From Callorhinchus milii (taxonomy: Eukaryota), in the NCBI RefSeq assembly GCF_018977255.1, contig NW_024704743.1:2420001-2484000 (forward strand): a DNA stretch of 64,000 nucleotides, given 5' to 3'. Shown here piece by piece: positions 1 through 64,000 of this stretch (positions within the stretch are counted from its first letter, which is position 1; every line of letters starts with the position of its first letter). The translations under genes and the position numbers were made by a program. The notes beneath the pieces were generated by a model. That model saw only the letters and a list, made by a program, of their open reading frames with translations, did no database searches and was not told where the DNA came from.

Positions 1-754
1 CATCAGCCTCATCGCTGCGCTAATCTTGCTCAACTTTATTCACCAATAAATCACACCAATTTTTACAAGAGGAGATTGAAAACAAATTTGTCTTCATGCC
101 ACGTGGGAGTTTGGCCAAATAAGCCAGGACTTTAATTAAAACATTTCTTTTCTACTAAAAGCTCATTTTTGCTGCCTTCAGTTTTGGACACAAATTGGCA
201 GTGGCTGGAGTCCAACTTGGCTCAGCTGTGAAATGAGGAGATCGTATTCAGACCAGACAATGGCCACGGTTCCACAATGTAATCGTAAGCAACTTCCAGC
301 AAAGTAGAGGCCGATGGAGGAAGAGGACATTGACACTCACGCATGGATCACGGCCAACATGATCACCACACGCTCCGCTTGGTGATGGAGCTTCCAGCAG
401 AGGTAGACATGGATTCACTGTTGCTTCAGTGGGATTCCGAGCATAGCCAAATGTCCCCAAAGGAATCCCAAAACAAAACGAGGCTCAAGGGACAGTCAGT
501 CTGAATGCAGTGCTATAGTCTAAGCTAAAGTCAACTCAGGAGTAACCTCGGACATCGAGTTAGATGTTACCATCATGCCATCGGTTGTCCGCTTCCTCCG
601 TTCTTTTCCGAATGCGAATTTTTATGCAGAATTCCTTCCGCGACAGAACCCATCTCTGACCCTGAGCATCGGCTGAAAATAAATGACCTGTTCGAGGCGC
701 GGGAGGAAAGGTGGAATGTTGTGTGACTGAACTATTTTGCCAAAACCGGTCGAC
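1..754 (-). other. LMBR1: LMBR1 3' UTR (putative), with AATAAA on the minus strand at 40-35
   Basis: Follows the stop codon. Plus-strand TTTATT at 35-40 is AATAAA on the transcript strand. The actual 3' end cannot be proven from sequence. Confidence 0.55.
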
Positions 755-840
755 TCAAAATGCTTTCTGATGGCCGTTTGCAGAATGCAGGACTTTCTCT
801 GCGTCTTTTTTACTGGTTGAAAGTTGCAACTTATCCAAAC
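755..840 (-). CDS. LMBR1: LMBR1 exon 17, coding part (86 nt): GLDKLQLSTSKKDAEKVLHSANGHQKAF*
   Basis: cctcag|GTTTGG..., with TGA at 757-755. The C-terminal NGHQKA motif is typical of LMBR1. Exons 3-17 total 1340 nt in one frame. Confidence 0.95.
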
Positions 841-1792
841 CTGAGGAGCGAAGAGAAAAATAAAAAGCACATTCCAGAAACTTTCAACAACAAACAACAA
901 AGAATGCATTTTGTATAGCACCCGTCCTGCGCGACAGTGATGGAGCCCGGGGAAGGGAGGAAGTGACCGAAAGCGCAGTCAAAGATTAAAGTCTTCAGTC
1001 TGGATCTAAAATAATAATATAACCCTCTGATTATACGGACAGCTGATCACATCAAGCGTATCAAACAAAATGTTTCCGACAATAAATGTATAATTCGTGT
1101 TTGGTTTTTAATCGATAAATTGAAAAAATGGCGGTTGTCAGGAAACTGCAGCTCACAACAGCACCAACCAACCCCCACAATTTCCCGCAAAGTTCCGACA
1201 AACTTGCCTGTAATTTTCCTTAAATTTATCAGTTTTCCCCCCGACATATATGGCAAATATTTCTGCGATTCTCCATTGTCCCCGTCCATATCCCTCAACA
1301 GCACGTGACATTTACACAGCGACTGTCACGCCAGACGGATCTCCCAAGACATTGGACAGTCGAGGGTTGTCACCCAAGCTGTGGCTGGAGTCAAGAGGTT
1401 GGAGGGCAATGGGGGTGGGGGGAGCGGAGTGACCGAACATGCGGTCAGAGGGAAAGTTTAAATACTGGTAGCAATTTCAGGCTGTGATGTGATTCTGGGG
1501 TTTAGATTATAGTCATAAGGCACAACATGAGGGGAGAGCGGGAGGGGTGGGACTAGGGGTGGGAGCGGGGAATGGCCTCCTTCTGTGCTGTAAGATTCTA
1601 TGGTTCTGTCCTGTTCTGCTGCTTTGAAATCACCTCACGATATGGTTTCAGTAATGTTGCATTTCTCCATTAACCAATGACCAAGTTATTAACTGTTAAT
1701 GCAGCTTTAACAGTGCGGGAAAATAGTGATATTGAGCTCCTTAGATTTATGGCTGAATTGATGGATCAGTAACGGCTGCCGTTGGTCATTAC

Positions 1793-1954
1793 CTAAAGCC
1801 TTCAAGAGTTCCTCACGAACGGCAGATGTAAATTTCCGTATAAGACAGAGAGTGGTTACCACAGCAAACAATAAATTGTACGAGACGACAATATAAAAGT
1901 TGCCAAGCCAGTTAAATCTTCCGAAGTCTCCCAGCAGATCAAATCGTGTTATTC
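1793..1954 (-). CDS. LMBR1: LMBR1 exon 16 (162 nt): GITRFDLLGDFGRFNWLGNFYIVVSYNLLFAVVTTLCLIRKFTSAVREELLKAL
   Basis: ccccag|GAATAACA...TTTAG|gtaatg. Contains the FDLLGDFGRFNWLGNF signature. Confidence 0.97.
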
Positions 1955-2194
1955 CTGGGGAAAAAAAGGTAGAAAAGTTATAACAATTCGCACTTACGTT
2001 ACGCCTTTACACAGAGAGAAGTTAGAAATGTTTGGGGAAAGCAAATAAAAGATCGTCATTTCCATGTATTCTCTGGTGGATTTACAAGCACTTTCCTGCA
2101 TGTTAAATCAGTACAGTAGTGAACTAAGGCTTTATACTTTTAAACAACACTTTGTCTCAGGTAGAGTCAGGTAATGGGAATACATTATACTAGA

Positions 2195-2525
2195 ATATTA
2201 GTGGTGTCTTGTGCTGTATTACATACAATGTGTGTGTATGTAGTGTAAAGTGGATAAACTGTGTATTGTGAACATGGCAGCCAATTACACACAGTAATGT
2301 CCCATAAACAGTCATCAATTGAGTGACCAATTTTTTTTTATTCAGAGGGATTATTACCCACAGAAAGCGATGACTAACAACAGGATTCCTATTTACTGTT
2401 CGGTAAACAATGGTGTGTGTGTGTGGAGTAAGGAAACCTGCGTAAGGTTTGGCTCTGCTGGGAATCGAACCCGGGTCCTCGCTTGCGAGGCGAGTGTGAG
2501 ACAATTACTCCGCTCCGGGACACTA
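2195..2525 (-). mobile_element. Dominant SINE family, degenerate copy
   Basis: Reverse complement of head (GGGAATCGAACCCGGG) and body. Confidence 0.85.
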
Positions 2526-3756
2526 CAGATACGATACAATACACAGATACAATAGGTACGACTGCTGGCAAGAAAAGCTAAAAAGAACTATCAATTGAAT
2601 GCTTCAGCTGAAGGTTGGTGTCTCTGCTAACACAGCACAGCACTGCGGTGTCAGTGTCAGCCTGGACACCGCAGTGTCAGCCAGGCCGGCAATAGGACGA
2701 TCTCAGAATTTGGAAGCGTTTATTTCAGCGTCAATCTTAAAGATCGCAGAAAATAATCAGTCGTGTTAATGCTTTGGAACGGTCATCGATTTACAGCCGC
2801 ATTGTATTCTGTATGTAATATGGCATCCAATTGCTCACAAGATAAATCGCAGAACATGTTAAAACGTGCAGGTTCGCTTTCAGTAGAAAACAATGTTTGG
2901 GAGCGTAAAGGTTTTACATTCATCCCAAGGTTTCCATCAAGATAATCGTTCCAGTTATCATAACCTCCAATTAAAACAACTTAAAACTTTACTGGAAAAC
3001 AGCTAAATCATTGACATGATGTGAATATTTTTATTGGTTAGTTTGCAGGATGATACTGCGATTCAATTACTGATCGTAAAAAATAACAGATCTTTAAAAG
3101 AATGCTTCAAGATAGATGTCTCCCATTAAACTGAACCAACAAGGCAGGGTTGAAGTGTTTTTGCTGTTCCACCTGTTATGATGAAGAATAAAACACAAAG
3201 CTCTTCAGTGAGCAATGCGTCTACTATGTGGCCCAGGTTTATCTCTGTAAAATACTAAATAGATACGATCACTGGGACTGGAGCCAATAACTCTGTACGT
3301 GGCCAGTTAATCTGTTTACTGGGCCAGTATCGCCTGATGTCTGTCCACGTTAGATGACAATAAAAACTGGAAATAGTTTGAGATCATTCTAATGAGCACT
3401 GCAATGCACCACAGCAGTTCTGATACGTCAGGGCTTGAGACTCTGTTAGTCTGACTCCCCAGTGAAGCACTGAGGGAGCAATTCACTGTCCTATGAAAGA
3501 GCCGTTTGTTGGGTTTGGAGGGTGATGTTCGAGTCACAGGGTTGTGAGGCGCTGGGCACAGACTGACTGGAGCTTGTGCTAGTGCTGTCTTAGTGGCAAC
3601 GTATAGCACAAGGATCATCTGTGATCTTCCAGCATTCGCTTTCTAACCCTGGCACTCGGTCAGATTCACACACATCAACCAGACAGCAGAGAAACAGGCC
3701 ACTCGGACCAGCCAGTCCGTGCTGGTGTTTATACCCCACACAAGTCTACAGCCACT

Positions 3757-3893
3757 GCTCCTCCCCTCGCCCCCATCCTCCCCTCCGCCCTCCTCTCCAC
3801 TCCCCCCCCCCTCCTCCCCTCTCCACCTCTCCACTCACCCCCATCTCCCCTCCCCCCTCCTCCCCTCTCTCCTCCTCCCTCCCCCTCCTCCCT
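3757..3893. repeat. Near-pure polypyrimidine (C/T) tract
   Basis: About 135 bp almost entirely C/T. Confidence 0.9.
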
Positions 3894-5429
3894 CATATGG
3901 CAGTAACCTGCCAGACACGGCTTCCTCCTACGCAGTAAACCTCTGCAGCTATAACCTTCCACGATCGTACACCGTATTCCAAATGCAGACTAACTAAACT
4001 TCTACACAAGTTGAACATTACTTCCTCACTTTTACATCTCCAAGGTGACGTGCTTGGCAACAGAATGTCCGACTCGAGCCAGCCCCTGTGGCGCTCTCTA
4101 GTCCCGGTTCCTGAGCCAGGAGGGGCTGCACTATTCCAGGGCACTCGCTGCTGATGGCAGCACAGCCCGGCCTGGCTCATCAAGAAGACTTGGAAAGGCA
4201 GACCAGTCACTGGGAGCAGGGATCTGGCCCACTCACCCTACAAGCTAAAGCTCCAACGGGTAGGATAGTCCCAGAAACTTGCCAGACAGTGCTCTCAATG
4301 CCAAGCTATGTGGTTAGACTCCAGCAGTTACACCCACACATACTCTTGAGGTCCCCAAGCCTTGGCTCTTACCAACCTGTGTCTAACACTCTCTAGAATT
4401 AAATTAGCAGGAGCAGCCCCCTCCAAGCAGAGAGTGCGAATTCCATTCCAATAAATATCTTGGGAGCTTTACATACAGGTGGGTTGCATGGGACTCCGTT
4501 TGGTTTGGATACTCTTAAGGACGGAGATGAGTTCCAACAATGACAAAAAAAAGAACAAATTGCAATTAAAGAGCGTCTTTCACGTCAGTAATAATCCCTC
4601 CAAAAAAAAAAGTGGGTCACTCAATCCACGAGTGTGTGGGACGCTGCTGTGCGCAATTGGTTGCCGTGTTTCGCCCACAAGCGTACACAGTGACTACACT
4701 TTATATTCTGTGAAGCGCTTTGAGATGTCTCTACGACGTAATAATGTGCTAGATCAAATACAAGAATTATTATTGTTATAAATCTATTTTTACTGTAGCC
4801 ATTTCCAAATGAAAGTTTAAACAAAGAAAACTTAAAGATTAAACCCTCTGTCTATTGGAACCTCTTTCAGATTCTTCATACTGTTTGAGAGTCTTGTTCC
4901 TAGTTCCTTACTTGATTCAATAATTCGCTTGCTTTCATTACTAAGAAGGTATGGTACAAATTAAAAGGTTATTGTTGATCCCATACAAGGTATTGCTCGA
5001 TGCCAGATTTTGCCATCTAACGTTAGAAAAGATAATATTGCCTATGGAAACTGGTCTGAGGAACCCAAGTTATAAGGAAAGGTTAATTAAGTTGAGATTT
5101 TCTCCTTGGAAAAGAAAACAACAAGGTGACCTGATGGACGTTTTGAACATTATTGCAGAGATTGATTGTTGTTCTCTCCACGTCTAAAACCTTCTCCACA
5201 CTGAAAAAAAATTAAGAGCGAGGCAGCTTGGAGTAACACAGAAAGTTACAGCATGAAAACGGGCCATTTGGCCAAACTAGTCTGAGCCTGTGTTTACACT
5301 CCACAGGAGCCCCAATCCCTTCTCCTACATCCTCTATTCCTTGGGTGCCATCCATCTGGACATGGAGCTTTCTCCTCTTCAGGTTTGCCCAATTTATCTA
5401 GTATCTCCTTCCTGCCCATCTCAACTGCT

Positions 5430-7390
5430 GTGAGTTTATTCCCTGCGTAATCTATTATCTCAGCTCTACCTCTGCCTCCAACCTCGATTCCAGGAACACC
5501 GCTGCTCTGCCGACTGCCAGCCTGTCAGACATCAATTCCCGGGTGAGTTCGAACTTTCTCCAGTTGAATGTCGACAAAGCAATGGGATTCCTGCTCAACT
5601 TTTCGCCGGCGCTTTCTCACCTCTGGCGCCAACAGCATCGGCCTGCAGCCAGGAGGCCCGGTGTCGTGATCGTCTCCCAACCGTCCTTTAAATCTCACAT
5701 CCGTGTTCTGACTCACTCCGCCTTCCCCCCACTACCTGCCTCCGCCACTACCTCTCCCCTTGGGCCACCGGGACCCTAAGCACCTTCAGGCTCGACCACA
5801 CTAACACACTGCCTGCCAGATCGCCCAACAATTCCTGATCCAAGCTGCAGACTATCCAGAACTCCAGAAAACACGCATCAACCTGGCTTGGCAGGTAGGA
5901 TTCTCGCCTCGGGAGTCAAAGGTTTGTGGGTTCAACAATAACAACAAAATAACACGTGTAAAGCGCCTTTCACATCGTGAGGACATCCCAAGACGCTGGA
6001 CAGTCAGTGTTTTGGACCCGAGCTGGGGGTCAGGGTGGAGGAGGGCAGAGGGCGGCGGGGGGGAAACAGGGAGATCAAAAGCATGGTCGAAGAGGAGGGT
6101 CGTGAGATGGGTCTTGAAGGAGGTGAGGGAGGGGGCAAGGTGGAAGGACTGCAGAATGGAGTTCCAGAGTATGGGCTCAGAGTGGCAGAAGGCCCGCCTG
6201 CCAATGTTGGAGCGGGTGAGGCGGGGTTCTTGAAGCAGACCGGAGCCCGCTGAGCGGAGGGAGCGAGCAGGATGGTAGGGGATTAGGAGGTGGCAGAGGT
6301 CGGGGGGAGCAAGACCATGGAGGGCTTTGAGGATCAGGATCTTAAACTGTATCCTCTGTGTGATGGGAAGCCAGTGGAGTCGGGCGAGGATGGGGGTGAT
6401 AGGGTCGCGGAGCCTGGTGCAGGAGAGGACACGGGCTGCAGAGTTAGTTCTGGATGATCTGCGGCCTGTGGAGTTGGGGAGGCCGACAAGCAAAGAGTTT
6501 TCATAGTCGAGCCTCGATGTTATGAATCCATGTATGTCAGGACGTGGAACTTAGTCTCAAATGAGACTCCACTGCAGTGCTGGGCGGTGCCTTCAGATGA
6601 AACTTAAAACCGAGGCTGTTAAACACCTATTCCTCTATGACACGCATCTTTTAAATGTAAATCACATTGTATTTGTATTCCTAAAACAGCTTTGTTTCAT
6701 CCCAACAGGAAATGCTCTCCTCGTTACTCTCGCTAGCTCCACCATCCATAAGATCCAGCTCATCCAAATCCCTGCCATCTGCATCCACACCAAACCCTGT
6801 ATATTGATCTCCCCAGCCCTCGGCAGACTCCACTGGCTTCCCATCTCCCACCAGATCACGTTCAAGGTTCTCACCCTCGCTTAGAAATGACTTCATGCCC
6901 TTGGACGGGAAATCAGCAGGAACTTTGGATTTCGCACAAAGTACAAAAACTTTTTCCACAATTCTATCTGAAAAGACCACTGAAGACAATATAAAGGTGT
7001 CCAAGTGGCATTTGGATTAGACACTCGGATAATAATAAATAATAAACTTCGCCCCACCCTACCTCTGCGACCTCCTAACCCCCTACCAACCCACCCGCTC
7101 CCTCCGCTCTGGCCCCCGAACCACCCGCCCCACCGCTGGCGGGAGAGCCTTCAGCCACTCTGCCCCCAACCTCTGGAATTCCATCCCCCAGTCACTCCGC
7201 CTCACCCCCTCCTTAGCCTTCTTCAAGTCTCGCCTCAAAACCCTCCTCTTCGACCATGCCATCGGCCAACCCCCTTCCCCTCCCTTCTCCCCCCCTGACC
7301 CCAGCTCAGGTCTGAAATGCTGTCACTGTCCACCGCCTTGGGACATCCTCCCGACGTGAAAGGCGCTGTACACATGTCATCTTGTTGTTG
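5430..7390. mobile_element. Cluster of L2 LINE 3' fragments in both orientations (about 5430-5870 +, 5935-6530 -, 6740-6890 +, 7045-7390 +)
   Basis: ORF-track peptides ITPILARLHWLPITQRIQFKIL, GRRAFCHSEPILWNS, NFLQLNVDK; tails with (GTT)n. Confidence 0.9.
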
Positions 7391-7394
7391 TGGT

Positions 7395-7795
7395 TGATGT
7401 AGCGCCTTATCACGGCTTCGAGATTTCTCAAAGCGCTTCACAGAATATAAAGTGGATCGACGGCCCCGGGATCTGTTACTGTGAAGCGCTCTGAGAAGCC
7501 ATCCGGTGTGGAGGGCGCTATATAAATCCACGTTGTTGTTGATGACTGTTTATTTTTGTGGGCGAAACTTGGCAGCCAATTGTACATAACAGTGGCCCAC
7601 AAAGATGGATTGAGGCAACCATTTTTTTTTCTTTTAATTTTGTTGAAGGAATTATTACCCCCGGAAAAGCGATCTGTCAATCGACTAACAACCGGGTTCC
7701 TACTGACTGCTGGTAAGCAGAGGCCTGTGGGGTAAGGAAACTTGCCCAACGTTTCGGCCTGCCCGGGAATCGAACTTGGGGCCTCTCGCTCGCGA
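7395..7795 (-). mobile_element. Dominant SINE copy interrupted by an L2 3' tail (about 7462-7540)
   Basis: SINE sequence stops at AAAGTGGATCGAC and resumes at TGACTGT after an 80-bp insert. Confidence 0.85.
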
Positions 7796-9177
7796 ATAGA
7801 AGGGAATGAGGAGTACGACAAGAAGATGAGTCTGAACATTATCCACAAAAAGACACCCTTGTTGGGGAGAGAGGTCTTTTTGTGTCCTAAATATTCTGAT
7901 GTACTATCACCACACCCAGGTTACCACAAACTGTGAAGTCAGCCCACTTCCTCCGTCCCACCTGAGTCAACTTCAGTCAGACTTTTTTTTAAAAAGAAAT
8001 AAAGAAAAACGTCAAACATTATTCAAACATATACTGTGCTAGTTTAAATATTTGGAAAGTTTAAACATCCCTTTGTAGGTGTGCCCTGGAAAGCAAATTT
8101 CTTGAGTCACTATAGAAGTTCTGTGTTCATCTTTCTAATGACCTTTCATTAAAAAGCTGAAACTACACATCATGTTGACTATGTTTTCTAAAATTAGATA
8201 TTCATGTGATTTTGATTGCAAGGCTATTTCTCCAAAATCGTGCATGCTTATTACATTTAATTTTGCCGAGCAATTTAAGTAAACAGATCCAAATTTTATT
8301 TGAAGATTTTTTTGCACAAAATACTAACCCAAATAAACCAGGTTTTGAGCAAACCAAATATTCTCTCTATCATTTTAAAAAGGAAGCACAATGAACACAG
8401 CCAGAATTGCCAAATTATCGTCAAGATTCAGTCGTGTTGCAAAAATCATCAGCAATGATGTTGGCGACCAACAGCTAGAAAACTAAGGTCAGTAAAAAGT
8501 CATCAAACACCAGCAGATACATATCTATCCTCTACACGCAAGAAACTAAAAATAGCAGTAATGACCTTGGGACATGGTGTGTCACCTGAGAGGCTCATAT
8601 CATAATGTTAATGTTTCGTTAAGACAAGGGTGGCTCTTGTTTGTTCACACAAAGGGCTGAGATAAGAAAAATACCCTGCCCAGAAATGGAGAATTGATGA
8701 AGGTATTACAAGAGATGAGAGAGGGAGAGATACTGAAGGAGGGAAAGGGAGAATTTCCTACCTGCCTAAGAACAGGGAAATGAGGGCTTAAAAATAAAGA
8801 CGAGCCATGATCTAATAAAATGGCAGAACATTAGTGGACTACATCTAAGCAAAGATCTTGAAGTATTTCTTGCCCTTTTCCTTGGTGGTTTGCTGGAGGT
8901 ACTCAGGGTAGCAGAAGCAACCAGAGGAACTCAGTCTGTTCAGCACATGGATAGGAGACCAGATGGTTAAAACATTAAATAATGATGGGTCCTTTGGGCA
9001 CCGATTAGGCTTGAGAAGCTGCTTCCCCTACCCCTGCCCTCCACCCTCCCCAATCCCACCTCCAGCTCTGGTCCCAAACTCTGACTGTCCAGCGCTTTGG
9101 GACGTCCTCCCGATGTGAAAGGCACTTTACAAGTGTAATTTTGTTGTTGTTGTAGACGTTTGCAGTTTCGCTGTCAG

Positions 9178-9592
9178 ACTGGCTCAGTTGGCAACACTCT
9201 TCTTCTGAAGGTCAGGTTCAAGCCCCATGTTTGAACTTGGTCTCTCTCGATTGAGACACTGAGGCAGTGTTGGGGGATAGTGTGACATTTTCTGAGGTGT
9301 CATCCTTTAGATGAGACTGTAAATCAAGGCTCCCCCCTGTTCAGGTGGATGCCGTGGCATTGATTGGAAAGAAATAAAAGTTTCTCTCGGTGCCCTGGCC
9401 AACTGCGTAAAAGGAAACATTCACTTCCTGGCTGTTTGTGTTTGCTGCGTGCAAATCAGCTGACATATTTGTTGACAAATAAGTCACTGCACTTCACAGT
9501 AAAATCCTGTGAAGTGCTTTGGGGTATCTTGATGCCGCCTCAATGAGATGCTATATCAGCTGCAAGGATTATTATTATTATTATTATTATTA
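9178..9592 (+). mobile_element. DeuSINE-like tRNA SINE, second copy
   Basis: GGCTCAGTTGGCAACACTCT...GGTTCAAGCCCC...TTTAGATGAGACTGTAAATCAAGG...CCCTGGCCAA, then an L2-type tail. Confidence 0.7.
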
Positions 9593-10129
9593 TAAAAAAC
9601 CTGTGCCTAATACTCTCCAGAATTAGGTAAGCGAGATGCGTTCCTCCGGGACAGAGTGCACATTGTATTCCAGGGAATTTATGTCGGTGGAACGCATAGA
9701 ACTCGGGTCTATCTACAACACTCTTAATCGTGGTGATGGGTTTTCACGTGTGATAGACAGACACCCAGCTGACTCCAAAAACTGATCAACACCAGAAGCA
9801 AAGAAAGCTTCAGTTTCTGCAAGGCTATCTTGCAGCAAAACAATCTCTGGGTGTGGTGGCGGTGGAAGCCGGTTATCTGCAAGCACGCAAAATCGTCAAA
9901 TCGTTGAACATAAAAACAGCTTAAGTGAATAGATGACCTGAGCTATCCATCAATCAGATCTAACCACATCAGTCTGTGACGTTCCAGCTTTGTAGTACTG
10001 GGTGAAGTAAATATTGTGCAAGTATTGTGTTTACTGCCCTTCACATTCACTCCTGCAGAGTATATAATAAATGTGAAGGTAGGTAAACCTACAAATAGTA
10101 TTTGTGCGTGATATAAAATGGAAATTAGG

Positions 10130-10470
10130 CAGTAATAATAATAATACTCCTTGCATTTGATATAGCGCCTTATCATGTCGCTGAGCCGCCTTAAAGCGCT
10201 TCACAGAATATATTGCAAAGTGGATTGACTGTGTATTTTGTGGGTGAAACAGTTCTCTTTAATGTTCATTTAATGTTGGAAAAAAATAATAATAATGTGG
10301 TCACTCAATCCTGCGTCTGTTTGTGGGGACACTGCTGTGCGCAATTGGCTGCCGCGTTTTGCCCACAAAATATACAGTCAATTCACTTTACAGTATATTC
10401 CATGAAGCGCTTTGAGATGTCTTGAAGATGTGATAATCCGCTATATCAAATGCAAGGATTGTTATTTATT
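10130..10470. mobile_element. Two SINE 3' halves in inverted orientation (10130-10250 minus; 10295-10470 plus)
   Basis: Both match the tail of the family in opposite orientations. Confidence 0.88.
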
Positions 10471-12159
10471 TTAATGTTTTTCCAGCCATGTCATTTTAGG
10501 TATTATTTTGATAATTTGTCTCAGTCGAGTAATTTTACAGCACCACCCTTCACCAGGCAATGTGAATGTTAAAGCTCAAAGACAACACAACTTTTTTTTT
10601 CCTTTGCTTACTTTTCCCAACATTTCAAAATGCCCAGAAACCTGGAACTATTCCAATCTGGGAGCACAGCTTTCCATATTGTGCAGAGATCTATGAATCT
10701 GTTAAACACATTTAGTTCTTTCATCTATTGAGTGCCACTCAGCAGAACCTGTAAAATAATGCACGTCGATATTTTGTGAAGCACTGCATGAGTCACTGTA
10801 CTCTAATACGTCCCATTAATCCTGTTTGGACAGCTGTGTCTGTGAATTTGTTAGCAGAATTTTAATTGTTCAATCGCTCCTTTTTCTCCTTTTCAATTCT
10901 TTTATAAATCTCTATGGTAAACGATTCAGGAATCTCATTCTCTGAAAGAGGTGGCAGGGTTTTTTTTTGCCAACGTTGTGGCTTCTTAAGTCACAGCATG
11001 TGCTGAAACGCAACCACTTCACATGCAAACTGCGTTTAATAACTGTTCAGGCCAGTCGGCGTTAGCTGTTGAAGAATAATTTGGTAGAATGAAAATTGTT
11101 AACGTCAAAACCTGACCACACGGAAATGTGATCCACTGAAATTATCAAAAGGATTTTTTTGGGGGGGACGAAAAGATCTTTGTATCAGTGGGCTTGATTA
11201 GTGTCCTGTTGGTAACACTGTCTTGTAACACACAACGTGTGAAAAATTGTTTGAAGAGCCAACACTACAGCGATTGCCAGCATCCTCAAGCCTGAAGTTT
11301 GCGAAAGTTAAGATACTGAACAGGACGAGTCTGAAGCTTGATATGGTCTGGTAATGAGTAGTTAAAGTCGCCAAAGCTTATCAGAAACAAAATGGGTGCA
11401 AAACAGAAGGAAACTATTGTAGAAACGGCTCCTCAACAGTGAGGAAGGTCCTCCCGACTTGAAAGGCGCCATCTATACAAACGTAATTTGCTGTTGAGTA
11501 AATCCATGTTTCGTTGGGATCTGAAACTTTAATTGTGAAGCAAGTAAAGCAGAGATCGTGCACATAATTACAACAGAATAGTTATGTGCTTTGCAAAGGA
11601 TTTACTCTCCTTGCAGTTATTTTGTTTTAATTCATAATTGTAGTCAGCATGGTTACAGTTGTTCACTCTCCCCTTCACACACTTCTGCCTTTTGTAATGG
11701 ACGTTCAAAATCAGCGGAGGTATTGCCTCACATTGAAGAAAAACGTCCACGATACATTCAGTAGGTTTGAACGAAGATAATATTCTGTGCTCTGGGAATA
11801 GTAACAATGGTAATCTTTGCATTTGTTAATAGCGCCTTTTCATTCCGTTGAGACGTCTCAAAGCGCTTCAGAATATACTGCAAAGTGAACTGACTCTGTA
11901 TTTTGTGGGTGAGACGAAGCAGTCAATTGCGCACAGCAGCGTCCCCACAAACAGACTTGAATAAACCAGCCATAGAAACATGAAGGATGTTAGCCACCAG
12001 ACAGCAGAAGAATGTTACTGAATTAGCTTGGTTCTCAGTCTGTCAAACGCCTTCTTCAGCACCAAGAGTAGTCTTCAACAATCATGGACACGTTCACTGT
12101 TTTTTGTTCGCAGGCTCTCCGCTGAATGACTCAGGAACTTGTAGCGTTATTTAACCACA

Positions 12160-12645
12160 CCAATCTTTCCTCGCTCGCCTCCACTGGCTCCCCATCCCCC
12201 AGAGGATCGAATTCACGATCCTCATCCTCACCTACAAGGCCATTCACGGCCTCGCTCCCTCCTACCTCTCCAACCTACTATCCCCCACGTACCTGCCCGT
12301 ACCCTCCGTTCCTCTGGCTCCGGTCTGCTCCACATCCCCTGCCCCAACCGCCCTACCATCGGTGGCCGGGCCTTCAGCCTCTCAGCCCCGAGGCTCTGGA
12401 ACTCCATCCCCAGTGCCTTCGCCGCTTCCTCCCTTTCCTCCTTCAAGGCCGGTCTCAAGACCTTTCTCTTTGACCTTCAGCCTTCAGCTCTCCTCTCGAC
12501 TCTCTACCCCCTCCTCGCCCCCTCCCTTCCCTCCCCTCACCGTGACCATTTCCCCCTTGCTCGGCTCCTGACCCAACTGCCCAGCGCCTTGGGACGTCCT
12601 CTTGATGTGAAAGACGTTCTATAAATGAAATCTTGTTGTTGTTGT
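12160..12645 (+). mobile_element. L2 LINE 3' end
   Basis: CTCCACTGGCTCCCCATCCCCCAGAGGATC (LHWLP..QRI), followed by the AGCGCCTTGGGACGTCC tail and (GTT)n. Confidence 0.9.
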
Positions 12646-13780
12646 TTCCACTGAATGAAGTATAAGATGCTTATACATCTGCGTGATGGTGCAGTTAGAA
12701 CATACTGGCAGAAGTGTCCTACAAAGTCCACTCATTGGGTAAATATGGAATATGAGAACACTTCTGGTACTTGCCATGAAGTCAGCATGCCTGGCAAAAT
12801 ATACCTCGACTGCTTGAACCACAATTATTGCCTTCAGCAATAGGACACTCTGCTGATATACATTTAAAATAGGGGAGTGAAACAGGGCAGATACTGTATT
12901 TGCTGTCAAATGAGAACATTCATGAGTTAACTGAGTCTCATCTTGCTTCCCTGATTCTCCTCTCACTCTCCTTCCACTCCATTCTTTTATCTTTCTTTCA
13001 CTCCTTGCAACCCTCGCCTCTCCCGACGAACAGAACCATTTCTTTTCTCGAGAGAATCTTGGTCTGCCTTGCATAGTACTTGTGAGCACTGCACAGCCCA
13101 GATTGGGTCTTGCTTTGCCGACATCTGCTTTTAGCACCTTGAGACATCCTGACATGAAAAGTGCTAAACAAATGTCATTGTATTCCATTGCTTTTGACCA
13201 AGGGATCTTGTGAAGAACAAGATTTCTCCTCTTAGAAAAGGAGTACGCAGCACAACCTTACTTCACAGCACATATCACTGTACCTTTGGCTGTCTCATAA
13301 GGAAAACATCAAAAAAAACTCTTTGTACTAGTTCAAAAAGATAACCTTAGAGTGTAACGATTAACATTATTACATCAATTACAAAATCATCTTGGATAAT
13401 AAATCTTGCCCTTGGTGAACGCAATGTACTAACCATAAAATTATAATATGCTGTACAGTATTTATCTATCAAAGGTCATGTAAAGATTCAGCAGAGGTTT
13501 GAAAATTGTGATTAGAATATATTAAATGAATGAAGAAGATCTGAGGAAATGACTGTATTTATATATTTTGTAATTGTTTAATTTGGCTGCCGCGTTTCTC
13601 CCACAAAATATACAGTCAATTCACTTTACAGAATACTTTGTGGAGTGCTTTGAGGCGCTGTATCAAATGTAAGTATTATTATTATTATTATTTTGGAGTG
13701 CCTGACACCTACACTGACAAACACAGGTATAGTTTTATCTGTAGTAATAAAAGCTCGTCTCTTGATCAGTGAAAACTTAC

Positions 13781-13847
13781 CTAAGGTTCTTGACATAACG
13801 GGCAATGCAGAACTAAGGACTAGGATTGACACACAATTTCCAATAAT
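13781..13847 (-). CDS. LMBR1: LMBR1 exon 15 (67 nt): IIGNCVSILVLSSALPVMSRTL
   Basis: caacag|ATTATT...CTTAG|gtaagt. Confidence 0.97.
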
Positions 13848-15081
13848 CTGTTGAAAAAGAACAAAACTCATCTCAGTCGAATATCCTTTCTTAGTCAGGC
13901 AACAAATACAATGCCTACTCTGAGACTGTTAGAACAAAAAGAGCTTTTATTATGACAGCATGCAGCACTCTTTTTACAAAGGCATTATCTTAAATCAGAA
14001 CTGGAAGTCTTGATTTTTTTAAAAAAATATGTAATTATGGCAGTATATCCTCAATTTTAGGGAGGGGGTCCTTTCAATAGTGTCATCCTGGGTCAGGACT
14101 CGTCAAATGATGTAACAAGATGATCGTGTTTGACATCGAACATACACTGAGGGAAACAAAGTGGGCTTGCAGGAAAGGTTTCGCCCACCAAATATAATCA
14201 ATTCACTTTACAGTGTATCCTGTGAAGCGCTTTGAGACGTCTTGAAGACGTGATAAGGCGCTGTATCAAATGCCGGGATTATTATTAGATCCTGCCAAAT
14301 AGACAGCAGTGAACACCTCCTCTCAGAAAGTAAATAAAAAGCCTTTTTAGCAATTGTCTCCTTTTTCATTTTACACATCAGTGTGAACAATTTGATGAGG
14401 ATTCCTAGTCAGATCAGCTGTTGGATTTTGCTATGAGGTAAAGCAAAACACCGATGTGTTTGCACTTTCATATTTAAGAACTGTGCGATTAATGTCCACC
14501 CTTCACCTAATCTACTAACAACGCCTTAAAAATGTTTTTCAATGGATAGCTTCTATTTAAAAGATAGGAAAAAAAGGATTCTAGTGATGCTCAGTCTAGC
14601 AACTGTCTTAAATCTCTAATGTATATAGACAAATGGCACCATCTGCCTCTGTGACTATTTTTGATGTTTCAGATCTCAGTGCCGTGCTTTGAAGAGCGAG
14701 TTTCTGTGGACACTCTTAAGTAAACTGAATTCTATGGCTTACACTTTAGCATTAGAGGTACAATTAGCTCAATTAAAGTTACTCATTAGCAGATGTTTCC
14801 TTTGAAGAAAAGTCCTTTCACTGGATTTCTATAGCTGGTTAACAAGCCTTTCCATCCCAAGCTATTTACAAGTGAATGGAAACCATCCAAACCAAATAGA
14901 GAACATCCTTTTTCTACACAGCTGAGTTTTATGAAAATCTTCCAGTTTGTGTTGACGCAGGATGCAAACAAATATTGATCGTTGCAAATGAGCCATTAAA
15001 GGCAATTACTGAAGAAAACGGCCAGCTGTCTGAGTGCCAGAGAGGAGCCATAATACACATCATCACCTCAGCTTACCCTAC

Positions 15082-15172
15082 CTTAGGCATTGCTGTGTCG
15101 TCTTTCGTGGGAGTGAGGCCAGCAAAGAATCGGAGGCTATAGAAACCGACGACAGAGGACACCATCAGATAG
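15082..15172 (-). CDS. LMBR1: LMBR1 exon 14 (91 nt): YLMVSSVVGFYSLRFFAGLTPTKDDTAMPK
   Basis: ctcacag|CTATCTG...CCTAAG|gtaggg. Contains the YLMVSSVVGFYSL signature. Confidence 0.96.
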
Positions 15173-15427
15173 CTGTGAGAATGAAGGGAAAGAACTTCCA
15201 CAGGGTGAGGAATGCGAGCATTTCATTCCTATCCTCAGCCATCTCCTTCAGTGCCTTAAATAAAACTTGCGAAACAACAAAGAGCTCCTCTCAAGTGTCT
15301 CTGTAGTGACATGGCCCAGGCTATCACCGCTGTTTTTCTAGGTCTAACTCTTAGAAAAATACCACTGTCCCAGAAAACAGTTTATAATACTTGTTAACAG
15401 ACGGCACTGGAGAGAAAAAAAGGATAC
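15173..15427 (-). other. LMBR1: U12-type (minor spliceosome) GT-AG intron 13 of LMBR1
   Basis: 5' splice site GTATCCTTT (15427-15419) is the U12 consensus RTATCCTTT. Candidate branch site TTCCCTTCAT lies about 10 nt before the AG. Confidence 0.8.
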
Positions 15428-15501
15428 AAAATCAGGATGATTTCAATCGCAGCCCCAACAAAACCAAAGGCAGACAGCGAGGCCTTGCCAAGGCCGAGTT
15501 C
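15428..15501 (-). CDS. LMBR1: LMBR1 exon 13 (74 nt): ELGLGKASLSAFGFVGAAIEIILIF
   Basis: tttcag|GAACTC...GATTTT|gtatcctttt. Contains the FGFVGAAxEIILIF motif. Confidence 0.96.
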
Positions 15502-15561
15502 CTGAAAGGGGGGGAAAAAAAAGTAGTGTGAAGTTTCTCTCCCATGAAACTAACCTCTTGC

Positions 15562-15637
15562 AGACACACACACACAGACACACACAGACGCAGACACACA
15601 CACAAACAGAGACACACACACAGAGACACACACAGCA
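15562..15637. repeat. Compound (CA)n/(GACA) microsatellite
   Basis: Directly visible. Confidence 0.9.
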
Positions 15638-17028
15638 CATATTATTTACCCCACATGTGCGTGTATGCATTTTAAACCAAGGCTACTTTTTTTTCTTAAC
15701 GATACAAATCTTATATTTTATAAATATGGATAACAACGGCAGGAGTTGGCGTATATTTAAAATTTGATTTAAACAACGCATCCTTCATTTTACAGGTTTT
15801 AAGAAGGTTCCCACCACAATATTCAAATCAAGGTAATGAGTTCCTACGGAAGAGATTTTTGGTTTTGTTTCAAACTTCAATACGTTTAAAAACTCCCAAG
15901 AATCTGAATATTTTTTCTTTCCTTCGAGCTCAGGATTTTAACAAATGTTCCTGACACAAACCATAGAAAAAGGATCGAGAAATATTATAATAACAAAATT
16001 AAACAGAACTTCTTAAAGAGCTGAAACTGATAATCGACCACGTCTGGTATCAAAGTCAACAACCCACTTTAAGAAAATGTTTCAAAAAACAATGTCATGA
16101 CCATGTTATACAAGTTAGCTGGATAGAAAAAAAAGGCACTTAATATTTAAGAATCAACTAATCTCCAGTCTCAGTTAAGGCATGACATAATGAAATTGAT
16201 GAAAAAAAGACCTCATACGTGAAATGAGGAATACAGTTCAAACAGAAAATGCAAGTTTTCACTGAGTAGCTTTGCTGAAGTTGCATTCAAAATGTTATTC
16301 CCTTGGAAATAAGCAAACGAAACGAATCCAAACCTACAAAGGTTGCTATGTGTTGGCCCGTGAACATCAAAAGCTCATCTTGGATACAGAAATTCTTGTA
16401 CATTATTTTTATAGCTTACCACAACATAAGATCAGAAAGTTCACAGATCACAAAGTTATGATTAAAGTCAGATCAGTAGTTTTTTTACATTAATTACATG
16501 AGTCCATTTTGCCAAAAGGTTGATCTGATTTGGGGGGGTGGGAGCAGTAGGGTGGGGTGGGATGGTGCCAAGTAGCTTGTGAAATGAATATCTCCTACAA
16601 AGAGAAACAGCCAAAGCCATCAAAATGAATCCATTACATTAAAATGATATGGTTACCCCTTTAAGCACTACATTGCTACCGTGGCTTTAATGAAAGTGTG
16701 AAAGATTATCAGGCTGAGACTGTAGGAGGCTTTCCCAAAACTCGATCAGGGTCGTGAAAAACATTTATTCGTCCTTTCCACCTAAGCCAGATGCGTCTAC
16801 AGCACTTGAAGGCCCTGCTAATGACAGAGCAACAAGCCTGGCTTCAGCGTGTGTGACTGGGGGGTGGTGATGGGGGGGGGAACTAGTGACAAGGAGGAGA
16901 GATTCTTCCCAATCAGTTTCTGGCAGGGCAGTCCTAACTGCACCAACAGCAAGACGTTTCCCAGACAGTGACAATTGTAAACTTGGCAGTTTTTAGCTGG
17001 TTAAACTCCAGCAATACCCCAATGGTCG

Positions 17029-17395
17029 TGGAGTCCTGTAGCTCAGGGGTTAGAGCACTCGCCTCGCAAGTGAGAGGACCCGGGTTCGATTCCCGGGCAG
17101 GACAAAACATTGGGTAAGTTTCCTTACTCCACACACACGCCTCCGTTTACCAGCAGTAAGTAGGAACCTGGTTGTTAGTCGATTGGCGGATCGCTTTTCC
17201 GGGGGTAATCATCCCTTCAATATAAATAATTGGGTCACTCAATCCACGACTGTTTGTGGGGACGCTGCTGTGCACAATTGGCTGCTGAGTTTCACCCACA
17301 AAAATATAGTCAATTCACTTTACAGTGTATCCTGTGAAGCGCTTTGAGACGTTTCGAAGACCTGATAAGGTGCCGTATCAAATGCAAGCATTATA
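17029..17395 (+). mobile_element. Near full-length copy of the dominant tRNA-derived SINE (about 35 copies or fragments in the window)
   Basis: tRNA-like head with A box (TAGCTCAGGGG) and B box (GGTTCGATTCC), a body, and an L2-type tail ending in TGCAAG-(ATT)n. The same sequence recurs throughout the window. Confidence 0.93.
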
Positions 17396-18719
17396 GTGAT
17401 GGGTTTCATCATGAAAGTGTGTCCCAGATGAGTCAGCAGCTTCAGAGGTGGAGGGGAAAGTATTAAGGTGGGTGGGGGCAAGTGACGAAAAGACAAAGTA
17501 AATTAATGAATAAAATAACAAAACTACAAAGGGGACACATCAACATTCACAATCATCGTATTATAATAATCCTTACATTTGATATAGCGCCTTATCAAGT
17601 TGTGGAGACGTCTCAAAGCGCTTTACAGATTATACTGTAAAGTGAATTGATTGTGTATTTTGTGGGTGAAATATGATCAACGGCAGTTTTTTTTGGAGGA
17701 GATAGGTGGAAGAGATTAAAAAGGAATAGTTATAGATGAAAGCTGGAATGAATATGTGGAAATATTTACTGGGAACCTGCTGTGAACTGCGGTGGCTATT
17801 TACTACTTCAGGAACAAAAAGAGGTATTTACACCTTGCAATACATCACAGCAACAAATTCAATACACTTCATGCTGCAACAACCACCAAAAGAAGCTGCA
17901 GAGTAAGATCTTATAGAACTGTTTTGATGCCTGTGCATGACTGCGCAAAGTTTATTATCAGAAAACATTTGGCGTTCAATAGAGTCTGTATTTTGATCAG
18001 CTGTAATTTTGCATTTCTCAAATCCCTTTTATGTTTCTATACAGTACGCTTCAACTCACTTCACTTTACAGTATATTCTAAAAACAGATGAAGTGTTAAT
18101 CTACCTTTTTAAAATCACGTACCGTTTTGTGTGTCGGGGGGGGGGGGGGCGGCCGTGAAGAATAGCACAAAGAAAAATTAAGGTCAGGGAACTGTTGAGG
18201 CAAAAGGCAAATCTCTCAAGATTTAACGGCACTTTTTGGGGATTGGAATGACGAGTCAAGATGTTTTGTGGCAAACTAATTCTTCACAAAGATCAGAGAA
18301 TCCACACATTTCAGCAGTCGTTTAATATAAGGGAGGAGGGGGAGTGAGAGCCCACGTGTTTCTTGAAGCACCTTTAACTTTGGAACAGAATTGTTAGGGC
18401 TGATGAATAGATAGCATTCCTTTATGTAACACTGCAGTACAATTCTTTTGACTGGCGTTTACCTACAATTCCTTGAACTTTGCAAGAATGCTTAACTACG
18501 TGGAAAAGAATGTTGTGTAGATTAAACTTCTAAGACTCGCTTAAATACAGTAGTCCCAGTGAATGTAAACACTACCGAACAATGGGTACCAAGGTGTGAA
18601 TGATAAAGCTGGAACTTAATCAAGAGTTGAAGGGAACCACACAAAGTTCAAGGACTGGCCAGTTTCGGGGCATTAATGTAGTGGGCAGAAAGCCAGCCAG
18701 TCTAAACCACAAGCCAGAA

Positions 18720-19205
18720 GTCATCATACAATTTGACAGCACAGAAGGAGGCCATTCGGCCCATCGTGCCTGTGCCCGCTCTTTGATAGAGCTACCAACT
18801 AGTCCCACTCCCCCAGTCTTACCCCATATCTTTGCAATTTTTTCCTTTTCAAGTACTTATCCAATTCCCTTTCGAAAGCTACCATCAAATCTGTTTCCAG
18901 ACTGTAACAACTCTCTGGGTAAAAAATTATCCTAGTCTCCCCTCTAGGTTCTTTTACCAATTATCTTAAATCTGTGTCCTCTGGTTACCGACCCACCTAT
19001 CCGCCAGAAGAAAGTTTCTCCCTATCTACTCTATCAAAACCCCTAGTCTTGTCAGATAGCTAAAGTCCCTCATCCCTGGTACCAATCTGGTAAATCTCCC
19101 CTGTTCCCTCTCCAAGGACCTGACATACTTCCTGGAGTGTGCTGCCCAGATTTGGACACAAGGCTCCAGCTGAGGCCTAACCAGTGATTTCTAAAGGTTT
19201 AGCAG
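18720..19205 (-). mobile_element. CR1-type LINE 3' fragment
   Basis: ACAGCACAGAAGGAGGCCATTCGGCCCATC tail plus GGACACAAGGCTCCAGCTGAGGCCTAACCAG (LVRPQLE..V..W on the minus strand). Similar tails occur at about 28815-28950 and 31055-31095. Confidence 0.8.
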
Positions 19206-19393
19206 ACGTTCCACAACTTAACTGTGATGTTGGCAGCAACCCACTGCCCCACAAGCAGGACCAGGGGCCACATGTTTTTGCAGACTCCATGATAACACTG
19301 TGTCTAATTTTATGGACCTAAAGTGATGCACAAATACAATACTTCCATTTTACACAGCCCAGTTTCAAAGGAGACTGTGGGACAAAGCATTAC

Positions 19394-19471
19394 CTGTGAT
19401 CCTTTTGGCATTGCAGTTTCATCGAGCAGCAAAGCCAGTATATTGAAAGTAACCAACAGGACAGAGATGGT
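19394..19471 (-). CDS. LMBR1: LMBR1 exon 12 (78 nt): TISVLLVTFNILALLLDETAMPKGSQ
   Basis: ttgcag|ACCATC...TCACAG|gtaatg. Contains the DETAMPKG motif. Confidence 0.97.
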
Positions 19472-20306
19472 CTGCAAAACATTTTCAGATGTTACACAGT
19501 GAGTAACTTTGATAAATCTCACCCCTCCATGGACAATTTAGAACAAAACAAAAGCACAACTTACAACATATTGACAAGTTACATGTATATTTGGCAACAG
19601 GGATAAAATGTGAGCTTTAATTATCTGCAATTCAAATTGGTGGAGAGCGAGCGAGTTACAGGCTGATTGATGCATCGCTTCGCTAAGCTGATGTTGAAGA
19701 CAAGATGGGGCCTTGTGACTTTCTTTTATGTTGATAGTTTCTACTAATAGCGGTTAACATCAATTAATCTTGGCCAGCTAGCAATAAGTGAAGTAGTAAC
19801 AAGCGCTCTGAGACTCTGCCCTGGGTGAGGGACGCGATACAAATGGAAGTCGTCGTTGATTTTATAATTCCTTTTTTTTTCTTATTTTAAAAATAAAATA
19901 AAAAGGGAACAACTGAAACCATAAAATAATTCCGTAGGGATTGTAGAGACCAGAAACATCCCGACTGCGTTCAACAGCACCTCACAAGGTTGGAGGCAAG
20001 GAACTGAATCCTCATCCTATCTGCCACCAGGGCTCTGACCAGAACAGTGACTTTTAAAACTTCAAAAAGCCACTCTTGACACAAAGCTCAATCGATCTTA
20101 GTTTTAAATGGGATGTGTCCTCCTAACTTGAACGGCACGATAAGAATGTAATTTGTTGTTCTTAAATGACTATTCGGCGCTCAACAAACTTTGGAAAGGA
20201 CGACATTTTCTGCGATAATGCAAGATTTGTGTAAGGAAGTTCCCAAATTATCATACGTTGTCGTCGACAGCCACATTCCCACAAGCTGAGGTCATGAAAT
20301 GCTCAC

Positions 20307-20383
20307 CGTGCCAGACAGCAGGATTAACATGACAACGGGATAGACCAAATTTCTTTCCCACGCAGAGGCATTCTTTCGCCGCT
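20307..20383 (-). CDS. LMBR1: LMBR1 exon 11 (77 nt): ERRKNASAWERNLVYPVVMLILLSGT
   Basis: tttcag|AGCGGCG...GGCACG|gtgagc. Contains the ASAWERNLVYP signature. Confidence 0.97.
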
Positions 20384-21039
20384 CTGAAAGAAGAAATAAA
20401 GGTATAAAATTGGATGAATTAAGACTCTTCTCGAGACTTCTGAGAGATGAAAAGAGCCGAGTGTGAACCACTAAAGCATCAAAAGTAGATGCGATGGCTC
20501 GTTCAGGTGCTCCTCCAAGCGCTATTATAAGTTGACACTGAATACCTTCAAAAGAAAGACAGTGGTCTTCCTCTTTCATCAAAGTCTGTCCCAGCGACAC
20601 TTACACTTTCCTGCAAACGGTTTTGCAAGTTAATGACCCCCACCGGTCCTTTCCCCCCTCCCCTCCAGGCTTCCACCTGTCCCTCCCTCCACACTCTTAA
20701 CCCAGTCCCTTCTTCATCCCTCTCATTTCCTGGATCAAACTTGTTCCTCAACCCCATCTTTACCCCTCTCTACCTGACCTTCCAGCTCCAACTCCTTGGC
20801 CCCAAGCTAACGGGCATTATAAACCTATCTCCATCCACTAGCGTTGTTTTTACCCCTTTCAAAACAACATCAATATTTGGTCACTCAGTCCCCAACTGTT
20901 TGTGGGACACTGCTCTGCGCAATTGGCTGCCGCGACAAACTCTATCTGTCCAGCGCCTTGGGACGTCCTCCCGACGTGAAAGATGGTTTACAAATGTCAT
21001 TTTGTTGATGTTTTGTCATTGCAAGCTTTGCCTGCATGG

Positions 21040-22595
21040 CCCCTCCAGTCTGGCTTCCACCCTGCCCACAGCACTGAGACTGCCCACAGCCCTGAGACTG
21101 CCCACAGCACTGCCCACAGCACTGAGACTGCCCACAGCACTGCCCACAGCACTGAGACTGCCCACAGCCCTGAAACTGCCCACAGCCCTGAAACTGCCCA
21201 CAGCCCTGAGACTGCCCACAGCACTGAGACTGCCCACAGCCCTGAAACTGCCCACAGTCCTGAGACTGCCCACAGCACTGCCCACTGCCCACAGCCCTGA
21301 GACTGCCCACAGCACTGCCCACAGCCCTGAGACTGCCCACAGCCCTGAGACTGCCCACAGCACTGCCCACAGCCCTGAGACTGCCCACAGCACTGAGACT
21401 GCCCACAGCACTGAGACTGCCCACAGCCCTGAAACTGCCCACAGCCCTGAAACTGCCCACAGCCCTGAAACTGCCCACAGCCCTGAGACTGCCCACAGCC
21501 CTGAGACTGCCCACGGCACTGCCCACAGCCCTGAGACTGCCCACAGCACTGAGACTGCCCACAGCCCTGAGACTGCCCACAGCCCTGAGACTGCCCACAG
21601 CCCTGAAACTGCCCAAAGCCCTGAGACTGCCCACAGCCCTAAGACTGCCCACAGCCCTGAGACTGTCCACAGCCCTGAGACTGCCCACAGCACTGCCCAC
21701 AGCCCTGAGACTGCCCACAGCCCTGAGACTGCCCACAGCCCTGAGACTGCCCACAGCCCTGAGACTGCCCACAGCCCTGAGACTGCCCACAGCCCTGAGA
21801 CTGCCCACAGCCCTGAGACTGCCCACAGCCCTGAGACTGCCCACAGCCCTGAGACTGCCCACAGCACTGCCCACAGCCCTGAGACTGCCCTGCTGATGGT
21901 GAAAGTCACTAATAACATTATCGTCATCTGTGCAGGTTATTCCTGCCTCCTCCTCCTTCTGGATCTATCTGCCGCCTTTGACACTCTTGATCACACTGCC
22001 TTCTCTACCGCCTCTCCTCTCAGCTCCACCTCCATGCTCTGTCCTCTCCTGGCTCCATTCTCATCTACCCCAACATCTTCAATCCATCTCTTTCAACAGC
22101 TTCTCCTCCCACCCCACACCGTCACGTGCTCTATCCCTGGTTCGCTCCTGTTTAATATCTACAGGCTCCCGCTTTCCAATGTCATCTGCCATCATAGGCT
22201 TAGCTTTCACATGAATGCGGATGTATCGTTCTGCCTCCACCCTCGATTCCAGCAACACTGCTGTTTGACTGATTGCCTGTCAGACATCCAAGTCCTGAGC
22301 TCTAACTTTCTGGAGCTGAATGTTGACAAGACAGGCTCTCTCTCTCTCCTGTTTGGCTCCCGTCAGCACCTTCTCACTCAGCCACTGCCAGCATCAATCC
22401 ACGCAGTTGCACACTCACCTCACGGAGCCAATCCAGAAATTAGATGTCTTGTTCGACTCCAAACTGTTCTTTACACCTCACATTTGCACTCTGACCCACT
22501 CAGCTTTCCTTCCCATCACCGCAACATTACCCACCTCCGTCACTACTTCTCCCTCTGGACTGTCAGGACCCTAATCCACACGTTCATCATGTCAC
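21040..22595 (+). mobile_element. Decayed L2 LINE reverse-transcriptase fragment hosting the minisatellite
   Basis: Translations include PLQSGFHPAHSTETA..LLMVKVTNN, LLLLLDLSAAFDTLDH, LLFNIY, CLSDIQ..SSNFLELNVDKT. These are typical L2 ORF2 motifs, with lesions. Confidence 0.9.
21062..21890. repeat. Minisatellite: 18-bp unit CTGCCCACAGC(C/A)CTGA(G/A)A interspersed with 12-bp unit CTGCCCACAGCA
   Basis: Directly visible tandem array of about 830 bp. Confidence 0.98.
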
Positions 22596-23324
22596 TTTAA
22601 AGACCTGAATCAGGTTTCCCCAATATTCTTTTCCACACTAAAAAGCTGTTCAGCTCCAGAAGTAGGTCTTCCTCATAATTCTTCCTGTCAACTGTGCCAG
22701 TTTCTAGATGTATTCCGCCCTCCACCACCTGTACTATGTCACCCCAGAGATGCCAGGAATGACTTCATTTGTCTCTCAAGTCTCTAATTTTCCAACCAAC
22801 TTGCTTGTCCATCCAGGATTATAGCAATACTAACTTGTTACAGATAAGAACACACTCGTTAAGCTCAAGCAGCTTAGTTTCTTGTAGATTTTTACACTTT
22901 CGCATATGACTCTAAATGTTGCTGCAACTGTGTACATTCGGGTACAAAACTCTGGGCTTGTCCAACTGCACCCCCTTCCTGCTGTTGCATACGTTTGAAT
23001 GTGTACATTGTGCATTTGCTGTATTGTAATCTCTTTCTAAGCTCAAAATGCCTTCTTTCAAGTACACGTTTCCTCTGAATCAAGAAAGAATTTCAGACCA
23101 GATCTCTATTTGGAGTTCTGCCAATGGCAAGTGAATGAATGCCTTCGAGTCAGATTGGTCTTGGCAGTTGTTATAGGATGCGTTTGAGAATTTGGTATCA
23201 TTATTTTTGAGGCTGACAATTCCTTGACTTGCCCTAACCCTAACAATGCCTTTTACTTTTATTCTTACTTTACTTTTGTTCTCATTGGATTATGTGCTAC
23301 TTTCATTCCCTTCATGACAGGCAT

Positions 23325-23600
23325 CACAAACAACAGTAAATTTGTATAACGCCTTTCATGTCAGGAGGCCTTGTGTCCCAAGGCGCTGGACAGTCAGGGA
23401 TTTAGACCTGAGCAGGGGGTTAGGATCAGGAGGGGTGGAGGGCAGGGAGAGTAGGGATAGGAGAGTGACCGAAGACATGGTTGAAGACATGGGTCTTGAG
23501 ATGGGCTTAAAGGAGGCAGGGGAGGGGACGAGGTGGAGGGACTGTGGGATGGAGTTCCAAAGGGTGAGGGCAGAAAGGCTGAAGGTGGGGCAGGCCGGAC
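23325..23600 (-). mobile_element. L2 LINE 3' end
   Basis: Same tail family; LWNSIPQSL peptide. Confidence 0.85.
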
Positions 23601-23879
23601 CTTCAACAATGCCTTGTTTCAGAATAATTCTCAATCGAATTTTTCCAAAACACTCACACACACACACAATGCTTCAATAAAGTTTCAACAAGCTGTAGAA
23701 TTACTAATTCAGTTCCGGGCTCTATAAATACAAATGTAAAATTCACTGTTAAGTTTCTTTTTAAAATACTTTTGAGTTCAAAGATAAATAATTAAGGAAC
23801 CAGGAGAAAGCTTTGAGACACACAAGATTTGCATATGCAGTTGAAACGCATGAAAAATTAATTTACAGTAAGTTCATAC

Positions 23880-23966
23880 CCAGCTTCGACTTTACACCCC
23901 TCACACCATCCAATTCCTGTTCGAGCTCCTCTGGATTGTATTCGAAATAGGAAGTAATGTATGTTC
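23880..23966 (-). CDS. LMBR1: LMBR1 exon 10 (87 nt): GTYITSYFEYNPEELEQELDGVRGVKSKL
   Basis: ttccccccag|GAACA...GCTGG|gtatga. EYN..ELEQEL motif. The phase 1-1 exon keeps the frame between exons 9 and 11. Confidence 0.92.
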
Positions 23967-25424
23967 CTGGGGGGAAAAAGGAGCAGGAAAAGTCTCAAGT
24001 TTATCCATCAGGGTGTGAACAAAGGTGGACCATCAGTTATACAATGGGACCATTGTTATTATTATTATTATTAATGTTACTCCTGCCTAAGTTATCAACT
24101 ATCCCAACTGTACCCCGTGCTGCACTGAACCAGCCTCCCAGCTTAGAGATGTGATCAGATCAAGGAGAGAGTCGGGAAAGCAAGCAAAGCTTTGGAAGTG
24201 ACACAACACAAATAACTGTTGGGATTAACCATTGGCGTCAGATTACTTTTTGTAAAAAAAAGAGGGGATCTCCTAATTGCTTTCAGAAAGATAAGACATC
24301 TCAAAATTTTAGTCACAAAAATCCATCCAAGCACACCCTTATTACTGGTAAATAAAAAATAATATAATAATAATGGAAGCAGACAGCCATTGCTGGCCAG
24401 GGACATAAACACTGCAATGTCGACACGTATTGGATTCAGAACTGCCTAACTTCCAGCGCCTTGGGACGTCCTCCCGACGTGAAAGACGCTATACAAATGT
24501 AATTTTGTTGTTGTTGTTATTGTTGTACTCTATAAGCATAATAACCTTCATCTGCTTCAAAAAAATATCAATCATTTCCCAGCCTGCTCACCACATGAAT
24601 GTCAGGAGTGCAGTCAACCAACCCAAATCTGTAGACCTCGCTTGCTGGGGCTTGTTCAGATATTTATTGTGGGCTTGCAATTGAAACCACGGTACAGCTC
24701 ATTTAAAGTCACTTAACAGTTTAATTTTGTTATCTTTCCAGTTCTGAGACATAGATTCAGTTGCTCAAAGAAAAGCATCGGAGTGGCTAGATTGCTGATA
24801 CTAACCCCAGGCAGATCAACTGGCAGATCAACACCAATTAGTTCACTCCTAACACTGTAACTGGCATCAAATACAACAACCTTTCATCTACATTGAATAG
24901 GTAATGAAAATTAAATGTCTTTGATCAAATAAGTGTTTTTGATCCCACCACACCCAGTGCCTCTTGAACTTGAGAACTAATAGCTGTAGGCAAAAAAGTA
25001 GACGTCTATCATCCAGGATAAGTCACATTATATTCAACATATTGAACATACGTAGAAATCACCACAAATGCGATGTAAAAATATGTCAAATTATCAAAGC
25101 AAATAGCAGAACAAGTCACCACTGTACACGCATTGTTCTAGGTGAATAGAGAAGATCATAACTACTTTTTTTCATTATAGTAGTTTTCCTGTTATTTCCC
25201 TTTGCCTCCTCCCCCAGTTTAGCTCCTCACTCATCTTAATCCATCATCCAGTAACAGGAAGTAGGTGTGATGGACAGTGGCACACACTATAATTTCGGTC
25301 ATAATGCTCAGTTTAAGGAGGGAGGGAGAGTATTGCTCATCATAACCTAAGATGGACACAGTCAGGCCCTTCTTTACCTCCCACAATGTGATCAGGATAC
25401 ACAAACACAGTCTTCTGAGTTGAG

Positions 25425-25892
25425 ACATGGCTAAGAGTCAACCCTCTGTCAACAGTGGTTAAGAAACTGGTATACAGGTGCCCTGTAGCTCAGGGGTTAG
25501 AGCACTCGCCTTGCAAGCGAAAGACCTGGGTTCGATTCCCGGCAGGGCAAAATGTTGGGCAAGTTTCCTTACTCCCTACGCCTGTTTGCCAGCAGTCAGT
25601 AGGAACCCGGTTGTTAGTCGATGGGCGGATCGTTTTTCTGGAGTAATGATTACTTTAAAAAACAATTGGTCACTTCAATCCACAGCTGTTTGTGAGACGC
25701 TGCTGTGTGCAAGTGGCTACCGTGTTTCGCCCACAAAATGTATAATTCACTTTCAGTGCATTCCCTGAAGCGCCTTGAAGACGTAATAAGGAGCTATATC
25801 AAAAGCAAGGCTTATTATTATTATTATCCATCAGGTGCCGACAGACCAGTTTCTTGACCAATGTTGATAAGAGAGTTGACTCTTAGCCATGT
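25425..25892. mobile_element. MITE-like palindromic element with about 47-bp inverted arms (25425-25471 and 25845-25892), split by a SINE
   Basis: ACATGGCTAAGAGTCAACCCTCTGTCAACAGTGGTTAAGAAACTGGT is nearly the reverse complement of ACCAGTTTCTTGACCAATGTTGATAAGAGAGTTGACTCTTAGCCATGT. Confidence 0.75.
25481..25826 (+). mobile_element. Full-length SINE with 8-bp TSD CAGGTGCC (25475-25482 and 25832-25839)
   Basis: Head to (ATT)n tail, flanked by identical 8-mers. Confidence 0.92.
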
Positions 25893-26039
25893 ATGTAAAT
25901 ATTCCAATCAAATAAAACAAGTTCAGAAATGAAGCTATTCATCAGGCAAGTTTATTTGCTAGGAACATGAGTTATGTCAACCACTGTCATTTAATTATTT
26001 GTTTTTTTAATTTTTTTGGTTAGAAGATTGCCACCTGGA

Positions 26040-26365
26040 ATAATAATAATAATAATAATCCTTGCATTTGATATAGCGCTTTTGATGTCAGGAGGACATC
26101 CCAAAGCGCTTCACAGAACACACTGTAAAGTGAATTGACTGTATATTTGTGGGCGAACGCGGCAGCCAATTGCGCACAGCAATGTCCCACAAACAGTCGT
26201 ATAATGAAAATGACCAATTTATTATTGGTTTTGGTTTTGGAGGATTATTATTAGGCTCTGTGTGGAGTAAGGAAACTTGCCCAAGGTTTGGCCCTCTGCC
26301 TGGGATTGAACTCAGGTCTCTCACTTGCAAAGCGAGTGCTCTAACCACTGAGCTACAGGACTCCA
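26040..26365 (-). mobile_element. Dominant SINE, internally deleted copy
   Basis: Tail (TAA)n through head GAGCTACAGGACTCC. Confidence 0.9.
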
Positions 26366-27124
26366 CGCCATGACAGGATGTCATCTCTTTCCAATAATGG
26401 ATAACCAACACCTTCCTGGAACACCAAGCAATCCGGGAAGCTATCCCGCTTGAAGGGCACTATATAAATGCAAGTTGTTGTTGTTGTATATCTTTCCCAG
26501 GAGGGGTGAAGAAACTTAATATAGATTAATACTTAATACTTGAGCTAATTGAATGGCTCAACATTACGCCCATAATGAATAAAAGGCTTTTTTGCCGAGG
26601 CTTCCTGACCCAGATATTGGTAAAAGAAGACAACGTTCGTCATTCAATCAATGACTTTTTGTGAGTCATCGTATTATAGGTTTAAAAAAAAGTGCTGAAA
26701 TATTATACAGCATATTCAGTAGGATCTGTCCCTATACCCCAAGCAGTTAAAATATAAATTAGTCACATGGAGTTGCAGCCAAATAACATATCGCAACCTG
26801 TTCATTTTTTTCCTCAAATCATTTATAGCACTAACAAATTGCGGCGGTAATTTAAATTATAGATCTCTTGCAACCTTGAGAGATACACATGGGAGCAAAA
26901 ATCAACTGCATCAATTAATAAAGGGAGTGATAGAAATTGATTTTGCATTTCGGTCTTTTTTTTTTTATTTTGGCCCTGGAATTTTGTAACCATTAATTCC
27001 CTCAGAAAGTCTAAATGTTTCTCACATAAATCATATTGCTACTGAAAAGTGAGAGCTCGGTGCAGTTTATCATCTGAATGATTCATCGAGGCTTTCAATC
27101 CATCTTCTCCATCAACCTTATTCA

Positions 27125-27140
27125 GCTGCCATCTGTGGGC
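27125..27140 (-). promoter_or_regulatory. CTCF-like motif at the start of intron 9
   Basis: Minus strand GCCCACAGATGGCAGC; deviates at two of the more degenerate positions. Confidence 0.3.
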
Positions 27141-27199
27141 GGGCGGGCAGGGGGGCGGGGGGCTGGGAAAGAGAGAAAGATTACGTCTGTGCCACCTAC

Positions 27200-27272
27200 C
27201 ATTTATCCTTCTCATAAGTGCTTCCTCCTGCAGGCTGACACAGTACATTTGCTCATCCAAATCCTCGAGAAT
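27200..27272 (-). CDS. LMBR1: LMBR1 exon 9 (73 nt): ILEDLDEQMYCVSLQEEALMRRIN
   Basis: ctgtag|ATTCTCGAG...AAATG|gtaggt. Matches the ILEDLDEQ...EEAL motif. Confidence 0.96.
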
Positions 27273-29549
27273 CTACAGATTTAATCAACGGAAAACAATT
27301 CAGCAAAAGAAATGCGCAACAATAGCTGAAATTTGTAGGTGTTTTTACACTTAAATCCAGTTACGTTTTTAATACTGATATATAAAGGATTAGTATTCCA
27401 CATTTTCCTTCAACAAGCCAGTCGCTGGTATTTTACAATTGGGCACAGCAATCTAGGAAATCAGAGGAACAGTTTTCATCGCAGGAGGGAAAATGTACTG
27501 AGAAGTTTCAGGATAAAAGAAAAACCTGCATCGTGTTATATATCGCAAGGACTGTTTAAGTTCAGACAAAACATTGTTGTAGTGTGCTCTTTCTCTGAAC
27601 CAGTGCCTTCCGGACACCTGCAACAAAGAGTCTTTGGACTCTGCAAGGTTCTCTTCCCAAGTCATCAGTAAAGCATACTGTCTATAATCAGACTGGAAGA
27701 CAGACTTGCATTAGTTGATAGAGAGGGCAATGTGCTTGCTATGTCAGCATCCTAATATATAATTCATTGCTGCTTCACAGTAGGCAATTCAGTGTTGCTC
27801 AGCAAAGTGTCATAATTGTTCATCCTAGGTTACAAAGTTAATTATCTCATAACAGCTTCCCATCTGAAATGGCAGCCACACTGATGACATTGTAATAGGA
27901 TATCTACTCGAAAAGATGAAAATTAATTTCAATCATTCTGGAAGTCACCCAAGAAGTCGTTTTTTTTGGGGGGGGGGGGGTGGGGGGGGCTTTCAAATTT
28001 CCTAATTTCTCAAACATTAACAAGCCTTCCATTTTTTACGCTCCTTATTTAGGTCAATCACGCATAATTGTCAGATTTGAAGCATTTCAGTTAACTATTA
28101 AAAGTGACCGTGTTTTTTTTTTAGAAAACCAATATGTATTTAATGATCAACAGTCCCAAAGTACCATTGTGGCTTTAAAGTTGGAAACACACGCACATAG
28201 CAAGGTCTCTCAGCTCACACGGAATCAGATTCCTAGGAATATATTTCCCTAGGAATGGTATAATAATAATAATTCTTGCATTTGATACAGAGCCTTAGCA
28301 CATCTTCGAGATGTCTCAAAGCGCTTCACAGAATACGCTGTAGAGTGAATTGACTGTATATTGTGTGGGCAAAACGCGGCAGCCAATTGCGCACAGCAGC
28401 GTCCCATAAACAGTCGTGGATGAATGACCAAATTATTATTATTTTTTGAGAAGGGATTATTACCCTCGGAAAAAGGATAATATGATGGATCAAGAAGGTT
28501 CCAGTGGCACCCATGGAGATTGGGTTCCTCTTGAGTGAGGTGAGAACAAAAGAATAATAACGAACATTTTAAACGTTTAAAGATTGTCAGTGGAGTCAGT
28601 TTCCCCTTCTTGAGAGAGTAGGAGACCGGCTCTAAGGGTTTGTGCCGGGGAAGCAGAGTAGATACAAGCTGGAAGTTAAAAGCAACACATCAGGAGACTC
28701 CCTGGTGTGTCAGTGAGTTTATTTAGTGCGTACATACATGAACCACACAGATTTAAGGTCCCGGGTTCAATCTCCGGTCTGTGCTGTTGGAAGTTATTTT
28801 GGAAGCAAAATGGGATCATAGAATCATAGAATTGTACAGCACAGGAGGCCATTCGGCCCATCGTGTCTGTGCCGGCTGTTTGAAAAGAGCTTCCAAATCA
28901 ACCCCACTTCCCCGCTTTCTCCCCATAGCCCTGCAAACTTGTCTTCCCAAATGTACAAGATTATAGGGAATGTATGTGTAGAGAGAAGATGAGGAGTTCA
29001 GATGATACCATCCCACTACTCATTACCCCACTACTTGGGATTTTACTGATTATTTTCCATTTTGCAATATGTATTCCCTAATGGTTAGTTTTTCAACCCT
29101 ATAGTCTTTGTTCGTCTTCAAAAATAATAATAATAATTTGGTCACTCAATCCACGGCTGTTTGCGGGGACGCTGCTGTGTGCAATTGGCTGCCGCGTTCG
29201 GCCCACAAAATACAGCCAATTCACTTTACAGTGTATTCTGTGAAATGCTTTGAGACGTTTCGAAGACATGATAAGGCACTATATTAAATACAAAGATTAT
29301 TATTATTATTAATATAGTAGGGATATCACAGGGTGTAGGTATTGATCAATAGTGATCTCAGATCATCCACCAATTTCCTGCATATTTAGCCAATTTACAG
29401 AAGTCAGCTGGCTTTTTTTTTGGTCAGCTGGGTGTCTGATACCTGTGGAAACCCATGGCTGTGCTTAAAGAGTATCCAAACCAAACTTTCATTTCAGAAC
29501 GTCTCAGAGCCCTTGACACAACAGACAGGGAGATCCCAAGTTGTGTGTG

Positions 29550-29900
29550 TGGGGGGGGAGGAGGAGGAGGAAGGAAAGAGAGGAGCTAAGAAGGGGAGGA
29601 GAAAGGTGACCAAAAGCACAGTTGAAAAGATGGATCTTAAGATGGGTTTTGGAGAGAGTTGCGGAGAGATTCTACGATGGAGTTGAAGAGGTTGGACACA
29701 GAGCAGAGGAAAGCTCGCCCACCGCTGGTGAGATGGATTGGGTGGGGGATATGAGGCAGGTACAACAGGAGGTGGCAATGGATGGTAAGGGTGAGGCAAA
29801 GAGACAATGTGAAGGAAGGCATGTGAAAGAGAGGCCAAGAATCTTCAATATAATCCTCTGAGGAAAGAGGTGTGTAAGAGGATGCGGGTGGCAGATTTCT
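29550..29900 (-). mobile_element. L2 LINE 3' fragment, old
   Basis: SGGRAF-like peptide and similarity to other L2 ends. Confidence 0.7.
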
Positions 29901-30459
29901 GGATGGTTTGCAGTTCGTGTCGGAGCCCTGCGAGCTGGGCGGAGGGAGTAACTGAGTCTGGAGTTAATGGACTGAGGTTGCACATCAGCTCCACGAGTTG
30001 GGACTGAGCATCCAAGCAGGTCAATGCAGTCAACACCTATTGTGAGTAGAGTAGTGACTAGAGCAAAAGCAAACGAGCCTCAGCCCCGTCGACACTGAGC
30101 TACAGTCATCTGGGAATTGACGTCAAAGCAACCCAATGCGACCCGACCTGCATACAAAGGCTAGAGATAATAACTTAGAAAAACCTACAGGGAAATCACA
30201 AACCAGTGACCTGAGACACATCCCCACAGGAAGACGGCAGTGTGGGGCTACATCACAAACCGTGCATCAGTTTGGAAAGAGGGAAAGCAGGGAAGCAGCA
30301 TGCTGCGCGCTCAGATCCATCACTTAGAGATGCACCACATCCCCTTCCCGTTCGGAAAGGCACTCAGGGCTAATAAAGGCTGAACAGAAATCTCAACTCT
30401 ACGAGGGAACAAATGGAACGGCCGCTATTTTTCAGGCCTGAGCAAAAGCACTTTGAGGG

Positions 30460-30486
30460 GAGAGAGAGAGAGAGAGAGAGAGAGAG
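30460..30486. repeat. (GA)n microsatellite
   Basis: Directly visible. Confidence 0.95.
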
Positions 30487-31149
30487 GTAAAGCAGGGAAA
30501 TTGCTGGCAAGGCAACTAAAACAGGCAAAAGCGGTGGCAGCAATCTGAGCGATTAGCAACAGGGCAGGTCTATTAAAATTAATCAGGAATTCAGTGAATT
30601 TTATAGGCTTCTGCACCAATCAAAACCTGTGCAGGGGTTCGGTAGATTGTTTGCAGGTCTGAAAATATGACTATGACGAGGAAGCACTTTAAACAGAAAA
30701 TACTCGTGTAGACATTCCTTCCTCTTTAAAGAGGCCACGTAAAATCTCCTCTGAAGCGGTTCATTTTTGTAGCTTCGAATTTTAACCAGAAACTTACGGA
30801 AAACAAACTGTACTGACTCACCGCAGTGTCATTCTCACTATCCACAGCAGAATGGTTTAATCCACGACAGAACAAAGATCTGAACAATCTTAGCAATCTT
30901 GTGCTGTTGCACAGAACAAAGATCCATGATACCATTCGAAAATAGAAGAGTTTCTCCTTGTTTTCCTGGTCGATATTCCCTCCACATAAAACTGAACAGT
31001 AAACAGGTTGTGGATCGCGTGAATAACACAAGTAGATGAGGTTGTGCAACACAAATCATAGAATATTACGGCACAGAAGGAGGCCATCCTGTTGTTCCAC
31101 AAGTAATAGCAAAGATTGTTAATATTGTTCATTTTCGTGACCCACAACC

Positions 31150-31740
31150 TTACCTATTTTTGTACTTTTTTTTCTGGATAACTGGATTTATATGCTTTGG
31201 CATCAAAAAGTAGGGGTCCATCACCGCCCTGCCTTATAAGCAAGACAGTGCTATAGAGAATGATATGCGAATGGCAGTGAATGGCGCTATGATAGGAGTT
31301 TTCTGTATATGCATTTAACGCCAGACCCGGAGAGATGGTTAGGATGGTGGACATGTCCAAGAAACATCTCGACAGTGGGGTAAGTGTTTGGGAAGAACCG
31401 ATCAGATCACATGGTCCAAAGGGCTTTCTTACTACACATCTCTCTTGTGAGTTCATGAACAGAGGCGGGGATATGGATGTTCGAGACGGGAAGTGTGAAA
31501 GTTTCGCACCCCCTCGTCTCCCGGTTTGTTCTACGGATTCTTGGCATGCGAGAAGATGAAGCAAAGGGCAGAAAGACTGCTAACTGGAATTAAGCATCTG
31601 AGTTACGAGAGGCTGGGGATGTTTAGGGGAGATCTTAGTGAAGATATTTGAGATCCTAAAGGGTATAGATCAATATACCCTTAATAATACGTTCAGCACT
31701 GTCACCTTGTACAACAAGGAGGTATAGATTCGGTGTTAGG
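31150..31740 (+). mobile_element. Old CR1-type LINE fragment
   Basis: Degenerate similarity to CR1 ORF2 C-terminal regions (AGTTACGAGAGGCTGGGGATGTTT..GGAGATCTTAGTGAAG). Confidence 0.55.
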
Positions 31741-32022
31741 AAGATGGAAAGTAACAGCCAATGCAGACTGAATTATTTTACAAAACAAAATTCACTGCCC
31801 AGGAAAGCTCTGAAACCAGATTGTGTCAGCAAATTCAAGAGGGAATTAAGATAAGAGTCTTTTTGGAAAGAAATTGCTCAAGGGGTATGAGAAGTGGAAT
31901 AGAATGGGATTTTTTAAAAAAACTTTTGAACCAGGCAGAAGGACTGCAATATCCGGTACATTTTAATGGCCATTAAAAAAAACTCACCTCTGGTCACAAC
32001 AGCCAAAGTGCTGATAACTTAC

Positions 32023-32087
32023 CGTAGGTTTTACCAGCAACTGTCCCATCACTGTGAACATTGTGGAGAGTCCGACTGGTGTACACA
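32023..32087 (-). CDS. LMBR1: LMBR1 exon 8 (65 nt): LCTPVGLSTMFTVMGQLLVKPT
   Basis: ctctag|TGTGTACACC...CCTACG|gtaagt. Confidence 0.97.
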
Positions 32088-34597
32088 CTAGAGAGAGAAA
32101 AAAAAATCAAAGGCTATTATTATTTATATATATTTTTTGAAAAGATTATTACCCCCGGAAAAGCGATCAGAAGCAAATTGACTAACAACCGGGTTCCTAC
32201 TTGCTGCTGGGTAAACAGAGGCGCGCGTGTGTGTGTGTGTGTCTGGAGTAAGGAAACTTGCCCAATGTTTCGCCCCGACCTGCCCGGGAATCGAACCCGG
32301 GTCCCCTCGCTTGAGGAGGCTCTGAGTAAATCGGTTTGTACTGGTGTGGAGCTGGCTCAATTAAAACCTATTGCACTTTCCTTTTATACCCTTTCCTGCT
32401 ACCTCCTCCCATCTGAAGTCTTCTCTCCTGCATTCTTCTTCTTTATTATTATTAATAATATTATTATTATTCTCCCACAGCCTCAGAGTTCGCTTGCCTA
32501 AAATTCACTCTTCTTTATGGGTTTCCTTCAACTTTCTTCCCGCATTTCTTCTCAGAAGATTTAACAACGTTTTGGTCCCTAGACCCCAGATGTTCCTTCA
32601 GGTCTACTTTATTAATCAGCCACTGATCGTTAGTTAAAGCCAGATCTAGTGCTGTATTTTCCTGGTTAGTTTCCTACTTTTAGTAAGAAATCTTGCACAA
32701 TCTCAGCAAATGCTTTCACGAGCAGAGTGTCCTAAATGTGATGATTGATACGACAATTTTTTTTAAAAAAAAGCCCGATTCTTTGAAAATTCCTCAACCA
32801 CAACATCAAAAGATATTAATAGACCTGAAGGTGTACAAAATGGTACCCCAAAGCCCCAGGTCTGGGGAGCACAAAAAAATGCAGGAAACTCTAGGTAAAG
32901 AGGGAACACTCATAAAATTATTGCCAAGATACAAATGAATTAAGACAAATCCGATTCGCCAACAATTTACAATGATAGAGCACCTTTCACGACAGAAGGA
33001 CGTCGCAAAGAGCTTCACACAGTTGACTGGAACACAATTGAAACAACAACAAGAGATGGGTCTTGAGGCAGATTTTGAAGGCAGAGTGAGAGGGACAAGG
33101 CAGAGGCACTCAAGGTTGAAGTTCCAGAGAGAGACAGAGAGAGAGAGAGATACAGCAGGAGAGTTGCATTGCAGAAGGTCGCACGGGTAAAGTGGGAGCA
33201 ATTCAATCATTTAATCTCTAAAGAGGAAATGCACATCACATACAAATGAATGGACATTTCCGCTGAGGAATTCAAATTTTTGGGGGGGATCCTCTTGAAA
33301 ACTAAATAGCTCGGTTCAAGAAACCATTTTAAACGTAATCCAAAACGTCAACGTGAAACCAAGTAAGATTCTAACATGTCAGATTGCAATGTTTTTTTTG
33401 CTATAAAACACAGCCTTGTGAAATTAGAAGCTTCTTCCCTTGATCTAATTCACTCTGTTTAGTACTGTTTACATCTCACTCACTGACTACTTCACCAGCA
33501 TGATTCAAAGGCTCAACAGCAACAAGACCAGGGAACAGAGGCTGTATATGAACCACAGCATTAGAAAATACATTGAAACCTTTTTGTGGTTCAGAAATAT
33601 ATGTCTATGTGGAACATCTTCACAATAATTCACACCGAACAGAAATAATAAGTTTCGTATTTTTGTCCACAAAGTACACAGTGCATCCACTTTACAGTAT
33701 ATTCTGTGCAGCGCTTTGAGACGTTTCAATTTCAAGTGATGAGGCCCTATGTCAAATGCAAGGATTATTATTATTACATATTTATACAATTTTCTCCATA
33801 TAAAATCCTTCATTTTGCTTCTCTATTCAGACACACGTTCCAAGTTGTTAACAGTGCCTATGTGCGGGTGGGGGTGGGGGCTGAGTTATTTGAGCGATGT
33901 TTTTTTTTTAGGCTGACAACACTTTTTTGCTCCCTCAACCCCAGTCTGCATTCTGATCATCTTGGCCTTTACATGGAAGGAAGGAAACAGTCAACATCAG
34001 GTCAACTCATGTAATATTCATTTAAAATATTACATTATGAAGACTACTGGGATTTCGTCTGGCACTATACAGTAGATGGGTCGAAATGACTAAACATCAA
34101 TCCGATATCACGTGCGCATGAGCAGAGCTCTGATTATTACAGTCAATGAAGACCATCTTCCTGGGGAGTAAGCTTAGAAATGCTTATGATTTCTTTATTC
34201 CCATCGCATCCGGCAGTTTAAATTCTTCGCATGTACATTGACCTCTATCTACGCAGACCTGCACAACTGGATCTTGTTTCGACCGAGCCGCAGTCCGCTC
34301 CGGCGATCCAAAAACCGAACCCCCCACAAAAAATTGCTAAATCATTTTAAAAGAGCGAAGTAAAACCATCGTGATTGTGGAAAGTATTTTAGGACAGTCT
34401 TTGACTCCTCTGAAGGAGCGGGCAGTCCGAGTGCTGACAGGCCAGGCCAGGCCCAACCTGCAGTCAGAAGTGTAGTAATTCTGTCAACATTCACTGCAAT
34501 TTAGTGCACAGTCCACCCGCTGTCTTGTCAGCCGTGGGCTGTAAACCGGGAACAGGGAAGGTTTGCGCTCGGGTGTCTACGCTGTGGGGCAGACTGT

Positions 34598-34632
34598 CAG
34601 TGACCTCTGGTGGCTAACGAGTGAAACTGCAG
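34598..34632 (-). promoter_or_regulatory. Extended CTCF motif (upstream module plus core) in intron 7
   Basis: Minus strand CTGCAGTTTC-actcgt-TAGCCACCAGAGGTCACTG: TGCAG module, 6-nt spacer, then core. Sits in a CpG-rich patch. Confidence 0.65.
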
Positions 34633-35637
34633 CTCGACCGTGGTGAAGCGCCCGCTTGACGATTTGATCCGAGAGCTTCTGTCGGGATGTCGAGGCCCTC
34701 TCAAAGTCACCGGCGCGGTTTACCGCGAAACCCAGTGACTGTGGATTTGCAGGTGAACGTGGCGGCCCAATTGCCGCCGCAGTTGCCCCCCAACAACATC
34801 CACGAAGTGAACGGACAATTTTATCTGGAGGATTATTAGCCAAAGGCACCGAGAGTAACAAAGTCCCTGTGTTTGCCGACCGTGACAACGGGATTTTAAA
34901 TGTCCAGCTGAACAGGTGGAGGACAGCAGCTCTGAGGCATAGTGATAGAATGGCGAGAGGGAGGGAGGGAGGGAGGGAAGGAGGGATGAGTAAATGTTTC
35001 CAGGCTCCCTCCTGCCCACATGCACGTTCCCCAGATATCTAGGAAAGTAATAATAATAATAATAATAATCCTTGTATTTTTTTTTGGAGGGATTATTACC
35101 CCCGGAAAAGTGATCCGCCAATCAACGAACAACCGTGTTCCTACTGACTGCTGGTAAACAGAGGCGTGTGTGCGGAGTAAGGAAACTTGCCCAACGTTTC
35201 GCCCCGACCTGCCCGGGAATCAAACCCGGGTCCTCTTGTTTGAGAAGCGAGTGCTCTAACCTCAGTACTCTGCTCAAATGGTTATTGTTCATGTGCGAGT
35301 CTTGGAAACAAGTCTCACTCAACAGACCACCTCGACTGTAGAAGGTATCAGAGCTGAGCCTGACTTTTTCCACATCTTCTGCTACAATACAGACACCCCC
35401 CCACCCCAACCGCTTACACACACACACACACACGTACACTTGTCACACCCAGGGCTGCCTCTGCAAGTGAATATTAAACCTAAACGTTTCAGAATTCATG
35501 GCCAACATGAGCAACACCTGCCCTGTTTTCTCCGACATCCCCTCCCGTCACGTAGTGCACATCGCGTTCCGCACCTAAATTGTTGTCGCTTTACAATCAT
35601 GTCCAAAGCCTTCGCCGCAGACACAGAACATTGTGCA

Positions 35638-35656
35638 GCACCCCACCTAGTGGACC
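35638..35656 (-). promoter_or_regulatory. CTCF-like motif in intron 7
   Basis: Minus strand CCACTAGGTGGGGTGC: 11/11 of CCASYAGRKGG, then G instead of C. Confidence 0.4.
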
Positions 35657-35696
35657 ACACAAAGCACACACGGGAATGGAAAACGGCGGCGTGGAA

Positions 35697-36070
35697 ATAA
35701 TAATCTTTGCCTTTGATACAACGCCTTATCGTGTCTTCGAGTCGCCTCAAAGCGCTTCACAGAATATATTGTAAAGTGCAGTGACTGTGTATTTTGTGGG
35801 CGAAATGCGGCCGCCAATTGCGCACAGCAGCGTCCCCGCAAACAGGCGTGGGTTGAATGATCTAATTTTTTTTTGAGGGATTATTAATCCCGGAGAAGCG
35901 ATCCGCCAATCGATTTACAACCAGATTCCTACTGACTGCTGGTAAACAGAGGCGTGTGTTTGTGTGTGTGTAGTAAGGAAACTTGGCCAACTTTTCACCT
36001 GCCCGGGAATCAAACCGGTTCCTCGCGCTTGTGAGGCGAGTGCTCTAATCACTGAGCTACAGGACTCCAC
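35697..36070 (-). mobile_element. Dominant SINE, full-length
   Basis: Complete reverse-complement copy. Confidence 0.92.
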
Positions 36071-36453
36071 AGTTTAACAAGCAGTTCTATCAGTTGGATG
36101 TTAAACTGCTTGCTTGAAAAGAACAATTGGGTAAAAGATGGAGAAAAGGTACCTAGAATATGATTTATATCTAACTAATAAAGCGTAGTTAACTCACACT
36201 CAAATAACTTGTGCCCAGTGCAAGTGAAATTCAACTCACATCTCATAATTTTTCATTAAATATCCCGCTCATACCATATCTTAACAAAAGCAAAAATAAT
36301 GATAATTAATAGCAGATAGGTTGCCATGAAAGGTTTTTTCCCACAGTATTTGCTCTCAATATTGAAGCAGTCTCCATGAAATATGGCAAATATCTTATCA
36401 CGTATGGTATAAATTAGGTTACCTAATCTTTTAGCGATAGAAGAATTACTTAC

Positions 36454-36522
36454 AGAGAAGCAGTAAACCTCCCATCAAAGAAATGCAGGAATATAAATAA
36501 GGGAGATAAAATTCCCAAAGAT
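36454..36522 (-). CDS. LMBR1: LMBR1 exon 7 (69 nt): DLWEFYLPYLYSCISLMGGLLLL
   Basis: cccacag|ATCTTTGG...CTTCTCT|gtaagt. Phase is consistent with neighbouring exons. Confidence 0.97.
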
Positions 36523-36789
36523 CTGTGGGAAAAAACACAAGAAAATATGTTTTAGTAACTTTCAAGTTTTCCAAAGAAAAGTTGGTTTGATACAGTATTT
36601 ACTGCAGAAACCTATGCAATAACTTAGAAATACAATATAAATGTTGCACTTTAAGATTACAATGCTAAATCAAAAGCGTGTAATACCCAAATAGCTGCAA
36701 CTGAAAAGTTTTTGAACTGCACTTCACATACAGACAAGAGAAAAAAAAATGCAGGAATCGATTTGAATTGCAAAATAAAATCGCAATGA

Positions 36790-37170
36790 TAACAATAATA
36801 CTTGCATTTGATGCAGCGCCTTATCAGGTCTTCGAGGTGTCTCAAAGCGCTTCGCAGAAAATATTGTAAAGCAAATTGATTGTATATTTTGTGGGCGAAA
36901 CGCAGCAGCTAATTGCGCACAACAGTGTCTTACAAACAGTCGTGGATTGAGTGATCAAATTATTAGTATTTTTTTTAAAGGATTATTATCTCCGGAAAAA
37001 CGATTTGCCAATCGATTAACAACCGGGTTCCTACTCACTAGGTAAACAGGGGCGTGTGTGTGGAGAAAGGAAACTTGCCCAACGTTTCGCCCTGACCTGC
37101 CCGGGAATCAAACCCAGGTCCTCTCGCTTGCGAGGTGAGTGCTCTAACCCCTGAGCCACAGGACTCCACA
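36790..37170 (-). mobile_element. Dominant SINE, full-length
   Basis: Complete reverse-complement copy. Confidence 0.92.
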
Positions 37171-38508
37171 ATGCAAAGTCACCACAAGAGTAAAACAAAG
37201 CCTAGTATAAAGACTTTTCTTAGATCGTCAATACATTTGTGGTAATGAAGCCATCTTCAGCTTTGCAGCCAACTCGCCAACATCTTTCTCGGCTGGGTGT
37301 TGGAAACAAAGTTATTTGGGAACGAAAAAAAAGCCAATCCATGACATGAAAAGAAAGTTAGAGGATTAACTGGAAGATAGTTTGTTATATTTTTATTGGC
37401 TTTGGCCTTGTTATTGTCAATTTGGACAGGGTCCAAATGTAGACTTCATACACATTTATCATGTTATTTTATGCATAGCTTTATAGGGCAATTAAACCGC
37501 ACACCCTGCAATTCAGTGTTTAATACTGTCATACAAGCAGCTCAGCTAGATTTCAGCTTCTACACATTGATGTAAGAGAAATGCAAACTTTCAGAAATAG
37601 TGAGAATAATAATAATCCTTGCATTTTTATACAGCGCCTTATCACGCCATTGAGATGCCTCAAAGCGCTTCACAGAATATACTGTAAAGTAAACTGACGG
37701 GAGATTTTGAGGGCCAAACGCGGCAGCCAATTGCGCACAGCAGCGTCCCCACAAACAGCCGTGGTTTGACCGGATTGTTACTATTATTTTTCTTTTGGAA
37801 GGGAGAATGTCAGGAGGAAGCTTCAATCGCACGCGGTTTCAACTTTGCATCGTGAATTGTGAAAACTCTCCCGATCAGGATTAAATTGACGTAGTTTCTC
37901 TTTTTTTAAAAAAAAAAGCATTTACATAACAGCGCTAGCCACTGTGCAGAGCCGGACACGACTAACCATGTCCACCGAACATATGAGAAACACCACAACT
38001 CCATCTGTTATTGCTCTTAAACCTGGAGCCATTAACTGTTGAGCAGAAAGAATCTCAGCCACGGCAAACAACGACAACAATTTGCATTTACACAGCGCCC
38101 TTCACTGGGGAGGGGGTGGAGGTAAACATGGTCGAAGAGGAAGCTCTTCAGTCGTGATCTAAAAGAGGGGAAGGAGGGGGCAAGGCAGCGGGATTTGGGG
38201 AGGAAGTACCAAAGCTTCGTAATTCTGTGATTAATCATCTCTCCAGGTGCTGGAAGCAGATATTGTACTGGTCTCTCGCACCACTCCTTCCACAGATTGC
38301 ACGAGCAGAACATTCCTAGTTGAGGTATAAAGTCTTTCGCCCACAAAATATAGTCAATTCACTTTATAGTGCATCCTGTGAATCGCTTTGAGACGTCTCG
38401 AAGGTGTGCTAAGGGCCTATATCAAATGCAAGGATTATTATTATTATTATTAAAGCACATTTTTAAACCCTCAATCAAAAGTAGCCAAAGTATTTTCAAT
38501 CCACTTAC

Positions 38509-38635
38509 CGTATAAAGATTCCATACTGGCAGCATCGTTGTCAATCAGAGCTGAAGCCACCCAGACTATTCCCAATATAAGTAATGCGAGGAGAATAAGC
38601 ATCACAAAGGTCTCCAAAATGCGTGCCTTAATCCC
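38509..38635 (-). CDS. LMBR1: LMBR1 exon 6 (127 nt): GIKARILETFVMLILLALLILGIVWVASALIDNDAASMESLY
   Basis: tttag|GGGATT...TATACG|gtaagt. Peptide is recognisably LMBR1. Confidence 0.97.
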
Positions 38636-40194
38636 CTAAAAATGAATGGAAAACAATTATAGTGAGAGAAACAGTGTTGAGGTAAATTAGACGCTTACGA
38701 ATATTAAGAGTACAGCAAAAAAAAACTGCTCATTCAAAAGCTACGCACGAGAGATCAACAAGTGCAAAGAAACAAGATACCAAACGCTTCATTTTAATGA
38801 GTAATTGAAGATCTCGAATCAAGACCTTGAATCTCTGGATCTCCAACTGGTGAAACCAGCATTGAGTGAGTAGAGGTATGGATTCGGGCTGAATAAAGTA
38901 CAGCGGCAATACTCTTATGCAACAACAACTTGCATTTATACAGTGCCCTTCACGTGGGGTAGTGACCGGCAGCACCATCAAAAAAGGGAAGGGATTTGAA
39001 GGTGAGGAGGGAGAAAGAGGGGGGGGGACAGGCGGAGGGATTGAGGGAGAGAGTGCCAGAGTTTGGCTATTTATGCATTGCATGCTGAGCCGTGCTGCTG
39101 GCAACCTGCGTGGGGAGGGGGGGCATTTGTCAAATGTCTAATCACCAACGAATGACGATGTCCCTTTAGTGGAGGTGAGTGAGCACAAGTTGGAGCTACG
39201 CTGGTGCTCAAGTGAGTGAGCACAAAGAATGCACACTCTTCACCAAATGGAAATAATACATCTAGGAAGCTCTCAGTAGATTGGCTTGGAGATTCTTAAC
39301 CAAGGTGATGGATTTCCATGTGTCAGACCCTCGGCTAACCAAACCAAACAATCCTAACTTGGAGTAATCCATAAATTCGACATTTTTTCAAGTTTAAATT
39401 TCAACACACGGCATTTTTCACATTTATCTAAGAGTTGATATCCTCGGTATTCGAGTAAAACGGTCATCCGCAAGCGCTGAAAACTACACGGACTACCTCT
39501 TCATAACCTCAGCACTGACATTTCTTGTTTGTTGTGGACATTCACAATAACAACAACAAGTTACAAGTGGTATAGCGCCTTTCACATCGGAAAGACGTCC
39601 TTATGAAATCCAGGAAGTGATATCAGCTACAACCCGACGATCTACAGACAGTCCAGAAGTATACTACACTTCCCTTAAACGCAGGACTATGGGAGACCTG
39701 CATTAAAAGTAAACTCAGGCCCTGCCCAGTATTTGTAGGCTAAGCTTTATTCTGCAGCTTCATTCTGTGGGATATTACAGGTCAAAGGCATATTGTGGAG
39801 AAATGTCCTCAGAGAATCAAAACACTCAGTGGTTTATTTGATTAGATATTCAAATTGAAACTAAACCTATTGTCTAATTCCATACAGATGTCCTGCTGGA
39901 CAATAAGAAATGACATCTGAGAATCAAAATTATTAATAAGATGAAATCTGTTATACATCTACCACTTGTTGCTTTGCATCCACCTGATGGTAAAACTCTG
40001 GTTCATGTCATGTCACTGGAGATTTGTAGGTTAGCAAATATGTCTGAAGGTACACGAGGCAACATGCCTGTGCAAGTACTCCGAGACACTGTCCAGCATG
40101 AAGGGCACTATATAGTTGTTGTTGTTGTTGCAAGTTACGGACTCAGGATGCAAGAGCAATTGCTTTGAGACTCAATTTTGTTTTGGTCAGCTGG

Positions 40195-40516
40195 ATAATA
40201 AGGATAATATTTATATTTGATATAGCGCCTTATTATTGAGACGTCTCAATGCGCTTCACAGAATATACTGTAAGTGAATCGACTGAATCTTGTGGGCGAA
40301 ACAAAACGTTTGATATTTATTATTATTATTTTTTCGAAGCAATTATTACCCCCGGACAGCAATCCACCAATTGACTAACAACCTACTCACTGTTAGGTAA
40401 ACAGAGGCACGTGGAGTAAGAAAACTTGCCTAAGGTTCCCCACCCCCGGCTGGGAAACAAACACAGGTCCTCTCGCTTACGAGGCGAGCATGTTAACCAC
40501 TACGCTACAGGACTCT
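40195..40516 (-). mobile_element. Dominant SINE, internally deleted
   Basis: Tail and head present, middle missing. Confidence 0.85.
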
Positions 40517-43500
40517 ACAATGATCTCTATCTCCAAGGTCCCAGGTGAAAATGTCTTCTTGTCTTCCTGTGTGAAAACAAGGAGATTTGTTGCAGGTTGC
40601 AGAAGGGTTGCAGGTACAGATAAGACGGTCTTCATTGTCTTCAGACAGGGAAGCGTTCTAACAAGATCAATGGCGGAGAGGAAAGATTACCACTATATAT
40701 CTTAAATGATGTGTAATAAGTGTTCTTTTTCAGTGTTCTCTTTCTCTCATATCAAAATTTCAATATTAGAGCATTCAATGCACGCATAGCCTCTGTCCTT
40801 TGTAAACTATCACTGAAATCTTTTAATCCAAATCCATTTGTTATCTATGGAGTAGTTTATAATGAGCACATTATCAAATAACCCATATGTATGTAAATAG
40901 GTATCGAACTGCAAAGCAGGGAGAACAAAGTGCCTTTAAGCGCCTTGGGACGTCCTCCCGACATGAACAACAACAACAAAATTACATTTGTATAGCGCCT
41001 TTTACGTCGGGAGGATGTCCTATAGGATTTATATTATCCCAAAGCCACAAAACTGTATTTTGGGGTGATAAGATGTTCCCTACTTTCTTTACGATACACA
41101 ATATACACTCACGCACAACAATCTGGCACAAATTATTGCTTCCGCTCCTCTCTCCTGTCCCATAAAATCCACCAAAAATGATCTATAAAAAGTTTAACAC
41201 ATGAGAAAACTGCACTTTTTGCAGTGATCAGATCTCTCCCGCTGGCTCTCATGAAAATATGTTGGTGTGAGAGATTGCTTTTATGCTTCCAAAAATGAAA
41301 TCCTTCATTTCAACATCGGATAGAGTTGGCGTTGTTTGTTGCACTTCACGTCACAGTTGCTTTCTACACTCATTTAGTTGAGATATGGTTACATACCACA
41401 GACTATCTGTTCGTTTTGACTCTAAACTTAAAATTAATGAACCACTATTGCAAGTTAAAGTCAAACATAGTTAGTATGGATTTCACTATATGTCAAAGGT
41501 AATTCTGACCCGCACTTCATTCTAGAGCAAGATATACAGACAACTGTGCAATCACATCATCTTTGATTCATGGGAATTAAGTTGACAAGACTGAACAAAA
41601 TAAGGAAATGTCAACGACACATAACCAACTTAAAACTGTTTAACACCGCACGGTTTTGTGTCTCTAGTAATACCCGAGTGACTGTATACAATAGCCCTAA
41701 AACAAGCGCTAATAATTTTGTCAAAAACCATCAATGTCATTCAATTAAAGACTCTCATTCTCAAAACCAGCCTGTCTTCAGCACATTATTTCCTCTGATT
41801 TATACACCCTCAGAGACAGTGCTGACTGTAAATTACTCAAAGTGGGGAGAGAGCTTTTACTGCCACCATTAATCAGCCGCAGATAAACACACGGGAGTAA
41901 AACTCAGCCGATTGCCCAGCTTTCCATTAACAGCTGTAATCTGGAGCTGGAAGGTCCCAAGAGGAAGCCTCCTATCAGTTCATTGCTCACATGTACTTTA
42001 GTTAAAGACACACCAGATGTCAAACTTACTTATTAGTCTATCCTTCAACCAAAGCAGTGTTGCACTGTGTCAAAGATGAAAAGCAGACTGCTACTGTTAA
42101 TAATAAAACATCAGGGCAGTGAATGACACTTTGATGACATATTTCCTAATGAAGCTTTCACACACAAAAAAAGTGAAATCTTTTTTCACCAATACCAAAA
42201 TCAACTGTTACAAACCCACAGTTATGTGCATACCTAATAGAAACGAGACTGAAAGCAAAACAGCCTTCAGCAAATGGCACTTTGTTAACCAATGTACTAT
42301 TAATGATCTCATAATGGACTGAATTTGTAACTATCAAAACAAACATAACGAAATACATCCTGAGATGGATTGAACTTTCAGGTACTAATTCAATGCAGAC
42401 ACTGCAGAGAAGACCATCTTTTCGGCTCTTAGTTTCTTAAATTTGCCGTACAAAATAATGCAAAATAACCTTGAGATGATAACCCTAACTGGTCAAATGT
42501 AATGCTTATCAAATTACCATAAATTATGGTGTATAGATTGCATCTTTATGGGATTATTTTAACCATCTGCTAACAAGGTCCGCAACATAGAGTAAAATTT
42601 AAGTAAAAATGTAGGAACAAATGTTCACAACAATCACCAGCAATGGTATTCCAGTCAGGGATATTGCTATGCACAGATCAAGAGCTGCCAATTTAAATGC
42701 ATTTATCAAGTAGTTTTTTTTAACTGGCAATTAACGTATCACTCACTAGGTTTAAAATGATTAAACCACAATTGATTGTCTTTCAATGCAGACATCACTC
42801 AACAAAGAGGACCAACCTGGACATCGATGTTTGCCATTACATCTGATGGTCAAAAGGACAAAAACTCCATTAAATCCACAACATACATGACTGGAAATAA
42901 CAGACACCATGGACTTTATTACCTGATAATCTCAGCTCAGGGTTTCAGATAATGGCAATAAACTACTTAAACTACATTCTTACAGTTTATATCATCTGAA
43001 CCTTGGCTTCCGATCACTCCCAAATATCTATTGTTGTATTTTAAAGAGCATTCCATTCCTCTGGGACAATTATTATTATTCTCTGAAACAATTATTGTTA
43101 TTTCACCCATAAAATACGCAATCAATGCATTTCACAATTTATTCTATGAAGGCTTTGGAACGTCTCTACAATGTGACATGGTGCTACATCAAATGCAAGG
43201 ATTAATATTATTATTAGTTTCAATTTGAGAATGGATATTTATGAAGAGTTACAAAGGAAGGCAGTTTAAGTTGCAGTAATTGCAATATTAAATTGGAAAA
43301 TTAAATAAATTAGCTAAGAAATTGAGCAATTAAAATGAATTTCAACTTGATCTGAAAAATATTTTCAGCACAATCCTGCCATAACTCTGTTTAATAAAAC
43401 AATTATAAACACTGAATATTCCCTAATATTACACACAGAACTCGAATGTTAAATAGATTGCTGGAGATGGGGCTGAGGTGGGCTGTAGAGTGGATTAGCA

Positions 43501-45069
43501 CATTGCTTTCACCACTTGAGAGTTTAACACTAGAATTTGAATCCAGAAGAATGAGAGGTTTCCCTCCTTATCCTCTCCGCTGCCTTCAATACAACTGACA
43601 ACGCCATCGTCTTCGACCGCCTCTCTTCCCTCACTCTCCTGGTGTGCACACCCGCCTCATCGTGCTAACTGACCTTCAAGCCGGGGATACCAACCTTAAC
43701 GACTCGGTTTGAATCCCCCGAGCCGAAGGTAACTTATTTGCTTCAATTTCCGAAGTACAACTCTCATTTTAAGTGAGATAATGTAATTCTTTGAAACGGG
43801 AAGGCAGGAAGTATTACTGCTGAGCTGACGGCAATTAACTTTTTGGCCTTCTCTCAACTTCCAGACCTAATACACTATCTGACCTGCGTCTCTCTGTCAC
43901 CCATTCTCTCTCAGCCATCATCACCACTCACCACTACTTACTTATTAGAATTGTCCAAGCATTTGCACATCTCAGAGTCAGTGTTACCTCTTGTGCTTCT
44001 CGTAATTAATCACAAACAGAACCGGTTGTTTCTAATTTAAACAAATTTACTTCCATAGTCTTTTGAAATTAACAGGAGCACAGATTGCCAAAGTTCAATT
44101 TAGCACAGACAGTCATGACATTTTGAAACATTACAGAAATTAAGAGAGAATGTTAAGTCAGTTTGAGGGTTGGAGTAGGAAAGAAAAATTGGTCTCAGAA
44201 TATAGTTTGCTAGTTGAGGAACTATCATTTTATGCACTAAACATAAATATTGTTTAGTGCATACACAATATTTGTATATTGTTAAACAATATTTATATAG
44301 CGCCCTTCGTGCCGTGAAGGGCGCTATATAAATGTTAAGTTGTTGTTGAATATTCTTTTCAATATCCATTTACGAGTTGTACAGAAAAATGTACTGTACT
44401 TCATATCGTGCTCTTTCTTTGTGAATCTGTGTTGAAACCGAGTTTGAAAGGAAAGGTATGTGAGCAATTCATGCTGACTCTTTGGCTTTCATTTTCATCC
44501 TCCAAGTTTCCTCTCGTCACCTTGCTGATTCATGGTGACGTAGCACTCCACAATGCCATGCAATCACAGCACCGTATCTACCAAACTGGTCAGCCTTTGT
44601 GTGTAAACCTACACATTGAACACCGGCAAGTTATTTGGTCACAAGACTATCACAGCCAAGTCTGAACCTCTCGTCATTCAACATCAACGTGCATTCCAAG
44701 AGCCAGTAAATAGTGAATAGAAAGGGAACAATAGCTGACATTACTCGTCTGAACCAAGGGCACAAGGCTAATCATCACGCTCCTACCTCAGCATCGACCA
44801 GAGGTCAATTAACTCAGCAGAGACCAAGGATTAGACCGGGGAGCTTGCAGATCTTACAGCTCAGTTTCTGACACTAGGCAACAGCTTCAAATCAACCAGA
44901 GTTTATAGTTCCTTAGATCAATAGTTCTATAATCTAAAATGACAACAAATTTCATTTATAGAGCACTCTTCACCCCGGGCAGAGTCTCAGAGCGCTTAAA
45001 AGATGCATTAACCTTATTCCAAGATGCTATTCTGCATGAATGGCATTATATAAATGCAAGTTAATGCAA

Positions 45070-45460
45070 GTTATAGCGCCTTATCACGTCTTTGAGACGT
45101 CTCAATGCACTTCACAGAATATATTGTAAAGTGAATTGACTGCATATTTTTGCGGCGAAACACAGAAGCCAATTGCGCACAGCAGCGTCCCACAAATAAT
45201 CGTGGATTGAGTGACCAATTTATTATTATTTTTTACCAAAATATTATTACGATTTATTTTATTATGATGTTTTAAAAAGAGATTATTATCCCGGAAAAGC
45301 TATCCCCCAATCGACGAACGACCAGGTTCCTATTTACTGCTGGTAAACAAAGGCGTGTGGAGTAAGGAAACTTGTCCAAAGTTTCGCCCCGACCGGGAAT
45401 CAAACCCAGGTCCTCTCTCTTGCGAGGCAAGCGCTGTAATCACCAAGCTGCAGGATCCAC
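45070..45460 (-). mobile_element. Dominant SINE, near full-length
   Basis: Reverse-complement copy. Confidence 0.9.
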
Positions 45461-48400
45461 TGTAGGACTATTGTGTTTTAGTTAGTACTGTAACTAATTT
45501 ATAGTTTGCGTGATGACCCATTATTCACACTGTTTCTTTATCCACAATGAGCCTGATCCCAATTAGTGCAGGATAATGGACTCTCTAATATCAGATAATT
45601 GTGTACCCTAGATTCCAACCAAGAAAGAATTCAATTAGGATGAAATAAATCAATGTTCCAAGATGCCTAGAGCCACAGAAACGTGATTTTCAACCGAGAA
45701 TTTATACCCAGCCCACAAACAGAATGATAGTACAAGATAAACAACTAAAAAAGGTGCCTAAATAATTTTTAAAAAAGCAAAAGAAAACATCTGAAGCTAT
45801 TCTGATTTGTAAATCCAACCATAGTAAGTTAAGGCATCCGGGCTAAATGTTTAAGGATTTCCCCCCCAATTTATAATCTTACATTGTCATGGTGCAAACC
45901 AGAAAAGAAGTTGTTTCTGCCTTCCCAAGTCTGTAAAGCTACTAACCTTTCAGACAATTGCACGTATGGCATTCCTTGACAGTGCAAATGAAAGATTTTT
46001 TTTTGCAAATCTCTTGCTGGTGTGACTCAACTTTTATAAATGTATTCCACGCTGCCATTTAGTTCAATGTTACATTTACAAAAAAAAGCCAAAAGGAACA
46101 TTTGCCTAATTGCACCTCATACAGACGGCATTTAATTTTTTCTACGAAAGAAAATACACTCACGACACAATTTACAGAACATTAACTGGGTTATTTCTGC
46201 ACCTGGAATGCTGCAAGACACACTAGATTTATGGGATGGGAAATGTAAACCAATATAACTATGTACTTGAAGATACATGCAGAACAACTAAAGATTATGA
46301 CAAGCAGGCGCCCTTTGTTGTTGAACCTCAAAGGCTAAATAAATAGGATTTGTTCAGAACAATTTGTCAACTTAAAACAGAACTCAAGCACAGGGGCTCA
46401 CCGAGACATTCCAGTCAGAGAAAAAGCTTGGCCAGGACAACACAACATGCAAACTTTAACCAGTTGACACATTAGTGGAGGCAAATGCAAGGCAGTGGTT
46501 TGATCTGATCCAGTCACCTTCCAGCACTCACAATCCTCACTGCAAAAACATGCCTCGCTTTGCCATTCAGCCCTGATGTCTTTCATTTATTGCCCCAAGA
46601 TTCACTTTATTTGTTCACGTCGGCCAGAGCAACGTTTCGATCATCAAACTCTTTTCACGAAAAAGAATGAAAAGGAAAAAAAAACTATAACAGCTCCAAT
46701 TAAATCTAACTTTGGCAGCAATAGGAATGCAACTTTATTGTAAAAGGTTATATGTGTTCCACAATGGCATATTTAGTGAGAACATTAACTGCACTGATAG
46801 CTTAAAAAAATTACGAGGCTTCTATAGATAACAAAACAATAAAGTACAAAAGGCCCCCGACTCTCCTACCCTTAAACTTGCCATTTTATCTTTCAGCTTT
46901 TTCAAAGTTGTTAATTTTAAAGTACCCAGTTAGCCTATTATCCGGGGGTAATAATTCCTTCAAAAGAAATAATAATAATAAATTGGTCACTTCAATCCAC
47001 TACTGTTTGTGGGACACTGCTGTGTGCAATTGGCTGCCATGTTTCGCCCATACAATACAGTCAATTCACTTTACAGTATATTCTGTGAAGCGCTTTGAGA
47101 CGTCTCGAAGATGTGATAAGTCGCTGTATCAAAATGCAAGGATTACTTGCACGATCCATATTTTCGGACCACCGCACTTCCCCACAAACGAAAGGCCGTG
47201 TCTCACGGTGATACACTGTCTGGATAAATTTGTAATAAATTTGTAAGCAAAACCCGCAGATTTTCGCAAACAATGTGAACGGAAGCGAATTCTACATGAT
47301 CTGCCCCTTTAAAGTGACCGCTCGATTAAAAAAAAAATCAATTTGTGTTTCGAAAAACAGAGCCTTATTTGGGGCAGAGGCGATCATTGTTAAACATGGC
47401 AATACATCCACTGCATTGGTACACAAATGAGCCAATTAAATGTACTAATTCTTTTTGGAGAGGAAAGTACACTTTTACCGTGTCTGAGAATTCCGCACTG
47501 TGCTAACTTAACGGCAGGTTTGTCAAACTGATTGACGAGACTGCTATTAGCACTGAAGGTAGTGTTGGCGATCGCGATTGGTGCTGCAGGATCTCAGGCT
47601 GGAACAGTCTTGACGGAGCAAAACAAATAGATGTGCCCGTGTCAAAGCATCACACGGATTATTACAGACTGTGTCATTTGAGAGAACCAGCGTAAACAAC
47701 AACAACAACTTGCGCTTATATGGCGCCCGCCACGCACGGTAGCGTCTCAGACCGCTGTCAAGGTTGAGATGATAATAATAATAATCCTGGCATTTGATAC
47801 ACCGCCTTATCAGGTTTTCGAGACGTCACAAAGCGCTTCACAGGTTGCACTGTAAAGAGAATTGACAATATGTTTTGAGGGCGAAACACAAAATGATCAT
47901 TACCTGGACAGGCGCTCTCGGACACTACCCTGCATGAGGAGCGCTGTTTAATTGCAAGTTGTTGTTGGATGTGATTGAGAAGCAGTCTTAAAGGGGCTGC
48001 AAGTTCCTAAGGAGGCAGCCGCAAATCTGCATCACCTTTTGACCTAACAACATATGCCAATGTCAGTCGGGCTGCCAGTGGCAACAGTAATTACCACCGT
48101 CTCAAACCTCTTTGCCATGGTTCCTTTCAAGCCTCTGCAGGGGACATGAATTCCTTCAAAACGCTGCTTTGTACCGGGTTTAAAGCTTCAGAAGTATGGA
48201 TGCAAATGGGAGGTGAGCACAAGCTCCAAAGAAACACCACTTGTGTTCCACTAACGCAGGAGGGAAAACATTACGAAATGGATTCAAACGACAACAACTT
48301 GCACTTATGTAGCGCCCTCCACGCGGGGTAGCGCCTCAGAGCGCTTAACAGTGGCGGAGCCTGACTCCGAGCCGGGTGGGGGAGGGGGCAGGCGGCCGCA

Positions 48401-48597
48401 AGCACGGCCGAAGAGGATTAAATAGAAGAATCTGCCGGAATGTTTGCTGGATTTAACTTTAGGATTCGGGAAGCATTTAAGTGGAGCTTTCGCCCCAGGA
48501 AAATAAAATGCACGAGTGAAAGCTACAGTACAGTCAGCATTGGGTGGCTGTGGAAGAAATGAGCTTGATGGCCATTCTATACATTATGTTCTTATTG

Positions 48598-48990
48598 CCG
48601 GCTTGGCTGAGTTGGTAGCACTCTCGCCTACAAGTCAGAAGGTTGCGGGTTCAAGCCCCGTGTTGGGAATTTAAACCTATATAGTCTAAGCCGACACTCC
48701 ATTGCAGTGCCGGAGGGGGGGGGGTTTGCATTGTCAGAGAGGTTGCCGTCTTTCGGATGAAATGCTAAACCACAGTACTATTCAAAGAGAAAAGGGGAAT
48801 TTATCCCTGTGTTTTGGCCAACAATCCCCCAAATAAAATTGGTGGGACACTGCCACGTACAAATCAACTATTGCGTTTCCCAACAAAACAAACACAGGCA
48901 CAACACCAATTACACCAGTACATCAGGACAGTACACCAGTACATCTGTGGAGTGCTTCGAGACGTCTACACATGTGATAAAGGAACAAGA
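48598..48990 (+). mobile_element. DeuSINE-like (SacSINE1/AmnSINE1-type) tRNA SINE
   Basis: GGCTGAGTTGGTAGCACTCTCGCC...GGTTCAAGCCC head, then GTCTTTCGGATGA...TGGCCAA central domain resembling the Deu domain. Confidence 0.7.
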
Positions 48991-49331
48991 TCAAATTTTA
49001 AAATCATCAGCTGTTTTGTTTCCCTTTTGATAGACCTGAAGCTCGATGGAATGCAGTCCCAAAACTGATCCAGAATATCCAGAAGCAGAGGACATACGAG
49101 GAGGATTTTTGGGAAATCCCCAGAGTGCAAGACATTATGCACCATGATCCCCAAATCGGATGAAAATTTGCCTGCATAAAAGCACAAGGGATTTCACTCT
49201 GTGAATATTCAGGCAGTCTGTGACCATCAACATCAAATCATTCATCTAAATGCTAAACTTTGCAGGGGTCGAACTTGTGTGGCCATTGTGCCTCCTGTAC
49301 ATGTGGATTGGTGGCTCCTGAGACTCTACGG

Positions 49332-49870
49332 ATAATAATAATAATAATCCTTGCATTTCATACAGCACCTTATCACGTCTCAAAGCGCTTCACAAAAATT
49401 TACCACCAGAACTTGGGATTTACATAGCGCCCTCCACGCCGGACGGTGTCTCAGAGCTTCACAGTAATGGATCCCGGGGCTGAGCCAAGGGGAGGGGGGG
49501 GGGAGTGACCAAAGGTGCGGTCGAAAAGAAAGGTCTTCAGTCGAGACCTGAAAATAGGAAGAGAGGGAGCGAGGCGAAGGGAGTGAAGAAGGGAGTTCCA
49601 GAGCCTCGGGGCATAGTGGCTGAAGGCACGGCCGCCGAGGGTGGAGCGGAGGACTCGGGGACAAGGAGGAGGCCAGACCCAGTGGAACGATTTACTGTAA
49701 AGTGGATTGACTGTGTGGTTTATGGGTGAAACGCAGCAGCCAATTGCACACAGCAGCGTCCCCACAAACAATCGAGGATTGAGTGACCAAATTATTATTA
49801 TCATTATAATAATTATTAGTTTTTTAAGGGATTATTGCCCCTGGAAAACGATCTACCAATCGTCTAACGA
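49332..49870 (-). mobile_element. Dominant SINE with a nested L2 3' fragment (49404-49689; TSD ATTTAC)
   Basis: ATTTAC at 49398-49403 and 49690-49695 flanks an L2 end (GGRAFSHYAPRLWNSL...FRSRLKTFLF on the minus strand). Confidence 0.88.
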
Positions 49871-50047
49871 CCATTGATGTTGACAACTATCTATAAAAGA
49901 AAGAAAAGGATCAATGGCTAAGGAGAAGTACAGATCGAGGCGGTTAAATGGTTTAAGGGCATAGTGGCTCTTGGGGACTTTTGTAAATGTCAGAACGAGT
50001 TCCTGGTCAGCAAGACAGATACTGCCGGGTGTCTAAAACAATTATAC

Positions 50048-50067
50048 TATATATATATATATATATA
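50048..50067. repeat. (TA)n microsatellite
   Basis: Directly visible. Confidence 0.95.
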
Positions 50068-51549
50068 GAACCATTGGAGATAAGGTCAGGTAGACATTCT
50101 GTTTTACTCAGTCTATCGTTTAGGACCCAGAGAATTAATCGTTTGTAATCTTGCGGACAGTCATTTTTATTGATAACAGCATTCAATTAAAACAGTTGAT
50201 TTTCAGTAATACAGTATACTGCATTCTGATCACATTTAATTGCAGTCTGGAGGCCTGGATACATCTCAATATTCAAAACTACAGGATTCATTTTGAAAAC
50301 TATTATATTTTGATTCCATGTTAAACCATATCAATGTCGAGGCGATCTAGAAGAGAATTATAATAATAATAATACACAGTATGTCACATCTGGCATAAAA
50401 TGAGTTTTGGAAACGCCAGCTGAAATGGAGTATGCTTCACCACTGCAGGCAGATCGATATCTCCAAATCACTAGAGCCAACCAGTTCAGATACTGTGATA
50501 GCTTTATTGCTGTAACAGTCGTTTTTGTACACTAACACAAAACCATATTCATTATTTACCTGTGCTCTTTCTGACATTGAGAATCACATTGAATCTCACC
50601 TGTGACGACAGATCAAGACAATGTTTCTCGCGATTCAATCCAGCCGGCAGGTAATTGTGCACGAGTCAATAAGTCAGAACTCAAGACCGCCGGTCACTGA
50701 TGGGAGTAATTGGAGGGTAAGGGAATGGCATTGCCAGTTAGGAGGCGATTAATACGAGTCATGCAAAGATACCTGAGGGGGTTTGATAGGAAACTGTATG
50801 CGACTCGTGTTCTTATGACTTGGGTGAATATACGATTTCTAAAGATAAAAACTTGTGTGGGCTTTACTGTAGTAGAAACTATGAAAGAGTGAGCCAATCA
50901 ACAATCCCTCCACAGGGAGATCAGCCTGGAGGGGTGAACCTGTACACAGCGCAGTTTTCACACTCCAATTTGAAAAAAATCACTAACGAGTTTGTATAAG
51001 ATCTTGGAAATCTTATTGGAAGTTTATCGGCGCCACGGGACCCGAGCTTTGCAGTTTATAGGCCTTCGGCTCTTTTTGAATTGATACAAATGTTGAGATG
51101 CAGTTACGCTGCTGTTGGATTTCTTCCTTGAACACAGAGGTCAAGAAAAAGCTGGAGAAACTTTTGTATTATTGCTTTTGTTAACCTTTATGAGTAACCA
51201 GGCTACACTTCCGACAGACAAGCCAGACTTTCTCATCGTGTACACTTATGGGTATCATTAATGGAACTTTGAACTCTACCAACTAAACAACGAAAGGCAG
51301 GTTTTCCTCTCCACAGGTTTAAGGTTGGTCACTGCTGACACAGGGCCATCCTTTACTGAGGATTCACAATCTGCTGTCACCTTGCCATTCAGCTTTTCTA
51401 ATCACCTGATCCAGGGTGGATCAGATCGAATCGCTAAGCCAAGGACCAGAATGTTTACCAAACTTGTGGAGATGGATGGGCAACATCATACGAATACAAT
51501 CAAAAGCACACAAAACGTTCAGACAAAGACTTCAGATCATTCAGATCAT

Positions 51550-51895
51550 GGAGTCCTGTAGCCTATCGATTAGAGCACTCGCCTCGCAAGCGAGAGGACC
51601 CGGACAGGGCAAAACCGTAAGCAAGTTTCCTTACTCCACGCGCCTCTGTTTACCCAGTTGCTGGAGGATCGCTTTCCGGGGGTAATAATCCCTCCAAAAT
51701 AAAAATAGTACTAATTTGGTCACTCAAACCACCACTGTTTGTGGGGACACTGCTGTGCGCAATTGGCTGCCACATTTTGCCCACAAAATACAGTCAATTC
51801 ACTTTACAGTCTATTCTGTGAAGCGCTTTGAGACGACGCGAGATGTGATAAGGCGCCATTTCAAATCCAAGGATTATTATATAGATTATTATTAT
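51550..51895 (+). mobile_element. Dominant SINE flanking the ZRS
   Basis: GGAGTCCTGTAGC head through (ATT)n tail. Confidence 0.9.
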
Positions 51896-52224
51896 AATCA
51901 AAATCATACAAAAAGTTCAGGCAAAGACTTCTGAACATTTGCACTCACTCCTTGCACATTTCACGTATTCGCGGATTTCAGTGGAGCCGAAGGTCTCGTA
52001 AAACCGAGCGGAATTGAGTGATTTTAAACTCAAAACGGTATCATATTTAAAAAGAAGTAACTTTCCAGAAAGTTCTCCAAAACATTTTAAACACCGAAAT
52101 CTTTTCCAAAATGAACGTCGAGCCCGAATTTCAACAAGAGCTCCTTTTCCTGAGAGAAAAGCTCCCTCCTCCAGCCTTTCAATATGTTTAGCATCATCTC
52201 CCTTCACTGGGCAAATGAACAGGA

Positions 52225-52810
52225 ATAATATGCACGTGCTACTAACACAAAGCAGTGCTTCCGTAACAAGTCTTTTCCAACAATTTATGGATCATCAACG
52301 GGGGGAAAAAAAAACAAGTTTAAAAAAAATGAAAGAATGCAATGAAACAAACTGACAAAGCAGACTTCTACTTCCTACCGATTTCTGAAGTCTCTTTAAT
52401 ATGGGCCTGATACAAATTAACTTCAATGGGCACTACAAAAAAAAAGTCATCTGGTCGTAAAATACAGTACATGGTCAGTTTTATGTAAGTTTGCCAAAAG
52501 GGATGCAAACCAGGACAATCTCAAACTGCGACACAGGATTGAAGTGTATTAAAAATCTTTTTTTCTCATCCATTGTGCTGTCTTTTTGCTCAGGTTTATA
52601 GACATTTTGAGCACCAATATTGGCCTCTTCACTTCCATCTGGTGGATCTAATTAATTAGTCAAGGAAATCACTGCAATTTTCATACTGCTCTCTTTATTA
52701 ATAGACTTTTTTAAGCGTTTCAGTTAAGACTCTCAAACTCACAGCTGCTACATTTGAGTTCAATGTTTTGTAATGTCTGGATAATTGGGATAATTGGTTA
52801 GGATGCTGAT
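52225..52810. promoter_or_regulatory. ZRS / MFCS1 Sonic hedgehog limb-fin enhancer ortholog in LMBR1 intron 5
   Basis: Lies between exons 5 and 6. It contains blocks I recognise from tetrapod ZRS: TTCCAACAATTTATGGATCATCA, AATGAAAGAATGCAATGAAA, GGCCTGATACAAATTA, AGTCATCTGGTC.TAAAATACAGTAC, TTTTATGTAAGTTTGCCAAAAGGGA, AAACCAGGACAAT, TTTATAGACATT, CTAATTAATT, GGATAATTGGTTAGGATG. The region is repeat-free. Confidence 0.96.
52630..52645 (-). promoter_or_regulatory. Weak CTCF-like motif inside the ZRS
   Basis: Minus strand CCACCAGATGGAAGTG: 11/11 of CCASYAGRKGG, then mismatch at the following C. Confidence 0.45.
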
Positions 52811-54169
52811 GTCATTTGACTGTTTTAGATGAACATGTGGATAATATCACTCTCAGATTATTTTCACAGGTTTGTATCAGCAAAATGTCATGACACAGAC
52901 ACTCGTTTCTGTATGTGGTTAGGCTTCAGATTTTATTTTGGATTTCTCACTAGGCGGATAACTGCTGCACTCTGTCAATACTTTTAAAACAAGAAATTTT
53001 AATATATCATTTATTCGGGAGAGAGTCTGCAGGACGGGTCACCGTTAAGAGTCAAGAACAAGAATGAAAGGCCTAATCCTTACACCGTGCCAACAACCGA
53101 CTCAATCAGGATCGCAATGTTCCTCACTTTCATTCCGTCTCCGAGGTGTCTTTAACACCCGACCAAATAAAAACATCAAAGCTTTACTTGAACGGCAAAG
53201 GATTTTTTGAAATTTCAGAAGCATTGACTATGAAGTAGCGTAGAGTCTACATACAGGACAGCTCAACACCTCAGTTCATTTTAAAAGCCGTCTGTTGAAA
53301 TACAACCTGACGTCTGGTTTATACAATCATAACTTCTGCCTGATCACAAACCAAGACAGACGAGGAGAGTCCAGGTCACACAAGATCCAGATGACATTTT
53401 AAATTCTAACCTCAAATAGCGTTCGGCTTGTACAACAGTAATTATGACCCCAATATAAGCTCCTACTGTGCAAATAGAGGAAGAAAAAGCAGAGCTGAAC
53501 AGTTACAAGAGTTACTCATTACTGTGACACAAATCTTATAACACAGTCAAATAGCTTTTTTTTTTAAAAAAAACTTTTTGCAGGCATCATTTCTATGGTG
53601 TGCGTTTTTAAAAAAAACACGTCATTAATAACGGCAGTCATAGACGTTAAGCCCAATTAAAGAACAAGGAACGATCCACCAACAGTCCATTTATAATCTG
53701 TCCTCAAGTGAGCAAGGAGAAAACTAGGATAGTTTTAAAATCACTTAACTCCTCCCCTCAACGTTTTGACCTTATATATTTTTCTACACCAGCATATCTG
53801 ATTTTGTTTCGTCTTTTCTTCGGAAGTGAAGAGATAATATTGCTTAAGATCATTTAATTTATCCCCAGGTTCTCCCCACCCTACACCACTGCTCTTGTTG
53901 AAAGGAAAGATCGAAGACCTCAATGAAAATGTGCCCGATTGTAAAATAGTCCAGGGAGGTTTACATTCATTTTAAAAGCCGTTTTAAAGGGGTCCAGGGA
54001 ATTAAATATTTTGTTTTGCCCACAAAACATGGTCAATTAACTTTACAGAAAACCCTGGGATGCTCTTTTGAGACGTCTCGCAGACGTGATGAGGCGCTAT
54101 ATCAAATGCAAAGATTATTATTCTCATTTTCCATCCCTTTTGGATATATGGGAGGGAGGAAAATACCAA

Positions 54170-54500
54170 AGGTGCAGTCAGAGAGGAACATCTTGAGCCA
54201 GTGAGCAGCAAGTTGACACAGTTAAGCCTGGACATGATGAATGCATGGATTCGGGCTTTGGCAGCCCAAGACTAGAGGTAGGAATGTTACGCAGTTGGAG
54301 GAAAGCTGAGTAGTTCAGAGCACGGAAGTGAGAGTCACACAAGACACCATGGTTTCCCACTGGCCCTGCGAGGTGGAGAGGGCATCCATGAAGATAGACG
54401 CTGTCAGCGCTTGAGGAGAGTAGGCGCTGATGGGAGTCAAGCGGTGGTGGGTGGGGGGTTCTGTCTTGTTGATGTTCAACTGGAGAAAGCTAACAACTAT
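54170..54500 (-). mobile_element. L2 LINE fragment
   Basis: GTCTTGTTGATGTTCAACTGGAGAAAG (FLQLNINKT on the minus strand). Confidence 0.7.
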
Positions 54501-55826
54501 CGAGGATTAAGGTTGGAGGCAGATATAACTGTGTGTAAACATACAAGAAAATATGAATGCACCTAGTAAATAAGAAATGGGGAATTAATTTGCCCACATT
54601 AATAGTCAAGTAAGCTACTTATTCCTCTGTCTAAAAACCCATCCCGATACACGTCCACAAGTCAAACATGTAATACAAACAGGGGACTCGATGTCCTTAT
54701 ATACGATGACTTAACTCAGCCTACAACTTTTAAAGGGCAACCAAATTCATAACGCAAGGCTAAAAAAAAAAACTTTGTTAATAAGCTATATGTATGCATG
54801 AGATATTAAATTCTTCCTTTTGTCAGCAAGGTTAATTAAACGTCCGTGCACTCAGTAATGTAGGTCATTCCTTCCAATCCCCTGGTAGTGTTTTGAAACA
54901 TGGACATTGAAAAAGCAGGAAGGGAGCGAGATTTAGTGCGTGTGGCTCCCCAATACCAACTGTGCTTCCCCATCAGAAGTGTGCAACAAGCATATTCAAC
55001 ATTAGAAAACCGAGAATCTTACCCTTCAGTAACAGATACAGCTATTTAATCCATTGGTTTCCTCAACTAACACTGGGACTGAAGGCTACAAAACAAAACA
55101 AGTGAGCTACTTAGGGAAAGAATTAAAGAAAACCTCTCGTTATAACGCGGTGACGTCACGTTCATATAACGCGTTAGGGAACAAAGACTAGCCATACAAT
55201 GCTATAAACCAAATACGAGGGAATCCTGAAGTGAAGACTACCAAAAGGCATCTGAATAAAAACAGGATTGTAATCCATAGAATCATGGGCAGTAACAGCA
55301 GCCCCTGCCGGGAAGCGAAGAGCAACAAGCACACTGACCAACAACAACAACAGCTTACATTTGTATAGCGCCTTTCACGTCAGGAGGAGCTGCCCTCAAC
55401 TGAATAGCCAACTTCTGACCAGAACTCAAAATATCTATTCATCCAATTTACAGAGAAGAGTTCATCAGTTTTGGTGAAGCGAAAAATAGCACAACCCTCG
55501 AACGTTCAAGTAACACCCATATACATCTCTCCATCTCCAAACCATTTTTTTTTTACTCAATTTTTTCTGGGGGATATCAAAACAGAGGGTTCCTTTTCGA
55601 TACGACTTTCTCCAGTTAAAAGTTACATTGCTTCGAATTAAAACTTTTAAAGAGTTAAGCACATTGAAAGCTAAACAGTAAAAATAAATGTTTTAGCACC
55701 AAATGGCTAGAGATCACATTTGATCACTTGACATGACTAGACATAGAGGGGAGAGCTTTACTTTTTAATAAAGATTGCCATGATTTGCATCTGTTTTTAC
55801 AAAAATCATCCAAAATACATATGTAC

Positions 55827-55930
55827 CTTTTTTGATCCGGCAAATCCTTCTGACTCCAGGAAAAAATAGGCGAAAGGCATCAGCACAAATAATGAGAGGT
55901 TGGAGAAGAGGGATACAAGATTCCATAGTC
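55827..55930 (-). CDS. LMBR1: LMBR1 exon 5 (104 nt): GLWNLVSLFSNLSLFVLMPFAYFFLESEGFAGSKK
   Basis: ttttag|GACTATGG...AAAAAG|gtacat. Contains the LMBR1 signature MPFAYFFLESEGFAG. Confidence 0.97.
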
Positions 55931-58842
55931 CTAAAATGATAAATTCCAAAATCAGAAAACAAAATGCATAAATGGAAGCAAAAATAGCACAAATTGAACC
56001 TGTGACATATTTTTACATTAAAGTAATCTCCAAATTAACCTCCACAAATGGACTAAACTTTCTTTTCAAAGTGATGCAAGCGAACAAGCGAGATTAGAAA
56101 ACTTGACAATAAACGAAAATATAATGAAAGAATAAAACAAAGTGAAATTCAACAGCATCTCACATATTTACTTCATTTGTTAAAGCAATAAAATGCTTCT
56201 TAGTATTAAGGGTGTCCAATTCTGTACAGAAGAGGAATAACATTTCAAGAGATTAACCCAATGCTAATTTCAAGGAACACAAACACATTCTTTAGAAGCA
56301 AGCTTAAGCACAACAACTTAGAGTTGACAATTTGTGCCCCTTTCAGACATATGTTTAACTAGCACACCACATATTCCTGGCAATGATACTCTGGCCTACC
56401 GCATATAAAGGAAATTCCACGGTCACGCTTTATAGTATTTACGTGTAGGATCATTCCCATTCACTTAGTTTGAAAAAATACTGCTGTGAAATTCCTACTT
56501 GCCCATAAATGGGTAAGAGTGGAATTGAGCCAGAGAAAGACACATAATTGGTCTCAGAAGTCATTCCAAATAGTCTTGCTGCTGGAAATTATATAAATAT
56601 AAATAATAATAATAGTGAGTGACCACATTATATTTATTTTGAAGGAATTATTATGCCCGGAAAAGCGATCCACCAACTAACATTGACTAAAAACTGTGTT
56701 CCTAGTTACTGCTAGGTAAGCAGAGGCGTGTGTGTGGAGTAAAGAAACATGGCCAACGTTTCGCCCTGTCTGGGAATCAAACTCAGGTCCTCTCGCTTGC
56801 CAGGCGAGAGCTCTAACCACTAAAGGACTCCACATATAAGGGCAATACCTCCACTAACGTAGCAGCCCCCCAACACGACCGGTTGGGAGAATGTCTCGAG
56901 GTGCTGGGACATCACTCAAAACAATCTTGTTCTGCTTATTAAGCACAACTGTTGTAAAGGGGAAAAAATGGTGCTCTTGAAATAAAATAGTTATCAGCGT
57001 TTGAAAACACCAGGACCAGTAATGGCCTTTTTGGGGGTCACTCAGCCAGGTGAAAGTCTTGGCATCACCAGCTGTATCGAGAGAGCTCAGATACATACTG
57101 CAGTCAGGTTTCGAGTTGCTGTTTTAAGAATGCTCAATCTCTCTGCAGGTAGAGACACCTCAACAAACACAGGAAGGGGCAAGTCACAAAGGGCAGAAGT
57201 GGAATTGATCATTGAAAAGGACTACACTGGCTCAGTTTTACCATCTGCTCCAGCACAACTTCAACTTGCAACTAAACACAGAGGTCTTTTTGCAGAATGT
57301 TTCGAATTACCCATTGCAGTAACTGAGCCTCCTCAAAAACACCCCGTTTTAGCTCAAGTGAAATTGGCCAAACCTGTATCGCGTTTGCTAAGATTTAGAA
57401 TAATGTCAGATAATCTTTGTTTTATTTCCCTTAAGAAGATTACATTCTAAACCAAGAAAATCTCACAGGAAAACTGCAATAACACTGCCGTCCGTCACTG
57501 GGCTGTACAGAACTCATCTGCAGAACATTACTCAAAAGCTTTGTCCTGCTTATAAAGCATTGACCCATGTGAGGGAAAAAAAATTAAATCCTTAATACAG
57601 CTACTGTGGAGATTACATAAATGTTATACCATTTAGTTCCATTTGCTAGTTCAAGTAATTCAGTGAAATTCATGATATAAATCAGCATGTTTGGACATAA
57701 AATGACTGGGCTTATAACAACTCATATTTATATAGTCCCCTTCATGTAAAAACGTCCCAAAAAGCTTGATATATGTTGCAGTGCAAACCAGGCAGAAGAA
57801 CAGCAATTCAAAGATGTTAACCTAAGGTACAGTTAGATAAAATGGCTTTTTAGATTTTTGATTGCAAGTAGAAAGCGCAGGGCAAAATGGTTCTGTGAGC
57901 AAATTCCAGAGAATAGCGACCTGCTGGCTGAGAGCTCAGCTACAGAGATGGCGAAGAGAATGTGGAATACGCAATGAACCAGAAGGGCTCAAGCGTACGG
58001 TGTGGCAATGACAACGAAGGTTTGTGGAGTCCTGGAGCGTATTGGTTTGAGTTCTCACAGGCGAGAGGACCCGGGTTCAATTCCCGGGCAGGACAAAATT
58101 TTAGAGAAGTTTCCTTACTCCACACACCTCAGTGCTATATCAAATGCAACGATTATTATTATTATTTGCTATGACAACAACTTGCATTATACAGTACACA
58201 CTTTACAGTGTATTCTGTGAAGCGCTTTGAGACATCTCAAAGACGTGATCAGGCGATTATTAATGTTACTATTAAAACAAAATTAATTATTAACAAGTCC
58301 TTGTGATACTTACAGGCAACATGATTTTATTTTAAGCTGTGGTGTAACTTACAACTAAATGTTCTCTGGTTGCCCCTTCACTGAATCACAACCTGCAATT
58401 TACAAGTATCTGGACTCTTGTATGTTTTGAATAAATCTCTAAGATGCTGGCAATAACTATTAAATTTTCCTTGTGCAAACATAATTATGATAATAATAAT
58501 CCTTGCATTTGATACAGCGCCTTATCACGTCTTCGAGACGTCTCAAAGCGCTTCACAGAATACACTGTAAAGTGTACACTGTATATTTTGTGGGCAAAAC
58601 ACAGCTGCCAATTGTGCCCAGCAGCATAAAATGTACTACTTTAGTCATATTTTATAGACAAATATAAAATCTCATTGTCGGATTTTCACAACAGCAAAAG
58701 ATATAGCATTTACGTATCAGGGGTAATGGGGGTATCGATCAACTAAAACTGTCAAGTTAAAGGGAAGAAGAGACGAGCCATCTGCAGCTTTTGGCACGCA
58801 ATTTATCAGCCATCAGAAAAGCTGGCTGGAGGTATTGTACCC

Positions 58843-58861
58843 TAGCGCCACCTGCCGGTGT
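58843..58861 (-). promoter_or_regulatory. Strong CTCF core motif in intron 4
   Basis: Minus strand acaCCGGCAGGTGGCGCTAg versus consensus CCASYAGRKGGCRSY; one tolerated deviation. Lies in non-repetitive sequence. Confidence 0.7.
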
Positions 58862-60715
58862 TTTGGGGGTAACTAACTACAGTATAACATTGCACCATTC
58901 TTAGTGACTTCTCCAAATGTCATGTCACATTCCAATATTCAAGCAAAACCAGGTTAGTTCTGGGCCTTATAATCTAACCTGCACTTCTAAACTAAAATAT
59001 ATTCTAAAACATAGATACGCTCGGGCAAATCAAAGCAGGCGTTTTAATTTGACACCAAATCGACATGTCCAGAACTCATCAAATAAATAAGACAGCACAA
59101 TCTTTTTCAATGAACGGCTTATTAGTTTTGAATCATTAAACTCTCCAAATTTAAACAGTGACCATGAACTTGGCCCGGAAGTAAATTTGTAAAGTGCCCT
59201 TTTACTGTGTACAGTAAAGTAGCGGAAGGGAAGAAAAAAGTCAAAATCTCTCAAGGGTAAAATCCTGAGGACCGCATTACTTTGAACCAGCAAGTTTGGG
59301 CTAAAAGGGTTTTAATTAATAAAGAAAAAAAGTACCTAAAATGTCAATGATCTTCAAAAGGAATAAGCATCAGATGCTTTATATTTGGGGAGGAAGATGT
59401 CAAGACAGCTGTGCCATTTTCATCAGAATGCAATGACAAGATGCCTTAACATGGTCACTATTTTTGAAAAAAAAAGTCCACTGAACAGCTTTTATCTCTG
59501 TGACTGCACACTTTAAAAGGCTCAAATTCAACATTATCTTTTCAGATTGAATATGCCACATTGAACTCCACCTTAATATGGGTTGAATTGGGAAGCCTTA
59601 AAAGTGAGGAGTTCTAACCCCATTAATTGGTTGGGGATTCATAGATTAATTATTATTAACAACAGAATAATAACCGATCCTATTAATCAATTGGTTGTCA
59701 ATAGGTAGATAGATTCCGGGGATTGTAAAAAAAAATTTTTTTTAAATAAAATACAATTTTGGTAACTCGATCCAGTACTGTTTGTGGGTCACTGCTGTGC
59801 ACAATTGGCTGCTGCTCCTTGCCCACAAAATACATTCACTTTATAGTACGTTCTGTGAAGCGCTTTGAGACGTCTCAACGATGTGATAAAGCGCTATATC
59901 AAATGCAAGGATTATTATTAATATTTACTTGAGACTGCATCAATTGTAAGCAGCAAAGTTTGTTTACAGGTCTTGTTATCTTATAACAAAATAGGAACCT
60001 CAGAGCTATCAAAGCAAAAGGGTTACAGGACTGTAATAAATATGGAACAGAGAAACAAATGCATTTTTCAACAATATCTAAAAATCTAAAACCAATTCTC
60101 TGTGGCGGAGCTGTAAACTGAGAACCAAATCAATAGAGAAATGTCAAGTCCCAATGCTTTACCATTTAAAAAGAAAGCTTTGCAAATTCTTGTTTGAGCC
60201 ACAAGATGGCGGGGCTGCACATAGCTCTGTTCCAAAGCAACTAGCAATGTACCAAAAGACTTCCAAGAGATTAATAATAATCCTTGCGTTTGATATAGTG
60301 CTTTTCACATCTTCCAGACGACTCAAAGCGCTTCACAGGCTTTTCTGTAAAGTGAATTGACTGTATATTTTTCGGGTGAAACGCGGCAGCCAATTGCGCA
60401 CAGCAGCGTCCCCCACAAACGGTGGAAGGTAAGGAAGATAGAGCACTTGTGCAGCTCACCCAGGCTCCTGCCTGCATTGTATGAGCGTTCAGGCAGAAAG
60501 ATGGAAATCAAATGATTGCAGACTCAGTGGAAGACACCTCAAGGCATCGAACGATGGACAAAATATTTTAATTTCAAAAACTCTCATATGCATCCGTAAA
60601 GGAAACCAGATGATTAAAAACAAGTCAATCTGTCTCATTGGCTTTACGAATGCTGCAGCCTTGACTTTCGTTTATCATCCATTCTAAGAAACACAAGGCA
60701 AAAAACTATACCAAC

Positions 60716-60855
60716 CATGAATTAATGAACCATTCAACCACTGGATGTAGTAGTTTTGTGGGAAAGAAAGCAGGATCTCATTGCTGATGATTGAAAACGG
60801 CAACAGCAGAACTGCACCAGTGGACACAGCCAATGTAAATGTGCACAAATACATC
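60716..60855 (-). CDS. LMBR1: LMBR1 exon 4 (140 nt): MYLCTFTLAVSTGAVLLLPFSIISNEILLSFPQNYYIQWLNGSLIH
   Basis: ttttcag|G...CATG|gttggt. Contains the highly conserved LLLPFSIISNEILLSFPQNYYIQWLNGSLIHG segment. Confidence 0.97.
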
Positions 60856-61454
60856 CTGAAAACAACAACAAATAATTATTAAAAAGGGAACAATTAAAGG
60901 CATTTGTTTTAATATAAAGTCAAAACGGTTTTTAAAAACCACAACAAACCACATAACCACCTCCACTGAAAAATATTGAATCAGCTTATTGTGTCCTGGC
61001 CAACAATCCCCCAAATAAAATTGGTCACTCACTCCATGACTGTCTGTGGGACACTACTGTGTGAAACTGGCTGCTGCATTTCGCCCATAAAATACAGTCA
61101 ATAAACTTTACAGAGTATCCTGTGAAGCGCTCTGAGGCGTTTCAACAACGTGACAAAACACTATATCAAACGCAAGGATTATTATCATTATTATTAAATT
61201 ATCCCTAAGCTGCTCTGAGTTATTTGGGCAGCCCTGAACGACATTACAATTAGCTTATTGTCCCGAAATGAAAGGATTACAATGCGTTGATTTCATGATC
61301 AAGGTCAGCTGTGATGGTGTCTCTGCCCTTTCTTCCCCCCTTAAATCACATTTAGGGGCTGAGGTGGGTATAGCATTTGTTATTGAGCAAAGACTGAAAA
61401 TTGAAACTGGAATCCTCTCCATACACCCACAAAGCTCAGCTGCTCACTGAATTG

Positions 61455-61972
61455 TGGAGTCCTGTAGCTCAGTGGTTAGAGCATTCACCTCACAAGCGAG
61501 GGGACCTCGGTTTGATTCCCGCGTGGGGTGAAATATTAGGCAACTCTCCTTATTCAATACGCCTCTGTTTAGCTGCAGTAAATTGGAACCCGGTTGTTAG
61601 TCGATTGGCAGATTGCTTTATGGGGGTATAATGATGCTTTCAAAAATTAATTTAAAAAATAATAATTTTGTCACTCAATCTATGACTGTGGGGCACTGTT
61701 GTGCGCAATTGACTGCCGGGTTTCGCCCACAAAATATAGTCAATTCATTTTACTTCAGTTCTGACGAAGGGACCCACAATGTTGACTCACTTTCCTTTTT
61801 CCATAGATGCTGCCTGACCTGCTGAGTGTTCCCAGCCACTTCTGCTTTTGTTTTCAGATTTCCAGCATTTGCAGTGTTTTGTGTGTTTTTTTCACTTTAC
61901 CATATGTTCTAGGAAGCGCTTTGAGAAGTCTCAACAACGTGATAAGGCAAATGCAAAGATTATTATTATTAT
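61455..61972 (+). mobile_element. Dominant SINE containing a nested 137-bp insertion
   Basis: Head GGAGTCCTGTAGCTCAGTGG; tail resumes at 61891. Confidence 0.9.
61754..61890 (+). mobile_element. Penelope-like terminal-repeat relic (common shark-type repeat) with 10-bp TSD TTCA(T/C)TTTAC
   Basis: CTGACGAAGGG...CCATAGATGCTGCCTGACCTGCTGAG...TTTCAGATTTCCAGCAT resembles, from memory, chondrichthyan Penelope-associated repeats. TSD at 61744-61753 and 61891-61900. Confidence 0.6.
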
Positions 61973-63026
61973 AAACTAGTTGAGCCTTTTGCGAGTTCGT
62001 CTTACTGATTTTAGTCCTAGGTTAAACACTGATTCGCAAACATTTATTTTCACATCAATGAACTACAAGAACTGCAAAGTGATAGCAACAACACAGATAT
62101 GTACTCTTTTTCTCCAGCTCGCCTCTATTTTTCCCCCCTCCCTCAACTTTAAATACTCCACTGTTGAAGCACATTAATTGTGAATGTCCTGGTGGAAATA
62201 AAATCTTCCCCTTTACCAGACTGTGCCAAGCGAAGCATAAACCATTAATTATGCTTTTATTACTTTGGGAATCCAGGAGTTTGGGAAAAAATATCTTCCA
62301 TCATTAACTGCATCAACAATTATTAAAAAAAAGGATTTAGGTGACTTTTTAACTTGGACAGAAAAGTATTTCAAAGACGTGAGACACATTAACGAACATC
62401 ATCTAATCAGTTTAATTGATAAGAGATCTCTCGATATTAATTTAATTATTACTCAGGATCATCTGCCTTTCTTTCCCTTTCACCTTTGTATTACCAGAGG
62501 CTCCTGCGACATGCAGCTGGAAATGTGTTTTCCCAGAGGGTCACATTATCAAATTATTTTGAAGTCTTCGTAGGTTTCTGTGCATTGAAGTACTCTGTTT
62601 AAAAACTTGACTGCCGTGTTTTACCCACACAATAAACTCAATTCACTTTACAATATATTCTGTGAAGCGCTTTTAGACATCTCAGATGTGATATCAAATG
62701 CAAGATTTATTATTGTTGTATTATTGATTGGCAAAACATTGTGTGGAAATTTAAGGATCTTTCTAACATCTACAAGACAACTTCTGCATTTTATTCCAAG
62801 TTCTTAAGTTTACATGTAAAAATGTAGTAAGATTAGAGATATTGAGCTTGCAACTATTCGTTTCCATAAAATGTGCATTCCTGCAGCACCATAAAATAGC
62901 TTCAACCACAGCTATGGTGCAGTGGGTACATCTCTGCTCTTGCCCAGTTGAAAATATAATGTAGTAGTTTGGAAGGTGAGGGAAGCAAGATTTTAAACTG
63001 TAAGTGGACAAACAAGTGTATTTAAA

Positions 63027-63193
63027 TAATAATTATCCTTGCATTTGATATAACTCCTTATGGCGCCTTTGATACATCTCAAAGCTCTTTACAGAATACA
63101 CTGTGAAGTGAAGTGAACTGACTGTATATTTTGTGAGCGAAGCGTGGCAGCCAATTGCATACAGAGGCATCCCCACAAACAGTCGTGGATTGA
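63027..63193 (-). mobile_element. SINE 3' half ending about 8 bp from the exon 3 donor
   Basis: Family sequence ends at GTGGATTGA (63193); the donor is at 63202-63201. Confidence 0.85.
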
Positions 63194-63202
63194 AATACGT
63201 AC

Positions 63203-63242
63203 GAAATTCTGTTCACGATGGCATCTTCATCTTCATGATCAT
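63203..63242 (-). CDS. LMBR1: LMBR1 exon 3 (40 nt): (D)DHEDEDAIVNRIS
   Basis: Minus strand reads tttgcag|ATGATCATGAAG...AGAATTTC|gtacgt. The peptide matches the LMBR1 motif EDEDAIVNRIS, and the phase joins exon 4. Confidence 0.95.
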
Positions 63243-64000
63243 CTGCAAAGGAAGAAAACAAAAGTCACTAAAATGCATCCGAACTGGACCACAAGCGGAT
63301 TGTGCACATTGATTATATCTGCATGAAGTGAGCAATTACAGGAAAACCCAGAACGTGTCCTGAACCACGACGGCGTGTTCTCAAGTACAGAACGTGACAG
63401 TCGAGCAGTGGACAACACAAGAGCAGCCGGGCAGCTTTCTGCAGACATGGACACTGACATTACTGGATGTGATAAAAAGGCAAGCCTGTGAGCAACAGCC
63501 TTTCCTGTTTTACAGCAATAAATTGTGACGGCTTTTAAATAAAATTCATGTCCAGTAATTGCAACATGCAACATGAATGTGAAATTGAACCCATTCTCTT
63601 TTGTTACTTGGACATCTTTTGCCTCAGTTAGATGTGCAGTTTTAACTTTGACATTCAATTTGTTATACATCTGCCTATTTGGATGCTCCTGTCACATTGA
63701 TGTTTTACATGAAAAACTAGTTGAGAGGCAGAAACTATATTGCACTGCAGTGTCGCTGTTCCTTGTTCTGTCCTGCACCAACGCCTTGAAAATTGATGGC
63801 ATGTCACAGCTCCATTGGAAATGAAATCTAATATAATAAAATTATGAGGCTGCTGATAAAGTTAAACGGTTATAAATTTAATAATAAAACATTGTTAAGT
63901 ACATCATTAAATATATAGTTGCCAGACTTTTTTTATTTTTAACCTATTGAGGTATTTCGAGACTTTGAGGACAGATCTAAGAGGAAAGGTTGCCTGTTCT

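Follow-up and report, generated by a model that had tools for sequence, protein, structure and literature searches.

In the LMBR1 introns of the chimaera Callorhinchus milii, a cartilaginous fish, strong CTCF motifs form a small cluster in which both orientations occur. On balance, as judged from sequence, this cluster likely represents a candidate boundary at the LMBR1 end of a compact SHH domain. The window (the whole stretch of DNA analyzed, 64,000 nucleotides) corresponds to LMBR1 on the minus strand. SHH resides on the low-coordinate side of LMBR1 (G000:C2:2244302-2258555), 214 kb from the limb/fin enhancer ZRS; the earlier note had staked its reading on this placement beforehand, and it is confirmed. 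SHH was told from its paralogues by linkage and by hedgehog exon 1 (151 vs. 137 vs. 106 bits), the comparison of hedgehog exon 2 giving no discrimination. RNF32, NOM1 and RBM33 were not located among the 83 of 200 long ORFs scanned, and a search against solved structures gave no name for the putative MNX1 gene. The exon map, obtained by tblastn and splice sites, bears out the intron numbers proposed earlier:

60716..60855, minus strand: LMBR1 exon 4, 140 bases
55827..55930, minus strand: LMBR1 exon 5, 104 bases
36454..36522, minus strand: LMBR1 exon 7, placed by tblastn and splice sites
32023..32087, minus strand: LMBR1 exon 8, placed by tblastn and splice sites
27200..27272, minus strand: LMBR1 exon 9, containing a 14.5-bit coding match at 27219

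Motifs were scored on both strands of the window with a reconstruction of the JASPAR MA0139.1 count matrix, and checked a second time with a matrix-free CTCF consensus, likewise reconstructed, allowing at most one mismatch. The reconstructed matrix gave 20 matches of at least 8 bits, the consensus four matches on the minus strand (58846, 52633, 35641, 34601) and one on the plus strand (60199), 27124 dropping out. Strong CTCF motifs in the window exceed chance. Four score at least 15 bits, whereas block dinucleotide shuffles average 0.71 and 1 of the 200 reached four; the same number was reached by 8 of 300 column-permuted matrices, and 400 kb of control DNA hold two such motifs. At 8 bits control DNA yields 15 matches per 64 kb, and its low-scoring matches are themselves unevenly split between the strands (63 plus, 31 minus). 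The surrounding 664 kb are themselves motif-rich (18 motifs of at least 15 bits, 1.7 per 64 kb), on both strands and also outside the SHH domain. The same would be seen at a gene-rich chromosome end if the strong motifs were ordinary CTCF sites, or matches that stay unbound, without particular importance for SHH, and their order the product of chance and of the selection of best hits, an explanation considered rather unlikely on the evidence given below.

The three top-ranking motifs are the following:

34598..34632, minus strand: top CTCF motif of the window, LMBR1 intron 7, SHH-facing (core 34598-34616, ZF9-11-type upstream module 34623-34631)
58843..58861, minus strand: strong CTCF core motif, LMBR1 intron 4, SHH-facing, without upstream module
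60181..60214, plus strand: strong CTCF motif, intron 4, facing away from SHH (upstream module 60181-60189, core 60196-60214)

The core of 34598 scores 20.6 bits (p 7e-8, rank 1 of 20), 58843 scores 18.8 bits (p 2.7e-7, rank 2 of 20), and the core of 60196 scores 17.2 bits (p 7.7e-7, rank 3 of 20). All three sequences are single copy and none lies inside a repeat, the degenerate SINE adjoining 34598 starting about 90-100 bases off. A transposon origin of the motifs was considered and rejected, no repeat covering any of the 13 sites checked. An Rfam search detected four tRNA-like SINE heads and nothing else. The two intron-4 motifs, 58843 (minus) and 60196 (plus), are 1335 bases apart and form a divergent pair. 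According to the earlier note, all motifs point to SHH and no comparably good motif is found on the plus strand; pure co-orientation fails because 60196, which faces away from SHH, is an equally strong plus-strand motif, and outranks three of the five sites on which the claim was built.

An upstream module is found at 14-15 nt in three of the six LMBR1 core motifs of at least 12 bits, namely 34598 (one mismatch, 15 nt ahead of the core), 60196 and a site in intron 2. The 60196 module features TGCAA at the same 15-nt offset as 34598, and has 2 mismatches over 9, the limit of two having been fixed after 60196 had been seen. The module of the intron-2 composite site (G000:C2:2489172, minus strand, SHH-facing) has 0 mismatches. 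The background rate of the module is 0.014, and none of the six motifs carried it at any of 8 other offset pairs. It is absent at 58843, 52630, 27124 and 35638. Sites made up by core and module represent 4 of 55 cores over the 1.06 Mb scanned; three of these four reside in LMBR1 introns, which argues against ordinary sites of a gene-rich region. Upstream modules mark high-affinity, insulator-type CTCF sites (PMC12885311), and a core-module spacing of 5-6 bases is known for a subset of CTCF sites (bioRxiv 2023.12.05.569896).

The five CTCF-like motifs singled out in the earlier note are all present in their places on the minus strand. By matrix, 34598 and 58843 stand as strong and 52630 reaches 15.2 bits, while the remaining two are at background level and are likely chance matches:

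27124..27142, minus strand: weak CTCF-like match, intron 9, 10.9 bits, rank 8 of 20
35638..35656, minus strand: weak CTCF-like match, intron 7, 8.3 bits, rank 19 of 20, one mismatch to the consensus

Only 34598 and 58843 are, among these five, convincing as predicted SHH-facing sites. The match at 52630 falls inside the enhancer:

52190..52830 (ends approximate), minus strand: ZRS limb/fin enhancer core, LMBR1 intron 5
52630..52648, minus strand: CTCF-like 19-mer, ZRS 5' subdomain, overlapping E-box 1 (52641-52636) and the GGAAG core

The ZRS was recognized by eye against printed chicken, human, dog and frog ZRS sequences, and has E-boxes at 52641, 52453 and 52238. The 19-mer (p 2.4e-6, rank 4 of 20) adjoins TAATTA motifs, and its homology to the E-box 1 stretch given in the supplement of PMC12263586 was judged by eye. 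The chicken counterpart scores -1.3 with the reconstructed matrix; the human, dog and frog counterparts, read by eye, have G for the near-invariant second C. Most likely, 52630 is E-box 1, retained for enhancer function. It is improbable that 52630 is a true CTCF site, specific to the chimaera or to cartilaginous fishes and overlapping E-box 1, at which CTCF would dock on the enhancer: score, SHH-facing orientation, and CC where tetrapods have none point to such a site, but the 19-mer lacks both the upstream module and, behind the GG run, the near-invariant C, the context is A/T-rich and CpG-poor, and the constraints imposed by E-box and GGAAG alone make a CTCF-like string likely. The best CTCF match at the ZRS 3' edge scores 3.9 bits.

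Orientation was analyzed across the gene and the SHH domain, excluding the coding-exon matches at 27219 (LMBR1 exon 9) and C2:2244544. In the LMBR1 gene body, 3 of 4 motifs of at least 12.5 bits (P = 0.31) and 12 of 18 of at least 8 bits (P = 0.12) are on the minus strand; the strand bias which had been proposed for testing is not significant, and within-gene tests that never reach P < 0.1 favor the ordinary-sites explanation. From SHH to the start of LMBR1, 5 of 6 non-coding motifs of at least 14 bits face SHH, and all 3 in the 20 kb lying 3' of SHH point to LMBR1. Plus motifs beside SHH are located at C2:2230839, 2237962 and 2239245, interspersed with a single 13.0-bit motif on the minus strand; this group is placed as mouse CTCF1, just 3' of SHH, which does not suit ordinary sites. 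Over the SHH domain, whose edges were picked by the analyst from the mouse layout, uncorrected P varied between 0.020 and 0.188 with the 11 thresholds used, and domain-wide agreement of orientation with the convergent layout of mammals is only suggestive. Beyond intron 4 orientation is mixed (C2:2489172, minus; 2499185, plus), and the minus-to-plus switch is not clean, the SHH-facing composite site of intron 2 lying past 60196.

The same data bear on the proposal of five co-oriented anchors, each matching a mammalian site (i4, ZRS, i9) and kept since the split of bony and cartilaginous fishes. In its favor, 58843 is in intron 4, as are mouse i4 and the human LSC sites, four of the five consensus matches are on the minus strand, and so are 10 of the 12 matches of at least 8 bits within the span of the five sites (P = 0.019, the ends of the span being set by the chosen sites). 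Yet the plus motif 60196 ranks above three of the anchors, and the match to mouse does not hold site by site: 27124, the supposed i9 counterpart, is like 35638 at background level, and 52630 is wrongly placed, at E-box 1, with a low-scoring chicken counterpart, and matches at the ZRS 3' edge stay below 4 bits. In addition, conservation of the mouse i4 region is poor even in comparison with human, and CTCF sites differ between the two species (PMC8052326). The proposal is very improbable.

Related fishes were searched for the same motifs. At 34598, no aligned piece at 80% was found in any of three relatives; contigs of two of them (X2, X6) run past 34508, and two islands near 34598 do align. 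A site unaligned in relatives would suit the ordinary-sites explanation, as would the finding that human and mouse share only some 25% of their CTCF peaks (PMC8052326). Around the intron-4 pair, the cross-species check was dominated by a SINE (59727-59935) that attracted tens of thousands of contigs, and 58843 had no cover in relatives in this SINE-swamped comparison; alignment holes over the pair are uninformative, because cover is patchy even in the same-species run (X11). Depth over 60131-60236 in X2, X6 and X10 gives a weak hint of an alignable island ending near the 60196 motif. Word shares of organisms B, C and X10 are small (0.05-0.07), and by themselves are no evidence.

In the preferred reading, that of a mixed-orientation boundary cluster, CTCF likely binds 34598 and 58843, facing SHH, and 60196, facing away; the bound cluster would form the LMBR1-end boundary of the SHH domain. 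The layout was probably inherited, individual sites being gained and lost by turnover; its ancestry is inferred from a single genome. Tentatively, the SHH domain may follow a CTCF grammar that is ancestral to jawed vertebrates and older than the megabase range, being in place here at an SHH-ZRS distance of 214 kb, and that persists by single-site turnover. Such a grammar might consist, equally tentatively, of anchors 3' of SHH that point inward, others around the ZRS that face SHH, and an insulator-type divergent switch between ZRS and MNX1, the boundary being drawn into intron 4 because the distance from the ZRS to putative MNX1 is a quarter of that to SHH. A loop may be less needed in the chimaera, as SHH and ZRS are 214 kb apart. 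If the sites are bound, a boundary by the best-studied long-range enhancer would be kept across jawed vertebrates as a layout, not as fixed sequence, and the locus would offer a compact natural version for asking whether CTCF acts there in the SHH loop or in the protection of MNX1.

Domains with convergent CTCF sites are already known in skate, where TAD borders have inward-facing CTCF motifs (PMC10115646); the main text of that study has 0 occurrences of ZRS or Lmbr1. Since the general principle is known from skate and mammals, the gain here is locus-specific, and concerns motifs alone. In mammals, convergent sites are found beside Shh and in Lmbr1, divergent ones towards the Lmbr1 promoter. 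The mouse Shh-ZRS loop is preformed, with CTCF sites i4, i5 and i9 and an ectopic ZRS site (bioRxiv 10.1101/528877). As in that system, SHH-facing motifs flank the chimaera ZRS within LMBR1, one being in intron 4, and convergent motifs lie beside SHH. In contrast, the low-side chimaera site, predicted like the others from its motif, is in intron 7 with no strong i5- or i9-like motif, a divergent motif is found already in intron 4, and SHH-ZRS distance in mouse is almost 1 Mb. Exon-6-proximal intron 5, the place of mouse i5 and human LSC2, has no strong motif (best 10.6 bits, in a repeat). Compared by position, the mouse ectopic site lies where the ZRS long-range region has its centromeric edge, chimaera 52630 in the 5' subdomain.

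Mouse Shh TAD boundaries carry the sites CTCF1-5 (Williamson et al., bioRxiv 10.1101/609941). The chimaera plus group sits like CTCF1; for CTCF2, which lies 5' of Shh, the scan gave no strong equivalent (best plus motifs 11.8-11.9 bits). As in mouse, a predicted site near the LMBR1 5' end is oriented to the MNX1 domain; the strongest away-facing chimaera motif is intronic. In human, sites LSC1-7 have been described in connection with acheiropodia (Ushiki et al., PMC8052326). Compared by position, both species have, as predicted from motifs in the chimaera, a convergent site near exon 4 and divergent sites on the promoter side; three convergent bound sites are found around human exon 4, one convergent and one divergent motif in chimaera intron 4. 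Deletion of such sites in mouse halves Shh at most, limbs being normal (PMC8052326). Clusters of divergent motifs are a boundary signature (PMC9279147), and the chimaera features such a pair in 58843 and 60196.

By tblastn with LMBR1 proteins, the window holds exons 3-17 of LMBR1, on the minus strand, and exons 1-2 lie past its high end; many exons are 100% identical to Callorhinchus milii proteins, marking the source as that chimaera or one closely related to it. With boundaries taken from splice sites, the intron numbering of the earlier note is right: of its five minus-strand CTCF-like motifs, 58843 falls in intron 4, 52630 in intron 5, 35638 and 34598 in intron 7, and 27124 in intron 9. 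The source genome spans 992 Mb. A hedgehog gene resides on the same contig (C2:2244302-2258555, minus strand), and is taken as SHH, on the low-coordinate side as the earlier note had it, because exon 1 scores best to SHH (151 bits; 137 IHH, 106 DHH), and another hedgehog adjoins a second LMBR1-family gene on contig C27, DHH/LMBR1L pairing being expected according to PMC3364491. SHH and the ZRS, its limb/fin enhancer in intron 5, are 214 kb apart; the 464-kb region contains 5 N only. A homeobox exon is found 53 kb from the ZRS, on the side opposite SHH; comparison with solved structures did not return the name MNX1. From sequence and synteny only, we take this exon to be MNX1. A small contig bears a fourth hedgehog-like locus (C725:5646-7798), the first match of which holds three TGA stops; it is possibly a duplicate, a pseudogene or an assembly leftover.

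Both strands of the window were scored with a count matrix of the JASPAR MA0139.1 type, ranks being among the 20 matches of at least 8 bits:

34598, minus strand, CTCF motif, 20.6 bits, rank 1
58843, minus strand, CTCF motif, 18.8 bits, rank 2
60196-60214, plus strand, CTCF motif in intron 4, 17.2 bits, rank 3
52630, minus strand, CTCF motif, 15.2 bits, rank 4
27219, minus strand, match within coding exon 9, 14.5 bits
391, plus strand, match, 12.6 bits
27124, minus strand, match, 10.9 bits, rank 8
35638, minus strand, match, 8.3 bits, rank 19

27124 and 35638 are ordinary, since control DNA yields 15 matches per 64 kb at 8 bits. The earlier note saw no comparably good plus-strand motif, and held that equally strong ones would refute its reading; 60196 is such a motif, 1335 bases from 58843 in the same intron, and the single plus hit, next to 4 minus ones, of a consensus search done without a matrix. 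Strong motifs are more frequent than chance predicts: 4 of at least 15 bits are found, against a mean of 0.71 in 1-kb-block dinucleotide shuffles (4 reached in 1/200), and 3 of at least 17 bits, reached in 0/200. Column-permuted matrices matched these counts in 8/300 (15 bits) and 2/300 (17 bits), and control DNA (40 stretches of 10 kb) holds 2 motifs of at least 15 bits. The 664 kb surrounding the locus contain 18 such motifs (1.7 per 64 kb), which leaves the window no more than about twofold richer than its neighbourhood.

The ZRS core (about 52830-52190) was recognised by eye against chicken, human, dog and frog sequences (PMC12263586, supplement). Motif 52630 overlaps E-box 1 of the 5' subdomain (same paper, primer and coordinate tables) and a GGAAG core, is directly preceded by two TAATTA motifs, and has a chicken counterpart 19-mer scoring -1.3 bits; its CC is missing, by eye, also in human, dog and frog. 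The mouse ZRS CTCF site is placed elsewhere, at the centromeric edge of the long-range region, and its equation with 52630 was rejected. Four [C/T]AATTA motifs are kept in the ZRS (52190-52830) although SHH is only 214 kb off; PMC12267059 describes such motifs as required in mouse for the enhancer to act over long range.

The claim that strong LMBR1 motifs all point towards SHH fails, 60196 facing away. Between exon 3 and the final exon of LMBR1, with two coding matches excluded, minus motifs are 12/18 at 8 bits (P = 0.12), 6/9 at 10 bits (P = 0.25), and 3/4 at both 12.5 and 15 bits (P = 0.31). Within the span of the five sites the figure is 10/12 at 8 bits (P = 0.019), a span bounded by chosen sites; control DNA is itself skewed at 8 bits (63 plus vs. 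31 minus). On the domain scale, with edges from mouse papers, plus motifs being expected within 20 kb 3' of SHH and minus motifs from the SHH start to the LMBR1 start, agreement is 33/58 at 8 bits (P = 0.179), 8/11 at 12.5 (P = 0.113), 8/9 at 14 (P = 0.020), 6/7 at 15 (P = 0.062) and 4/5 at 17 bits (P = 0.188). A fit to the mammalian-type convergent layout is suggestive, not established. Motifs outside the window include:

C2:2230839 (16.1 bits), C2:2237962 (15.0 bits) and C2:2239245 (18.8 bits), plus strand, CTCF motifs 5-14 kb 3' of SHH, with one minus motif of 13.0 bits among them
C2:2339756, minus strand, midway in the SHH gene desert, at 20.8 bits the strongest CTCF motif of the region
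C2:2489172, minus strand, and C2:2499185, plus strand, promoter-side mixed predicted CTCF sites from the motif scan

The plus motifs at C2:2230839-2239263 may be the expected partner anchor, and C2:2339756 a possible sub-domain anchor.

A second motif, read by zinc fingers 9-11, occurs in a minority of CTCF sites (13-15%) and is associated with enhancer blocking and with high affinity (PMC12885311); constructs place this upstream module 14 nt ahead of the 19-mer (bioRxiv 2023.12.05.569896). At an offset of 14 or 15 nt, with at most 2 mismatches, it is found at:

34598, minus strand, 1 mismatch
60196, plus strand, 2 mismatches
C2:2489172, minus strand, 0 mismatches, with an SHH-facing core of 12.2 bits, in intron 2, about 5.2 kb past the high end of the window

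These are 3/6 LMBR1 core motifs of at least 12 bits, against a background of 0.014; the binomial P of 6e-5 is optimistic, because the mismatch limit was chosen after 60196 was known. Eight control offset pairs gave 0/6, and all 1.06 Mb scanned 4/55 core motifs. Of the 4 strongest motifs in the window, 2 have the module's initial five letters, a string with a background rate of 0.006 by itself. The modules are the best sequence evidence that the predicted cluster is real, away-facing 60196 included, and C2:2489172 makes the putative boundary mixed rather than one switch.

No repeat overlap was found at 13 motif sites tested across 1.06 Mb, and 34598, 58843 and 60196 are single-copy, within the caveats of the genome search. 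Matches resembling tRNA-Ala (17033-17104, 25479-25550, 26289-26361, 37093-37164; Rfam, ARAGORN) were rejected as heads of a high-copy SINE. In intron 10 an 18-base minisatellite of about 48 copies (21062-21890) explains an open frame of 689 residues, for which Pfam gave no match other than a repeat family. Conservation was examined in four of 20 listed sequencing runs, X2 (organism B), X6 (organism C) and X10 (unlabelled) from relatives, X11 from the same species. Over 33850-34730, X11 covers 30/30 bins with the 34598 motif unchanged; among the relatives, pieces align at 33985-34180 and 34430-34508 in X2 and X6 and at 34037-34180 in X10, and the motif itself stays uncovered in all three. Contigs extend past 34508 by 752 (X2) and 122 bases (X6). 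Since a 43-base piece with 7 differences was reported in the same comparison, a well-kept site might have been picked up. The result points rather to a 34598 site that is lineage-specific or diverged, loss being unproven. The non-coding intron 7 islands 33985-34180 (about 87%) and 34430-34508 (about 92%), which align in related fishes as their flanks do not, are candidate regulatory elements. Comparison over 58700-60260 was swamped by a SINE; X2, X6 and X10 depth over 60131-60236 would be compatible with an alignable island whose end falls between 60201 and 60215, a weak hint for 60196 only.

Motifs, orientation, modules, gene order and distances are read from sequence; looping we infer from mammalian loop extrusion at the locus. 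A loop between SHH and LMBR1 would rest on the plus sites 3' of SHH at one end and on the SHH-facing sites flanking the ZRS at the other, and the divergent intron 4 pair (58843 minus, 60196 plus) with the mixed promoter-side sites would form a border towards MNX1. Of the earlier note, the observation is partly confirmed and the interpretation holds in part, the co-oriented anchors giving way to a mixed boundary cluster of predicted CTCF sites. Turnover and a mild effect would be expected, because the sites of the locus are not the same in human and mouse, and limbs form without defect when such sites are deleted in mouse (PMC8052326).

A literature search, subscription papers being mostly outside its reach, returned among the matches listed none on CTCF at the cartilaginous-fish SHH-LMBR1 locus. 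Skate TAD borders carry inward-facing CTCF motifs (PMC10115646), divergent CTCF clusters are a common, not required, boundary signature (PMC9279147), and ZRS activity leaks across the Lmbr1-side border to Mnx1 (PMC12404194). Mouse Lmbr1 CTCF sites in introns 4, 5 and 9 face Shh (bioRxiv 10.1101/528877), divergent sites lie on the Lmbr1 promoter side in mouse and human (bioRxiv 10.1101/609941, PMC8052326), and the order of predicted mouse motifs near Lmbr1 is minus, minus, minus, plus (PMC5862518, supplement 10). The chimaera motifs have the same outline, and the LMBR1 cluster would be a further, motif-predicted case of this known arrangement.
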